Origin: an uncultured Actinomycetes bacterium
Lineage (GTDB): Bacteria > Actinomycetota > UBA4738 > HRBIN12
Direction: 5' to 3'
DNA: 64,000 nt
Assembly: GCA_963744515.1 (NCBI GenBank)
Contig: CAVUTN010000009.1
Span: forward strand, 5,637 to 69,636
Below are positions 1-64,000 of the stretch, piece after piece. The first letter of the stretch is position 1, and every line of letters starts with the position of its first letter. The notes beneath the pieces were generated by a model. It was not told where the DNA came from. It did not search any database and saw only the letters and a program-made list of their open reading frames with translations. Position numbers and translations under genes: made by a program.

Positions 1-485
1 CAGTTCCGGGCCAGGGTCGCGGCGGCGAACACGATCAGGGAGAGCTTCGCCAGTTCGGACGGCTGCACCGTGACGGGCCCGAGCCGGAACCAGCGCGAGG
101 AACCGTAGGCCTCGATGCCGTGCGCGGGGATCAGCACCAGGATGAGCAGCGCCATCGTCACGAGCAGGAACGGGCCGGCGAGCCGTTTCCACGCGTCGTA
201 CCGGATCCGAGAGGTCAGGAGCAGCGCGAGGACGCCCACGACCGCGTACGCCGCCTGCCGCTGCACGAACAGGAAGCTGTCGCCGTACTCGGCGAACGCG
301 GTGACCGAGCTCGCCGACAGGACCATCACGAGCCCGCACCCGACGAGGAACGCCGTCGAGCCCAGCAGCAACGCGAGGGTCCGACGCGTTCGAAGGTCGG
401 TCCGCGCCCGGGTGCTCGGGCGTTCGTCCGGCCGGACCAGCCGCAGGGTTCGCGGCCGGGGGGAAGCGGCGCCGACGCTGCTCAC
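1..485 (-). CDS. ftsW: FtsW/RodA family cell division protein (5' part; runs off window start)
   Basis: Minus-strand translation gives GLVMVLSASS...RQAAYAVVG...GSSRWFRLGPVTVQPSELAKL. GTG start overlaps the murD stop; dcw position. Confidence 0.9.
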   Translation of the reverse strand, partial: MSSVGAASPRPRTLRLVRPDERPSTRARTDLRTRRTLALLLGSTAFLVGCGLVMVLSASSVTAFAEYGDSFLFVQRQAAYAVVGVLALLLTSRIRYDAWKRLAGPFLLVTMALLILVLIPAHGIEAYGSSRWFRLGPVTVQPSELAKLSLIVFAAATLARN

Positions 486-1821
486 GTTCGGGCGTCCTGC
501 TTCTCGAGCGCCCGGGCGGCGGCGGCGAAGCGGTCGCCGCGTTCCGCGTAGTCGCGGAACATGTCCCAGCTCGCGCAGGCGGGGGCGAGCAGCACCGTTC
601 CGCCGGCGGAGGCCATCGCGAACGCGAGCCTCGTCGCCTCCTCGATCGATCCGGCGTCCCGAACCTGGACCCGGCCCTCGAACACCGCGCGAACCTCTGC
701 CGCCGAGCTCCCGATCGCGATCACGCCGGCGAGGCGAGGCGCGAGCGACGCGAGCGGGGACAGGTCGATGCCCTTGGCGTCGCCCCCCGCGATCAGGACG
801 ACCCCGTCGGCCTCGCCGACGGCGGCGATCGTCGCGTGCGGGTTCGTCGCCTTGGAGTTGTCGATGAACCGAACCTCGTCGACGGTGGCGACCGACTCGC
901 CCCGGTGAGGTTCCGGGCGCGAACGACCCGATGCCCTCCGCGATCGCGTCGTCGCCGACCCCGAACGCGTGGGCCGCGGTGGCGGCGGCCGCGGCATCGG
1001 CGCGCATCGCCGGCGTGTCGACCGCGAGCGCACCGAGGTCGGCGCCGCTCCACCCCGCGGTCGAGCCGGCCATCGCGGAACCCCGCGCCGTCGTCCGCCG
1101 GCTCGCCGACGGTGAACCACCGCACCTCGCAGGTGGCCGTACGCGAGATCGCGGCGGCGCCCTCGTCGTCCAGGTTCCCGACGTGGACGTCGCCCGCACC
1201 TTGGAGCGCGAAGACCCGCGCCTTGGCCGCCGCGTACGCGTCGAACGACCCGTGCCAGTCGAGGTGGTCCTGCGCGAGGTTGAGCAACACCGAGACCCTC
1301 GGGTGGAACGACGTCTGCGTCGCGAGCTGGAAGGAGGACGCCTCGACGACGAGCGCGTCGTGCGGCTCCCGGGCCGCGGTCGGGAACGGCCGCCCGATGT
1401 TGCCGCAGGCCACGGCGTCGAGGCCGCGCCGCCCGCGAGACACGCGGCGAGCATCCCGGTGGTGGTCGTCTTGCCGTTCGTCCCGGTCACCGCCAGGTAG
1501 GGCGCCCGGGCGAGCCGGGCGCCGAGCTCCATCTCGCCCCACACGGGGAGTCCCCGCGTCGCGGGCCCAGGTCAGGATCTCGGCGCGCGGCGGTACCCCC
1601 GGGCTCGGGACCACCAGCGTCGCACCGTCGAGGTGGTCGGGTGCGTGGCCGCCCTCGAGCACCTCGACCCCCTCGGCGCGGAGCTCCGACAGGCCGGGGC
1701 TCGCGGTGCCGGACTCGCTCACGCGGACGGTCGCGCCCTCCGCGAGCAGGACCCGCGCCGCCGCCGAGCCGGCCACGCCTGCGCCGACCACGACCGCGCG
1801 CTCGCCGTCGAACGCACCCAT
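482..1821 (-). CDS. murD: UDP-N-acetylmuramoyl-L-alanine--D-glutamate ligase (frameshifted in assembly)
   Basis: Motifs GAGVAG, ACGNIG, VEASSFQL, LNLAQDHLDWH, FIDNSKATNPHA and LAPACASWDMF are spread over several frames. Confidence 0.93.
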
Positions 1822-2877
1822 CACTCGAGCCCCAGTCCGCCGCGGCTCACGAAGTCCGTATAGAAGAGTCCGAGACCCACGGCGACGCACAGACCGGTCA
1901 CGATCCAGAACCGCACGATCACCGTGAACTCGGGCCACCCGGCGAGCTCGAAATGGTGATGGATCGGCGACATCCGGAAGATCCGCCGCTTGAACCCGCG
2001 GAACGCGATCACCTGGGCGATCACCGAGGCGGTCTCGATCACGAACAGGCCGCCCAGCACGACGAGCAACAGCTGCGTGCTCGTCACGATCGCGAGCGCG
2101 CCCATCAGCCCGCCGAGGGCCAGCGAACCCGTATCCCCCATGAAGATCCTGGCCGGGGCGGCGTTCCACCACAGGAACCCCGCCGTCGCGCCCACCCCGG
2201 CGCCGGCGACGATCGCGAGGTCGAGCGCGGCGTTCACGTCGATCGGGTAGCAGGCGGCGCTCGGGATCAGCTCGCAGGTGTGCCGGAACTGCCAGAACGC
2301 GATGAAGACGTAGGCCGAGAGCACCAGGATCGACGCGCCGGAGGCGAGCCCGTCGAGCCCGTCGGTCAGGTTCACGGCGTTCGAGGACGCCGCGAGGATC
2401 ACGAACACCCACAGGTAGAACAGGAGCCCGAGCTCGACGCCGGTGACTCGGATGAACGTGAGCTCGGTGGGCACGCCCGGCCGCCCGCACGGCCACCATC
2501 CCGAAGATCAGGGCGACCACGGCCTGCCCCACGATCTTCGCGGTCTTGGACAGGCCGAGCGAACGCCGCCGGCGCACCTTGATGAAGTCGTCGATGAACC
2601 CCAGCAAGCCGAGCAGCACCGTCGCGAGCAGCACCGAGATCCCCGCCGCGGTCACGGTCGTGAACACGACGCGCGTCGCGATGTAGCCCGCGACGATCCC
2701 CGCGATGATCACGGTGCCGCCCATCGTCGGCGTGCCCATCTTCTCCAGGTGGGTGTGCGGGCCGTCCTCCCGGATCCGCTGGCCCCACCCCCACAGACGG
2801 AACAGGCGGATCGCGATCGGCGTGCCGAGCAACGTCACCGACAGGCCCACCGCGGCGGCGATCAGGATCTGCCTCAC
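1821..2877 (-). CDS. mraY: Phospho-N-acetylmuramoyl-pentapeptide transferase (one frameshift ~2480)
   Basis: GQRIREDGPHTHLEKMGTPTMGG, FIDDF, NAVNLTDGLDGLA, FMGDTGSLALG, PIHHHFEL. Confidence 0.95.
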
Positions 2878-2904
2878 GCGGCGCCTCGCGCCGGTCGATC
2901 GCCG

Positions 2905-4270
2905 TCATCGAAGGGCCTCCGCCACGCGTTCGAGACCGGCGACCCGGGACCCCTTCACGAGCACCACGTCGCCGGACCTCGCCCACGCGCGGACATCGGC
3001 CGCGGCCTGCGACGGCTCGTCGTACGACGCGACGTCCTCGGGCAGCTGGCCCTCGCGGACCGCCGCGCGGGCGATCGTCCGAGCCTGTTCCCCGACGGTG
3101 ATCAGCCGCTCGACGCCGATCCGGACGACCAGCTCGCCGAGCCGCTCGTGCTCCTCGAACGAGACCGGCCCGAGCTCGGCCATGTGCCCGAGCACCGCGA
3201 CCAGACGCCCGCCCTTGGCCATCCAGCGCGCGGACTTCAGCGCGGCCGCCATCGACTCGGGGTTCGCGTTGTACGCGTCGTTCACGACCACGATCCCGCG
3301 ACGATCCCGTGAAGGTCTCCATCCGCCAGCGCGCGACGCCCGCGCCCTTGAGCGCCGTCGCGCACTCGGCGAGCGTGATGCCCGCCCATCGGCCGACCGC
3401 GGCGGCGGCGAGGGCGTTCGACACCATGTGCTCGCCCGGGACGGCGAGCTCCACCGGCTCGCGTTCGCCGGCCGAGCTGAGGGTGAAGGTCGCCCGCGCG
3501 TCGGAGCCGAGCTCGACGTCCTCGGCCCGCACGTCGGCGCCGGCGTCCAGGCCGAACGTGATCACGTCCGCCTCGGTGCCTTCGGCGTAGCGCGCGCGCG
3601 ACCGGGTCGTCCGCGTTCACGATCGCCGTGCCGTCGGCGCCGAGCCACCGGACCGGTTCGGCCCCCGCTCGGACGATCGCGTCCCACGACCCGAAGATCC
3701 CCAGGTGCGCCGTCCCGACGTTCGTGACGACGACGGCGTCGGGCCGCGCCACGTCGCAGAGCAACCGGACGTCCCCCTCGCGGCGCGCGCCCATCTCGGC
3801 CACCACGACCTCGACACCGGGTTCGGCGCCGAGCAGCGTCATCGGGAGCCCGACCTCGTTGTTGAACGACGCCGGGCTGGCATGGGTCCGCAGGCGCGTG
3901 CCCACCACCGCGGCGGCGAGATCCTTGGCCGAGGTCTTGCCGTTCGAGCCCGTGATCCCGACGACGCGTGCGCCGGTCATGCGGTCGCGTTCGTCGGCCG
4001 CGAGGTCGAGCAGCGCCCGGCCGGTGGCGGGGACCTCGATCACGGTCCCGTCGACGCCCGGTCGATGCACGAGCGCGGCCACCGCCCCGCGCGCGAACGC
4101 GTCCTCGACGAACGCGTGACCGTCCGCGCGCTCCCCTTCGATCGCGACGAACAGGCCGCCCGGCGCCGACCGCGCGGGAATCCGTCTCCACCGACGACAC
4201 GACGGCGTCCGGTCCGCGCGAGCGTCCCGCGCACGGCGGACGCGATCTGGGAGAGCGGGCGTTCGATCAC
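2905..4270 (-). CDS. murF: UDP-N-acetylmuramoyl-tripeptide--D-alanyl-D-alanine ligase (frameshifted)
   Basis: [40 protein letters not shown]. Confidence 0.93.
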
Positions 4271-5814
4271 GGCGCCGTCCCGAGCGGGCGCGCCTTGCCG
4301 ATCGATCGCAGCTCGTCCGCGGCGACCGCTCGATCGTCGAACGCGATCGTCCGGTCCGCGAGCTCCTGGTAGGTCTCGTGCCCCTTGCCGGCGATCACGA
4401 CGACGTCGCCGGACGACGCCTGTTCGCATCGCGAGCCGGATCGCCGCGCGCCGGTCCGGCTCGACGACGAAGCGGCCTCCCCCTTCGTTGGCGCCCCGCT
4501 CGGCGCCGGGCGTGATCTCGGCGATGATCGCGAGCGGGTCTTCGCTCCGAGGGTTGTCGCTCGTGACGATCGCGAGATCCGCGTTCGCCGTCGCGGCGCG
4601 ACCCATGAGCGGGCGTTTGGCCCGGTCGCGGTCGCCGCCGGCCCCGAGCACCACGATCAACCGGCCCTGCGTGAGCGACCGGGCGGCTCGCAGCACGTTC
4701 TCGACGCTCGTCGGGCGTGTGGGCGTAGTCGACCATCACGAGGAACCCCTGCCCCACCTCGACCGTCTCGACGCGGCCGGGTACCCCACGCACGGACGAG
4801 ATCGCGTCCGCCGCGACGCGGTCGTCGATCCCGAGCGACCGAGCGGTCGCGAACGCGGCCAGCGCGTTCTCGACGTTGAACGACCCGCGCAGCGCCGAGC
4901 GGATCGGCACGCCGTCGGCGAGGAAGGCGATCCCCTCGGCCGTCGAGTCGACCTCGGTGGCGCGCACGTCCGCGTCGGGCGCGACCCCGTACGTGATCGT
5001 CGGCAGGCCGGAGGCGAGCCAGGCTCCGGCCGCGTTCGTCGTCGACGTTCACGACGGCGCGATCGCTCATCGCCGGTGTGAACAGCCGCGACTTGGCGAG
5101 GAAGTACTCCTCCATCGAGGGTGGTAGTCGAGGTGATCCTGCGTGAGGTTGGTGAACACCGCCACCGAGTACCGGATGCCGTCGACACGATGCTGATCCA
5201 GCCCGTGCGAGGAGACCTCCATCGCGACGGCGGTCACGCCCTCGTCGGCCATCTCGGCGACGAGCCGCTGCAGATCGGGCGCCTCGGGTGTCGTCCGCGG
5301 GAACGGCTCGGGCCGGCCGTCGATCCGGATGCCGGTGGTGCCGATGACGCCCGGGGTCCTGCCGTCCGCCCGGAGGATCGCCTCGAGCAGGAACGTGGTC
5401 GTGGTCTTCCCGTTCGTGCCGGTCACGCCGACGACCGTCATCGCGTCCGCCGGCCGCCCGTAGAACGCTGCCGAGATCGGCCCCATCGCCGCGCGAACGT
5501 TCGGAACCTTGATCTGCGGCACGTCCGGGTCCAGCCAGCGGCCCACCACGATCGCCGTCGATCCACGCGAGACCGCGTCGACCCGCGAAGGCATGGCCGT
5601 CGGTCGAGCTCCCGGGGACGCAGAAGAACAGGGCGCCCGGCCGCGCGTCGTCCGAGCGGTAGCAGACGCTCGAGACGAGCACGGCGCCGTCGCCTCGGAG
5701 CTCGGCCTCGGGGAGGTCGCGGACGAGGTCGTGGAGCGTTCGCGAGTGGGGAGGGGCCACGGCTCCTGAGCCTATCGCCTGCGTGGCGGCGCCCTCCCCC
5801 GTGCGGACGCTCAT
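4267..5814 (-). CDS. murE: UDP-N-acetylmuramoyl-dipeptide--diaminopimelate ligase (frameshifted)
   Basis: [53 protein letters not shown]. The DNPR motif suggests meso-DAP specificity. Confidence 0.93.
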
Positions 5815-7526
5815 CCGACCGGCAGTGCGTGCGGAGGCAGGGGGACCTCGTCGGCGGGCGCGATGCCCAGGCGGGCGATGGCCGCGAGCGCGACGCGCTT
5901 GAACAGCGGGGCGGCGGCGAGCCCGCCGTACACGGCCGGCGGGCGATCCAGGATCGCCGCGACGACGACCTTCGGGTCGCCGGCGGGGAGGTAGCCGATG
6001 AACGACGCGATGTACTGGCCCTCGAGGTAACCCGAGCCGTCGCCGGTGGGGATCCGAGCCGTGCCGGTCTTCCCCGCGACCTGGTAGCCGAGGATCTGCG
6101 CGTTCGTCCCGGTGCCGTCCTCGACCGCGTACGCCAGCATCCGCGTGACCATCCTCGCGGTCTCGGCCGAGACGACGCGCCGCGTCGGGGCGGCCGCGTG
6201 CTCGTCGAGGGTGCCTTCGGGGCCGACCGTCCCCCGCACCAACGTGGGCTGGACCCAGCGGCCGTCGTTGGCGATCGTCGAGAACACCGAGACCATCTGG
6301 AGCGGGGTCGCCGCGATGCCCTGGCCGTACGCCATCGTCGCGAGGCTCGTGTCGCTCCACTGGTCGAGCGGGAGCATGATCCCGTTCGACTCCCCCGGGA
6401 ACCCGACACCGGTCGCGTGCCCGAGCCCGAACCGCGTCAGGTACGTCGCGAGTGCCGACGCGCCGAGACGGTCCGCCACCTTGACCGCGCCGATGTTGCT
6501 CGATTCGGCCACGATGTCCCCCAGCGTCATCTGCATGATCCCGTGAGGGTGCGAGTCGTGGATCACGTAGTCGCCGACCGGCATCGTCCACGGGACCGTG
6601 AGCCGCATGCCGAGCGGGATCGCCCGCTCCTGGATCGCCGCGGCGGCGGTGATCACCTTGTTCGTCGATCCGGGTTCGTACGCGTCGGTCACGGCGCGGT
6701 TGCGGAACGTGGAGCTGGGCGAGTCCTCGAACGTGTTCGGGTCGAACCACGGGTAGCTCACCATCGCCAGGATCTCGGCGTTGCTCGGGTCCATCACGAT
6801 CACGGTCCCCCCGCGGGCGCCCTGCTCCGCCACCGCCTGCTCGAGCGCCGCCTGCGCCTGGAACTGGAGGTCGCGGTCGATCGTCGTGACGACGGACGCG
6901 CCCGCGATCGGCGCGCGCTCCTCGTCGAACCCGCCCACGATCGCCTGGCCCGACAGACCGAGCTCGTGCGTCCGCTCCCCCGGCATCCCCGCCAGGACGT
7001 CCTGGTACCCGAGCTCGAGCCCGGTGAGACCGACGCCGTCGGTCCCCACGAACCCGAGCACCTGGGACGCGAGCGGCCCCGCCGGGTACGAGCGCCTCGA
7101 GGTGGGCAGCAGGGCGATGCCGGGCAGGTCGAGCCGCTGGATCCGGTCGGAGGCATCGCGACCCAGCTGTCGGGCGAGGTAGACGAACGTGCCGTCGGAG
7201 GTCATCGCGTGGACGAGATCCGGCACGCCGATGCCGAGCAGCGGCGACAGGCGCGTGGCCGTCCCCCACGGGTCGTCGACGAGCTGGGGATCGGCGTAGA
7301 CGTCGGCGGCCGGCGTCGACAGCGCCAGCCGCGCGCCGTTGCGGTCCAGGATCTGTCCACGCTGCGCCGGCAGGTCGATCGTCTGGACGCGCTGGTCGAA
7401 CGCGCGGTCCTGGAGCTCTTGCGCCTGGCTCACCTGCAGGACCACCAGCCGCACCGAGATCGCCCCGAGGGCGAACGCCATCAGCGCGAACAGCGCGACC
7501 AGCCGTCCCGCGGGCGGGCGGCTCAC
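5811..7526 (-). CDS. ftsI: Class B penicillin-binding protein (septal transpeptidase)
   Basis: N-terminal TM helix, RGQILDRNG, SxxK (STNK), SSN, KTGT; dcw position. Confidence 0.93.
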
Positions 7527-8065
7527 GTGGGTGGGTCGCCCTTCGCTCCCGAGCCCTCCGTCCCCTGGGGGTTCGTCGTCGTCGAGGATGACGTGTCCGC
7601 TCCGGCCGGCTCCGCCGAGACCGCACCGGACGCGTGGAGGATCCGGATGTCGTCGGGGAGACGCATGCCGTGCCGGCTGGCCCAGGCGGAGATCCGGCCC
7701 GGAGCGGACAGGGTGGCCTGCTCGCGCACCAGATCGAGGTGGTCCTCGGAGAGCTCCTCGAGGTGGCGCTCCGCCTCGTCGATGCGGAACGACGTCTGGG
7801 CGAGCAGGACGTTCACGACCACGATGCCGAAGACCATCGACCCCACAACGGTCGAAGCGAGCAGCACGAACCCGATCGAGCGGCGGCGCCGTGCTGGGCG
7901 GCGAGCCGCCGTGGGCCGCTGCCGTACGGGCGCGACCGGCTGCGTGCGCCGGCGCGCGGGGGCCGGGCGCGCCGAGGGACGCGCCGAGGGACGCGCCGAG
8001 GGACGCGCCGAGGGACGCGAAGGGGTTCGGCGTTCGGGTTCGAGCCGGCGCGCGGGGTGGCTCAC
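7523..8065 (-). CDS. ftsL: FtsL-like cell division protein
   Basis: Basic N-terminal tail, single TM helix, coiled coil ending LSAPGRI..A..GM; lies between rsmH and ftsI. Confidence 0.75.
7968..8015. repeat. 12-bp tandem repeat (CGCGCCGAGGGA x4) encoding (PSAR)n in the FtsL N-terminus
   Basis: Four exact copies read directly in the sequence. Confidence 0.9.
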
Positions 8066-8921
8066 GCGGCACGGCTCCGTTCGGCGGCGCGGAGCTTCGC
8101 GCTGCGCGCTCTCGGGTTGCTCGCGACCTCGGCCGCCGTCGGCGTGAGCGGCTTCTTGGTCAAGGACTTGCAGGTCCTCGGCGCCGATGACGAACCGCTT
8201 GACGATGCGGTCCTCCAGCGAGTGGTACGAGATCACGACCACGCGGCCACCGGGAGCGAGGATCTCCACCGCTCGAGGCAGGGACGCGGTGAGCTCCTCG
8301 AGCTCCCGGTTGACCGCGATGCGGAGCGCCTGGAACGTCCGGCGCGCGGGGTGGGGGCCGCCCCGCCGCGCCCCCAGCGCGCTCGCGACCACACCGGCGA
8401 GCTCGTCGGTGGTCTCGATCGGCGAGCGGGACCTCGCCCGCACGATCGCCGCCGCGACCCGGCGCGAGCGTCGCTCCTCGCCGTACTCGAACACGATCCG
8501 CGCGAGCTCCTCCTCCGAGGCCGTGTTCACGATGTCCATCGCGCGCTCGCCGTCGCGGGCCCATCCGCATGTCGAGCGGCCCGTCCGCGCGGTAGGAGAA
8601 CCCCCGCTCGGGACGGTCGAGCTGCATCGAGCTCACGCCGAGGTCGTACAGGACGCCGTCGACCCGGTTCTCCGCGGGCAGCTGTGAGAACCGGGTCCGC
8701 ACGGCGGTGAAACGCTCGCCGAACCGTTCCAGACGTGCGCCGGCGATCGCGATCGCCTCGGGGTCCCGGTCGACGCCGATCACCCGGGCGACGCCCGCGT
8801 CAAGGAGCGCCTCGGCGTGACCGCCGGCGCCGAGGGTGGCGTCGATCACGGTCGTGGCCTCGCCGAGGAAACGGAGCACCTCGTCCACCATGACCGGTTC
8901 GTGGCCGCCATCCGCCACCAC
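8062..8921 (-). CDS. rsmH: 16S rRNA m4C1402 methyltransferase (frameshifted)
   Basis: [58 protein letters not shown]. Confidence 0.95.
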
Positions 8922-8928
8922 CCCGCAC

Positions 8929-9048
8929 TCATCCCAGCAGGTGGGCCGTGAGCAGCCCGAGACCCAGGAACGTGGCCGCCGTGACGGCGGTCATCACGAT
9001 CAACGACAGGCTCTGGCGGAGCTCACCCCGCAGCGCTTCCTTGCTCAT
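8929..9048 (-). CDS. Small (39 aa) single-TM membrane protein between mraZ and rsmH
   Basis: [39 protein letters not shown]. Purine-rich RBS (GAAGAAGGGG) upstream; fills the intergenic gap. Confidence 0.55.
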
Positions 9049-9061
9049 GGCGACCCCTTCT

Positions 9062-9508
9062 TCATCGCGTGGCCGATCCCTTCGCTCCCGGTGCGAGCGT
9101 TCCCGCTTGGTAGGCGCCTGCATGGGCCGACTCGTACCGCTCGTGCGCGACCCGGTCCCAGATCTCCATCCGATCCGAGACGCCGAGCACGACGGCCTCC
9201 TTGCCGATCCCGGCCTCGAGCCGCAGGCGCTGGGGAACCAGGAGGCGCCCCTGCCCGTCGAGCGTCACCGACTCGGCCTTGCCGAAGAACATCCGTGCGT
9301 ACGCGCGACCCTCGGTGTCGGAGAGGGGGAGGTCGCGGACCTCGGCCGCCCGAGCCGTCCACTCGGCCCTGGGGAAGCAGAAGAGGCACCCGTCCTGCCC
9401 GAGCGTCAGGACGGCCCCGTCGGCGAACGCCTCACGGAACCGACCGGGCAGGCTGATGCGCCCCTTCGGGTCGAGCTGATAGCTGTGCGTGCCGAGCAGT
9501 TCGGCCAC
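9062..9508 (-). CDS. mraZ: Division/cell wall cluster transcriptional repressor MraZ
   Basis: LGTHSYQLDPKGRISLP, DGQGRLLVP, GVSDRMEIWD. Confidence 0.96.
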   Translation of the reverse strand: MAELLGTHSYQLDPKGRISLPGRFREAFADGAVLTLGQDGCLFCFPRAEWTARAAEVRDLPLSDTEGRAYARMFFGKAESVTLDGQGRLLVPQRLRLEAGIGKEAVVLGVSDRMEIWDRVAHERYESAHAGAYQAGTLAPGAKGSATR

Positions 9509-9526
9509 GCGTCCTCCCCTTCTCCT

Positions 9527-9571
9527 CCACTACCGGCCACCTTTATTCCACTGTCACTCCACCAGCGTCAA
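9527..9571 (-). promoter_or_regulatory. mraZ/dcw promoter with four GTGG MraZ-binding repeats
   Basis: CCAC on + at 9527, 9537, 9548 and 9559 (spacing 10-11 bp). TTGACG -35-like hexamer at 9571-9566. Confidence 0.7.
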
Positions 9572-9672
9572 GGGTTCGGCGTGAAATGGGTCAACGACAG
9601 TGGCCATGGGTCAACCACTGAGGCGACGAGATGCTCGAGCGACGCCGGGGGCCGAGATGCGCGTTCAGCGAG

Positions 9673-10153
9673 CTAGAGGAACGGCTCCCACTCGGGTTCC
9701 AGGCGTCCGATCGACAGGCGGAACCCGTCCCTGGGCGGGACCGGCCGGCGCGCGAGGCGGAGGCGGACGTCCTCGATCAGCCGGTTCTCCTTGCGCGAGT
9801 TGCACCGCCGGCAGGCCGCCACCACGTTGTCCCACGAGTGCGCGCCGCCGCGGGATCGGGGCACGACATGGTCCAGGTTCTCGGCGGTCGCCCCGCAGTA
9901 CTGGCAGGTCCACTCGTCGCGCGCGAACACCGCCCGGCGGGTGAGCGGCGCGTGCGAGCGATGAGGGATCTTCACGAAGGCCCGTAGGCGCAGGACCGAG
10001 GGCGCGTCGAGCGTGCAGGTGCTCGGATCGGAAGACCTGTCCGTTGGAGACCAGGACCTCGGCCTTCTCTTTCAGCACCAGGATCACGGCCCGTCTCGCA
10101 GCCACCACCGCGAGTGGCTGGTGCGACGCGTTGAGCACGAGTGCTCGTCCCAC
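9673..10153 (-). CDS. HNH endonuclease family protein (frameshift ~10000)
   Basis: ALVLNASHQPL...RDEWTCQYCG...LDHVVPRSRGG.HSWDNVVAACRRCNSRK. TATACT -10 lies 6 nt before the GTG (leaderless). Confidence 0.88.
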
Positions 10154-10234
10154 GGCGCGAGTATACGGGGCCTCTGGGCGTGCACCGTGCCCGAGATGCT
10201 TGCAACGGCCGAATCCCAGGGTTGTAATCCGCGC

Positions 10235-10328
10235 GGAGGCGGCGGAGGGCCGCGCTCGAAGGACGCCTGGAAGAGCGAACAAGGGGCCGCGCGGGGCGTC
10301 CGGCAGCGAGTGCGCCGCTGCCGCCTCC
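10235..10328 (+). ncRNA. Candidate structured small RNA (nested long hairpin)
   Basis: Three nested stems: GGAGGCGGCGG/CTGCCGCCTCC, CGCGCTCG/CGAGTGCG, GGACGCC/GGCGTCC. Preceded by TTGCAA-17-TGTAAT. Confidence 0.35.
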
Positions 10329-10443
10329 ACCTCGTCTCCGCCTCGACCCGACGCGCTATCCGCCTGGGCAGGATGCCGCAGGAACCCGAGGCCTACCCTT
10401 GACGTACTCCTGAGTAAGATGGTCCGACCGTCGATCCGCGGAG

Positions 10444-11425
10444 GTGCAGTTGGAGGCTCGAGAGCCCACGCTCGATTGGCAGCGATTCGCGGAGGGCTTC
10501 CGCGTCATCGAGCAGAACGTCGAGAAGGTGGTCCAGGGCAAGCAGCCGGAGATCCGGCTGGCGCTCGCCGCGCTCATCGCCGAGGGGCACATCCTGATCG
10601 AGGACGTTCCCGGTGTCGGCAAGACGATGCTGGCCAAGGCGATCGCCCGGTCGATCGACTGCTCGTTCCGCCGGATCCAGTTCACGCCCGACCTGCTGCC
10701 CACCGACGTCACCGGCGTCAACGTCTTCAACCAGGAGCGCGGGGACTTCGAGTTCAAGCCCGGCGCGATCTTCGCGAACATCGTCCTCGGCGGACGAGAT
10801 CAACCGCGCGAGCCCCAAGACCCAGTCCGCGCTCCTCGAGTGCATGGAGGAGCGCCAGATCACGGTCGACACGGAGACCTACCAGCTCGGCACGCCGTTC
10901 ATGGTGATCGCGACGCAGAACCCGATCGAGCACGAGGGGACCTACCCGCTGCCCGAGGCGCAGCTCGACCGCTTCATGATGCGGATCGGGATCGGGTACC
11001 CCTCGAGCGAGGTCGAGGCCGAGATCCTCGCGACGCACGGCGTGCGTTCGACGCTGCCGGACATCGGACCGGTCGCCGACGCCCTGTCCGTGCGCGAGAT
11101 GATCGAGCAGACGCGGCAGGTGCACGTCTCCCCCGCCGTCCGTCGCTACATCGTCGACCTGGTCGAGGGGACGCGCCGTCACCCGGACGTCTACCTGGGC
11201 GCCAGCCCGCGGGCCTCGATCATGCTGCTCCGCGCCTCCCGAGCGCTCGCGGCCGCCGACGAACGCGACTACGTGATCCCCGACGACGTGAAGTCGCTCG
11301 TGACGCCGGTGCTCGCGCACCGCGTGATCGTGACGGCGGACGCCGTCATGGGCGGTCGCAGTGCGCAGGCGGTGCTGCACGATCTCGCCGCCGAAGTGGC
11401 GGTACCCGTCACCGGGAACGCCTGA
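10444..11425 (+). CDS. MoxR family AAA+ ATPase (frameshift ~10790)
   Basis: [44 protein letters not shown]. Confidence 0.93.
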
Positions 11426-11426
11426 C

Positions 11427-12661
11427 ATGCCCTCGGGCCGGGGGGTCCTGGTCTTCGGGGCCGGGGTCGCCCTGTGGGTGGCCGCCCGCATGCTCGGCTC
11501 GCCGACCCTGCACATGGTCGCGGTCGGGGTCGTCCTGCTCCCGTTCGCCGCGGCCCTGTTCGCGAGATGGAGCCGGCAGCGTCTGCGGATCCGGCGACGC
11601 CTCTCGGACACGCGCGTGCAGCCCGGCCAGCGGGTGCACGTCGAGCTCGAGATCGAGAACCAGTCCCCCGCCCAGACCTCGTTCCTCCTGGTGGAGGACC
11701 GTCTCCCGCCGCAGCTCGGCCGATCCGCGCGGCTGGTGGTCGCCTCGATGCCCGCCCGCGGGCGGCAACGGGTCCGGTACTCGATCGCGCCGCACCAGCG
11801 CGGTCGCTACGTCCTGGGGCCGCTCACCGCGGATCTATCCGACCCGTTCGCGCTCACGAAGCTGCGGGTCGAGTTCGACGAGCGTGACGAGCTGGTCGTC
11901 GCCCCGGAGGTCGAGCTGCTGGGCGAGCGGACCGGACTCGCCGTTCGGCATGACGAGCGGGCTCGCGCTGGCCAAGCACCTGTTCCGCACCGGCGACGAG
12001 TTCTACACGATGCGGGCCTACGTCGAGGGCGACGACCTGCGACGGATCCACTGGCCGAGCGTGGCCCGCAGCGGCGAGCTGATGATCCGCCAGGACGAGT
12101 CCACCCGGCGCTCGACCGCGGTGCTGTTCGTCGACACCCGGGACACGGCCGTCGGTCAGACCCACACGCCGTGCTTCGAGAAGGTGATCTCGGCGGCGGC
12201 GTCGCTCGGGATCCTGCTGATGCGCTACGGGTTCTCCGTCAAGCTCGCCACGACGCAGATGCCGCCGCAGCGCGTCGAGCGAGGAGGGCCTGCTCGACGC
12301 GCTCGCGGGGATGACCCACCACTCGTCCCGAGCCCTGTCGACCGGCCTCACGCGCCTGCGGATGGTGGCCGCGAGCGACACGACGCTGGTCGTGGTCGGC
12401 GCGCCACCGGCACCGACCGAGCTGCCGTCGTGGCTCCGCGTCGGCGCGATGTTCGGCCCCAAGGTCGGGGTGTTCGTCCACGCGACCGAACCCGACACCC
12501 TGCCCCCCGATCGCCGGGCGCAGGTCGAGGGGCGCGCGTCGCAGGCCCGGATGTCCCTGTCCCGGACCGGGTGGGAGGTCGTGGTGCTCCCACCCTCGAG
12601 GAGATTGCGAGACGCATGGCACGTCGAGCGGACCCAACCCCTGGTCACCAGCGGTTCCTAG
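11427..12661 (+). CDS. DUF58 domain protein (frameshifted)
   Basis: [32 protein letters not shown]; follows the MoxR gene. Confidence 0.88.
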
Positions 12662-14955
12662 GCCTCGCCGCCGTCGCGGGCCTGTCCGTGGCGACGGCGC
12701 TCGCGTTCGGCCGCGTGTTCACCGGGCGGCAGGCCACCCTCGAGCTCGTGGCCGCGGCGCTCGCGTCCGTGGCCATCGCGGCCCTGTTCGAACGGCGGGG
12801 GTTGTTGCTCGCGACGCTCGCGAGCCTCGTCGGGCTCGCGCTCGCGATCACGTGGATCGTCCTGCCGCAGACGGCCTGGTACGGCCTGCCGTCGATCCGG
12901 ACGCTCCGCGCGATCGGGCGCTCGCTCGAGTTCGTCGGACAGCAGGCGCGCGTTCGGGTCGCCCCCACGCCCCCGCTGCCGCCCCTGATGCTCGCGGCGG
13001 TGACGGCGGTGTGGACCGCGGCGTTCTCGTCCCACGCGCTCGCGATCCGCGCGGGGAGCCCGCTGCTCGCCATCTTGCCGCCGATCGCGCTCGTCGGGTT
13101 CGCGGACACGGTGCTCGAGGACGGGGCGCGTCCGATCTACGCGATCATCCTGCTCGCGGCCGCGCTGGCCGTCGTGTTCGCGGACGGCCTGCGCCGGGTC
13201 CGCCAGTGGGGGCCCGTGTGGTCGGGTTCGAGGACGCGGCGTCTCGGCGCTTCGGTGCGGGGTTCCAGACCGGTCGCGTTCGCGGTGATCGCCGCCGCGG
13301 TCCTCATCCCGGGTCTGCTCCCGGGGTTCCGTTCGGGGCCGCTCATCGACTTCTCGACCTCGGGCGACGAGGGCGCCGACCTGGACCCGTTCATCTCGAT
13401 CCACGCGCAGCTCACCGACGACGAGCCCGTCCGCGACCTGTTCGAGGTCCAGACGTCCGACCCCCAGTACTTGCGGATGTACACGCTCGGACGAGTTCGA
13501 CGGCGAGGGATGGCGCAGCAGCGACCCCGACGGGTCCGAGGGCCAGACCTCGACGGTCCCGACCGTCCTGCCGCAGCCGTCCGGGCTAGCGCTCCTCGCC
13601 CGGACTCCCAGACCGAGCCGTACATCTTCACGGTCCTCACGGACTTCGACGCCTCGCACGCGCTCCCGATGGCGCAGACGCCCGAGCAGATCACGGCGGG
13701 CGACCTGGGCGACGTCACCTGGGATCGCGCACCGGGGCCAGGCGTTCGTGGACGGCGGGCTCGACGAGGGCCTCGAGTACGCGGTCACGCTCTCGGGTCG
13801 TCGTCCCCACCGCCGAAGCAACTCGAACGGGTCCGCGACCTGACGACCCTCCAGTACGGGCAATGGACCCGAGCTCCCCGGCGAGGACGTCCTCGATCCG
13901 CGGATCGAGCGAGCTCGCGCACACGTGGACGGACGGCGCCGACTCGGACTACGAGAAGGTGCTGGCGATCCAGCAGCACTTCCACAGCGACGGCTTCCAG
14001 TACAGCACGGACGTCGACGTGGCCGACGACCCGACGCCCTGCTCACGTTCCTCACGCAGACGAAGGCGGGCTTCTGCCAGCAGTACGCCACGGCGATGGC
14101 GGTGCTGGTCCGCGAGCTCGGGCTGCCCGCGCGGGTCGCCGTCGGCTACCAGGCCGGCACGCTCCAGGACGACGGCAGCGTACCTGGTCCAGAGCGAGCG
14201 ACGCCCACGCCTGGGTCGAGGTCTTCTTCGAGGGCTACGGCTGGCTCCCGTTCGAGCCGACCCCGGGGCACGGCACCCACCCGAACGCGGACCCGGGCAG
14301 CTACCTGAACCCGGTGAAGAGCGGGACGAACCCCGGCGGGCCGGCACCAACCCCGACGACCCGAGCGACCGGGGGACGGGGCGGAGCCGGATGCGTCGCG
14401 ACGAGCCGACCTCTCACCCCGTGAGCGCCAGCTCCTGTGCCAGGTCGAGAACCGACCCGAGCGGGGCCCGGGCGACTTCGTCCCGCTTGCCAGCGATCGG
14501 GACCACCGGCAGACGGACGGGTCGGGGTACTCGGTGCCGTACCGGCTGATCTTCCTCGGGCTGCTGATCGCGCTCGGCGTGCTGCTCATCGTGGTGCCGA
14601 TCGCGAAGTCGGCCTGGCGCCGCCGGCTGCTTGCGTCGCTCCCGCGAGCCGCGCGAACACGTCCTGGCCGCCTACCGCGTGTTCGACGGCGAGGCCGCCG
14701 ATCTCGGGACTGGGCCGCCGCGACGGCGAGACGCTCGACGAGCACCGCGCGAGGCTCGCCGCGGCGATCGCGTTCACGGACGGGCACCTCGGACGGCTCA
14801 CGACCGGGGCGACGCGGGCGGCCTACGCGGCGGAGGCACCGACGCCCGAGGAGGCCAAGGCCTCGGTCGAGGACGCGCACCGGGCGATCCGGGAGCTCCG
14901 CAAGGACGCGGGCCTGATCCGTCGGATCGTCGGGACGTACCGGCCGGGCCTGTAG
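12616..14955 (+). CDS. Membrane protein with transglutaminase-like domain (TgpA/DUF3488 type; frameshifted)
   Basis: Multi-TM N-terminus; [23 protein letters not shown] and [20 protein letters not shown]. Confidence 0.85.
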
Positions 14956-14962
14956 AGGAGGG

Positions 14963-15446
14963 TCAGCGGCCGGTCTGCGCTCGGGCCGCCGCCTCGCGGA
15001 GCGCCCGGACGAAGCGATCGCGGTCCTCGTGGAACTGACCGACCTTGCTCTCCACCCCGGTCGCGATCTCGTCGATCGCGACGAAGAAGGCCAGCTGCCC
15101 CTCGCGCAGGGCGTCGATGATCTCGCCGTTGCGCCGCGCGATCTTGAAGATGCTCACCCCGTCGGTGATGAGCTTGACCTCGGACAGGTGCTGGTCGAGC
15201 GCGGCCCGGCGGTTCAGGTAGTCCCAGGCCCGGCGAACGCGCTGGAGCGACATCCCGTTGTCGAGCAGGGACTTGACGACCTTGAGCGCGACGAGATCGC
15301 GGAACGAGTAGAGCCTGCGGCACCCCCGGCCGGCCGCCCGTCCCCTGGATCGACGGGTTGACCAGGTCGATCTGGTCCCAGTACCTGAGCTGGCGGGCGG
15401 AGCATCCGGTGAACTTCGTCGCCTGATGTGCGGTGAATCCCTCCAT
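14963..15446 (-). CDS. MerR family transcriptional regulator (frameshift ~15320)
   Basis: TGCSARQLRYWD...YSFRDLVALKVVKSLLDNGMSLQRVRRA...LREGQ. Confidence 0.88.
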
Positions 15447-15493
15447 AGGAACGAGCGCCCTCCGACGACGTCTCCTCACGACACCAACGCGTT

Positions 15494-15591
15494 CCGTCGG
15501 CTCGTCGAGGGGAAGTCTCGACGTCGGTTCGACGGTCACGCCCCCGGGGAAGGTGAGGCATGTTGTACTCCAGGCGCGTGTGCCGTGGCAA
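15494..15591 (-). promoter_or_regulatory. MerR promoter (TTGCCA-18-TACAAC) and leader hairpin with a CUUCCCC loop
   Basis: Inner stem CGTCGAG/CTCGACG around the loop ACTTCCC; outer stem CCGTCG/CGACGG. A second CTTCCCC lies at 15552-15546. Confidence 0.5.
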
Positions 15592-15702
15592 GCCGAAGAC
15601 GACGCCGTGTCGGCTCGTTCGGAGGTTTCTCACGTTCGGCCGCAACCGTTCGCATGCCGTCGTCGAAGCGAGGAGATGGTTCGAAGAACCGCCTCCGCGG
15701 CG

Positions 15703-16095
15703 CTACGAACCGGGGGGTGTCGCGGGCGGCGTTCGGAAACGACCCGCGAGACGTGCCAGCAAACCGGTCGAGCGAGAAGCGCCCCGACTGCTGCTGCATC
15801 GCGCGCATCTGATCGCAGGGTCGAGCTGCTTGAGGTACCGGTAGATCAGCAACGCGGCCGCGAGCATCACGCCGAACCCCGTCGCCGCGACCCACAGCAG
15901 GTCGGGACGACCGTCAGGAACACCATCAGCATCAGGAACCCGGCCAGGAACGCCGAGCAGCGACCACTTGATCCGTCGAGCGAGGTGCGTGTACAGGGAG
16001 GTCCGGCTGACGGCCTCGACCAGCCGGGGGTCCTCCTCGGCCAGACGTTGCTCGATCTCGTCGAGGATGCGCTGCTCGTCGGGCGACAGTGGCAT
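15703..16095 (-). CDS. DUF3040 domain membrane protein (frameshifted)
   Basis: [25 protein letters not shown] followed by two TM segments; TATAAT at 16132-16127. Confidence 0.85.
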
Positions 16096-16194
16096 GGGCT
16101 CCCGGCCTCGGTTGCGGTCGAACACGATTATAGGAACGACCTCCGCGAGTGGAAGGGGCCTTCGAGGAAGGCCGGCCGCGCGAGGGCGGGGCGA

Positions 16195-17377
16195 TCAGCG
16201 TTCGCGACCGCGTTCGAGCAGGGCCGCAGGCACGGCCGAGCCCGGTCCGAACCGCCGATCGATCCGATCCACGGCGCGTTCGACATCGCCCCACCGTTCG
16301 CTGCGGAGCAGCGCGAGCTGCTCCTCCCCCGCCGGCACCAGGCCGGTCGCGGCCACGCCGAGGAGCCGGACCCGACGGCGGGCACCGGGGAGGGCGGCGA
16401 ACAGCTCCCCGACGACCTCGTACAGGTCCGCGGCCACGTCGGTCGGCGCCGGCAGCGTTCGCGAACGCGTGAGGGTCGTGAAGTTCGCGAGCCGGATCTT
16501 CAGGGTGACCGTTCGGGTGCGGAACCCGTCCTCGCGCAGCCGAGCTCCCACCCGCTGCGAGAGCGAGAGCACCTCGCGGAGCAGCTCCCGCCGATCGTCC
16601 AGGTCGCGGTCGAAGGTCTCCTCGTGGCTGACCGACTTCGGCGCCTCGTACGGGACGACCGACCGGTCGTCCACGCCCACGGCCAGGTCGTGGAGGTCGC
16701 GCGCGTGCCGTTCGCCCATGAGCCTGCCGAGCACCCCGACCGGCGTCCGGCCGAGCTCGCCGACGGTCCGCACGCCGAGCCGCCCGAGGGTCTCGGCCGT
16801 CTTCTCGCCCACCCCCCACAGCGCCCGCACGGGCAACGGGTCCAGGTAGGCGTCGACCTCGCCGGCCCGCACGACCACCATGCCGTCGGGCTTGGCGTCG
16901 CGCGAGGCGAGCTTGGCGACCAGCTTGGTGGGCGCCACGCCCACCGAGCACCGCACGCCGATGCCGTCCTGGACCTCCCGGCGGACCTTGCGCGCCGATC
17001 TCCTCGGGCTCGCCGAACAGCAGGTGCGCGCCCGAGACGTCGAGGAACGCCTCGTCGAGCGAGATCGGCTCGACCTCGGGGGTGACCGCCAGGAGGATCT
17101 CGCGGAAGCGGTTGGAGTGCACCTTGTAGGACTCGAAGTCGGGCGGGACGAAGATCACGTCCGGACACAGGCGACGGGCGCGCACGGCGGGCATCGCGCT
17201 GCGGATCCCGAACGCCCGCGCCTCGTAGGACGCCGACATCACGACCCCGCGCGTCCCGGCGCCGCCCACGGCGACGGGCTTGCCCGACAGGCTCGGGTCC
17301 TTGAGCGTCTCGACCGAGGCGTAGAACGCATCGAGGTCGACGTGCAGGATCGGCTCGCTCGACCTCGCGCTGGTCAT
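16195..17377 (-). CDS. dinB: DNA polymerase IV (frameshift ~17000)
   Basis: [35 protein letters not shown] (catalytic acids intact), [14 protein letters not shown]. Confidence 0.93.
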
Positions 17378-17418
17378 CGTCGCGGAGCGTACCGCCGCGC
17401 CGGAGGAGCCGAGCGGTG

Positions 17419-20400
17419 TCATCGGCCGGCCGAGCCGCCGCTCGAGTGCCAGAGCTTGCGCGGCACGGCCGCACCCGGCGAGGGACCTTCGTGGGCGAGC
17501 GCCTCGCGCGAGCCGGCCCTGCCGACGCGCGTGCAACAGCGCCGTCAGATCCCACACGTCCTCGGCGACCACCGAGACGCCCTTGTACCCGGTCCGACGG
17601 ACGGTCCCCACCACCGCGAGCACGAACGAGTGGAACACGGTCTTGGCGACCTTGGGCTGCACGCTCTCGAACACGGTCACGTCGACCGGTCCCGTCGCGT
17701 CGTCCAGCGTGAGGAAGATGATCCGTTGGCCGCTGCGGATCGCCGGCGTCTGCGACGCCACCTTCACGCCGGCCACCATCACGCGCTCGTCCGAGCGACA
17801 CCGGTGCAGGTCCCTCGAACGCACCACGCCGAGATCGGCGAGCAACGGCTCGAAGAAGCTCACGAGATGCCGGCTCGCATCCAGCCCCAGCACCTCCAGC
17901 TCCGCCCGCACCCGCTCCGCATCCGAGTACTCCGGCAACGAGAGCTCATCCAGAGCGCCCGCCGACAGGTCGAGCGCCAACTGATCCCCCTCCCGCTGCG
18001 GAGCGGTCGTCATCGCCGCATACAACCGATCCCGCCGCGACCCCTCCCCGACCCCATCGAACCCCCCCGCATGCGCGATCGCCTCCACCACGGGTTTCGA
18101 GACACGTCGTCCGCCGAAGGAAGTCACCCACGTCCCGGAACGGATGCTCGGCCCGTCCCTCCAAGATCGACCGGATCTCGCCGTCCGAGATCCCATGCAC
18201 GTCCTGCAGCGCCAACCGGATCCCGTACCGCGGGTGCTCGAGCGTCGGTGGGCCGCCGCCCGTGCCGGCGCGCGGGGAGGGGTCCGGCCCGGGCGTCGTC
18301 GAGCGAAGCCGAAGCCCATCGACGTCCGCGAGCACGGACTCCACGCGTAGGCGAAGACGAGCAGCCCGGGCCGAGGCCCCGACCTCAGCGCGCCCCCCGA
18401 CGTCGTCACCACCACCGACCACCTCGACCACGTACTCCGGCTCCGAAAGGTTCACGTCCAGCGGCAAGATCGGGATCCCGTGCTCGCGAGCGTCCTCGAG
18501 CAGCAACCGTCGCGGGTACATCCCCGGGTCGTGCGTGAGGATCCCCGCGAGGAAGTGCGCCGGGTAGTGGGTCTTCAGCCAGGAGGACTGGTACGTCGGG
18601 ACGGCGAAGGCGGCCGCGTGCGCCTTGCAGAACCCGAAGCTCGCGAACTCGGCGACGGCGGTCCAGGTCCGCTCGGCGACGTCGGCGGGGACGCCTCGGC
18701 CGGTCGCCCGCTCGAGGAAGTCGGCCCGGAACCCCGGGAGCAGGTCCTCGCGGTCCAGGTGACGGCGGACGTGATCGGCGTAGGTCAGGTCGTAGCCGGC
18801 CATCGCGGCGAGCGTCCGGAGCACCTGCTCGTGGTAGACGATCACGCCGAACGTCTCGCGGAGCGCCGGTCGCAGCGCCGGGTGCGCGTACGTCGGCGCC
18901 TCCATCCCGGCGCGCCGCCGCAGGTACGGGTTGATCATGTCCGACTTGACCGGTCCGGGCCGGAACAGCGAGATGTCGACGATCAGGTCCTCCCAGCGGG
19001 TCGGCTGGAGCTTCTGCAGGAGCTCGCGCTGGCCCGGCGACTCGATCTGGAAGCACCCGAGCGTGTCCGAGGCCCGGATCAGCTCGAACGTCGGCTCGTC
19101 GTCGAGCGGGATCGCGTCCAGGTCGACCTTCACGTGCTCGGTGCGGGCGATCTCGTCCAGGGCGTGACGCATCGACGAGAGCATCCGCACGCCGAGCACG
19201 TCGAGCTTCAGGTACCCGAGCAGCTCGACGTCGTCCTTGTCGGCCTGGATCACGCGGTAGCCCTGGAACGAGCGTTCGAGCGGGACCCTGGTCACCAGGT
19301 CGTCGTTCGACAGGACGATGCCCGAGGGGTGGAGCGCGATGTGGCGGGGGAAGCCGTCCAGGCGCTCGGCCACGCGGAACAGCTGCTCGAGCTGGCCGGC
19401 GTTCAGGTTGCTGCCGACGAGCTCGGGGAGGCGGTCGACCGCGACCCGAAGGTCGTGCGCGCCGATGTGCGGGAACGACTTCGCGACCACGTCGACCTCG
19501 GGCTCGGGCAGGCCGAGCGCCTTGCCCACCTCGCGGACGGCGGCGCGGGCGCGGTACGTGTCGACCATCGCGACGCACGCGCACCGGTCGTCGCCGTAGC
19601 GCGAGAGCACCATGTCGTAGACGTCCTCGCGACGCGCCGACTCGACGTCGACGTCGATGTCGGGGAGCTCGTCGCGCATCGGGTTCAGGAACCGCTCGAA
19701 CGCGAGGTCGTGGCGGACCGCGTCGACGTCGGAGATGCCGACGAGGTAGCAGACGAGCGAGCCGGCGGCGCTCCCCCGGCACGCGCACCGGATCCCCATC
19801 GCCCGCACGTCGGCGACGATGTCGGCGACCGTGAGGAAGTACGCCGAGTACCCGAGGCGGTGGATCATCGCGAGCTCGTGGTGCAGCCGATCCTTCACGC
19901 GAGCGGTCGCCCGCATCCCCCGGCGTTCGAGACCGCGCCAGCTGCGTTCGGCCAGGACCGAGGAGGCGTGGCGGCCCGACGGTGTCGGGAACTCGGGGAA
20001 GCGGACCGTTCGCAGGCCGATGTCGAACGCGCACGACTCGGCGATCTCGCAGCGTGGCGGTCACGAGGTCGGGGCGTTCGCCGAACAGCGCCCGCATCTC
20101 GGTCGCGGGCTTCAGCCAGCCCTCGGCGTTGCGGCGCGAGACGTTGGACCGGTTGATCGGGACGAGCTCGCGCATGCACTCGAGCGCGTCGGCCAGGAAC
20201 GCGTCCTCGGGGACGAGGTAGCGGACCGGGTTGGTCGCGACGGGCCTCGCGTCCGACCGTTCGGCCAGGCGCAGGAGCGCGCGGATCTCCTTCGTACGAG
20301 TCCTGCTCCAGGCGGTGCTCGACGCCGACGTACGTCCGATCGCCGAAGGCGTCTCGATAGGGGTCGAGCGCGCGTCGCGCGGCGTCGAGCCGGCCGGCGA

Positions 20401-20848
20401 CCGCGAGCGCACCCGGCGGTGAGGACGGACCCAGGACCGCGACCAGTCCGCCCGCGTGCGCGCAGATCTGCTCGGGGGTGAGCGAGGGGTCGCCGCGCTC
20501 CCCCGTCATGTGCGCGTCGGTGACCAGCCGGCACAGGTTCGCGTACCCGGCCGCGTCCCGCGCGAGCAGGACGCACGCTCGCGTCCGCCGGCGGCACGCC
20601 CGGATCGAGGCAGCGGCAAGCGTCCCGGCCTCCCGAACGGTGAGCGACGCGCCGAGGATCGGGCGGACGCCCTCGCGCTCGCACGCGTCGACGAACCGGG
20701 CGGTGCCGTAGAGCCCGTCGCGGTCGGCGAGCGCGACCGCCGGCATGCGCAGCTCGGCCGCCCGGCGCGCGAGCGCCTCGGGCGAGAACGCGCCCTCCTT
20801 CAGCGAGAAGAACGAACGGACGTCGAGATGGACGAACCCGCCGGGCAT
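17419..20848 (-). CDS. dnaE2: Error-prone DNA polymerase III alpha subunit, DnaE2 type (frameshifted)
   Basis: N-terminal PHP domain, RGSAAGS, FERFL...[29 protein letters not shown] fold [10 protein letters not shown]-terminal [10 protein letters not shown]. Confidence 0.9.
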
Positions 20849-20878
20849 CTCACCGCTCCGGCGGGACGTCCGGAGCCG

Positions 20879-21568
20879 CTACCCGCGCTCCCAGACCTCC
20901 GGGTCGTGCGCGAAGTGCACGCGCGCCGGCTCCAACGACCTCAGGCGTTCCACCGAATCCGGGTACGCGGGGTGCTTCGCGGCCGAGGCGCCGGATGCGC
21001 TCGGCTCGGTCGCGCCCTCCCACTCGAGCCGCGACTGCACCGCCTGACCCGCGAGCACGATCGTGCCCTCGGGCGTGTCCACCACGAGCGACTGGTGCCC
21101 GGCCGTGTGGCCCGGCGTGGGGATCACCCGCAGACCCGGCGCCACCTCCGCCTCGCCCTCGATCACCTCGTAGGTCAGGCCGGGCGCGTCGATCCACTCG
21201 GGGACCGTGTAGTCGGGCTCGTGCACCATCGCCCACTCGGCGCGCTGGACGAAGATCGGGATGCCGGGGAGCCGGACGTTCTGCCCGCTGTGGTCGAAGT
21301 GCAGGTGGCAGTTGGCGGCGCCGGTCACGTCCGCGATCGAGATCCCGTGTTCGCCGAGCGCATCCTCGATCGTCGTCACGCGCGGCGTGAACGTCTCCTC
21401 GACCTCGTCGTTGCCGAACCCCGCCCCGTTGTCGAACAGGAAGACGCCGTCGCGATGGATCACCGCATGCGCGTAGGAGGGCCACCATTCCCTGGCGAGC
21501 AGCTCCTGCTCGTCGGGCGGCAGACGCAGCTCGGACACCAGGAACGGCACGACGCGGGCGTCGGTCAC
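20879..21568 (-). CDS. Metallo-beta-lactamase fold hydrolase (AHL-lactonase-like)
   Basis: HLHFDHSG and TPGHTAGH motifs. Confidence 0.85.
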   Translation of the reverse strand: MTDARVVPFLVSELRLPPDEQELLAREWWPSYAHAVIHRDGVFLFDNGAGFGNDEVEETFTPRVTTIEDALGEHGISIADVTGAANCHLHFDHSGQNVRLPGIPIFVQRAEWAMVHEPDYTVPEWIDAPGLTYEVIEGEAEVAPGLRVIPTPGHTAGHQSLVVDTPEGTIVLAGQAVQSRLEWEGATEPSASGASAAKHPAYPDSVERLRSLEPARVHFAHDPEVWERG

Positions 21569-21577
21569 GGGCTCGAT

Positions 21578-21829
21578 TCAATCCCACAACCGCTCCATGT
21601 GCCAACGGTCGTGGTGGCGGTCGTGGTACAGGTCCCAGACCGCGCCGCCACGCGCCTCCACCCGCCAGTACTCGCGGTCACGCCCGTCGGCCCACCACCG
21701 GCCCTCGATCCGCCACCGCCCGATCACGTCGGCCACCTCGTACCGGCGCCCGCGCCAGACGAACGCCGAGGGCATCCCCGCGTCGCGTTCGACCCGAACC
21801 TCGACCTCCTCGTCGTACCGCTTGGACAC
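21578..21829 (-). CDS. DUF6504 family protein
   Basis: PSAFVWRGRRYEV...WW...REYWRVEA...W.MERLWD. Confidence 0.8.
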   Translation of the reverse strand: MSKRYDEEVEVRVERDAGMPSAFVWRGRRYEVADVIGRWRIEGRWWADGRDREYWRVEARGGAVWDLYHDRHHDRWHMERLWD

Positions 21830-21869
21830 CGAGCTCCCTCCGAACGCACCTCCCCCTGCTCTCAGGGAA

Positions 21870-21927
21870 TCGAACGTATGTTCGAGAGGGGAAGGTGAAT
21901 GTACGCCCGGTCGCCGACACGAGTCAA
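21870..21927 (-). promoter_or_regulatory. SOS promoter: TTGACT-18-TACATT followed by a perfect LexA box
   Basis: TCGAACGTATGTTCGA at 21870-21885 matches the actinobacterial TCGAAC-N4-GTTCGA consensus; -10 at 21903-21898, -35 at 21927-21922. Confidence 0.9.
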
Positions 21928-21946
21928 GCGGAGCGTTCGCGCCTGG

Positions 21947-22318
21947 TCAGGCGGGGGTTTCGAGGCGGTCGTACCACTCGCGGTGCAGGACGCACCGGCC
22001 GGCGGCGTCGAAGTCGCAGACCAAGATCCCGTCCAGCTCCACCACCCCGCCGGCATCGTCCCGGAACGACACGCGCCAGTGCGCCACCCCGCGGTCCCCC
22101 GACACGGCGATCGGCTCGACGTCGGTCCGCAGCTCGGTGGGGACCCCTCCCTCCACCCACGCCCGCACGATCGCGTCGCGCCCGCGGGTCTCCTCGCGGA
22201 AGGGGCCGTAGGAGTACACGGCGTCCACGGCGAACAGCGACGACACCTCGACGGGGTCGTTCGAGGCCCACGCGTCGAAGTACCGCCGGAGCCAGTCCCG
22301 GAACGCGTCGAGGTCCAT
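21947..22318 (-). CDS. SnoaL-like / NTF2 family protein
   Basis: WLRRYFDAW...LFAVDAVY...GRDAI...CVLHREWY. Confidence 0.8.
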   Translation of the reverse strand: MDLDAFRDWLRRYFDAWASNDPVEVSSLFAVDAVYSYGPFREETRGRDAIVRAWVEGGVPTELRTDVEPIAVSGDRGVAHWRVSFRDDAGGVVELDGILVCDFDAAGRCVLHREWYDRLETPA

Positions 22319-22344
22319 GCCCCGCATCGTAGGCTTCTGCCTCG

Positions 22345-23260
22345 ATGGCCGAGACCGGAGCGCTCGTCGTCTGCGTCCCGAACTTCAGCGAGGGTCGCCG
22401 GACAGGACGTGATCGATGCGATCTGCGACGCCCTCGCCGGCGGCGGCGCGCGGCTCGTGTACCGGCAGGCCGACCCCGAGCACCATCGGCTCGACACGAC
22501 GATCGTGGGCTCGCCGGACGCGGTGCGCGCGAGCGCGCTCGCCGGCGCCGCCAAGGCCGTCGAGCTGATCGACATGACGACGCACACCGGCGGGCACCCT
22601 CGGATGGGCGCGGCGGACGTGATCCCGTTCGTGCCGCTGTCCGGGATCTCGATGGACGAGGTGGTCGAACTGGCACGGGCGTTCGCGGCCGAGCTCGCCG
22701 ACGCGCTCGGCATCCCGGTCTACCTGTACGACCGCGCCGCGACCTCGCCCGAGCGCGCGAGCCTGGCCGAGGTCCGCAAGGGCGAGTTCGAGGGGCTGCG
22801 CGAGGCGGTGGCGCGCGGCGAGCGGCTGCCGGACTTCGGGCCGCACGAGATCGGCCGGGCCGGCGCGACCGCCGTCGGGGCGCGCAAGCCGCTCGTCGCG
22901 TTCAACGTCTACCTGACCGGCGCCGAGGACGACGCGAAGGAGATCGCGAGATCGGTCCGCGAGTCGAGCGGCGGGCTGCCGGCGGTCCGCGCGATCGGGT
23001 TCGCCGTCCCCGAACGCGGAGCCGTCACGGTCTCGATGAACCTGGTCGACATCGACGTCACCTCGCCGCGGGTGGCGTTCGACGCGGTCCGGGAGCTCGC
23101 GACCGAACGCGGCATGGAGGTCCGCTCGTCCGAGATCGTGGGGCTCGTCCCCCGCGCGGCGCTCGGCGAGGACGACATCGCGTACCTGCGACTGGAGGGG
23201 TTCGATGCTGATGCACAGATCCTGGAGCGACTCGTGAGCACCGAGGGGGAGCGCCGATGA
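22345..23260 (+). CDS. ftcD: Glutamate formimidoyltransferase (frameshift ~22405)
   Basis: CVPNFSEGR, DPEHHR, IDMTTHTGGHPRMGAADVIPFVP, GARKPLVAFN, VSMNL. Confidence 0.9.
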
Positions 23261-23892
23261 GCGGGCGGATCGCGGAGCAGACGGTCGAGGCGTACCTGCA
23301 CGGGCTCGCGTCGGACGACCCCACGCCCGGCGGCGGCGCCGTCGCCGCGATCTCGGGTGCGACGGGCGCGGCGCTGATCTCGATGGTGTGCAACCTCACG
23401 ATCGGCAAGAAGGGCTACGAGGAGGCCGAGGAGCGGATGCGCTGGATGCTCGAGGAGGCCGAGGAGGCCCGGACCGAGTTCCTCGACCTCGCCGATCGGG
23501 ACGCGACCGCGTTCGACGGCGTCATGGCCGCGTTCAAGATGCCGAAGGAGACCGACGCCGAGAAGGCGGTCCGCTCCGCGGCGATCCAGGCGGGCTACGG
23601 GTCCGCCGCGACGGTCCCGCTCGAGATCGCCAAGCGCGCGGCCGACCTGATGGAGCTCGCGCGCGAGACCACCGAGATCGGCAACGCGCAGGCGGCCTCC
23701 GACGGCGCGTGCGCGGGGCAGGCCCTGTCGGCGGCCGTGTGGTGCGCGACCTACAACGTCGAGATCAACGCGGCGGCGCTCAAGGACCCCGCCAAGGCGC
23801 AGGCGCTGCGCGACGAGGTCTCGGCGCTGCGGGCGAGCACGGCGGCGCTCCTGGACGCGACGAACGCGGCGTTCGCCTCGCGCATCGGCTGA
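23257..23892 (+). CDS. Formiminotetrahydrofolate cyclodeaminase / cyclohydrolase family protein
   Basis: LASDDPTPGGG, MVCNLTIGKKGY, GNAQAASD, NVEIN. Confidence 0.9.
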   Translation: MSGRIAEQTVEAYLHGLASDDPTPGGGAVAAISGATGAALISMVCNLTIGKKGYEEAEERMRWMLEEAEEARTEFLDLADRDATAFDGVMAAFKMPKETDAEKAVRSAAIQAGYGSAATVPLEIAKRAADLMELARETTEIGNAQAASDGACAGQALSAAVWCATYNVEINAAALKDPAKAQALRDEVSALRASTAALLDATNAAFASRIG

Positions 23893-23896
23893 CGCG

Positions 23897-24500
23897 GTGC
23901 GGCGGTTCGAGCCCGGCGAGACCATCGCCCTGCGCCAGACGTGGGGCGGACGCGTCTGGGCGGCGCGACCCGCCACGATCGTCGAGGACGCCCCGGACCA
24001 GACGATGCTGTTCGTCCCGATCGGGGACCAGCTGGATGGCGCCGTTCCAGGACGGGGAACGGCTGAAGATCCCGCAGACCGAGTTCGAGCTCGTCCCGCA
24101 GCGGTACGAGGAGGCCCACGTCCTGTCGTTCTCGTGGCCGGACACGTGGTACGCGGTCCTGTTGTTCCTGCGCCAGGACTGGGCGCCGTGGAGCTGGTAC
24201 GTGAACCTGGAGGAGCCGCTCCGGCGGACCGAGCTCGGGTTCGACACCTTGGATCACGAGCTCGACGTCATCGTCGAGCTCGACGGCTCGTGGCGGTGGA
24301 AGGACGAGGACGACCTGGCCGAGGCGATCCGCCGGGGTGTGATCCCGGCCGAGGACGAACCGCGGATGCGCGCCGACGGCGAGCGCGCGGTCCGCAGGAT
24401 CCTCGACCACGAGCCGCCGTTCGACCGGGACTGGACGACGTGGCGCCCCGATCCCGCCTGGCCCGTCCCCGTCCTGCCCGAGGGCTGGGACCGCGTCTGA
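23897..24500 (+). CDS. DUF402 domain protein (frameshift ~24030)
   Basis: WYVNLEEP...DHELDV...WRWKDEDDL. Confidence 0.82.
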
Positions 24501-24552
24501 CCCGATCGCCGGGGTTGCCGTCGGAGGGCCGGTGCGCGACGCTACGCGCTCC

Positions 24553-25788
24553 ATGAGCGCGCTCGATCTCGCCCACGTCCGGTCCCGCTTCCCCGCGCTC
24601 GCCCGAGAGCTCGACGGACGGCCCGCCGTGTTCGTGGATGCGCCCGGCGGCTCCCAGGTCCCCGAACCCGTGATCGAGGCGATGGCGGCGTACCTCCGCC
24701 GCAGCAACGCGAACGCCCACGGCGCGTTCGCCACCAGCCAGGAGACCGACGAGGTGATCGCGGAGGCCCACCGCGCCGCCGCCGACCTGTTGAACGCCGA
24801 CGCGGACGAGGTGGTCTTCGGTCCGAACGCGACGACGCTGCTGTTCGCGATCTCGCGGTCGGTCGGACGGACGCTCGGGCCCGGCGACGAGGTGGTGGTG
24901 ACGCGGCTCGACCACGACGCCAACGTCCGGCCGTGGGTGCTCGCCGCCGAGGACGCCGGCGCCACCGTCCGGTGGGTCGACATCCGGGAGGACGACGCGA
25001 CGCTCGACCCCGCGTCGTTCCAGGCCGCGCTGTCCGAACGCACGAAGGTCGTCGCGTTCACGCTCGCGTCCAACGCCGTCGGCACGGTCACCCCGGCCGC
25101 CGAGCTCGCGCGGCTCGTCCACGAGCGCACGCCGGCGATCGTCGCGTGCGACGGGGTCCACCTGGCGCAGCACCGCCGGATCGACGTTCGCGCCGTCGGC
25201 GCCGACCTGGTGGTGTGCTCGCCCTACAAGATCTTCGGGCCGCATCTCGGGATCCTGTTCGGCCGCCGCGAGGTGCTGTCGACGCTCCGCCCCTACAAGG
25301 TCCGGCCGGCCGAGGACGCGCTCCCCTTCGCGTTCGAGACCGGGACGCAGAACCACGAGGGGTTCGCCGGCTGGATCGCCGCGGTGGGCTACCTCGCCGA
25401 GCTGGGCGAGGGCGGTAGCCGGCGGGCCGCGGTGGCCGACGCGTTCGAGCGGGCCATCGTGCCGTACGAGGCCGCCCTGTCCGAACGCTTCCTCGACGGC
25501 CTCCGCGGGATCGACGGCGTCCGCTTGTACGGCATCGGTGAGACGGACCGCGTCGGCGAACGGACGCCCACGTTCGCGATCCGCGTCGGCGACCGGCACC
25601 CGGCCGAGACCGCGAAGGCGCTCGCCGAGCGCGGGGTCTTCGTGTGGGACGGCAACTACTACGCGCTCGAGATCATGGAGCGGCTCGGCCTCCAGGACTC
25701 GGGAGGGGCGGTCCGGGTCGGGTTCTGCCACTACAACACCCCGGACGAGGTGGACCGGGTGCTCGAGGAGCTCTCGGCCCTCGCGTAG
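24553..25788 (+). CDS. Cysteine desulfurase-like protein (aminotransferase class V)
   Basis: DAPGGSQVP, LDHDANVRPW, SPYKIFGPH, ETGTQNHE, HYNT. Confidence 0.88.
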   Translation: MSALDLAHVRSRFPALARELDGRPAVFVDAPGGSQVPEPVIEAMAAYLRRSNANAHGAFATSQETDEVIAEAHRAAADLLNADADEVVFGPNATTLLFAISRSVGRTLGPGDEVVVTRLDHDANVRPWVLAAEDAGATVRWVDIREDDATLDPASFQAALSERTKVVAFTLASNAVGTVTPAAELARLVHERTPAIVACDGVHLAQHRRIDVRAVGADLVVCSPYKIFGPHLGILFGRREVLSTLRPYKVRPAEDALPFAFETGTQNHEGFAGWIAAVGYLAELGEGGSRRAAVADAFERAIVPYEAALSERFLDGLRGIDGVRLYGIGETDRVGERTPTFAIRVGDRHPAETAKALAERGVFVWDGNYYALEIMERLGLQDSGGAVRVGFCHYNTPDEVDRVLEELSALA

Positions 25789-25875
25789 GCGGGGCATCCG
25801 TGCGGATCCTCGGGCGCGCGTTGCTAGGATGACGCGGCTTCCCACCCCCGACCGAACCTGGAGCGAGGCAACGGC

Positions 25876-27052
25876 ATGCGGATCTTGATCCTCGGCGGCG
25901 ACGGCTACCTCGGGTGGCCGACGTCGATGCACTTCGCCCGCACGGGCCACGAGGTGCACGCGATCGACGACTACCTCCGGCGCCGAGCCCACGAGGAGGC
26001 CGGGACGGATTCGCTCACCCCGATCGGCGCCTCGCTGCCGGCCCGGGCCGAGGCGTTCCGAGAGGTCACGGGTCTGGAGATCGGCGTCACCGAGGGCGAC
26101 CTGACCGACTGGAGCGTCGTCGAGCGCCTGTTCCGCGAGTTCCGGCCCGAGGCGATCGTCCACTACGGCGAGATGCCGAGCGCCCCCTACTCGATGATCG
26201 ACCGGGAGCACGCCGTGTTCACGCAGACGAACAACGTCGTGAACACGCTGAACGTCCTGTACGCGATGGCCGAGATCACCCCCGACGCGCACCTGGTCAA
26301 GCTCGGGACGATGGGCGAGTACGGCACGCCGAACATCGACATCGAGGAGGGGTACCTCGAGATCGAGCACAACGGGCGCTCGGACACCCTCCCGTTCCCG
26401 AAGCTCCCCGGGTCGATGTACCACCTGTCGAAGGTGCACGACTCGCACAACGTCCACTTCGCGTGCCGGATCTGGGGCCTGCGCGCGACCGACCTCAACC
26501 AGGGGGTCGTGTACGGGATCGAGACCGAGGAGACCAGGCTCGACGAGCGCCTGCTGACGCGGTTCGACTACGACGAGGTGTTCGGGACGGCCCTGAACCG
26601 CTTCTGCTTGCAGGCCGTGATCGGGCAACCGCTGACCCCGTACGGCAAGGGCGGCCAGACGCGCGGCTACCTGAACATCGTCGACACGCTCCGGTGCGTG
26701 GAGCTCGCGGTCCTGCATCCGGCCGAGGCGGGCGAGTTCCGCGTGTTCAACCAGTTCACCGAGCAGTTCTCGGTCGTCGAGCTCGCGGAGCTGGTGCGCC
26801 ACGCCGGCTCCGAGATCGGGCTCGAGGTCCGGATCGAGCACCTGGACAATCCCCGGGTCGAGCTGGAGGAGCACTACTACAACGCCAAGCACACCAAGCT
26901 GGTGGAGCTCGGCCTGCAGCCGCACCTGCTCTCCGAGACGCTGATCGGGTCGATGTTCGACGTGATCGAGCGGTACAAGGACCGCGTGATCCCCGATCAC
27001 ATCCTGCCCGCCACACGCTGGCGGGGCGTGCGCGGAACGCTCGTCCGGCTGA
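25876..27052 (+). CDS. sqdB: UDP-sulfoquinovose synthase
   Basis: GGDGYLGWPT, HLVKLGTMGEYGTPNIDIEEG, YHLSKVHDS, WGLRATDLNQGVVYG, ENPRVE-like DNPRVE.EEHYY. The stop position is inferred across a probable indel. Confidence 0.9.
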
Positions 27053-27090
27053 GCCGTCCGGCCGTTCGCCATCGCGTAGAGTCCAGGGCC

Positions 27091-28138
27091 ATGTCGGCCC
27101 TTCGTGTGGTCGGGGGCATCTTCGCCGTCGCGTTCTTCGCGCTCGCCCTGATCCGCTACCAGCGACGCCGGATCAGCCGGCTGAACCTGATCATCTCGTC
27201 GCTGATCTCGGCGCGTCGTGTTGCTGCTCGCGATCGCGCCGGGCCTGTTCAACCCGCTGTTCGAGGTCTTCAACTTCGAGCCGGGGAACGGGCAGCGCCT
27301 GACGGCCGTCCTGTTGTTCGCGGTCGCGATCCAGTTCCTGCTGCTGATCCGGATGCAGTCCGAGGTCGACACGAACGAGCGCGGGATCCGCCAGCTCGTC
27401 GAGTCGTTCGGGCAGTCGGCGTTCGACTGGGACGTGGCGGCCGATCTCCCGGCAGGGAAACGGATCGTGGTCGTCTCCCCCGCCTTCAACGAGGCCGAGA
27501 ACGTCGGGGCGGTCATCGACGCGATGCCGCGCGAGGTCGAGGGGTATCACGTCGTCGCGATCGTGGTCGACGACCACTCGGACGACGGGACCGCGGACGC
27601 GGCGCGGGAGGCCGGCGCGCTGGCGGCCAGCCTGCCGATCCGGCGGGGCGGGGGGCTCGCGCTCCGGGTGGGCTACGACATCGCGCTCAAGCTCGGCGCC
27701 GACATCGTCGTGACGATGGACGCCGACGGCCAGCACCAGCCCGAGGAGCTCCCCACGGTCGTCGGGCCGATCATCGAGGGCCGCGCCGACCACGTGAACG
27801 GGTCCAGGATGCTCGGCGACTTCGAGCGCGAGAGCCTGATCCGTCACCTCGGGGTGCACTTCTTCTCGCGCGTCGTGACGATCCTGACCGGGCAGCGGGT
27901 CACCGACATCTCGAGCGGCTACCGCGCGACCCGGGCCGACACGCTCCGGGCGCTGATCCTGGAGCAGGACCAGTTCTGGACCTCGGAGGTCACGATCGAG
28001 GCGCTCCGTCAGCACGCGCGGGTCGTGGAGGTGCCGGTCACGTTCCTCACCCGTCGCGGCGGCGTCTCGAAGAAGCCGAAATCGTTCCGCTACGCGTGGA
28101 ACTTCTCGAAGGCGATCGTCAAGACCTGGCTGCGCTAG
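27091..28138 (+). CDS. GT2 (DPM-synthase-like) glycosyltransferase with N-terminal membrane domain (DUF2304-like; frameshift ~27215)
   Basis: About three N-terminal TM helices; PAFNEAENV, VDDHSDDGT, MDADGQH, GSR, TDISSGYRA. Confidence 0.85.
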
Positions 28139-29037
28139 CCGCGGCGGCGACCTCGCCGGCCAGCCGGGCGTTGGACTCGAGCAGCGCGAGGTTCGCCTCC
28201 AGGCTCTCGCCGTCGGTGCGTTCGGACAGGCAGGAGAGCAGGTACGGGGTCACGGCCTTGCCGCGGACGCCCTCGCGTTCGGCGATCCGCTCGCACGCCC
28301 GAACCGCCTCCTCGACGACGCCCGCGTCCATCGCGAACCTCTCCGGGATCGGGTTGCACAGGAGCACCGCCGCCGCGGCCTCGAGCTCGCCGAGCGCCCG
28401 GGCGATCCGCGCGGCCTCGGCGGGCTCGTCCACCCGGTCCTCGAGGTCGACGGGCGCCTCGCGCGCCAGGAAGAACGGCAGGCGCCAGCAGGCGTAGCCG
28501 ACCACCCCGACGCCGAGCTCCTCCAGCCGCGTCGGCGGTGGCGACGGGGTCGACGATCGACTTGGGGCCCGAGCACACGAGCAGGACCGGGGTCCGCGCG
28601 AGCTCGACCAGGTCCGCCGAGACGTCCCCGCCGCCATCTCCGCTCCTGGGGTGGACGCCCCCGATCCCGCCGGTCGCCCCGACCCGGATCCCGGCTCGGT
28701 GGGCCGCCCAGATCGTGCTCGAGACCGTGGTGGCGCCCAGCCCGCCCGAGGCGATCGCCACGGGCAGGTCGCGCCTGGCGACCTTGATCGCGCTCCCGGG
28801 CTCGGCGAACGCCTGCAGCTCGTCCGCCGAGAGCCCCACCACCACCTCGCCCCGCATCACGCCGATCCACGCGGGGACGGCGCCCGCCGAACGGATCGCG
28901 GCGTTCATCCGCTCGACGCACTCGAGGTTGCGGGGCGAAGGCAGGCCCTGGGACACGACGCTCGTCTCGAGCGCGACCACGCCGTCCCCGGCGGCCAGCG
29001 CGGCCGCGACCTCGCTCGAGGGCCGGACGACGCTCAG
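28135..29037 (-). CDS. psuG: Pseudouridine-5'-phosphate glycosidase (frameshift ~28530)
   Basis: VVALETSVVSQGLP.P.N, GATTVS, ATGGIGGVH, DVSADL, GKAVTPYLL, SLEANLALL. Confidence 0.9.
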   Translation of the reverse strand: MSVVRPSSEVAAALAAGDGVVALETSVVSQGLPSPRNLECVERMNAAIRSAGAVPAWIGVMRGEVVVGLSADELQAFAEPGSAIKVARRDLPVAIASGGLGATTVSSTIWAAHRAGIRVGATGGIGGVHPRSGDGGGDVSADLVELARTPVLLVCSGPKSIVDPVATADAAGGARRRGGRLRLLAPAVLPGARGARRPRGPGGRARRGRADRPGARRARGRGGGAPVQPDPGEVRDGRGRRRGGGSGVRADRRTRGRPRQGRDPVPALLPVRTHRRREPGGEPRAARVQRPAGRRGRRRG

Positions 29038-29940
29038 CGCCGCCGCCTCCCCGATGGGCTCCTCGTCCTCGGCCGGCCGCGGGCGTTCGGGCCAGGTCTC
29101 GTAGCTCGCCGCGACGCGGGCCCCCGCGCGGCAGGCCGAGGCCAGCGCGTCGCCCGGCGAGCGGCCGGCGGCGAGCGACGCGAGCAGCACGCCGTTGAAC
29201 GCGTCCCCCGCGCCGGTGCTGTCCTTCTCGACGACGGCGTCGGTCGCGTTGCGGATCACGAGCCCCTCCCACGACATCAGCGCGCCCTCCTCGCCCTGCT
29301 TCACGCAGACGACCGGGAAGCGACGCGACAGCTCGTCGACCGCGTCGACGTCGCGGCGCCCCGTGAGCTCCTCCGCCTCGCGTTCGTTGGCCAGCAGGAG
29401 CGTGGCGGGCGCGCAAGCGTCGAGGAACCGCTCGACGCCGAACGAACGGATCATCGGCCAGGACGCCGCGTCGACCGCGACGAAGCGCGCATGGGCGCGT
29501 TCGAGCGCGGCGATGCCGGCCGCCGAGGTCGGTTCGAACAACAGCGTGTACCCGGACACCAGGACGGCGCCGGCCTCGAGCCGTTCGGGCAGGTCGTCGG
29601 GCGAGAGCCGTCCGCCCGCGCCGCGGTCCGCCACCATCGAGCGTTCGCGCGGCTCGTGGACGACGAGCATCGTGCCGGTCTCGGCGCTCCGGTCGATCGC
29701 CAGGGCGGGTTCGACCCCGCGGGCGATCAGCTCGTCGCGGAGCAGCGCGCCGGCCATGTCCGAACCGATCCGCGCGTGCACGCGGGACGTCGCGCCGGCC
29801 TCCACGGCCCACACGGCCGCGTTGGCCGCGCTCCCCCCGGGCCGAACGAGGACCCGCCCGTGCACGTCGCCGCCCTCCTCGAGACCGTCGGAGTCGACCC
29901 GCACGTCGATCATCACGTCGCCCACCGTCACCACGTCCAT
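29034..29940 (-). CDS. PfkB family carbohydrate kinase (probable pseudouridine kinase)
   Basis: GGSAANAA, ANEREA, DSTGAGDAFNG; adjacent to, and in frame with, psuG. Confidence 0.85.
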
Positions 29941-29969
29941 CGCGGTGCAGCCTACCGGGTACCGTTTGC

Positions 29970-30524
29970 GTGATGAGAGGCGGGACGCTCCAGCGAGGCG
30001 ACCAGGTCTTCCTCCGTCACATGGAGGCGGCCGACGAGGAGGCGTTCCTGCGCGCCGTGCGATCGAGCCGGAAGCTGCACCGTCCGTGGTCGTACCTGCC
30101 CGAGACCGGCGAGGACTTCCGCGACATGCTGGTCCGGCCGCTAGGCGAGTCCTACCTGATCTGCCGCAACGAGGACGGGGCGCTCGCGGGGAGCGCGAGC
30201 CTCGGGCACATCGTGTTCGGCAACCTGCGGAGCGCGTACCTCGGGTACTCGGCCTTCGTCCCCCACCAGGGGCGTGGGTATATGACGGAGGGGCTCGAGC
30301 TGGTGCTGCGGCACGCGTTCGGGACGTTGGCGCTCCACCGCGTCGAGGTCAACGTCCAGCCCGACAACGCGCGCTCGATCGCGCTCGCCGAACGCCTGGG
30401 GTTCCGCCGCGAGGGCTTCTCGCCCCGCTACCTGAAGATCGGCGGCCGGTGGCGCGACCACGTCCGGTTCGCGATGCTCGCCGACGAGTTCGCGCCGGCC
30501 GCGCGCCGTCGTTCGCGCGGCTAA
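29970..30524 (+). CDS. RimJ/RimL-type GNAT acetyltransferase
   Basis: SAYLGY...QGRGYMTEGL...LHRVEVNVQPDNARS...GFRREG...WRDH. Confidence 0.88.
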   Translation: MMRGGTLQRGDQVFLRHMEAADEEAFLRAVRSSRKLHRPWSYLPETGEDFRDMLVRPLGESYLICRNEDGALAGSASLGHIVFGNLRSAYLGYSAFVPHQGRGYMTEGLELVLRHAFGTLALHRVEVNVQPDNARSIALAERLGFRREGFSPRYLKIGGRWRDHVRFAMLADEFAPAARRRSRG

Positions 30525-31596
30525 CCGGCGTTCGCGATCCCGGCCGCGTCGGCCGCCCACCGCCCGAACGCGCCCCAGAACGGGTCGAGGCCCGGGTGCT
30601 CGAGCGGCCGGCTCGCCATCGGGCGTGACCAGGACCACGCCGGCCGACGCCTCGGTCACCTCGCCGACGATCGCGCCCTCGATGTCCGCGGCCGCGAGCG
30701 CCTCGACGAACGCCTCGGCCCGATCCGCGAACGACCGTCGCGATCAGCGTGCCCTCGCTGATCGAAGTGTAGGGGTCCATCCCGATGTGCTCGCACACGG
30801 CGCGGACCTCGTCGCGAACCGGGATCGCCTCGAGCTCGATCCGCAGCCCGGCCTCGGACGCCGACGCGACCTCGGTCAGACCGCCGAGGACGCCGCCCTC
30901 GGTCGCGTCGTGCATCGAGGTCACGCCCTCGTCCCGCAGCCCGAACCCGCGGGCGACTGCCGCCTCGGGCACCACCGTCATCCGCTCGAACAACGCGTCG
31001 GCGCGTTCGACCACGTCGGCGCCGACGCCCTCGGCCAGGCGTTCGGGGAACGTGGCCGCGAACAGCGCCGTCGCTTCGATCGCCGCGCCCTTCGTGACGA
31101 TCACGCGGTCGCCGGGCCGTGCCATCGTCGGGGTGACGAACCGATCCTCCGGGCCCGTGGCGATACACACCGCCCCGCCGACCATCGGCCACGCGCAGCC
31201 GTCGTAGCGCGCGGTGTGACCGGTGACCACGGCGAGCCCGATCTCCTCGCACGCCCGGTGGAACGCGTCCCAGAGCGACGTGAGCTCGTCGTCGGTGATC
31301 TCGGGGGGCAGGTTGAGGTCGACAGCCATCCAGCGGAGCGGGAGACCGCTCGTGGCCGCGTCGGAGGCGAGGATGTGGACGGCGAACCACGCGGCTCGCT
31401 CCCATCCGTAGGCCGGCACGATGAAGACCGGGTCGGCGGTGAGCGCCATCGCCACGCCGTCGGCGACCCGGACGACCCCGACGTCCACGCCGTGCCGCGG
31501 CCCGATCAGCACGTCGTCGTCCTTCGCGCCGAGCCGCCGCAGGATCACCTGCTCGAACAGCTCGGCCGTCGCCTTCCCCGTGCGCTGCTCGCTCAT
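30521..31596 (-). CDS. AIR synthase family protein (HypE/ThiL/PurM fold; frameshift near 3' end)
   Basis: GPRHGVDVG, TADP, ASDAATSG, TGHT, MHDATEGG, ISEGTL. Confidence 0.85.
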
Positions 31597-32232
31597 CCCT
31601 TCCCTTCCTCCCAACGGTGCACGGCCTCGACCAGGGCCTCGGTGGCGCGAACGGGGTCGGGCGCGGCTCCGACCGCCGACACCACGCAGACCCCCGCGGC
31701 CCCCGCGTCGAGCACCTCGGCCGCGTTGCCGGCGTGGATGCCGCCGATCCCGACCACCGGCAGCGAGGTCTCGCGCGCGATCGTCCGCAGCCCGTCGAGA
31801 CCCCGCGGTTCGGCCTCGGGCTTGGTCGGGGTCGCCCAGACGGTGACGCCGAGGTAGTCCGCGCCGGCGACCTCCGCCGCGCGGAGCCTCGTCGATCGTC
31901 GAGACGCTGAGCCCCAGGACGGCGCTCGGACCCAGGACCTCGCGAGCGCCGCCCGGGATCGTCGCCCTGTCCGAGGTGCGCCCCCGCGCCGATCATCGAC
32001 GCCACGCCGACGCGGTCGTTCATCACGAACAGCGACGCCGGCTGCGCGCGCACGCGTTCGGACGCGCTCGGCCACGAGTGGCCAGGCGGCCGTCGGGAAG
32101 CTCGGGGGCGCGCAGCTGGATGGCGGTCGCGCCGCCGACGACCGCGGCCGTCGCCACGTCCGCGATGGTCCGCGATCGGGCACGAAGCCGCTTCGACGTC
32201 AGCACGTACACGCGGAGCGAACGTGGATCCAC
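31593..32232 (-). CDS. thiE: Thiamine phosphate synthase (frameshifted)
   Basis: GATAIQLR, FVMNDRV, AHLGQGD, GADYLGV..ATPTK, VVGIGGI, VSAV. Confidence 0.9.
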
Positions 32233-32244
32233 CGTCGACCGCGC

Positions 32245-32338
32245 CTCCCTTCGCCGGCATTACCCGGATCAGGTCCGTTCGGGTCGCCGCCGCGGTGTGG
32301 CGGCCTCTCAGCCCGGTCGCCCGAGCTCCCCGGTTCTC
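32245..32338 (-). ncRNA. TPP (THI-box) riboswitch
   Basis: Minus strand reads GGGGAGC...GGCTGAGAG...ACCCG...ACCTGATCCGGGTAATGCCGGCGAAGGGAG, directly 5' of thiE; the 3' end overlaps the RBS. Confidence 0.92.
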
Positions 32339-32367
32339 GGGAACCAGGATAGCCGAGCCGCGACCGG

Positions 32368-33070
32368 TCAGCGGTTCGCGGCCTGGAGCCGCGCGATGCG
32401 CATCTCGCGGCGGTACCGCTTCCAGTCGCTCTTGCGTGTCGAGATGACGACGTCGGTCCCGATGATCAACAGGCCGTACCCCAGCGATCGCCCACGCGGC
32501 CCACCCCGGCGCCCCGCTCGCCGGCCAGAACGCCAGCGCCAGGAACGGGCCGATCTTGCTCGCGATCGCTCCCGAGGCGTGCATCCACGCCCGCGCCTCC
32601 GGCGCGACCCGCAGGTACGTGGCGTAGTCGATCTTCAGCCCCGGCACCGGCGGGATCAGATCGCGGACGTAGTAGGCGAGGAACCGCATCCCCACCAGCC
32701 GGCCGACCAGCCAATGGGCCGGGACGTGGAACGACACCGACCAGTCCAGCGCGGCGAACACCAACGCGAGCCCGGCCACCGTCTCCGAGTCCGTCGTGAG
32801 GGCGACGCCGACCGCGGCGGCACCCAGGAGCATCCCGACCACCAGCACCGCGTTCCCGAACCACACCGGCACCCGGAGCCGCGCCCGCGCCTCGAACACC
32901 TTCCGGTCGATCCGGCCGGCCTGCTCGGCCCAGTGGTGCGCGAGGATCGGGTCGGCCTTCACCTTGGCCAGCAGGCGCCAGAACCCGAGCGCCCGGAGGT
33001 CGGTCTGGCCCGCGTCGACGGCCGCCTCGATCCGCTCGAACTCGGCCGGGAAGCCCGCCGGGTCGCTCAC
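32368..33070 (-). CDS. Hypothetical multi-pass membrane protein
   Basis: Several hydrophobic helices; HVPAHW and PGLKIDYATYL motifs; ends KSDWKRYRREMR. Confidence 0.7.
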
Positions 33071-33177
33071 CCAGGCTCCACGGTTTACGGCCACCTGCGC
33101 GCTAGGATGTCCGTTCGGACGCGCCCCCGGCCCCAGGTAGTCCGCCCGCAACGACCGAGCAGCGACGGGAGGCGACC

Positions 33178-35080
33178 ATCTCGAAGAGCACCATCCCCGA
33201 GCGGTCCGCTCGCGCGGACCTCGCGTTCGCGCTGAACACGCTCGACGGCCGGTACCACGTCGTCGATCGTATCGCCGCGGGCGGCATGGGCGAGGTCTAC
33301 CGCGCCCGCGACGCCGTGCTCGAGCGCCCCGTCGCGATCAAGGTCCTGCACCGGAACCTCGCGGGCGACGCCGGCTTCATCGAGCGCTTCCGCCGCGAGG
33401 CGCGCGCCGCCGCCAACCTCAACCACCAGAACATCGTCGCCGTCCACGACTGGGGCAGCGTCGACGGCATCTACTACATGGTGATGGAGTACGTCGCCGG
33501 GCTCTCGGTCCGCGAGATCCTGCACGCCGAGGGGCTCCTCGCGCCGGCGCAGGCGGCCGACGTGCTCGACCAGACGCTCGCGGCCCTGCAGCACGCCCAC
33601 CGGCAGGGCATCGTCCACCGCGACGTGAAGCCCGAGAACCTGATGGTGACGCGCGACGGCGTCGTCAAGGTCGCGGACTTCGGGCTCGCGCGGGCGTTCG
33701 CCGACGCGCAGATCACCGAGGCCGGCAACGTCACCGGCACCGTGCAGTACCTCGCGCCCGAACAGCTCCAGGGCGAGCCCGCCGACCCGCGCACCGACCT
33801 GTACGCGCTCGGGGTCGTCGGGTTCGAGCTCCTCACGGGCCGGCTCCCGTTCACCGGCGAGACGCCGATGGCGATCGCCTACCAGCACATCCACGAGCCG
33901 ATGCCGAAGCCCTCGTCGATGAACCCGGCCGTGCCGGCCTCGCTCGACGGGTGGGTCGCCTCCGTGACCGAGAAGCAACGCGAGCTCCGTCCCGAGTCGG
34001 CCGCCGAGGCGCGGCGCGACCTGGAGGCCGAGGCGCGTGCGCTCCCCGCGGCGCCGCCGCTCGCGTCGCTGGTGCCCGAGGTCACGGTGATCCCGGCACC
34101 GGCCGACGTCACGGCGGTCCCCGAGCCGCACGGCGATCCCGCCGAGACCGTCACGATCCCGGGTCGCGCGCTCGGGCGTTCGAAGCGGAAGCGCCGCAAG
34201 GGCCGGTGGGCGCTCGGGATCGTGCTGGCGCTCCTCGCGATCGGCAGCGCGGCGTGGGCCTCGTGGACCTACCTGATCCCGCACGAGGTCGACGTGCCCA
34301 AGGTCGTCGGCCTCACCGTCGAGAACGCCCAGGCGCAGCTCGAAGACGCGGGGCTCGTCGTCCGGATCGCGGAGGGCCGCAACTCGACGAAGGTCCCCGC
34401 GGGCAGCGTGCTGAAGGTGCAACCCGCCGAGGGCACGACGCTCGAACGGGGCGACCGCGTCACGCTGGTCCCGTCGCTCGGTCCCCCGCCGGTGCCGGTC
34501 CCGAACCTCGTGGGCCTGCCGCTCGCCGACGCCAAGGAGGCGCTGCGCGAGGCGCACCTCAAGGTCGGCGAGGTCACGAAGGCGTTCGACGAGCGGTTCG
34601 AGGCCGACCAGGTGGTCCGTCAGAGCGTGAAGGCCAAGCAGGATGCGCCGCAGGGCAGCGCGATCGACCTCGTGGTCAGCAAGGGTCCGACCCCGGTCTC
34701 GGTCGAGAAGGTCGTCGGGATGCAGCAGGACGAGGCGGTCGCCGTCCTCGAGTCCCAGGGGTTCGTCGTCGACGTGCAGGAGGAGTTCTCCGACAGGGAC
34801 CCGAAGGGCATCGTGATCTCGCAGACGCCGGAGAAGGGCACCGACCTGCAGCCCGGCAGGACCGTCACGATCGTCGTCTCGAAGGGCCCGCCCGAGTTCC
34901 CGATGCCGAACGTCGTCGGGATGGAGCCGGGACGCGGCGGTCGCGAAGCTCCGGAGCCTCGGCCTGCTGGTCGACGTCGCGATCGTGCCCGGGCACGGCG
35001 GCTCGCGCGTCGTGTTCCAGGAGCCGGCGAGCGGCACCACGGTGCACGCGGGCGACCTCGTGCACATCTACGTGGCGTGA
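33178..35080 (+). CDS. Ser/Thr protein kinase with extracellular PASTA repeats (PknB/PknL-like)
   Basis: GGMGEVY, VAIK, HRDVKPEN, DFG, YLAPE, one TM helix, about four PASTA repeats (VP.VVG...VVSKGP). The start codon is uncertain. Confidence 0.92.
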
Positions 35081-35899
35081 GGGTCGGCGCGCACCTGCGG
35101 AGCGGGCTCCGCACCGCGATCCCGCTCGCGCGCGAGACCGGCGCGGAGGTCGTCCAGCTCTTCATCTCGAGCCCCCGAGCGTGGTCGGGTCCGCGCCTGG
35201 AGACCGCGCAGGCGTTCGGCGCCGAGTGGCGCGAGGCCGCGATCGGTCCGCTGTTCGTCCACGCGCCGTACCTGGTGAACATCGCGTCGCCGAACCCCGA
35301 GTTCCTCTCCAAGTCCATCGAGCTCTGCCGGCGTTCGGTGGCGGCGTGCGGCGTGCTCGAGGCGGGCGGCTTCGTCGTGCATTCGGGGGCGGGTGGCGAG
35401 GGCGAGGTCGCCGACGCGCTCGACCGGTGCGCGACCGTGCTCCAGGCCGTCCTCCTCGAGACGCCGGACGAGACCCAACTGCTGGTCGAGCTGATGGCGG
35501 GCACGAGCGGCGCGGTCGCCTCGACGCTCGGCCGAGGCGCGGACGCTGTTCGACGCCGTGGACGACGACCGGCTCGGGCTCGTCCTCGACACCTGTCACC
35601 TGTTCGCGACCGGCTACGCGCTCGACGAGCCCGAGGGCGTCGACGCGCTGTTCGGGGAGCTGCGGGAGCTCGAGCTCGCCGACCGGCTCCGCCTGATCCA
35701 CATGAACGACGCGAAGTTCGAACGCGGCTCCAAGCGCGACCGGCACGAGATCGTCGGCGAGGGCGGCATCGGCCTCGAAGGTTTCCGCGCGATCGTCACC
35801 CAGCCCGAGGTGCGCGACCTCTCGGTCGTGGTCGAGACGCCGTCCTCGGGCGAACGCCGCCGACTGGAGCTCGAGACGATCCGCTCCCTCGCCGCCTGA
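35077..35899 (+). CDS. nfo: Deoxyribonuclease IV (AP endonuclease 2 family; frameshift ~35530)
   Basis: VGAH, QLFISSPRAW, HAPYLVN, VELMAG, LDTCHLFA, HMND, DRHE. Confidence 0.88.
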
Positions 35900-35923
35900 C
35901 GGCCCTCGACGTATCGTTGCCGG

Positions 35924-36417
35924 ATGGACGCGACGACGCTGACGGTCGTGATCGAGATCCCCGGGGGCTCGAGGAACAAGTACGAGCTCGACGCCGAGAC
36001 CGGCCAGATCTTCCTCGATCGGATGCTGTTCACGGCGACCAGGTACCCGGCCGACTACGGGTTCATCGAAGGCACGCTCGGCGGCGACGGCGACCCGCTC
36101 GATGCCCTCGTCTTCGTGGGCGAGCCGACGTTCCCGGGATGCCGCATCCTGGTCCGGCCGGTCGGGGTGTTCGTGATGCGCGACGAGAAGGGCCCGGACG
36201 AGAAGGTGCTGTGCGTGCCGCTCCGCGACCCGGCCTGGTCACACGTCCAGGAGCTCGCCGACCTGCGCCCGACGCTCCTCGCCGAGATCGAGCACTTCTT
36301 CGCCGTCTACAAGGACCTGGAGGACCACGCGACCGAGACCGACGGTTTCCGCAGATCGCGAGACCGCGCTCCAGATCATCCAGGAGGCGAGGGAGCGGGC
36401 GGCCGCGCAGGGCGTAG
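35924..36417 (+). CDS. ppa: Inorganic pyrophosphatase (family I)
   Basis: [34 protein letters not shown]. Confidence 0.93.
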
Positions 36418-36424
36418 CCGTCCG

Positions 36425-37050
36425 CTACGGCTCGAGCTCGGCCCGGGGGCCTTCCTGGTACGAGTAGCGCTCCTCGGCCCAGGGCTCGGCGTGGATGTGG
36501 TACCCGCGCACCTCCCAGAACCCGCGCTTGTTCTGCGCCGAGAACTCGAGCCCGCGGAGCCACTTCGCGCTCTTCCACGCGTAGCGCTTGGGCACGACGA
36601 GACGGAGCGGGAACCCGTGCTCGCCGGTGAGCGGCTCGCCGCCGTGGGCCCACGCGACCAGCACGTCGTCGTCCAGCATCGCCTGGAGCGACAGGTCCGA
36701 GGTGTACCCGTAGTCGCAGTGCGCGATCACCCACTTCGCGTCGTCCTGCACGCCCGCCTTCTCGGCCAGCACGCGGAACGGCACGCCGGTCCACGTGTTG
36801 TCGAGCGTCGACCAGCCGGTGACGCAGTGCATGTCCGCCTCCACGTCGACCGGGCCGAGCTCCTTCAGCTCCGCGTACGTCAGCGAGATAGGGGTTGTCC
36901 ACGAGCCCGTTCGACCTCGAGGTTCCACGTCGACTCGTCGAAATCCGGGATCGGGCCGAAATGCAGCACCGGCCACGTCTTCACGAGCCGCTGGCCGGGC
37001 GGGATGCGCTTGGCGATCTCCTCGGGGTACCTCGGGCCGAACAGCTTCAC
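36425..37050 (-). CDS. Sulfite oxidase-like molybdopterin oxidoreductase (frameshift ~36910)
   Basis: [47 protein letters not shown]. Confidence 0.88.
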
Positions 37051-37061
37051 GAGGGAGCCTC

Positions 37062-38112
37062 CTAACTCGGCGGCCACGGCCTTCCAGGCCGCGATCGCCG
37101 TCTCGACGTCCTCGTCGGCGATGTCGACGTGCGTGACCATCCGGACCTTGCCCGAGACCACGCTCACGCCGACGCCGTGTCCCTCGAGCCGGTTCGCGAC
37201 CTCGAGCGGGGTCATCGCCATCGATGCTTCCGTGTCGGCGAAGACCATGTTCGTTTCAACATCGGCGGGATCCAGGCTGCCGGGCACGATCTCGGCGACG
37301 GCCTCGCCCAGGCGACGGGCGCGCTCGTGGTCCTCGTGCAGGCGCTTCGGGCCCTCCTCGAGCGCGATCAGGCCGGCGGCCGCGATCACGCCCGCCTGCC
37401 GCCAGGCGCCGCCGAACAGGATCTTGATCCGGCGACCCTCGCGCATCTGCTCGGCCGTGCCGCAGACCAGCGACCCGATCGGCGCCCCGAGCCCCTTCGA
37501 GACGCAGAACATCAGCGTGTCGACCTCGGCCGCGTACTCGGCGACGTCCACGCCGGACGCCGCGCTCGCGTTGAAGATCCGCGCGCCGTCCAGGTGGACG
37601 GCGACGCCGGCCTCCTCGGCCACCTTGCGGATCGCTCGGAAGTCCTCGACGTCCATCACGGTTCCGCCGGCGTGACCGCTGGTGTTCTCGAGGCAGACGA
37701 GGTCGACGATCTCGACGTCGTAGGGCTCGTCCGGCTCGAGCGCCGCCCGGACCTGGTCCGCGGTGATCCGGCCGCGGCGGTCGCCGTGGACGGTCCGGTA
37801 CGCGATCCCGGACAGCACCGCCGCGCTCATCACCTCGGTCGAGGCGACGTGCGACATCGGTTCGGCCGCCACGAGGTGCCCGGGGCCGGAGAAGTGCAGG
37901 CGCAGCGCGATCTGGTTGGCCATCGTCCCGGTGGGGACGTACAGCGCGGCCTCCTTGCCGGTGATCTCGGCCGCGCGCTCCTGGAGGCGGTGGACCGTCG
38001 GGTCGTCCCCGAACCAGTCGTCGCCCACCTCGGCCTCGGCCATCGCCTCGCGCATCGCCGCCGACGGCTTGGTCACGGTGTCCGAACGCAGGTCGACCCG
38101 GAAGGCCTTCAT
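37062..38112 (-). CDS. ltaE: Low-specificity L-threonine aldolase
   Basis: [50 protein letters not shown]. Confidence 0.9.
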
Positions 38113-38146
38113 GGGCACCGAGTATATGGACCGTCGGCGGAGAGGC

Positions 38147-39295
38147 TCAGTACAGGAACATCGGCTTGCCGTCGACGTGGCGGATCTTGGGCCGGTAGGC
38201 CTCGACGTCGTACAGGGCGCCCACGTCCACGCGCTTCACGCCCTGACGGACGACCGGCAGCGGGACGTTCGTGTAGTTGCCGTTGCGGAGCGCCACCAGC
38301 CGGCCGAACTGGCTGCTCGATCACGAGGTCGGCCGCCATCACGGCGTAGTTGATCGCCACCATCAGGTCGAGCGAGTCCGGCGAGCCCGAACGCATCAGG
38401 TACCCCACCTGCTGGTAGATGATCCCCTCGCCGGTGATCTCGCGGAGCGCCTCGCCGGTGACCTGGCCGATGCCGCCGAGCTTCAGGTGCCCGTAGGCGT
38501 CGGCCATCCCCGCGTGCACGGTCTCGCCGCCGATCATCGTGGCGCCCTCGGAGATCGTCATCATCGCGTAGCTGCTGGGGTTCGCGCGCTTGTCCTGCAT
38601 CAGCTTGGTCGGCGAGCTTCTCGATGTCGAACGGCACCTCGCTGATCACCGCGCGCTCGACGCCCGACAGGTACGCGGACACCAGCGAGGTCTCGCCGCT
38701 GTACCGCCCGAACACCTCGACCACGGCCAGGCGCTCGTGCGAGCCGGCGCTCGTCCGCAGCTGATGGATGAAGATCACCGTGCGCGTGATCGCCGTCGAG
38801 AACCCGATGCAGTAGTCGGTGCCGTGGACGTCGTTGTCCATCGTCTTGGGGATCGCGACGACCGGCACGCCCTCCTCGTGCAGGCGGAGCGCGAACGAGA
38901 GCGTGTCGTCGCCCCCGATCGGGATCAGCGCGTCGATGCCCAGCCGGTCGAGCACCTTGAGGACGTGCGGCGTGTGGTCGGCCGGCCCCTCGTGGTCGAC
39001 CGAGCGCAGGAACTCGGGCTCCTCGGACGGGTCGTACCCTCGCCGGGTTCGTCCGCGAGGTGTGCAGGATCGTCCCGCCGCTCCGGTCGATCGTGCGGAC
39101 GGCGGCCGCGTCGAGGTCGACGATGTTCGCGGCCACGGACGCCTGGTCGTCGGGGTCGCATCCGAGGAGGCCGGCCCAGCCGCGGCGGATCCCCACGACC
39201 TGGTGCCCCTCCTCGGTCGCCCGGAGCGTGGCGGCCTTGATGCACGCGTTCAGGCCCGGGACGTCGCCGCCGCCCGTCAGGATGCCGATCTTCAC
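38147..39295 (-). CDS. 6-phosphofructokinase, GGDD type (probably PPi-dependent; frameshifted)
   Basis: [44 protein letters not shown]. Confidence 0.88.
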
Positions 39296-40341
39296 GGGCG
39301 CCTCCGCTCCTCGAAGAACAGCTCCGCGACGGCGACGAGCTCCTCGGGGACCGGCCGGACCTTGGCGGCCTCGGCGAGCGGCACCTGCGCCGATCCGGTC
39401 GCCTTGCAGGCGCCACCATCTGACCGAACCCACCCTGCGCGATCAGGTCGGTCGCCGCGACCCCGAACCGCGTCGCCACGATCCGGTCGGCGGCGACGGG
39501 CGATCCGCCGCGCTGGACGTGACCGAGCACGGTGACCCGGGTCTCCCCGCCGGTCAGCGCCTCGAGCCTCGGCGCGATCTGGTACGCGATCCCGCCGAAG
39601 CGCGGCGCGCCGCGAGGATCCATCGGGTACTCGGGCGACCGGCATCGTGCCCTCGGCCGGCATCGCCCCCTCCGCCACGACGACGATCGAGAAGGAGTGC
39701 CCGGTCGAGGTGGCGGCGCCGGAGCACCGAGGCGACCTCGTCCAGGTCGAAGGGACGCTCCGGGAGCAGGATCGAGTCCGCGCCACCCGGCGATCCCCGA
39801 CGACAGCGCGATCCATCCAGCGCTGCGACCCATCACCTCGACCACCATCAGGCGGTCGTGGCTCTCGGCGGTCGTGTGGAGCCGGTCGATCGCGTCGGTG
39901 GCGACCTGCACCGCGGTCGCGAACCCGATGCACGCGTCGGTGCCCGACAGGTCGTTGTCGATCGTCTTCGGGATGCCGACGACCGGCACGCCCTCGGACG
40001 ACATGTGCGCCGCGGCGCCCATCGTCCCCTCGCCGCCGATCGTGACCAGGGCGTCGACGCCGAGGTCCGCGAACGTGCGGCGGACGCGTTCGACCCCTTG
40101 CTCGAGGTACGGGATCCGCGCCGGAGGAGCCCAGGATCGTGCCGCCCCGGTGCAGGATCCCCTGGACGGAGGCCGGCGTGAGCTCGAGGACGTCCCCGTC
40201 CATCACGCCGCGCCAGCCCTGGCGGAACCCGAGGACCTCGAACCCGTGCACGTCGATCGCCGTCCGCACGACCGCGCGGATCGCCGCGTTCAGGCCGGGC
40301 GCGTCTCCGCCCGCCGTGAGGACGCCGATGCGTGTGGTCAC
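39292..40341 (-). CDS. pfkA: 6-phosphofructokinase, GGEG type (probably ATP-dependent; frameshifted)
   Basis: [50 protein letters not shown]. Confidence 0.88.
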
Positions 40342-40464
40342 TCGTCGCGCTCCTGTCGGGTCGTGCCTGCGGTCAAGTCCCGTGGTCGGGCTGTCGAGAA
40401 CCTGGATTGTACGGCCCGGTCGAACCGGCCCGGTTCGAAGCACCGCAGCCCGAGGGGATGCCCG

Positions 40465-41501
40465 ATGCCGAAACGACTCCTGGTCTGCCGTGCTCGCGCT
40501 CGTCGCCTTGATGGCGGCCTCGCCCGCGCGCGCCCACGACCTGGCGCCGTTCGTCCGCGACCATCGGGACCTCCCGCAGGTCCAGCGGCTGATCGTCCTG
40601 CACGAGCGGCTCCACCGGATGATCGCGCGCTACGAGGCCCTCGAACGCCAGGCCGGGCCACGCGTGGATCGAGGTCGTCGACGCCGAGCACTACGTCGCG
40701 GACGCCGTCGCCACCTCCGAGGCCGCCGAGGCCGACCTGGCGGCCCGCGTGCGAGCCGCGTACCAGTTCGGCGCCGGCGGGGCGGTCGAGGCGCTGCTCA
40801 GCGCCGGCTCGTTCGCCGACGCCGCGACGATCTCCGAATACACCGCGCGGACGATCACGCTGCGCAACGACGTCCTGCGCGACTCGTTGGTCGCCCAGGC
40901 GGTCGTCGTGGCCAAGCGGGCCGAGGCGCAGGCCCGTCGATCCTCGCTCGAACCCAAGCTCGACGTGCTCCGCAGACTGATGACGCACATGCAGGCCACG
41001 GTGGACGAGGCGACCGATCTCGCGCGCGAGGCCGCGATCGCCGACGACGCGCTCCAGGCGCAGCGGGCCGCGGTCGCGGCGGCGGCCGCGCGGATGGGGA
41101 CGTGGGACATCATCGGGTACCAGGACGACCAGAGCCCGCTGCTCGCGCTGCTCGGACCCACGGGCGGCCGAACCTGCGACACCCCCGAGGGTCTCGCGCC
41201 GACCGGCGAGGTGTTCGACGGCTACGCGTCGTGGTACGGGTGGGAGTTCGGCGGTCAGCCGACGGCGACCGGGGCGATCTTCGACCCGCGGCTGTTCACC
41301 GCCGCGAACCGGTCCCTGCCGTTCGGCACGTTCCTCCGGGTGTCGTACGAGGGGAAGTGCGCGATCGTGCTCGTCAACGACCGCGGGCCCTACGGCCGCC
41401 TGGAGCGCGTGATCGACCTGTCCGAGGCGGCGGCCGAGTACCTCGGGGTCGGGGTCTCGTGGGTGCACGCCGAGATCCTCGTGCCGACCTCTCGGATCTG
41501 A
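40465..41501 (+). CDS. Secreted coiled-coil protein with RlpA-like double-psi beta-barrel (lytic transglycosylase) domain
   Basis: Signal-peptide-like N-terminus; ASWYG..F.G..TATG, TAANRSLPFGT, VNDRGPY, IDLSEAAA. Confidence 0.85.
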
Positions 41502-41536
41502 CCGGCTCGCGCCGACGCCTCGGGTAGCATGGCGTC

Positions 41537-41674
41537 GTGCTCGCCGCGTGGGGTCTGCTCGAGTGGACGTTCGCCTTCCTCCTGGTCGGCCTGACCGGGG
41601 CGGTCGGCCTGGCGTTCCTCTACATGGTCGGGACGCTGTTCGTGAACCCCGGCCGGCGCAAGCGCTCCGTCTGA
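41537..41674 (+). CDS. Small (45 aa) membrane protein, probably leaderless
   Basis: VLAAWGLLEWTFAFLLVGLTGAVGLAFLYMVGTLFVNPGRRKRSV*. TAGCAT -10 lies 6 nt upstream; GC3-rich codons. Missed by the ORF track. Confidence 0.6.
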   Translation: MLAAWGLLEWTFAFLLVGLTGAVGLAFLYMVGTLFVNPGRRKRSV

Positions 41675-41686
41675 CGGCGTGACCGG

Positions 41687-42186
41687 CTAGCCCTCGGCGG
41701 TGCGCGACCCGAGCTCGCGGTCCAGGATCAGCAGCGACGCCGGCTCGCCCCCGAGCGTCTTCAGCGTCTGGACGATCTCGCGCCGCCGTGCGCTCCTCCT
41801 CGACCTGTTCGGTCACGAACCACTGCAGGAACACCTGGCTCGCGTAGTCGCCGTGCTGGACGGCCATACCGAACAGGCCGTCGATCATCATCGTCACGTT
41901 CATCTCGTGCGCGAGCGCCTGCTCGAACGCCCCCTGGGGCGTGCCGAAGTCCGACTGCGGGCGCGTCGATGCCCGTGAGCATCACGCGGCCGCCCCGATC
42001 GACCACGTGCCGGACGAACTTCAGGGCGTGGTCGCGTTCCTCGTCCGACTGGAGCTTGAACCAGTGCGCGAACCCCGGCAGCGCCTGCTCCTCGCAGTAG
42101 GCGGACATCGCCAGGTACAGGTGCGACGAGTAGAGCTCGGCCGCGATCTGCGTGTTCATCGCGTTCTCGATGTCGGGTGAGAGCAT
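41687..42186 (-). CDS. ftnA: Non-heme ferritin (frameshifted)
   Basis: QIAAELYSSHLYLAMS, GFAHWF..QSDEE..HA, FLQWFVTEQVEEE. Confidence 0.9.
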
Positions 42187-42220
42187 CGCCGGTCCTCCTT
42201 CGGGTGCGATCGGTCCGAGC

Positions 42221-42909
42221 CTACTCCGACCCGGGCAGGGTGAGCTCGGCGACCAGCGGCCGGTGGTCGGACGCCTCGCGCGCGTCGGGGCCGGGAGGGA
42301 CGAGGACACGTTCGACCACGATGCCCTCCGAGACGAACAGGTAGTCGATCCGCGCCGTCCGGCTCGTCCGCCGGGAACGTGTCTCCGTCCGCGTCGCCGC
42401 CCAGCAGCCAGGCGTCGCGGAACCGTTCGGACAGGAACCCCACGGCTCGGCCGTCGGGCCGCTCGTTGAGGTCGCCGCCGGCGACGATCGGGGCGTCGAG
42501 GTCGTCGACCAGCGCCGCGAGCGCCCTCGCGTCCTCGAGCCGCTCGCGCGGGTGCAACCCCAGATGCATCGAGACCGCGCAGAGCCTCGCGTCGCCACGC
42601 CCGAGCGTCGCGACGAGCGCACCCCGCGGGTAGAGCCACGGGCCGCCTTCGAAGCGGTGTTGCCGGTGTTCGACGATCTGCCAGGGCGGCCCGGACGAGC
42701 ACCGCGTCCTTCACGCGGCGCCGGAGGGGTGACCACGGGTCCGCGGCGAGCTCCATCCCGAGGGCCTTCGCGAACCGCCGGAGGCGCCACCTGGATCCGG
42801 TCTCGTTCAGCAGGACCAGGTCGGGCTCGAAGTGGCCCACCAGCCGCACGAGGCGATCGAACCCGTCCCGGAACCCGCGGACGTTGTAGACGACGACCCG
42901 CACGCGCAT
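42221..42909 (-). CDS. Endonuclease/exonuclease/phosphatase family protein (frameshifted)
   Basis: VYNV, PDLVLLNE, HLGL, GGDLNE, RIDYLF, ASDHRP. Confidence 0.85.
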
Positions 42910-42922
42910 CTGGGGTCGGAGG

Positions 42923-43863
42923 TTAGCCCGCGACGATGCTCGTGCCGGACTCCCCCGCCAGCACCGCGACCGCCGCGTCGAGATCACCGATCGCCGAACG
43001 CGCGCCGCCCTGCTTCGACGAACCGGACCGCGGCCTCGACCTTCGGGCCCATCGAGCCGGCGCCGAACTCCCCCGCCTCGAGCAGCTCGCGGGCCTCCTT
43101 CGCCGTCATCCGTTCGATCGGCTCGGCGCGCTCGGTGCCGAACCCGCGCTGGCACGGCCGCCACGTCGGTGAGGACCAGCAGCGTCGAGGCCTCGACGTC
43201 GCGGGCCAGGATCGCCGCCGCGAGGTCCTTGTCGACCACGCCCTCGCGCCCGATCAGCCTCGGGCCCTCCTCGACCACGGGGATGCCCCCGCCGCCGGAG
43301 GCGATCACGATCGTGCCCTCGCCGACCAGCGTGCGGATCACGGGGGCCTCGACGATCGAGTACGGGTCGGGCGAGGGCACGACGCGGCGGAACCCGCCGT
43401 GCGGGTCGGGCCTCAGCACCCAGCCCTGCTCGGTCTCGAGCTGCCTCGCCTCGGCCTCCTCGTAGAACGGACCGATCGGCTTGGTGGGGTTCGCGAACGC
43501 CGGGTCGTCGGGGCGGACGCGCGTGAGCGTCAGGACCGTCGCGACGGGCCGCTCCATCCCGCGTTCGAAGAAGACGTCGCCGATCGTGACCTGCAGGAGG
43601 TAGCCGATCAGCCCCTGGCTCTCGGCGCCGCAGACGTCGAGCGGCATCGGGTGCACCCACCGCTTCGCGGCCTCCTGCTGCAGGAGGATCCGGCCCACCT
43701 GTGGACCGTTCCCGTGGGTGACCACGACCTCCCAGCCGGCGGCGGCGATGTCGGCGATCCCCTCGGCCGCCGAACGCGCCGACCCGTACAGGTTCTCGAA
43801 CGTGTCGTCCTGCCCGCGGCGCAGCAGCGCGTTCCCGCCGAGCGCGACGACGACGCGTTCCAT
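42923..43863 (-). CDS. arcC: Carbamate kinase (frameshifted)
   Basis: VVALGGNALL, THGNGPQVG, SQGLIGY, PTKPIG, RRVVPSP, GGGGIPV, VDKD, GSMGPKV. Confidence 0.93.
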
Positions 43864-43870
43864 CCGAGTC

Positions 43871-45188
43871 CTACTCGAGGACCGGCTTCAGCACGTCGAG
43901 CAGGCTCGGCGAGTCCGGCAGCACCTCGAGGTCGTACCGAACACGCACGGCGGGCTTGCTGATCTCGATCACGCGCCGGAGGTCGATCGGCGTGCCGATC
44001 ACCACGACGTCGACCTCGGCCGAGTCGATGATCTGCGCCATCTCGGCGAGCTGGCCGTCCGAGTACCCCATCGCCGGCAGCACCGGCGCCGACGTCGTAC
44101 TTGCGGAAGGTCTCCGCGATCGTGCCGACCGCCCAGGGTCGGGGGTCGACGATCTCGGCGGCGCCGTGGTTGCGCGCCGCGACGACCCCCGCGCCGAACT
44201 TCATCTCGCCGTGGGTGAGCGTCGGGCCGTCCTCCACGACGAGCGCCCGCTTGCCGCGGATCGCCTCGGGGTCGTCGACCGTGACGCGGCTGTTGGCCCT
44301 GACGACGGTCGCGGTCGGGTTCAGCTCGCGGATCGTGTCCATCAGCTGGTTCACCTGCTCGGTCGACGCCGAGTCCATCTTGTTGATCACGATCACGTCG
44401 GCCATGCGCAGGTTGGCCTCGCCGGGGTGGTAGCTCGGTCTCGTGCCCGGCGCGGAGCGGGTCGGCGACCACGACGTGGACGTCCGGGCGCGTAGAAGGG
44501 CAGGTCGTTGTTCCCGCCGTCCCACAGCAGCACGTCGCACTCGGCCTGCGCCCGCTCGAGGATGTCGCCGTAGTCGACACCCGCGTAGATGATCGTGCCC
44601 GAGGTGATGTGGGGCTCGTACTCCTCGCGCTCCTCGATCGTGGTGTCGTAGCGGTCGAGGTCCTCGAGCGTCGCGAACCGTTGGACCCGCTGCGCCTCGA
44701 GGTTCCCGTACGGCATCGGGTGCCGAACGGCCACCACGCGCTTGCCCTGCGTCCTTCAGCGTCTGCGCGATCGCGCGCGTCGTCTGGCTCTTGCCCGAAC
44801 CCGTCCGGACGGCGCAGACCGCGACGACCGGGACGGTGGCCTGCAGCATCGTCTCGCTCGGCCCGAGCAGCTCGAAGTTCGCGCCGGCCGCGAGCACCTC
44901 GCTGGCCTTGTGCATCACGTACTGGTGGCTCACGTCCGAGTAGCTGAAGACGACGTCGTCGACCCGCTCGTCCCTGATCAGCTGCGCGAGCTCGCTCTCG
45001 TCGTGGATCGGGATCCCGTTCGGATAGCGCTCGCCGGCGAGGCTGGGCGGGTACATCCGGTCGTCGATGAACGGGATCTGCGTCGCGGTGAAGGCGACGA
45101 CCTCGTAGCGACGGTCGCCGCGGTAGGCGACGTTGAAGTTGTGGAAGTCGCGCCCGGCGGCTCCCATGATGAGGACACGACGCGGCAT
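43871..45188 (-). CDS. arcE: COG2403-type P-loop NTPase (usually labelled 'GTPase' or 'cyclic 2,3-diphosphoglycerate synthase'); probable arginine synthetase
   Basis: MGAAGRDFHNFN, AFTATQIP, RTGSGKSQT, RHPMPYG, TIEEREEYE, WDGGNND, VEDGPTLTHG, LPAMGY; co-transcribed with arcC. Confidence 0.75.
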
Positions 45189-45317
45189 GGCCGAGGTCCT
45201 TTCGGAGGGTCCGAGGGTTTGATGCGCGGGAGAAGCCTCGCCGGTCCACGCACGGCGGGACCCCGGCGAGGCCCGCTCTTCAGGGACGAATCTACCCGGG
45301 TTGGGCGGGTTCCGGCA

Positions 45318-46116
45318 TCAGCCCTTCGGCGGCGGCTCTTCGACCCACCCGGACGGACCCACCCGCCCGAACGGGCGGGCGAAGTGGCTGACCGCGACGG
45401 TCCAGCCCTCGTCTCGTGCCCGGCCGACGAGCCTTACCCGGGACCGGCACGCCTGGTCCGCGTCGACGTCGTGGTTCGAGGGGTGCTCCGGGCGCCGAGA
45501 TCTGGAGCGGCGTGTGCAGGAGATCGCCGGTGAACAGCATCGATCGGCCACCGTCATCGAGCACCACCGACCGGTGGCCGGGCGTGTGCCCGGGCGCATG
45601 CACCACCCGCACGCCCGGCCAGACGCTCGCGGTCCTCGGCCGCCAGGTCGACCATCCCGAGCTCGAACAGCCGCTGCATCGCGCCGCGAGCCCAGTTCGG
45701 GATGGTCCGGCCCCCACCGAACGCGACCAGTCCGCCGGATGCACGACGTGCACGGCGTTCGGGTAGCGGGGCTCGCCGTCCACGACCGAGCCGCCCGCGT
45801 GATCGGCGTGCAGGTGGGTGTGCACCACCATCCGGACCTCGGCCGGATCGACCCCGGCGATCGGGAGCGCCTCCTCGAGCGGGGTGTGCTCGGCCCAGGG
45901 CCGAACGGGCGGGAACGGGCTCACCCCCGCGTCGACCAGCAGCAGGCCGGTGGGCGTTCGGAGCGCGAACGCGTGGACGTGCCAGGGCCACGCATCCTCG
46001 CCGACGAACGCCCACGGGTAGCGATCGCGCTCGGCGTCCCAGTCGACCTCGGCGCCGGGCATCTCGTCGGAGAGCTCGAGCGGCGCGTAGCCCTCGCAGA
46101 CGACCGAGACCTCCAC
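45318..46116 (-). CDS. MBL-fold metallo-hydrolase (frameshifted)
   Basis: THLHADHAG, PGHTPGH, TGDLLH. Confidence 0.85.
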
Positions 46117-46167
46117 GCGTCCGAGCGCGGAAGGGTTCGTGCATCCCGCCTCGACCCTACCGAAGGA

Positions 46168-46761
46168 TCACCCGCCGAGATCGGACGGCGTGTCGACGTC
46201 GAACAGGGTTCGGCGCTCCGGGATCGAGCGCCACCCAGGTCGGCCTCGTCGATCGACGGCGAGCCGGAGCGCGTCGAGCAGGTCGCGGAGCGCCCGCCGG
46301 CCGTCGTGCAGCAGCGCGTGCGCGACCTCGACCGCCCTCGCGGTCCGAACGACGCTCGGCAGCGGCCGGAACCCATCGCCGTCCTGCAGCGCCACGGCCT
46401 CGACGTCGGCCTCCCCCGCCACCTGCAGCATCTCGAGCAGGACCCGGGTCTGCAGGTCCGGCATGTCGCCGCCGGTGACCAGGGCGAACTCGGTCCCGAC
46501 GGCGAGCAGCCCCGCGTGGACCCCGGCGAGCGGACCCTCGCCCTCGGTCGGGTCGCGCGCGAACCGTGCCGGGGCGCCGATCGGCATCGGCGGTTCGGGC
46601 GCGTCGGGAGCCAGGACGACGATCACCTCCGAACACACCTCGCCGAGCCGGAGGACGGCGTGCTGCAGCATCGGCATCCCGCGGTAGGGCTCGGAGAGCT
46701 TGTCGCGGCCGAACCGCGTCGAGCGCCCGCCCGCCAGGACGACGCCCGTGACCTCAGGCAG
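46168..46761 (-). CDS. mobA: Molybdenum cofactor guanylyltransferase
   Basis: GVVLAGGRSTRFGRDK, GPLAG, DMP, DVDTP. Confidence 0.88.
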   Translation of the reverse strand: MPEVTGVVLAGGRSTRFGRDKLSEPYRGMPMLQHAVLRLGEVCSEVIVVLAPDAPEPPMPIGAPARFARDPTEGEGPLAGVHAGLLAVGTEFALVTGGDMPDLQTRVLLEMLQVAGEADVEAVALQDGDGFRPLPSVVRTARAVEVAHALLHDGRRALRDLLDALRLAVDRRGRPGWRSIPERRTLFDVDTPSDLGG

Positions 46762-47743
46762 GCCGGTCCCCCGTCGACGGCTGCCCGGCGGTGTCGGCGT
46801 CCTGCGCCGGCGCGCGGTTCTGCACGAACTGGAACCCGAACCGCCCCTTGATGCACAGGTGGCCGCTCGTCACCTGGTTGTCCGAGGGCGAGGTGACCTT
46901 CACGATCGAGTTGTCCTGCACGTGGACCTCGAGATCGCAGCCGACGCCGCAGTACGGGCAGATCGTCTCGGTCACCGTCTGCTGCGACTCGTCCCAGGTG
47001 CCGGCCTCGCGCATCTCGTGCTCGCTGGTGAACATCAGGGCGCCGGTCGGGCACACGCCGATGCAGTTGCCGCAGTAGACGCACGCCGAATCCGGCAGCC
47101 CGACGTCGAACTCGGTCGAGATCCGCGCGTCGAACCCCCGGCCGGCCACCGAGATCGCGAACGTGTTCTGCGCGTCGACCCCGCAGGCCTCGACGCACTT
47201 GTAGCAGAGGATGCACTTGGAGTAGTCGCGGACGTAGAGCTCGTTGTCCACCTTGACCGGCTGGTGGACGGTCTCGGCCGCCGCGCCGTCCGGCTCGTGG
47301 TGATGACCGGCGTGGCGGGCGTCGCGCTCGCCCGCTGCCGCGGGCTCGGCCGGTGCGCCGTACCGCGCCGGATCGGCGCCGTAGTCGGCCTGCCAGCGCT
47401 CGACGTCGGCACCGGTGAGCCCGACGTCGACGCTCGAGCCGAGGAACTCGAGCACCATCTTGCGCGAGAGCCGGACGCGTTCGGAGTCGGTCTTGACCTT
47501 CATCCCGGCCTCGGCCTTGCGCGCGCACGAGGGCACGAGCACGCGCGAGCCCTCGAGCTCGACCACGCACACCCGGCAGGCGTTGACCGGCGTCAGGTTG
47601 TCGGCGTAACAGAGCGTCGGCGTGTCGACTCCTTCGCCGCGGAGCGCGTCCAGGATCGTCGAGCCCTCGGGGACGCGGACCGGCTTGCCGTCGACCTCGA
47701 GCTCGATCAGGCGGTTGGGCGGCGCGAGCGGGACGACCGTCAT
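46754..47743 (-). CDS. Formate dehydrogenase Fe-S subunit ([2Fe-2S] + 2x[4Fe-4S] + the CxxCxxGC..C cluster normally on the alpha subunit)
   Basis: PTLC...CRVCVV...C, CILCYKCVEAC, CVYCGNCIGVCP, TICPYCGVGC...HLCIKGRFG. Confidence 0.88.
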   Translation of the reverse strand: MTVVPLAPPNRLIELEVDGKPVRVPEGSTILDALRGEGVDTPTLCYADNLTPVNACRVCVVELEGSRVLVPSCARKAEAGMKVKTDSERVRLSRKMVLEFLGSSVDVGLTGADVERWQADYGADPARYGAPAEPAAAGERDARHAGHHHEPDGAAAETVHQPVKVDNELYVRDYSKCILCYKCVEACGVDAQNTFAISVAGRGFDARISTEFDVGLPDSACVYCGNCIGVCPTGALMFTSEHEMREAGTWDESQQTVTETICPYCGVGCDLEVHVQDNSIVKVTSPSDNQVTSGHLCIKGRFGFQFVQNRAPAQDADTAGQPSTGDRPA

Positions 47744-49583
47744 GCGGCACCCCCGTCGAAGATCTTGAGGCGATGGATCGCCGAGTCGACCGCGTTCGCG
47801 GCCAGCTGCCCGAGACCGCAGATCGACGCGTCCCGCATCACCTGACCGATCTCGCCGATCAGCGCGAGCTCGTCGGCGAGCGAGCCGTTCGCGCGACCCT
47901 TGATGACCCGCGCGAGCGCCTCCTCCTGCCGGACGGTTCCCACCCGGCACGGGACGCACTGCCCGCACGACTCGTCGCGGAAGAACGCCGCGATCCGCAG
48001 GACGATGTCGGTCAGGTCCACGTCCTCGTCGAACACCATCACGACCCCCGACCCGAGCGTGACCCCCGCGGCCTTCGAGTCCTCGAACGTGAGCCGCAGG
48101 TCCAGGTCGTCCGACGTCACGAACGATCCCGCCGCGCCGCCGAGCAGGATCGCCTTCAGCGCCTTGCCGCCCCGGACGCCGCCGGCCATCTCGAGCAGCT
48201 CGCGGAGCGTGATGCCGTGCTCCACCTCGTACACGCCGGGGCGTTCGACGCATCCGGAGAGACAGAACAGCCGGGGTCCCGTCGAGTCGGGCGTGCCGAT
48301 CTCCGCGTACGCCTCGCCGCCGAGCGTGAGCACCTCGAGCACGTTCACGAGCGTCTCGACGTTGTTGATCCCGGTGGGCTTGCCGAAGACGCCACGCTCG
48401 ACGGGGAACGGCGGCTTGTTGCGGGGCTCGCCGCGCTTGCCCTCGATCGAGTTGAACAGCGAGGTCTCCTCGCCGCAGATGTAGGCGCCGGCGCCACGCC
48501 GGAGCTCGACGTCGAAGGCGAACCCCTCCCCCATCACGTCGGCCCCGAGGAACCCGTGCGCGTACGCCATCTCGATCGCGTGTTCGAGCCTCGAGGTCGC
48601 GAGCGGGTACTCGCCGCGGATGTAGATGAAGCCCTTCTCGGAACCCGTCGCGTACCCGGCGATCGTGAGCGACTCGAGGACGGCGAACGGGTCGTGCTCC
48701 ATCAGGACCCGGTCCTTGAACGTGCCGGGCTCGGATTCGTCGGCGTTGCAGATGAAGTAGTGCGGTTGGACCGGCTGCTTCGCGACCGCCTCCCACTTCA
48801 CGCCCGCGGGGAACGCGGCGCCGCCCCGCCCCTGGAGCTTCGAGTCCTTGAGCTCGGCGATCACGCCCTCGGGACCGAGCTCGACCGCCCGCCGGAGCGC
48901 CTCGTAGCCACCGTGCGCCCGGTAGTCATCGAGCGACGCCGGGTCGACGACGCCGACCCGGCGGAGCAACCGGAGCTCCTCGCGCGTGCCGTCGGTCTGC
49001 GGCGCGACGTCCACGACCTCCGCGCCGCTCATCATCGTCCAGGGACCGCCGTGCAGGAACGGGTCGAGCCGTTCGATCGAGACCGGGCCGAACGCCACGT
49101 CCCTCGAGCCGGAGCCCTGCAGGAGCGCCGCCGGCGCGCGCTCGCACATCCCGAGGCAGGGGCTCCGAAGGACCTGCTCCGAACCGACCTGCCGGATCAC
49201 CTCGTCGATCAGGCCCTCCGCACCCGCGACCTTGCACGCGATGTCGTCGCACAGGTGCAGGACCGTCGTCGGTCGCGGTTCGACCGAGAACATCGCGTAG
49301 AACGTCGCGACGCCGTAGGCCTCGGCGGGCGGGACCGTGAGGCGCTCGCACGCGTAGCGGAGACCACCGGGACTGATCCAGCCCGCGCTCGACTGCAGCG
49401 CATGCAGGACGGGCAGCAGCAGGTGGCGCTGCTCCCGCGCCTCGTGCCCGCCCCGAGCCACACGCCCGTCCGCCTCGGTCCGCTCACCCACCCGACCATC
49501 CCGAGGTCGCCGCGCCGAGGACCGCGTCGACGGCGGCGCGTTCGTCGTCGCTGGCGAGGTCGTCGGAGCAGGACGAGGTCCAC
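47740..49583 (-). CDS. Fused NuoE/NuoF-like NAD(H)-binding flavoprotein subunit (FdsG/FdsB-like)
   Basis: GVATFY, CDDIAC, CLGMC, GRGGAAFP, CNADESEPG, GAGAYICGEET, ESCGQCVPCRVG. Confidence 0.9.
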
Positions 49584-49590
49584 GGCGGCG

Positions 49591-51509
49591 CTACGCCCCC
49601 ACCGACTCGGAGATCTTCTCGATCCGGACCGCGGTCGCCTTGAACTCGGCGGTCCCGGACTTCGGGTCGGTGGCGTCGATCGTGAGGATGTTCGTGTCGA
49701 CCTGGTCGGGGAAGTGCAGCGTCATGAACACGAGACCCGGACGGAGGCCCCGGTCGACCCGCGCCGGGACCTCGAGCGAACCCCTCCGTGAGGTCACGAG
49801 GACGACCTCACCCTCCGCCACGCCGAGCCGATCGGCGTCCTCGGGGGAGAGGTCGATCGTCTCGCCGCGTCGCAGCGGCGACGTGTACCCGCCGGTCTGG
49901 ACACCGGTGTTGTACGAGTCGAGCCGGCGGCCGGTCGTCAGGCGGAGCGGGAACTCCTCGGTCAGCTCGTCCACCGGGGGCTCGAACGGCGTCACGCTGA
50001 ACGGCGCCTTGGGGCCGCGCTTGTCCCGCTCCTCCTCCCACAGCCGGGCGTGCAGGAACAACGTCCCCTCGTGCTCCTCGTCGTAGCACGGCCACTGGAT
50101 CCCCTCGAGCGCCTCGAGGCGTTCGTAGGTCATCCCGGCGTGCATCGGCGAGACCGCCCGGAGCTCGTCCCAGGCCGAGCGCGGCGTGACCTCGCCCCAG
50201 TCCCGCCCGAGCCGCTTCGCGAGCTGCGCGATGATCCAGATGTCGTCCTTCGCCTCGCCCGGCGGTTCGAGCACCTTGCGGACGCGCTGGACCCGCCGCT
50301 CGCTGTTGGTGACCGTGCCCTCGGACTCGAACGCCGAGTTGGACGCCGGGCAGGACGACGTCGGCCATCTTCGCGGTCTTCGTCATGAACAGGTCCTGGA
50401 CGATGAGCGTGTCGAGGTTCCCCATGAGCTTGCGCGCGCGGCCGACGTCGGCCTCCGAGGAGGCCGGGTTCTCGCCGATCACGTAGAGCGCGGTCAGCAC
50501 CCCGTGCTCCATCCCGTCGAACATCTGCGTCAGGTTCCGGCCGTACTTGCGGATCGACCGGGACGCCGCACACCTGCTCGTACCGCGCGCAGGCCTCGGG
50601 GTCGTTCTCGATGTCCTGGAACCCCGGCAGCTTGTTCGGGATCGCGCCCATGTCGCCGCCGCCCTGCACGTTGTTCTGACCGCGGAGCGGGTTCAGGCCG
50701 CTCCCGTACCGCCCCACGTGCCCGCAGAGCAGCCCGAGGTTGATCAGGGCCAGCACGTTGTCGGTCGCGTTGTGGTGTTCGGTGATGCCGAGGGTCCAGC
50801 AGATCTCGGCCCGGTCGGCCTTCGCGTAGGTGTGCGCGAACTCGCGGATCACCTCGGCGGGGATCCCGGTCGCCTGCTCGCCGCGCTCCAGGGTCCACTC
50901 CATCACCGAGTCCCGGTAGGCGCGGAACCGCATCGTCGCTCGCTTGACGAACGTCTCGTTCACGAGGTCCGAGACGATGATCTCGCGCGCCATCGTGTTC
51001 GACAGCGCGATGTCCGAACCCACGTCGATCCCGAGCCACAGGTCGGCCCACTGGGCCGAGGTCGTCCGACGCGGGTCGACGACGACGAGCCGGGCGCCCT
51101 TGCGGATCCCCTTGAGCACGTGATGGAAGAAGATCGGATGCGTCTCGCGCGCATTCGACCCCCACAGCACGATGAGATCGGTGTTCTCGATCTCCTCGTA
51201 CGAACTGGTTCCCCCACCTGCTCCGAACACCGTCGCCAGACCGACGACCGAAGGAGCGTGTCAGGTGCGGTTGCAGCTGTCGATGTTGTTGCTGCGAAGG
51301 ACCGTCCGCATGAACTTCTGCGCGACGAAGTTCATCTCGTTGGTGGCCTTCGAGCAGCTGAACAGGCCGACCCCTTCACCGGCGTTCCGCTCGGTGGCCG
51401 CCCGCAGACCCGCCGCTGCCCGATCGAGGGCCTCGTCCCAGGTCGCCGTTCGCAGGCCGCCGTTGTCGCGGACCATCGGCTCGGTGAGCCGCGTGAGCCC
51501 GTTCTTCAT
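49591..51509 (-). CDS. fdhF: Selenocysteine-containing Mo/W-bisPGD formate dehydrogenase catalytic subunit
   Basis: ATWDEAL, NNIDSCNRT-(TGA 51263-51261)-HAPSVVGL in frame, WGSNARETHP, LRGQNNVQGGGDMG, LTTGRRL, TAEFKATAV. Confidence 0.88.
51232..51263 (-). promoter_or_regulatory. UGA Sec codon plus bacterial SECIS hairpin
   Basis: TGA CAC GCT CCT TCG, then GTCGTC-GGTCT-GGCGAC, a hairpin 12 nt after the UGA. Spacing and loop match the E. coli fdhF SECIS. Confidence 0.8.
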
Positions 51510-51574
51510 CGAGGCGTGCTCCTTTCGCTCGGCTCCGAGACCGATTGTATGCCCCGGTTCGGGGGTCGGCCCCC

Positions 51575-52416
51575 TCAGGCGGGGACGCGCTCGGCGTGGC
51601 TGTAGACGTTCGCGCGCCCGTCGCGGACGAACCCGACCAGCGTCATCCCGAACCGCTCGGCGGCCTCGACCGCGAGCGAGGAGGGTGCGCTCACCGCGCT
51701 GACGATCGGGATGCCGGCCACCGCCGCCTTCTGGACGATCTCGAACGACGCCCGCCCGCTCACCTGCAGGATCGTCCCGTCCGCCGGGAGGCGGCCGGCC
51801 AGGTAGCGCTCGCCCACCACCTTGTCGACCGCGTTGTGGCGCCCGACGTCCTCACGGACCGCGAGCGGCGTGCCCGCCGGGTCGAACAGTCCCGCCGCGT
51901 GGAGCCCGCCGGTCCGCTCGAACACCGCCTGCGCCTCTCGGAGCCGGTCGGGCAGGGAGACCAGCGAGCGCCGAGATCGACCTCGGGCCCGGGAGCGACG
52001 GGCTCGCACCGGACCTCGATGTCCTCGAGCGCGGCCTTGCCGCAGACCCCGCAGGAGGAGTTCGCGTAGAAGTTCCGCCGGAGCCGCTCGGCGTCGAACG
52101 GCCGCTCGAGCGTGACCGAGACCACGTTGTAGCGCTGGTCCTCGCCGGGCAGGTTGTCGCAGTAGGCGACGCGCTTCACGTCGCCGGGTGCGATCAGGCC
52201 CTCGGTGAACAGGAACCCGACGGCGAGCTCGAAGTCGCCCCCGGGCGTTCGCATCGTCACCGCCACCTGCGCCTGTTCCTGGCCGGGGCCCTGCACGCGG
52301 ATCTCGAGCGGCTCCTCGGTGGCCAGGCTGTCGGTGCGCTCGGACCGGACACCGTCGTTCACGGCCACGACCCGGGCGCGGGTGGAGCTGTGCCGGATCG
52401 GTTCGGTGACGGTCAC
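51575..52416 (-). CDS. fdhD: Formate dehydrogenase sulfurtransferase FdhD (frameshift ~51970)
   Basis: [46 protein letters not shown]. Confidence 0.93.
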
Positions 52417-52470
52417 CGCTCCAGTATCCGACCGGAGACCGCGTCGGTCCATGTCTCCAGGGAGCGGGCC

Positions 52471-53684
52471 TCAGTGGGAGACGGCCGCGGCGGCGATCTC
52501 GGAGACGAGCTCGCGCTTCCAGAACCGGTCGAGCGCGAACGGCGCGATCAGCTCGGGCACCGTGCCCGTGTGGACCAGATCGGCCATGGTCACGCCGACG
52601 ATCGGCGTGGCCTTGAACCCGTAGGTCCCCCACCCGCCGTCGATCAGGAACCCCTCGACCTCGGTCTTCCCCATGATCGGCGAGTAGTCGGGCGAGACGT
52701 CGCACAGACCGCCCCACGCCCGCATCACCTTGACCCGCGACAGGAACGGGAGGAGCTCCAGCGTGTGCTCCGCGGTGACCTCGAGGAAGTTCAGCGTCGA
52801 GTCCTGCGAGTACGACGAGTACGGCTCGATCTCCGAGCCGACCAGCACCTCGCCGCGGTCGGTCTGCGAGACGTAGACGTGCAACGTCGCCGAGACCAAG
52901 ATCGCGTGCAGGAACGGCTTGAGCGGCTCGGTCACGAACGCCTGCAGCGGATGGGTCGTGATCGGGACGCGGATCCCGGCCATCCGCGCGATCTCCGAGG
53001 TCCACCCGGCGACCGCCGAGACGACCACGGGTGCCGACACCTCCCCCGCGGACGTCGACACGCCGGTGACCCTGCCGCCGTCGACGTTCACGCCCGTGAC
53101 CTCGACGCCCTGATGGATCTCGACGCCCATCCGGTCCGCCTGCCGCGCGTACGCCCACACCACGGCGTCGTGGCGGATCACCCCGCCCGGCGGGTGGTAC
53201 AGCGCCGCCATGATCGGGAACGCCGGACGGTCCGAGAGGTCGAGCTGCGGACAGAGCGTGCGGATCTCGTCCGGGTAGATCACGCGCGAGTCGACGCCGA
53301 GCAGCCGGTTCACCTCGGCGCGCTCGTGCGCGACGTTCACCGCTCGCTCGGCGTGGGCGAGCGTCAGGTGCCCTGCTGCGAGAACAGGAGGTTGTAGTCG
53401 AGCTCCTGCGCGAGGTGCTCGTACAGCTTCAGCGCCTCCTTGTAGAAGGCGACACCCTCGGGCGTTCGGTAGTTGGCGCGGATGATCGTGGTGTTGCGGC
53501 CCGAGCCACCGGCGCCGATGTAGCTCTTCTCCAGGATCGCGACCTTCGTGATGCCCCGCTTCGCGAGCTCGTAGGCGATCGCGAGACCGTGGGCGCCGCC
53601 GCCGACGATCACGACGTCGTAGGTCGGCTTTAGGTCGTGGCGGCGCCACATCGTCCACGGCTGGAAGTACCGGATCGGATGCAT
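52471..53684 (-). CDS. soxB: Heterotetrameric sarcosine oxidase-like beta subunit (FAD; frameshift ~53370)
   Basis: [53 protein letters not shown]-terminus. Confidence 0.85.
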
Positions 53685-53686
53685 CG

Positions 53687-54321
53687 CTACGACCACCCCT
53701 CCGCGCGGAGCGCGCGCCAGCCGACCGGACGCCCCGCCCGTCCGCCGCACGGCGTCGAGCACCGTCTCCCAGGCGTAGCGCGCGAACTCGGCCGCGACGT
53801 AGGCCTCGAGCACCGGGACCTCGAGGTCGCGCCGGGCCACCACCGCTCGGACGTCGGCGATCGGCGCGCCCGGTCGCCTCGCCGGCCGCGAGCGAGGCGG
53901 GGTCCCACGACGTGAGCCGGGCGAGCACCTCGTTCAGCGCAGGTCCCGGCGAGCGCGAACCCGACGAACAGATGCGTCACGTCGGTCACCATCGCGCCGT
54001 CGCCGGCCGCCGAGCCGAGCTTCGGGACCAGGACCTCCTCGCCACCGGGTTCGGCCAGCAGGAGCGCCCAGTCGTCGGCGATCCGAGCGGTGAGGACGTC
54101 GCCCGCCGCGGACAGGGCGCCGTCGAGCGAACCACGGACGTCGATCTTGCCGCGCGCCGTCACGTCGGCGAGCCGCGACGCCGCTCCCGCAGGCGCGCGC
54201 GTTCGGTCGGCCTCGTCGCCGTAGTGCGCGACGAGCTCCCAGCCCGCCTCGCGGTCCGACGACGGCGCCGAGGTCCGCGTGCGATCCGCGCGAGCGGCGA
54301 GCGGCGGATCGGCTCGTTCAC
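53687..54321 (-). CDS. soxG: Sarcosine oxidase-like gamma subunit (frameshifted)
   Basis: RRSPL, ADVTARGKIDVRG, VTDVTH, YAWETVLDA; located within the operon. Confidence 0.7.
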
Positions 54322-57114
54322 GACCGGAGCCTCGCGCCCTCGGGGTCGTAGAACGGCCGCATCGCGACGGTCGCGTTCGCGCGGTGCCGGCCGAACTGGA
54401 TCTCGAACGGCGTCCCGTCGCTCGCCCAGCCCGCGGGCACCCAGGCGAGGCCGACGATGCTCCCGGCCGCGGCGCTCGCGCGGGCCGAGGTGACGCGGCC
54501 GACCCAGATGCCGTCGTGGACCACGCTCGCGCCCTCGGGCGGCACCCACGGTCCCCGAACACGTGAAGCCGACGAGCCGCTCGCCCGGCGCCTCGGCGTC
54601 GAGGCCCTCGAGCCCCCGCTTGCCGAGGAAGTCGTCCTTGTCCGCCTTGACCGTCCAGCCGAGACCCGCCTCGAACGGGTCGGACTCGGCGTCGGTGTCC
54701 TGCCCGACGAGGATGTGCTGCTTCTCCAGGCGGAGGATCCGCTGCGCCTCCAGCCCGAACGGCCGGATCCCGTGCGGCTCGCCGGCGGCCATCACCTCGT
54801 CCCAGACGTGCTCGCCGACCATCGAGGGCACGTGGATCTCGTACCCGAGCTCGCCGACGAACCCGATCCGCAGCACGAGCGCCGGCACGCCGGCGACGTC
54901 CATCGTGCGTCGCCGACAGGTAGGGCACCGCCTCGCCCGAGACGTCGGCGTCGGTGAGCGAACGCATCACGTCGCGCGACGCCGGGCCCGCGAGGTTCAC
55001 CGCCGCGTACGCGCCCGTGAGGTTCAGGACGCGGACGTCGAGGCCCCAGTCGGCGTTCCACCACGTGATCCACCGTTCGAGCGCCGCCGTGTTCCCCGTG
55101 GTGACGGTGACGAAGAACTCGTCGTCGCCGAGCCGGGCGACGGTCCCGTCGTCCACGATCACGCCCTCGTCGTTCAGCATCACGCCGTAGCGGATCCGGC
55201 CGATCGGCGAGGTCGGCGAACCGGCTCGGGTAGAGGCGCTCGAGCAGGGTCACGGCCTCCGGTCCCTTGACGCGGAACTTGCCGAGCGTGCTCACGTCGA
55301 TCACGCCGACGCGCGTCCGAACGGCCTCGACCTCGTCCTCCGGCGACGTGTAGTGGTGGGGCCGGCGCCAGTCGCCCGCCCACATGAACGTGGCGCCGGC
55401 GTCGACGTGCCGGTCGTGGATCGTCGTCTCCTTGCGCGGGTTCCGGCGCCACCCCGCGAGCGTCCCGAGCTCCACCGGGGTCCACGGCGGGCGGGCGGTC
55501 GTCGGGCGCGTCTGCGAGAAGGACGAGCCGGTCGCCCGCGAGCACAAGCGCTGCGAGGCCATCATGCAGGCCTTGCCCTGGCACGGACCCATCGTGATCG
55601 TCGTGTACCGCTTGAGGAGCTCCATCGAGTCGAACCCCTCGGTGACGGCGGTCTTCAGCTCCTTGTTCGTCACGTCCATGCACAGGCAGGCGAACTGCTT
55701 GCCGTGGCCGGCGCCGACCTCCGGCGGCAGGACGACGGGGTCCCCTTCGGCCGCGGCGTCGGCGCGGAGGCGCTCGATCCGTTCGTCGGCGTCGGGCGGA
55801 GCGAGCCCCAGCGCCATCCCCGCCTCGAGCCCCGCGAGCCGGCCCTGCGCGATCGCGCCTTCGAGCGAGCGAGCGCCGGCGACCGCGCCCGCGGCGTGGA
55901 CGTTCGGCGGGCAGGTGCGTGGGCAGGAACGCCTGCGCCGCCTCGTCGAACGCGAGCTCGGCGCCGGTCATCGCGAGCAGGTTCGTCGAGGGGACCTGGA
56001 ACCCCGCGAGGACGACGAGGTCGCAGGGGATCGTTCGGCCTCCCTCCTCGCCCGGGACCCCGACCACGACCTCGCGGACGCGGCGGCGCCCCTCCGCGGC
56101 CACGATCGTGGAGCCCGCGATGACCGCGAGCCCGTCGATCGGGCGCGCGTCGGGCCGCAGGTCGACGACCGTCACGTCGGCGCCCGCGGCGCGGAGCGTA
56201 CGAGCGGTCTCGTAGCCCCTTCGCGCTCGAGGTGAGGACCACGGCGCGCCGCCCCGGGAGCACGCGGTAGCGGTCCACCAACAGGTCCGACGGCGGACGA
56301 GAGCATCACGCCGGGCAGGTCGTTGTTCGGGAACACCGCGGCCTGCTCGACCGCGCCGGTCGCGAACACCAGGTGCCGCGCCCGGATCCGGTAGAGGCGA
56401 TCGCCGTTCGCGGCCGCGATCAGCGGCCCCCCGAACACCCCGAACGCCGGCGTCCCCTCGATGATCCTCGCGCCGGCGGCCTCGGCCTCCGCCGCCAGCT
56501 CGGCGCGCATCGACCCCGACCTCGGCGCGTTCCTCGAGCACCAACGTCGAGGCACCCGCACTCGCGGCCTCGGCCGCCGCCGCGAGACCGGCCGGGCCGG
56601 CGCCGATCACCAGGACGTCGGCGTGGAGGTTGTGGACCTCGCGCGGCTCGTGGTCCGCGTCCTTCGGCGCCTTGCCGAGCCCGGCCTTCGAGCGGATGAA
56701 CGGTTCGACCGTCTTCCACGCCCACCGCGGCCGGTGGAAGATCTTGTAGTAGAAGCCCGGCGGCATCATGAACGAGAACGTGTTGAGCCATCCGTGGATG
56801 TCGTGGTCCACGCTCGGCCACGCGTTCTGGCGTTCGACGCGCATCCCGTCGCGGACGGGCTCGGTGCACGAGCGGACGTTCGGGATCCCGTCGACCTGCA
56901 TCAGGCAGTTCGGACATGCCCCCGTCATGCAGAACAGGCCGCGCGCCCGGTGGTACTTGAACGAGCGACCGGTGATCGAGACGCCCGCGGCCGCCAGCGC
57001 CGAACCGATCGTGTCGCCCTCGAACGCGTCGACCGTGCGACCGTCGAACTCGAACGAGACCGGCCGGTCGCGCCGGATGGCCTCGCCGGGACGCGGGGGG
57101 AGCCGTTCGGTCAC
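54318..57114 (-). CDS. soxA: Sarcosine oxidase-like alpha subunit (2Fe-2S/NAD-binding plus GcvT domain; frameshifted)
   Basis: GDTIGSAL, RSFKYHRARG, KRYTTITMGPCQG, TTARPP, DVSTLGK, RIGFVGELGYEI, PFYDPEG. Confidence 0.88.
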
Positions 57115-57419
57115 GCGGTCGAGGCCCCGTCGAGGGACTCGTCGCCGCCGGACGGCTCGCCGTCTCCCTCACCCGGCCAGAACGTCCGCCGGACCTCGTT
57201 CGTCCCCGTGTGCCGTTCGGCGAGGAACCACCTCCGGCACCCGTCGCGATGCAGCCACCATTCGGTCTGCCAGCCGTTGACGTTCTCGCGGAAGAAGAGG
57301 TAGCCCGCCAGGTCGCGATCGGATGCGTCCGGGCCGGCCCGGCGGGTGCGTTCGCCGCCGTAGGAGAACTCGAGCGCCTCCCGCGGGCCGCAGTTCGGAC
57401 AGTCGATGAGGAAGGTCAC
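57111..57419 (-). CDS. soxD: Sarcosine oxidase-like delta subunit (Zn-binding)
   Basis: IDCPNCGPR..EFSYGGE, EWWLHRDGCRRWF..RHT.TNE. Confidence 0.88.
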   Translation of the reverse strand: MTFLIDCPNCGPREALEFSYGGERTRRAGPDASDRDLAGYLFFRENVNGWQTEWWLHRDGCRRWFLAERHTGTNEVRRTFWPGEGDGEPSGGDESLDGASTA

Positions 57420-57908
57420 GGTCGGCCGGCCGCGTCGTTCGGAACCCAGACGAGGCAGGTGACCCGGTCCCGAACGGCCCCGAGCGCCTTGCGGTAGCGC
57501 CGCTCGCGGAGGGCCGTTGCGATCCGGGCCGAACACGAACAGCCCCGGACGCACGTCGGCGACCAGCTCCAACAGCGCCTGCACCGGTCGCGGGCTCCGG
57601 ACCCTCAGCCGCTCCACGTGGACGCCGAGCGACCGCGCGAGCTCGGCCGAACGACGCAGCGACGCCGAGACCTCCGGCGTGAGCTCGGGGAGGGAGTCGT
57701 AGCCGAGGGTGATCGACATGCGGAGCGGTTCGAGCGCCGTCACGTTGGCCACGACGAGCCGCTGCCCGGACTCGACGGCGGTGTCGACCGCGAACACCGA
57801 CGCCTCCTCGTTCAGCGGGACACCCAGCGTCGCGAGCAGGACCGGGCGGCCGGCGGCGCCACGTCCCGTCGAGACGTCCGTCCCACGATCCCTGAGGTCG
57901 ACGCCCAT
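57416..57908 (-). CDS. Universal-stress-protein-like hypothetical protein
   Basis: PVLLATLG...AVDTAVESG..LVVANV...PGLFVFG; alpha/beta USP-like pattern. Confidence 0.6.
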
Positions 57909-57912
57909 CGGC

Positions 57913-58270
57913 TCACTCCGGGTGCAGCTGCCAGTGCGGGAGGTTCCGGGCCCGGCGCCGGACCTTCTGGCGCCACCGCGGCATGTAGACCAGGAACCAG
58001 AAGGCCATCAGCGCGAGGATGATCGGCAGGACGCGCTGGACGTTCATGTTGGCCAGGACGATCGCCGCCCCGACGCCGAACGCCAGCGAGCACCCCGACG
58101 ACCTGGAGGCGGTAGCGCCGCATCTCCCGCATGATCCCCCAGTACTCCTCGGCCGGGATCTGCTCGGTGTTCCACCGGCGCCCGCAGTCGGGGCACACCC
58201 ACCTCTGCCCGTACGGGACGCGCTCCACCTGGCCACAGTCGCAGCGGATCGTGATGGGGGCGCCACGCAT
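57913..58270 (-). CDS. Hypothetical Zn-ribbon membrane protein
   Basis: CDCG...WVCPDCGRRW followed by two TM segments. TACAAT -10 lies just upstream (leaderless). Confidence 0.65.
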
Positions 58271-58379
58271 CGGGCCGGATTGTATCCCCCGGGCACATCG
58301 GACCGTTTTGAACGCCCGAACCCAAAGTGCTATACCCCTCGCTGGCGTTCGACCGGATGCCTTTGGGAGGGGGATCGTC

Positions 58380-59894
58380 GTGGCTGAGGCCGTCATCGAG
58401 GAACGTCAGCTCCTCAAGACCCTGCACTGGTACGACGGGTTCGTCATCGCGCTGTGCCAGCCGGCCTTCCTCCTCGGGACGCTCGGCTTCACGCTCGCGA
58501 CGATCGGCGTCTGGGGATCGGTCCTGCTGTGGGGCATCTCGGCGACCGTCGGGCTGCTCCAGAACTTCATCTACTCCGAGACGGCCGCGATGTTCCCCGA
58601 CAAGCCCGGCGGGATCGCGCTCTACGCGCACGAGGGCTGGCGGTCGCGGTTCAGCCTGTTCGGGCCGATCGCCGCGTTCGGCTACTGGATCGGCTGGTCG
58701 GTCGTCCTCTCGTTCGTCGGCAACATCGTGGGCGCGCTGATCGTGGCGGAGTGGTTCCCCGAGTCGGGGGACGGCACGGGCGACGCGTACTTCAACCTGG
58801 GGTTCGCCGACTTCGGGCTCGCGCAGGTGATCGCGATCGTGGTGATCCTGGCGGTCTGGTCGTTCAACGTGCTCGGCGTCAAACCGTCGCTCGCCGTCGG
58901 CTACGTGACGGGCGCGCTGCTGATGGTGCCGCTGTTCATCTTCATCGTGATGCCGTACATCACCGGCGACTGGTCCAGCTCGAACCTGGAGTACGTCCAC
59001 AACGTCGGCGACCCGTCCCTCGGCTTCAGCGACCTCTCGATCGCGCTGATGTGGCTGTTCATCATGTGCTGGTCCGCGTACGGGATCGAGGTCTGCGCGA
59101 GCTTCGCCCCCGAATACCACGACACGAAGCGGGACACGGCCAAGGCGCTGAAGAGCGCCGCGGCGTTCTCGCTGTTCGTGTACATCTTCCTGCCCCTCGG
59201 CCTGGGTGGCGTGGTCGGTTCGACCGGCGACTACGGCAGCTTCTACGTGGCGGCGCTCAAGGAGATCGCCGGGGATGTGGTCGGCGGCTTCGCGGTCGTC
59301 TGTCTGATCGCGAGCCTGATCCTGGCGATGAACACGGCCACGGCGGACGGCGGCCGGGCGTTGTACGGGATCGCCCGCGACGACATGACGATCAAGTGGT
59401 TCCACCACCTGAACCGCTTCCACGTGCCCGCGCGCGGCATGACGGTCGACATGGTGGTGAACATCGGCCTGCTGCTCCTCCTCGGCGCGAACAACTTCGT
59501 GATCCTGTACATCTCGAACATCGGGTACGTGTTCTGCCACGTGCTGGCGCTCTCGGGGTTCCTGCTGCTCCGGCGAGACCGGCCCGGGTGGCCGCGCCCG
59601 ATCAAGGTGGGGAACGCGTGGCTGCCGATCGCCGGCGGTCCTTGCGCTGTTCAACCTGGTGCTGGTCGTCTACGGCATCTGGGATCAGGACTCTCGCCGC
59701 GTACCTCGGCTTCTACGAGTTCACCGGGCTGCCGCTCTACCTGGGGCTCGGCGTCCTGGTCGTGCGGTGCTCCTGTTCTTCTACCGGCGGGTCGTCCAGG
59801 ACAAGGCCAAGATCACGTTCCGCGACCGCGACGTGCCGACGATGCCGAACGAGGAGCAGATGGCGCTCCTGCGCGAGGAGTCGATCCGGCCTAG
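58380..59894 (+). CDS. APC family amino acid/amine permease (frameshifts near 3' end)
   Basis: Many TM helices, YSETAAMFPDKPGG, WSAYGIE, RALYGIARD, RPIK. Confidence 0.88.
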   Translation: MAEAVIEERQLLKTLHWYDGFVIALCQPAFLLGTLGFTLATIGVWGSVLLWGISATVGLLQNFIYSETAAMFPDKPGGIALYAHEGWRSRFSLFGPIAAFGYWIGWSVVLSFVGNIVGALIVAEWFPESGDGTGDAYFNLGFADFGLAQVIAIVVILAVWSFNVLGVKPSLAVGYVTGALLMVPLFIFIVMPYITGDWSSSNLEYVHNVGDPSLGFSDLSIALMWLFIMCWSAYGIEVCASFAPEYHDTKRDTAKALKSAAAFSLFVYIFLPLGLGGVVGSTGDYGSFYVAALKEIAGDVVGGFAVVCLIASLILAMNTATADGGRALYGIARDDMTIKWFHHLNRFHVPARGMTVDMVVNIGLLLLLGANNFVILYISNIGYVFCHVLALSGFLLLRRDRPGWPRPIKVGNAWLPIAGGPCAVQPGAGRLRHLGSGLSPRTSASTSSPGCRSTWGSASWSCGAPVLLPAGRPGQGQDHVPRPRRADDAERGADGAPARGVDPA

Positions 59895-59917
59895 CAGCTC
59901 CGACGAGCTCGTACCCG

Positions 59918-59946
59918 GACGGGGGCGGCCTTCGGCCGCCCCCGTC
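59918..59946 (+). terminator. Strong GC hairpin with a C(UUCG)G loop after the permease gene (no U-tract)
   Basis: GACGGGGGCGGCC-TTC-GGCCGCCCCCGTC, a perfect inverted repeat. Confidence 0.6.
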
Positions 59947-60039
59947 GCGTGTCCGGGGCGCCTCGCGTTGCCCGGCCCGAGCCTTCGAAACTAGGATGTG
60001 ACCTCGCTCGCGGACACCCACGCCACCAGGAGGACACCG

Positions 60040-61444
60040 ATGTCGGAGAAGATGTGGGGTTCGGAGCCCTTCTGGGGCCTGGGGTACGACTGGGATCCGG
60101 ACTGGGTCTACACCGATCGGCAGAAGGAACTCCGCGCCACCCTGATCGAGCTCTGCGAGAAGGAGCTGCGCGCCAACGCCAAGCGGTTCGACGACGAGCT
60201 GATGTTCCCGCGTCGGAACCTCGAGCTGCTCGGCGAGCACGGGTTCCTCGGCCTCACGGTGCCCGAGGAGTACGGCGGCCTCGGCGAGGACCACGTCGCC
60301 TACTCGATGGTGTGCGAGACGATCGCCCGGTACGGCTGCGCCTCGACCGCGATGTGCTACGTGATGCACATCGGCGCCGTGAACGCGATCATGCTGCGCC
60401 AGACGCCCGAGCTCGTCGACAAGTACATCCGCCCGCTCAACTCGGGCAAGATCGGCACGCTCTCGTACTCGGACCCCGAGACCGGGCTCGCACTTCTGGT
60501 ACCCGGTCTCCTCGGGCGCCGAGCGCTCCAACGGTGGCTACAAGGTCCGGAAGAAGGCGTCGTGGACGACCTCGGCCGGGTTCGCCGACTTCTACGTCGT
60601 CCAGACCACGAGCCCGGACTTCTCCGGCTACGACGACCTGTCCGTGTTCGTGGTCGACGGGGACCAGGTGCAGTCCCAGCCTTCGCTGTGGGACGCCCTC
60701 GGGCTGCGCGGGAACCAGTCCGGACCGCTCGAGGTCCCCAACGTCGAGATCCCCGCCACCCAGCTCGTCGGGCCCGAGGGCGACGGCGCGAACTCGAACG
60801 ACGAGTCCGTCGACCCCTGGTTCCTGATCGGCTCCTCGTCCGTGTGGAACGGGCTCGCGCTCGGGGCGATCGACATCGCCAAGCGCCACACGACCCGGAA
60901 GAAGCACGTCGACGTGGGCCTGCGGGTCGCCGACTACCCGACGATCCAGGACTACGTGGGCGAGGCGCTCATGGACACGAACGCCTCCCGCCTGTTCGTG
61001 CTCTCGGTCGCCCAGGCGATGGACCGCGAGACCGACGACAACACGAAGAACCCCGAGCCGGGGTCCCTGGCCCGGGGCAACTACCTGCACTGGGCGTGGC
61101 AGATCAAGTTCGAGGCCGCCAAGAACGTGGCGCACGTCGTGGACAAGATGCTGCACGCGTGCGGCGGCTCCGGCTACAAGCGCGACATGGAGCTCGAACG
61201 CTACCTGCGCGACGCGAAGGCCGGCTGGGTGATGGGCCCGACCAACGAGGTGCTCCGCCAGTTCGTCGGCAAGGCCGTGCTCCTGGGGTTCGAGTCGCTC
61301 GACTACTGGAACCAGTCGTACAACCGCCGGGCGGTCGAGAACGAGGTGAAGAAGCTCGACGCGGCCGGCAAGCGCGAGCTCGCCGAGCAGCTGCTGTCGG
61401 AGGCCTCGGAGCAGGAGCCCAAGGAACCGGCGAAGAAGGCCTAG
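60040..61444 (+). CDS. Acyl-CoA dehydrogenase-fold flavoprotein (frameshift ~60485)
   Basis: GLTVPEEYGGLG, SYSDPETG, LGLRGNQSG, GGSGY...LERYLRDA; WVMGPTNE in place of the usual IYEGT motif. Confidence 0.85.
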
Positions 61445-61447
61445 CGC

Positions 61448-63785
61448 ATGGCGGTCGGCAGCGGCCCGTCGAAGCTCCTGGTCGGAGGGTTCCGCGCGGC
61501 CGACCCGTCGTTCGAGCAGTACTGGGTGCGCCCGGGCGGCGCGACGGTCCTGGCGATCGCGCCCGAGGACCGGTTCACCGTGATCGACGTCGACGGCGGC
61601 CAGGTCGGCCGAGCTCACGATGCTCGCCCCCGACGGCACGGACGCGGCCGAGGCGATCGGCGCGCGGGCCGACGCGCCCGCGACGGTCGTGCGGGCGCTC
61701 GTCTCCTCGATGGTCGACGGCGCGCAGGAGGTCGTGCAGGATCTCGCCGGCCGCGGGCTGGACCCGAGCCGGGCGATGGCGGTCCGGCTGTTCGACGAGT
61801 GGTCGCCGCCGGGCTCCGAACAGTCGTTCCGCGCCGATCGCGAGGGCGTGCTCATCGTGGCCGCCCCGGCCGGCCGGCTCGTCGACGGCGCTCCCCCGCC
61901 GAGCGACCTCGTCGTCGAGGTCCACCGCGCGCGGCCGCGGACGGCGCAGGAGGTCGAGCTCCCCGCCCCGCTCGCCGAACCCCGCCTGGACTTCCGGATC
62001 GACCGGTCCACCGCCCGCAGCTACGAGGTGCAGGCCGGCGAGTTCATCCAGGTGATCGACGTCGAGGGCAAGCAGTGCTCGGACTTCCTGGCGTTCCACC
62101 GGCGCAAGCTCGACGACGGGGTCGAACGCGGGCTCGACGCGACCGTGACGCGGACGCTGATGGGCAACGCGTACCCGACGCCGGGACTGTCCGGGAAGTT
62201 CTACGACGCCGACATGGATCCGCTCGTCGAGGTCGTCCGGGACACGGTGGGCCGGCACGACACGTTCGCGCTCGCCTGCAACGCGAAGTACTACGAGGAC
62301 ATGGGGTACCCCGGTCACGTCAACTGCACGGACAACTTCAACGGGACCCTCACCGTGTACGAGATCGCCAAGCGCAAGGGCTGGCCGGCGCTCAACTTCT
62401 TCTTCAACACCGCGTTCAACGCCGACAACGTCCTGGTCTCGGACGAACCCTGGTCCCGCCCCGGCGACTACGTGCTCCTGCGCGCGATGACCGACCTCGT
62501 GTGCGCCTCGTCGGCCTGCCCGGACGACGTCGACCCCGCGAACGCCTGGAACCCCACCGACGTCCACGTGCGCGTCTACGCGCCCGAGCATCGGTTCAGC
62601 GTCGCGATCGCCCACCGCGTCACGCCCGAGGCCCGACCGGTCCTCACGCAGAAGACCGGGTTCCACCCGAGGGTCGAGGCGCTCACGAAGAACCTCGTCG
62701 AGTACAACGGGTACTGGCTGCCGTCCCACTTCTCGAACGAGGGCGCGATCGCCGAGTACTGGGCGTGCCGCGAGCACGCGGCGATCATGGACCTGTCGCC
62801 CCTGCGCAAGTTCGAGATCCTCGGGCCCGACGCCGAGGCGCTGCTGCAGGCGACGATCACGCGCGACGCGCGGCGGCTCTCGGTCGGCCAGGTCACGTAC
62901 ACGGCCGTGTGCAACGAGGCCGGCGGGATGATCGACGACGCCACGGTGTTCCGACTGGGGCAGGACAACTTCCGGTTCGTCGGCGGCGACGACTACGACG
63001 GCGTCTGGCTGAAGGAGCAGGCGGAGCGGCGCGGGCTGCACGCCTGGGTCAAGCCCTCGACCGACCAGCTGCACAACGTCGCCGTCCAGGGGCCGGCGAG
63101 CCGCGAGATCCTGCACGAGGTCGTCTGGGCCCCGCCCGCCCAGGGCTCGCTCGACGACCTCGGGTGGTTCCGCTTCCTCGTGGGCCGGGTGGGCGCGCCC
63201 GACGGGATCCCGATCGTGGTCTCGCGCACCGGCTACACGGGCGAGCTCGGCTACGAGGTCTGGTGCCATCCCGGCGACGCCGAGGCCGTCTGGGACGCGA
63301 TCTGGGAGGCCGGCGAGCCGCGCGGGCTCGCGCCGTTCGGCCTGGACGCGCTCGACATGGTCCGGATCGAGGCGGGGCTGATCGTGGCCGGCAACGAGTA
63401 CGACCAGCAGGTCGACCCGTTCGAGGCCGGGATCGGGTTCGCGGTCGACCTGCGGGGCGACGAGGACTTCGTCGGCCGCGCCGCGCTCGAGGAGCGCAAG
63501 GCCCACCCGCAGCGGACGCTCGTCGGGCTCGAGGTCGAGGGCAACGAGGCCGCCGGGCACGGCGACCCCGTGTTCGTCGGGCGCCAGGAGATCGGCGTCG
63601 TGACCTCGGGGACGCGTTCGCCGGTGCTGAAGCGGACGATCGCGCTCGCGCGCGTCGCGGTCGGGTTCGCCGAGCTCGGGACGAACGTCGAGGTCGGCAA
63701 GCTCGACGGGCTCCAGAAGCGGATCCCCGCCACCGTCGTCCGGTTCCCGTTCTACGACCCGGACAAGACCCGCCCGAGGTCCTAG
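61448..63785 (+). CDS. tdm: DUF1989-GcvT protein; probable trimethylamine N-oxide demethylase (frameshift ~61610)
   Basis: GKQCSDF, RHDTFALACNAKYYEDMGYPGHVNC, EPWSRPG, SSACPDD, plus a C-terminal GcvT fold (DLSPLRKF, RTGYTGELGYE, PFYDP). Confidence 0.78.
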
Positions 63786-63787
63786 CC

Positions 63788-64000
63788 GTGGCGACCGACG
63801 TCGCCGCCGAGCCGCTCGAACGCTTCACCGACGAACAGGTCGCGTCGTTCTGGCGCGACGGGTTCCTGATCGTCGAGGAGGGCCTCATCGCCCCCCGCGC
63901 GCTCGAACGCCTCCGCGAGCGCTACCTGCCGCTGTTCGAGGGCGAGTACGAGACCGGGATCCGGCCCGACGAGGTGAACTGGGTCAAGGGCCGAGATCCC
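63788..64000 (+). CDS. Phytanoyl-CoA dioxygenase (PhyH) family protein, partial
   Basis: FTDEQVASFWRDGFLIVE.., an N-terminus typical of PhyH-family Fe/2OG dioxygenases. Truncated by the window end. Confidence 0.65.
   Translation, partial: MATDVAAEPLERFTDEQVASFWRDGFLIVEEGLIAPRALERLRERYLPLFEGEYETGIRPDEVNWVKGRDP

Follow-up and report, generated by a model that had tools for sequence, protein, structure and literature searches.

In proteobacteria, aerobic TMA and TMAO catabolism is encoded by clusters that contain tmm, tdm, dmmDABC, gmaS-mgsABC and mgdABCD, as in Paracoccus aminophilus pAMI6, Methylocella silvestris and Ruegeria pomeroyi. ACAD-fold two-component flavin monooxygenases are another group of described systems relevant here. 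They include DszC/DszD, nitrososynthases such as DnmZ, and isobutylamine N-hydroxylase, and amine N-oxygenation is an established reaction of the group.

We found that the end of the window (the whole 64,000-nucleotide stretch of DNA that was analyzed) is best read as a conserved catabolic gene cluster from an uncultured, Thermoleophilia/Gaiellales-like soil actinobacterium. From its gene content, this is very probably a methylated-amine catabolic cluster that joins Tdm to an N-methylglutamate route and a formate dehydrogenase (FDH). This known part of the pathway, with a selenocysteine (Sec)-containing FDH, is well supported. In the overall explanation that we moderately favor, the known pathway is completed by a candidate two-component amine oxygenase and a PhyH dioxygenase. 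We infer that these would replace Tmm and/or Dmm. The genes named in the preliminary description were all found with Pfam and NCBIfam, in the places and the order it gave (Table 1).

Table 1. Features of the cluster, in positions of the window. G022 is a collinear relative.
Feature	Position	Strand	Evidence and remarks
mobA-like, predicted molybdenum cofactor guanylyltransferase	46171..46755	-	PF12804, E 6e-32; top NCBIfam matches are MobA models, all under cut-off; closes the leftward operon
Fe-S protein	46757..47743	-	Fer2_4, Fer4; Molybdop_Fe4S4 at residues 256-309 of 329
NuoE-NuoF fusion, predicted NAD(H)-binding diaphorase part of FDH	47743..49491	-	2Fe-2S_thioredx, Complex1_51K, SLBB, NADH_4Fe-4S
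FDH catalytic subunit	49594..51524	-	Molybdopterin and Molydop_binding pieces; two single-base indels give three frames
fdhD, predicted sulfur transfer to FDH cofactor	51578..52470	-	PF02634, profile positions 1-92 and 112-236 in two frames; one frame break
SoxB/MgdA-like FAD subunit	52474..53696	-	DAO, TIGR01373 soxB subfamily; one frame break; intact in G022 (408 aa)
SoxG/MgdD-like, broken	53730..54324	-	tblastn with the 207-aa G022 protein, which has a partial GCV_T match
SoxA/MgdC-like	54321..57060	-	Fer2_4, FAD, SO_alpha_A3, GCV_T, GCV_T_C; at least 7 frame pieces; intact in G022 (909 aa; TIGR01372 765.9 bits, under cut-off 1164)
SoxD/MgdB-like	57129..57419	-	PF04267, E 3e-25; separate 98-aa gene in G022
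USP-like protein	57434..57851	-	tblastn; weak Usp matches of 19.9 bits and, in a relative's copy, 22 bits (cut-off 24); joined in frame to soxD here by a frame error of the assembly
Small Zn-ribbon membrane protein (CxC...CxxC), hydrophobic C-terminal half	57916..58273	-	Translated G022 copy; no Pfam family matched; opens the leftward set
APC-family permease, candidate TMAO/methylamine importer	58365..59886	+	AA_permease_2
ACAD-fold flavoprotein	60025..61441	+	Frame break at ~60484; 471 aa in G022
Tdm, predicted TMAO demethylase	61448..63785	+	DUF1989, GcvT, GcvT_C; frame break at ~61606
PhyH-family Fe(II)/2-oxoglutarate dioxygenase	63767..64000, cut by window end	+	PF05721, E 6e-23

The cluster runs on past the window to the end of the contig. 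The window's own genome is a 2.30 Mb assembly of 19 contigs at only 58% completeness. A gene missing from it alone therefore says little, and claims of absence rest on relatives that are 83-97% complete. G022 is 89.9% identical in nucleotide sequence over positions 46159-64000. The term "island", taken as a recently transferred element, is not supported. The cluster proteins diverge unevenly between two families of the order, with identities of 88% for the ACAD-like protein, 94% for MgsC, 68-75% for Tdm, 64% for PhyH and 56% for the flavin reductase (reference, RpoB at 81%).

The sequence marks the Tdm-like gene as encoding a genuine TMAO demethylase. Its product scored 1155.9 bits against the NCBIfam equivalog NF053776 (cut-off 1100) and matched the solved Paracoccus TDM (9q59) with an E value of 5e-261, covering chain residues 77-787. 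In an alignment read by eye, it keeps 10 of 10 functional residues (C285, C301, C365, D220, F327, D367, R480, F582, F672 and K782), as named in the accessible part of PMC13619132. The cluster Tdm is 56-62% identical to Rhizobium Tdm. The top NCBIfam match of the APC permease is a TMAO permease (188 bits; the cut-off of 690 is not reached), and the protein shares 25% identity with the APC permease encoded divergently from tdm in Rhizobium. The cluster would import TMAO, and probably TMA. Tdm would convert TMAO to dimethylamine and methylene-THF; methyl groups would be moved onto tetrahydrofolate and the C1 units burnt to CO2.

The genes for the N-methylglutamate route appear to continue beyond the window. 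In four relatives (G022, G002, G015 and G004), PhyH is followed after a few kb by mgsC, mgsB, mgsA and a GS-like gene, and the genes after the cluster in G022 include those of the Glu_synthase, GXGXG, GATase and GS-like types. The relatives' genes near tdm are 52-53%, 37-38%, 34% and 31% identical to Rhizobium MgsC, MgsB, MgsA and GmaS, respectively; the GS-like gene, at 328.7 bits, is below the TIGR03105 cut-off of 469.6. The contig of the window stops inside mgsC (33/33 residues identical). In a sample of the class (n=294), 46 of the 49 genomes with Tdm also have a high-identity MgsC. We conclude that gmaS and mgs are missing from the window because window and contig end there and the genome is 58% complete. 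Methylamine would be converted to N-methylglutamate by MgsABC and a GS-like ligase, the GmaS candidate, all encoded past the window, and the SoxDAGB-like heterotetramer would act as N-methylglutamate dehydrogenase.

We found that the FDH module is, by its gene content, complete. The catalytic domain matched 6tg9, 7vw6 and 7e5z with E values of 1e-107 to 1e-115, and the catalytic protein begins at about FdhF residue 61. The gene called an Fe-S subunit in the preliminary description is present; its NuoG-like 2Fe-2S and 4Fe-4S domains, with Molybdop_Fe4S4 at the end, refine it to a detached N-terminal part of the FDH alpha subunit. The NuoE-NuoF fusion and the catalytic subunit are separate genes in 4/4 genomes read. 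An in-frame TGA at 51261-51263 is a selenocysteine candidate, and in the motif CNRTUHAPSVVGL the U-H pair lines up with Cys/Sec-His of FdhF-type FDHs. A tRNA-Sec was found, and selA scored over cut-off in 5/5 genomes. The hairpin after the UGA was no better than shuffled sequence (z -0.45). The selenocysteine reading is plausible. FolD, encoded elsewhere in the genome, was over cut-off in 5/5 genomes and PurU in 0/5; a gene for formate-THF ligase (FTHFS) adjoins the cluster in G022. FolD and then, in G022, formate-THF ligase would yield formate. The Sec-type NAD-linked FDH would then oxidize the formate; it consists of the catalytic subunit, the NuoEF fusion and the detached NuoG-like Fe-S subunit, and FdhD and MobA would serve in its maturation. 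With Tdm over its equivalog cut-off and this module complete, the integrated uptake-demethylation-C1 oxidation system of the preliminary description is supported.

The same description had listed tmm, dmm, gmaS and mgs as partners absent from the window. For gmaS and mgs the idea of missing partners is not supported, since they sit past PhyH in relatives. For Tmm and DmmC it is strengthened. Tmm was found in 0/24 genomes of the genus, with weak partial matches alone in 7/41 genomes, and DmmC protein in 0/41. PF11927 was found in 0/4 genomes (positive control, a Rhizobium record at 231 bits). DmmA gave no match, and DmmB gave a single weak match (E 1e-7). The ACAD-like protein and PhyH remain good candidates for the missing steps because both track tdm tightly.

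We found that the ACAD-like gene is closely linked to tdm. Nine of 41 relatives have orthologues of at least 90% identity: all 8 Tdm-positive genomes plus G021 (69% complete). Of the genomes in the class sample, 46 carry both genes, 237 carry neither and 8 carry the ACAD-like gene alone; in the other 3 Tdm stands alone, each time at a contig end. Where both are present, they are adjacent on the same strand in 44/46. We also surveyed 80 loci from named soil and groundwater MAGs. In each of the 68 informative loci (at least 2.5 kb downstream), the ACAD-like gene is directly upstream of tdm, which starts 6-876 nt past it, and the tandem holds although the surrounding gene order is rearranged; relatives are not independent, so these adjacency counts overstate the number of independent events. 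In 62 loci with at least 6 kb downstream, a flavin reductase was found in 60, PhyH in 56, DAO in 42 and mgsC in 41. PhyH and DAO are therefore not obligatory partners, being missing from 6/62 and 20/62 loci. Among the 41 relatives, PhyH is found in exactly the 8 Tdm-positive genomes. It runs on to L001:7306, with a full length of 301 aa, and HxD...H...R, including the iron triad, is retained in 49/49 aligned orthologues.

Several features suggest that the ACAD-like protein is an oxygenase. Among 42 aligned family members there is no Glu at either of what we take to be the canonical ACAD base positions. The flavin reductase gene lies just past PhyH; its product is fused to a cNMP-binding domain, and its top NCBIfam matches are the reductase components StyB and HpaC. 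In a branch that is 45-50% identical, 5 loci have a Flavin_Reduct gene immediately after the ACAD-like gene, without tdm; because this branch is unlinked to tdm, Tdm specificity does not extend to the entire family. More distant homologues (35-47% identity) carry a fusion to FAD_binding_6 and NAD_binding_1, an NAD(P)H reductase module. The ACAD-fold protein and the cNMP-domain flavin reductase could together form a two-component flavin-dependent amine oxygenase. With PhyH, and possibly the neighboring DAO-family oxidase, it would supply the TMA-to-TMAO and/or DMA-to-MMA steps. We lean slightly toward an oxygenase acting in the pathway. That it is specifically a TMA N-oxygenase is possible but doubtful, and a DMA-converting enzyme is a little more doubtful still.

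An unlikely alternative is that the ACAD-like protein and PhyH are bystanders or act on another substrate, with Tdm alone removing one methyl per TMAO, a separate N-methylglutamate route serving methylamine, and DMA being released, as proposed for SAR11. The ACAD-like protein could, for instance, be a genuine dehydrogenase of acyl-CoA or acyl-carrier substrates, with PhyH hydroxylating an unrelated quaternary or N-methyl compound. Consistent with this, the solved structures that come closest to the ACAD-like protein in sequence (E ~1e-33, 25-27% identity) and in predicted fold (TM ~0.9) belong to ordinary acyl-CoA dehydrogenases, and its top NCBIfam match is the Rv1679/FadE16 acyl-CoA dehydrogenase family (228 bits; the cut-off of 600 is not reached). 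Known ACAD-fold monooxygenases score lower (DnmZ, E 1.5e-11; SfnB, HsaA and DszC, 68, 54 and 44 bits). The 45-50% identical branch sits in other amine-related contexts without tdm, and PhyH is lacking in 6/62 loci. SAR11 carries Tdm without Dmm, according to the accessible part of PMC5520151, so the cell may simply release DMA. Against it stand the invariant tandem with tdm, the near-perfect co-occurrence across 294 genomes and, for the ACAD-like protein, conservation above that of RpoB between families. Both canonical catalytic glutamates are gone, a reductase partner or reductase fusion exists, and we saw no gene for a CoA ligase, a CoA transferase or ETF in the cluster.

There are two further alternatives. 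The leftward genes might form a sarcosine/dimethylglycine/glycine-betaine branch, with SoxDAGB a true heterotetrameric sarcosine oxidase merely beside Tdm; this seems improbable. The top family matches are indeed sarcosine oxidase subunit families, all under subfamily cut-offs, GcvT-domain paralogues are numerous in these genomes (16 matches in the one of the window), and soxA is within 10 kb upstream in only 27/66 loci. Mgd subunits are homologous to Sox subunits, so Sox family matches cannot settle the choice, and the sequence of SoxDAGB does not distinguish the two enzymes. The cluster has gmaS-like and mgsABC genes and no betaine or dimethylglycine enzyme, and two further sox-like clusters in the genome could serve sarcosine. 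Given gmaS and mgsABC past PhyH, SoxDAGB is most likely an N-methylglutamate dehydrogenase equivalent to MgdABCD; the accessible part of PMC4543880 names mgdABCD beside mgsABC-gmaS. The ~18-20 single-base frame changes that break cluster genes might also mean that the cluster is decaying in this organism. By a GC3-based heuristic, 9 frameshift candidates fall within 7.7 kb (50.3-58.1 kb), which puts this stretch among the top 2.3% of 8-kb windows (49/2160 hold at least 9), and at some sites the indel is missing from only part of the contig depth (e.g., 155/426 at 60484, run X1). Nevertheless, decay is very improbable, and we consider it highly likely that the breaks are assembly errors. The same heuristic gave 863 candidates in 2.30 Mb, spread through all 19 contigs of an assembly only 58% complete at that size. 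The breaks are single-base indels relative to the 90%-identical G022, whose frames are open at these sites, and amino-acid identity to G022 holds at 80-98% across the broken genes. Among the matches listed, public soil short-read contigs (four runs, three studies) lack the window's extra base at 53731, 53868, 53944, 54549, 55206 and 60484 and have an added base at 53370.

We compared the cluster directly with that of Rhizobium leguminosarum pR132502. Like proteobacterial TMA/TMAO clusters, it has a Tdm orthologue, an APC permease beside tdm, mgsABC with a GS-like ligase, a Sox/Mgd-type heterotetramer, and C1 oxidation genes nearby. In contrast to them, no Tmm, DmmC or DmmA homologue was found in the actinobacterial relatives, PurU was not found and FTHFS instead adjoins the cluster in G022, the subunit gene order is D-A-G-B, and the Sec FDH operon is fused to the sox/mgd operon. 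Additional tightly linked genes encode the ACAD-like protein, PhyH, the flavin reductase with its cNMP domain, DAO, Peptidase_C26, a glyoxalase-like protein and a 143-aa unknown protein.

The ACAD-like protein shares with ACAD-fold two-component flavin monooxygenases the fold, the lack of a catalytic Glu, and a separate HpaC/StyB-type flavin reductase gene nearby. Unlike them, it is nearer to true ACADs and only weakly similar to the monooxygenases, it has a 50-residue C-terminal helical extension, and the reductase carries a cNMP-binding domain. The FDH resembles FdsGBA-type NAD-dependent Mo/W FDHs (Rhodobacter capsulatus 6tg9; Methylobacterium 7vw6 and 7e5z) in its catalytic domain, its NuoE-, NuoF- and NuoG-like modules, FdhD and MobA. 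It differs from them in its fused NuoE and NuoF, in a TGA codon at the active-site position, and in an alpha subunit divided at the Fe4S4/molybdopterin boundary, with the Fe-S half encoded after nuoEF.

We found that a gene for an acyl-CoA-dehydrogenase-fold flavoprotein (ACAD-like), directly before the DUF1989-GcvT gene, is a new part of the cluster. Judged by its sequence, the DUF1989-GcvT gene is a genuine TMAO demethylase gene (tdm), with a predicted conversion of TMAO to DMA and either formaldehyde or methylene-THF. Its product has the architecture DUF1989, GcvT and GcvT_C (PF09347, PF01571, PF08669), is 56-62% identical to Rhizobium Tdm, and scored 1155.9 bits (1159.8 in a second search) against the NCBIfam TMAO demethylase equivalog NF053776, for which the cut-off is 1100. 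With phmmer it matched the cryo-EM structure of Paracoccus TDM (9q59) at an E-value of 5e-261 over chain residues 77-787. The accessible part of the Paracoccus study names the Zn ligands of the 3Cys site (C285, C301, C365), the substrate residues (D220, F327, D367) and the folate (THF) residues (R480, F582, F672, K782) (PMC13619132). All of the residues named in that part were identical in the window protein (10/10, hand count on the 9q59 alignment).

The position of the ACAD-like gene relative to tdm was constant. We compared neighborhoods across MAGs, as the preliminary description had proposed, and the ACAD-like gene was directly before tdm in every informative locus. A scan of one genome per species gave at least 587 pattern matches, and at least 568 of them encode an ACAD-like relative. 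The best 80 of these (at least 568) were 85-100% identical and came from MAGs labelled Actinomycetota, Actinomycetes, Thermoleophilia, Gaiellaceae or bacterium, with titles that indicated soil or groundwater where they were informative; this also shows where the source organism belongs. Among these best 80, every locus with at least 2.5 kb of downstream sequence had tdm on the same strand, starting 6-876 nt past the ACAD-like gene (68/68). In the 62 of the best 80 loci with at least 6 kb downstream, we found genes for the flavin reductase (60), PhyH (56), a DAO-family oxidase (42), MgsC (41) and a 143-aa protein (39); in the 66 with at least 6 kb upstream, we found the permease (47) and soxA (27). 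The permease and mgs genes swap sides among lineages, and the ACAD-tdm tandem is constant.

The two genes also occurred in the same genomes. Among 41 relatives, Tdm was above the cut-off in 8, all within the genus; PhyH orthologues were in exactly the same 8, and ACAD-like orthologues (at least 90% identity) were in those 8 and in one genome that is 69% complete. In a sample of 294 genomes of the class (thresholds of E 1e-150 or better for Tdm and 1e-60 or better for ACAD-like), 49 genomes had Tdm, 54 had the ACAD-like protein and 46 had both. The genes were adjacent on one strand in 44 of these 46. Three genomes had Tdm only, all at contig ends, and 8 had the ACAD-like protein only. The genomes are kin, so these counts overstate the number of independent events. 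Some of the genomes are flagged as unpublished. In the tallies for relatives (Tdm/GcvT, Tmm, ACAD-like) these are G029, which gave weak non-orthologous matches only, and G037, which gave a GcvT-type match and distant ACAD paralogues only. In the class tallies (Tdm, ACAD-like, MgsC) they are G174, G247, G166, G195 and G069: G174 and G247 are among the 49 Tdm-positive genomes, G166 and G247 among the 54 with ACAD-like, G247 among the 46 with both, and all five among the 62 MgsC matches.

The genes listed in the preliminary description were all confirmed with Pfam and NCBIfam, in the order and orientation described. Because plain ORF lists are useless at the 71% G+C of this assembly (2.30 Mb, 19 contigs, completeness rated 58%), we located coding frames from third-position G+C and used these two libraries to identify the pieces. 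The leftward set comprises a Zn-ribbon membrane protein, a weak USP-like protein, SoxD, SoxA, SoxG, SoxB, FdhD, the formate dehydrogenase (FDH) genes (a molybdopterin catalytic subunit with an in-frame TGA, a NuoE-NuoF fusion and a NuoG-like Fe-S protein) and MobA. The rightward set comprises an APC permease, the ACAD-fold protein, the DUF1989-GcvT protein and PhyH. Left of approximately 46 kb the window holds housekeeping genes (PBP, DNA polymerase III alpha, PASTA kinase, PFK and others), which puts the cluster's left boundary at mobA. Genes for a CobW/UreG-like GTPase (a weak match, in the copy from the close relative G022) and a metallo-beta-lactamase-fold protein lie just left of mobA and adjoin the cluster in G022 too. 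G022 has a frame-broken Zn-ribbon adenylate cyclase gene beside mobA; the source genome has several paralogues, none at the mobA-side position. An Rfam scan of the whole window gave no matches at the gathering score. Two rhizosphere metatranscriptome runs (X6 and X16) contained contigs over all 30 bins of window 46000-64000 at 93-99% identity; DNA carry-over is possible, and these contigs were not counted as expression.

We read the frame breaks in these genes as assembly errors. The frame changes once or several times in nearly every gene of the cluster: SoxA is in at least 7 frame pieces, and the genes for FdhD, SoxB, the FDH catalytic subunit, ACAD-like and Tdm are also split. Using a heuristic in which the coding signal stops without a stop codon and resumes in another frame, we found 863 candidate frameshifts over all 19 contigs (approximately 3.7 per 10 kb). 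The region from 50.3 to 58.1 kb had 9; as many or more were found in 49 of 2160 8-kb windows. Breaks of this kind affect the assembly as a whole. Over window 46159-64000, G022 is collinear, with 89.9% nucleotide identity, and its genes are open, although it has a few such errors itself; relative to G022, the breaks in the window are single-base indels. In contigs of four public runs from three studies, the extra base of the window was missing at 53731, 53868, 53944, 54549, 55206 and 60484, and one base was added at 53370 relative to the window (12 best-supported rows of the comparison; the runs were soil or rhizosphere where labelled). Gene models were taken from the intact genes of G022. Gene calls on the record of the source genome will come out badly fragmented.

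Coordinates of features named in the text. C2, C8 and C9 are contigs of the source genome; L numbers are genome stretches (L001, contig C9 beyond the window; L015 and L016, relative G022).
Feature	Window	Source genome, outside the window	G022	Other loci
CobW/UreG-like GTPase	43913-45176			
Metallo-beta-lactamase-fold protein	45295-46167			
FDH alpha subunit, Fe-S half	46757-47743			
FDH alpha subunit, catalytic half	49594-51524			
ACAD-like protein	60025..61441 (+)			
Flavin reductase with cyclic-nucleotide-binding domain		L001:9719-10687 (C9 72718-73686)	L016:1716-2684	
Protein of ~143 aa after mgsC		L001:13188-13625	L016:5198-5626	
Formate-THF ligase			L016:11098-12792	
Zn-ribbon adenylate cyclase			L015:2275-3014	
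Further sox-like (alpha/beta) clusters		C2:273078-277249; C8:8350-12711		
Operon of the 45-50% identical ACAD-like branch				L117:8965-12447; L121:9015-12446

The cluster continues past the window into genes of a predicted N-methylglutamate route. Contig C9 extends 7 kb further, and after PhyH the minus strand encodes a flavin reductase with a fused C-terminal cNMP-binding domain, followed by a DAO-family oxidase, a glyoxalase-like protein, a Peptidase_C26 hydrolase and a 146-aa unknown protein. G022 has the same genes and then Glu_synthase, GXGXG, amidotransferase and glutamine-synthetase-like (GS-like) genes (mgsC, mgsB, mgsA and a GmaS candidate), beyond which lie a USP gene and a formate-THF ligase gene. 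The mgs trio (amidotransferase, GXGXG and FMN glutamate-synthase domain) is together in G022 and in three other relatives (G002, G015, G004), in which the mgs and GS-like genes are also near tdm. The contig of the source genome ends in the last 33 codons of mgsC (33/33 identical to G022). The gmaS and mgs genes, described as absent from the window, are thus not lacking in this lineage; the contig end cuts them off. The GS-like gene adjoins mgsA; its product scored 328.7 bits against TIGR03105, below the cut-off of 469.6, and is 31% identical to Rhizobium GlnT/GmaS. Of the 49 Tdm-positive genomes of the class sample, 46 had high-identity MgsC. Directly after mgsC comes a gene for a protein of approximately 143 aa that belongs to no Pfam or NCBIfam family; the gene was in 39 of the 62 well-flanked loci, always next to mgsC.

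All four subunits of the SoxDAGB-like complex are present, and sequence does not tell N-methylglutamate dehydrogenase (Mgd) from sarcosine oxidase. With mgs and GS-like genes next door, the heterotetramer is most simply a candidate N-methylglutamate dehydrogenase. The source genome has two further sox-like clusters. It also has 16 GcvT-domain matches (10-19 in relatives), and together these point to a broad N-methyl and C1 metabolism.

We found neither Tmm nor Dmm. With queries from an annotated Rhizobium plasmid (Tmm and DmmABCD), there were no matches to Tmm, DmmC or DmmA in the source genome and the fetched loci. DmmC was absent from 41 related genomes (0/41), and PF11927, the DmmC family, gave no match in 4 genomes (0/4), with the Rhizobium record as positive control. 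Tmm was found in none of 24 genomes of the genus, and outside the genus there were weak partial matches only. The other targets proposed for a genome search gave a divided answer: gmaS-like and mgs genes were found in relatives and FolD in 5/5 genomes, and PurU was over the cut-off in 0/5. Since PurU was not over the cut-off and a formate-THF ligase gene lies beside the G022 cluster, this ligase, working in reverse, may make formate from formyl-THF.

The formate dehydrogenase, a putative selenocysteine-containing and NAD-linked enzyme, has a permuted layout. Its catalytic subunit aligned with FdhF-type and FdsA-type enzymes (E 1e-105 to 1e-130), beginning at approximately residue 61 of FdhF, right past the Fe4S4 domain. 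That domain (Molybdop_Fe4S4) is the C-terminus of the NuoG-like Fe-S protein, a separate polypeptide encoded after nuoEF, so the alpha subunit is split and its halves are in permuted order, the Fe-S half after the nuoEF fusion and the catalytic half before it. The order is the same in G022. NuoE/F/G-like electron-transfer modules are present. The TGA lies within CNRTUHAPSVVGL, at the Cys/Sec-His position; tRNA-Sec is present and selA was above the cut-off in 5/5 genomes. A hairpin downstream of the UGA was no better than in shuffled sequence. An open frame in G022 suggested a fusion of the catalytic subunit to NuoEF; this was ruled out by a stop after ...VGA in all genomes read (4/4).

The ACAD-like protein could be a dehydrogenase or an oxygenase. 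It has ACAD domains and a confident ACAD-fold model (pLDDT 90.5), and the solved structures closest to it, in sequence as well as in fold, are those of ordinary acyl-CoA dehydrogenases (22-27% identity). Characterized ACAD-fold monooxygenases scored lower than dehydrogenases, and a fold search with the model gave the generic ACAD fold only, which does not separate dehydrogenase from oxygenase. Because the top matches are true acyl-CoA dehydrogenases, we do not file the protein in any characterized monooxygenase family, only as working like one. The catalytic residue of a dehydrogenase is missing. At the two canonical catalytic-base positions, which we take from MCAD and IVD, none of 42 aligned family members had Glu: the IVD-type site had W/L/V/F/Y and the MCAD-type site A/G/V/S. 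No CoA ligase, CoA transferase or ETF genes were seen within the cluster. The flavin reductase, of the HpaC/StyB type, is the most constant neighbor after Tdm. A branch 45-50% identical and without tdm has a Flavin_Reduct gene directly downstream of the ACAD-like gene in 5 loci, and homologues 35-47% identical are fused to FAD_binding_6 and NAD_binding_1, a cytochrome-b5-reductase-like module. The missing Glu, the recurring reductase partner and the reductase fusions point to a putative oxygenase fed by a reductase. The operon of the 45-50% branch consists of genes for an AraC regulator, ACAD-like, Flavin_Reduct and Cupin_7, and it adjoins amine-related genes, which encode a polyamine-type ABC transporter, a class-III aminotransferase, an aldehyde dehydrogenase and a DAO-FAO_M-GcvT protein.

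Conservation of the cluster was uneven. Between G022 and G288, a genome of another family in the same order (loci L142 and L138), the ACAD-like protein was 88% identical and MgsC 94%, both more conserved than RpoB (81%). MgsB was 85% identical, and the values were lower for Tdm (68-75%), the permease (67%), PhyH (64%) and the flavin reductase (56%). This unevenness led us to reject a recent transfer of the cluster as a whole, and it speaks for exceptionally strong constraint on the ACAD-like protein.

The fusion proteins are from animals (e.g., Homarus americanus XP_042236428.1 and Notodromas monacha; also P0126, P0144 and P0151). A search with the lobster protein gave approximately 60 proteins of about 770 aa with the fusion architecture, in decapods, a stomatopod, an isopod, amphipods (including Hirondellea gigas), krill and barnacles, and in Owenia (annelid), Lingula (brachiopod), several corals and a chiton. 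Several of the genes are on chromosome-scale scaffolds. Unfused bacterial relatives, 53-56% identical, were among the matches. A metagenome scan with the lobster fusion protein gave 66 pattern matches, none of which was confirmed. Many of these animals are marine species known to contain TMAO. We take the fusions and their TMAO-containing hosts only as a lead to the function of the family, on which the animal proteins give a second, independent handle.

We propose, as an unlikely but specific possibility, that the ACAD-like protein works with the flavin reductase as a methylamine N-oxygenase of a new kind. With Tdm it would form an "oxygenate, then demethylate" pair taking TMA to TMAO and then to DMA, possibly acting again on N-oxygenated DMA to give methylamine, and the animal fusions could be an overlooked enzyme that makes TMAO or oxygenates related small methylated amines or sulfides. 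If this is true, both Tmm and Dmm would be needless in several hundred soil Gaiellales species.

Flavin hydroperoxides are good at N- or S-oxygenation, and N-demethylation by way of C-H hydroxylation is characteristic of Fe(II)/2OG enzymes. Because of this difference in chemistry, we prefer a split in which the ACAD-like protein with its reductase would convert TMA to TMAO or N-oxygenate DMA, and PhyH or DAO would convert DMA to MMA. An alignment of 49 PhyH orthologues (PF05721) showed HQD, a later His and an Arg in every one; we read these as a putative His-x-Asp...His iron triad and 2OG-binding Arg. In the 6 loci without PhyH, the route would stop at DMA, unless DMA is also a substrate of the ACAD-like enzyme or of DAO.

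The turnover of organic nitrogen runs in large part through methylated amines, which are also climate-relevant volatiles. Their known aerobic pathway (Tmm, Tdm, Dmm and the N-methylglutamate route) was worked out in Proteobacteria. Our results indicate that soil Thermoleophilia/Gaiellales genomes carry a predicted Tdm and N-methylglutamate route without Tmm or Dmm, with the gene of an extremely conserved ACAD-like protein always before tdm. This leaves three candidates for the missing oxidation steps (ACAD-like with its reductase, PhyH and DAO), and would assign to a very common, uncultured group of soil bacteria a part in turning over TMAO and methylamine in soil. In the literature we found no account of an ACAD-fold enzyme linked to Tdm or of methylamine use by Gaiellales, which is not proof of absence. 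The accessible part of one report calls abundant lineages with Tdm but without Dmm a metabolic bottleneck (PMC5520151). In its predicted workings the cluster resembles the proteobacterial TMA/TMAO pathway, with which it has Tdm, the mgs genes and a putative Mgd-type complex in common; in the cluster, as in Rhizobium, an APC permease is beside tdm. In contrast to that pathway, the cluster is without Tmm and Dmm and has instead a conserved set of other redox enzymes.
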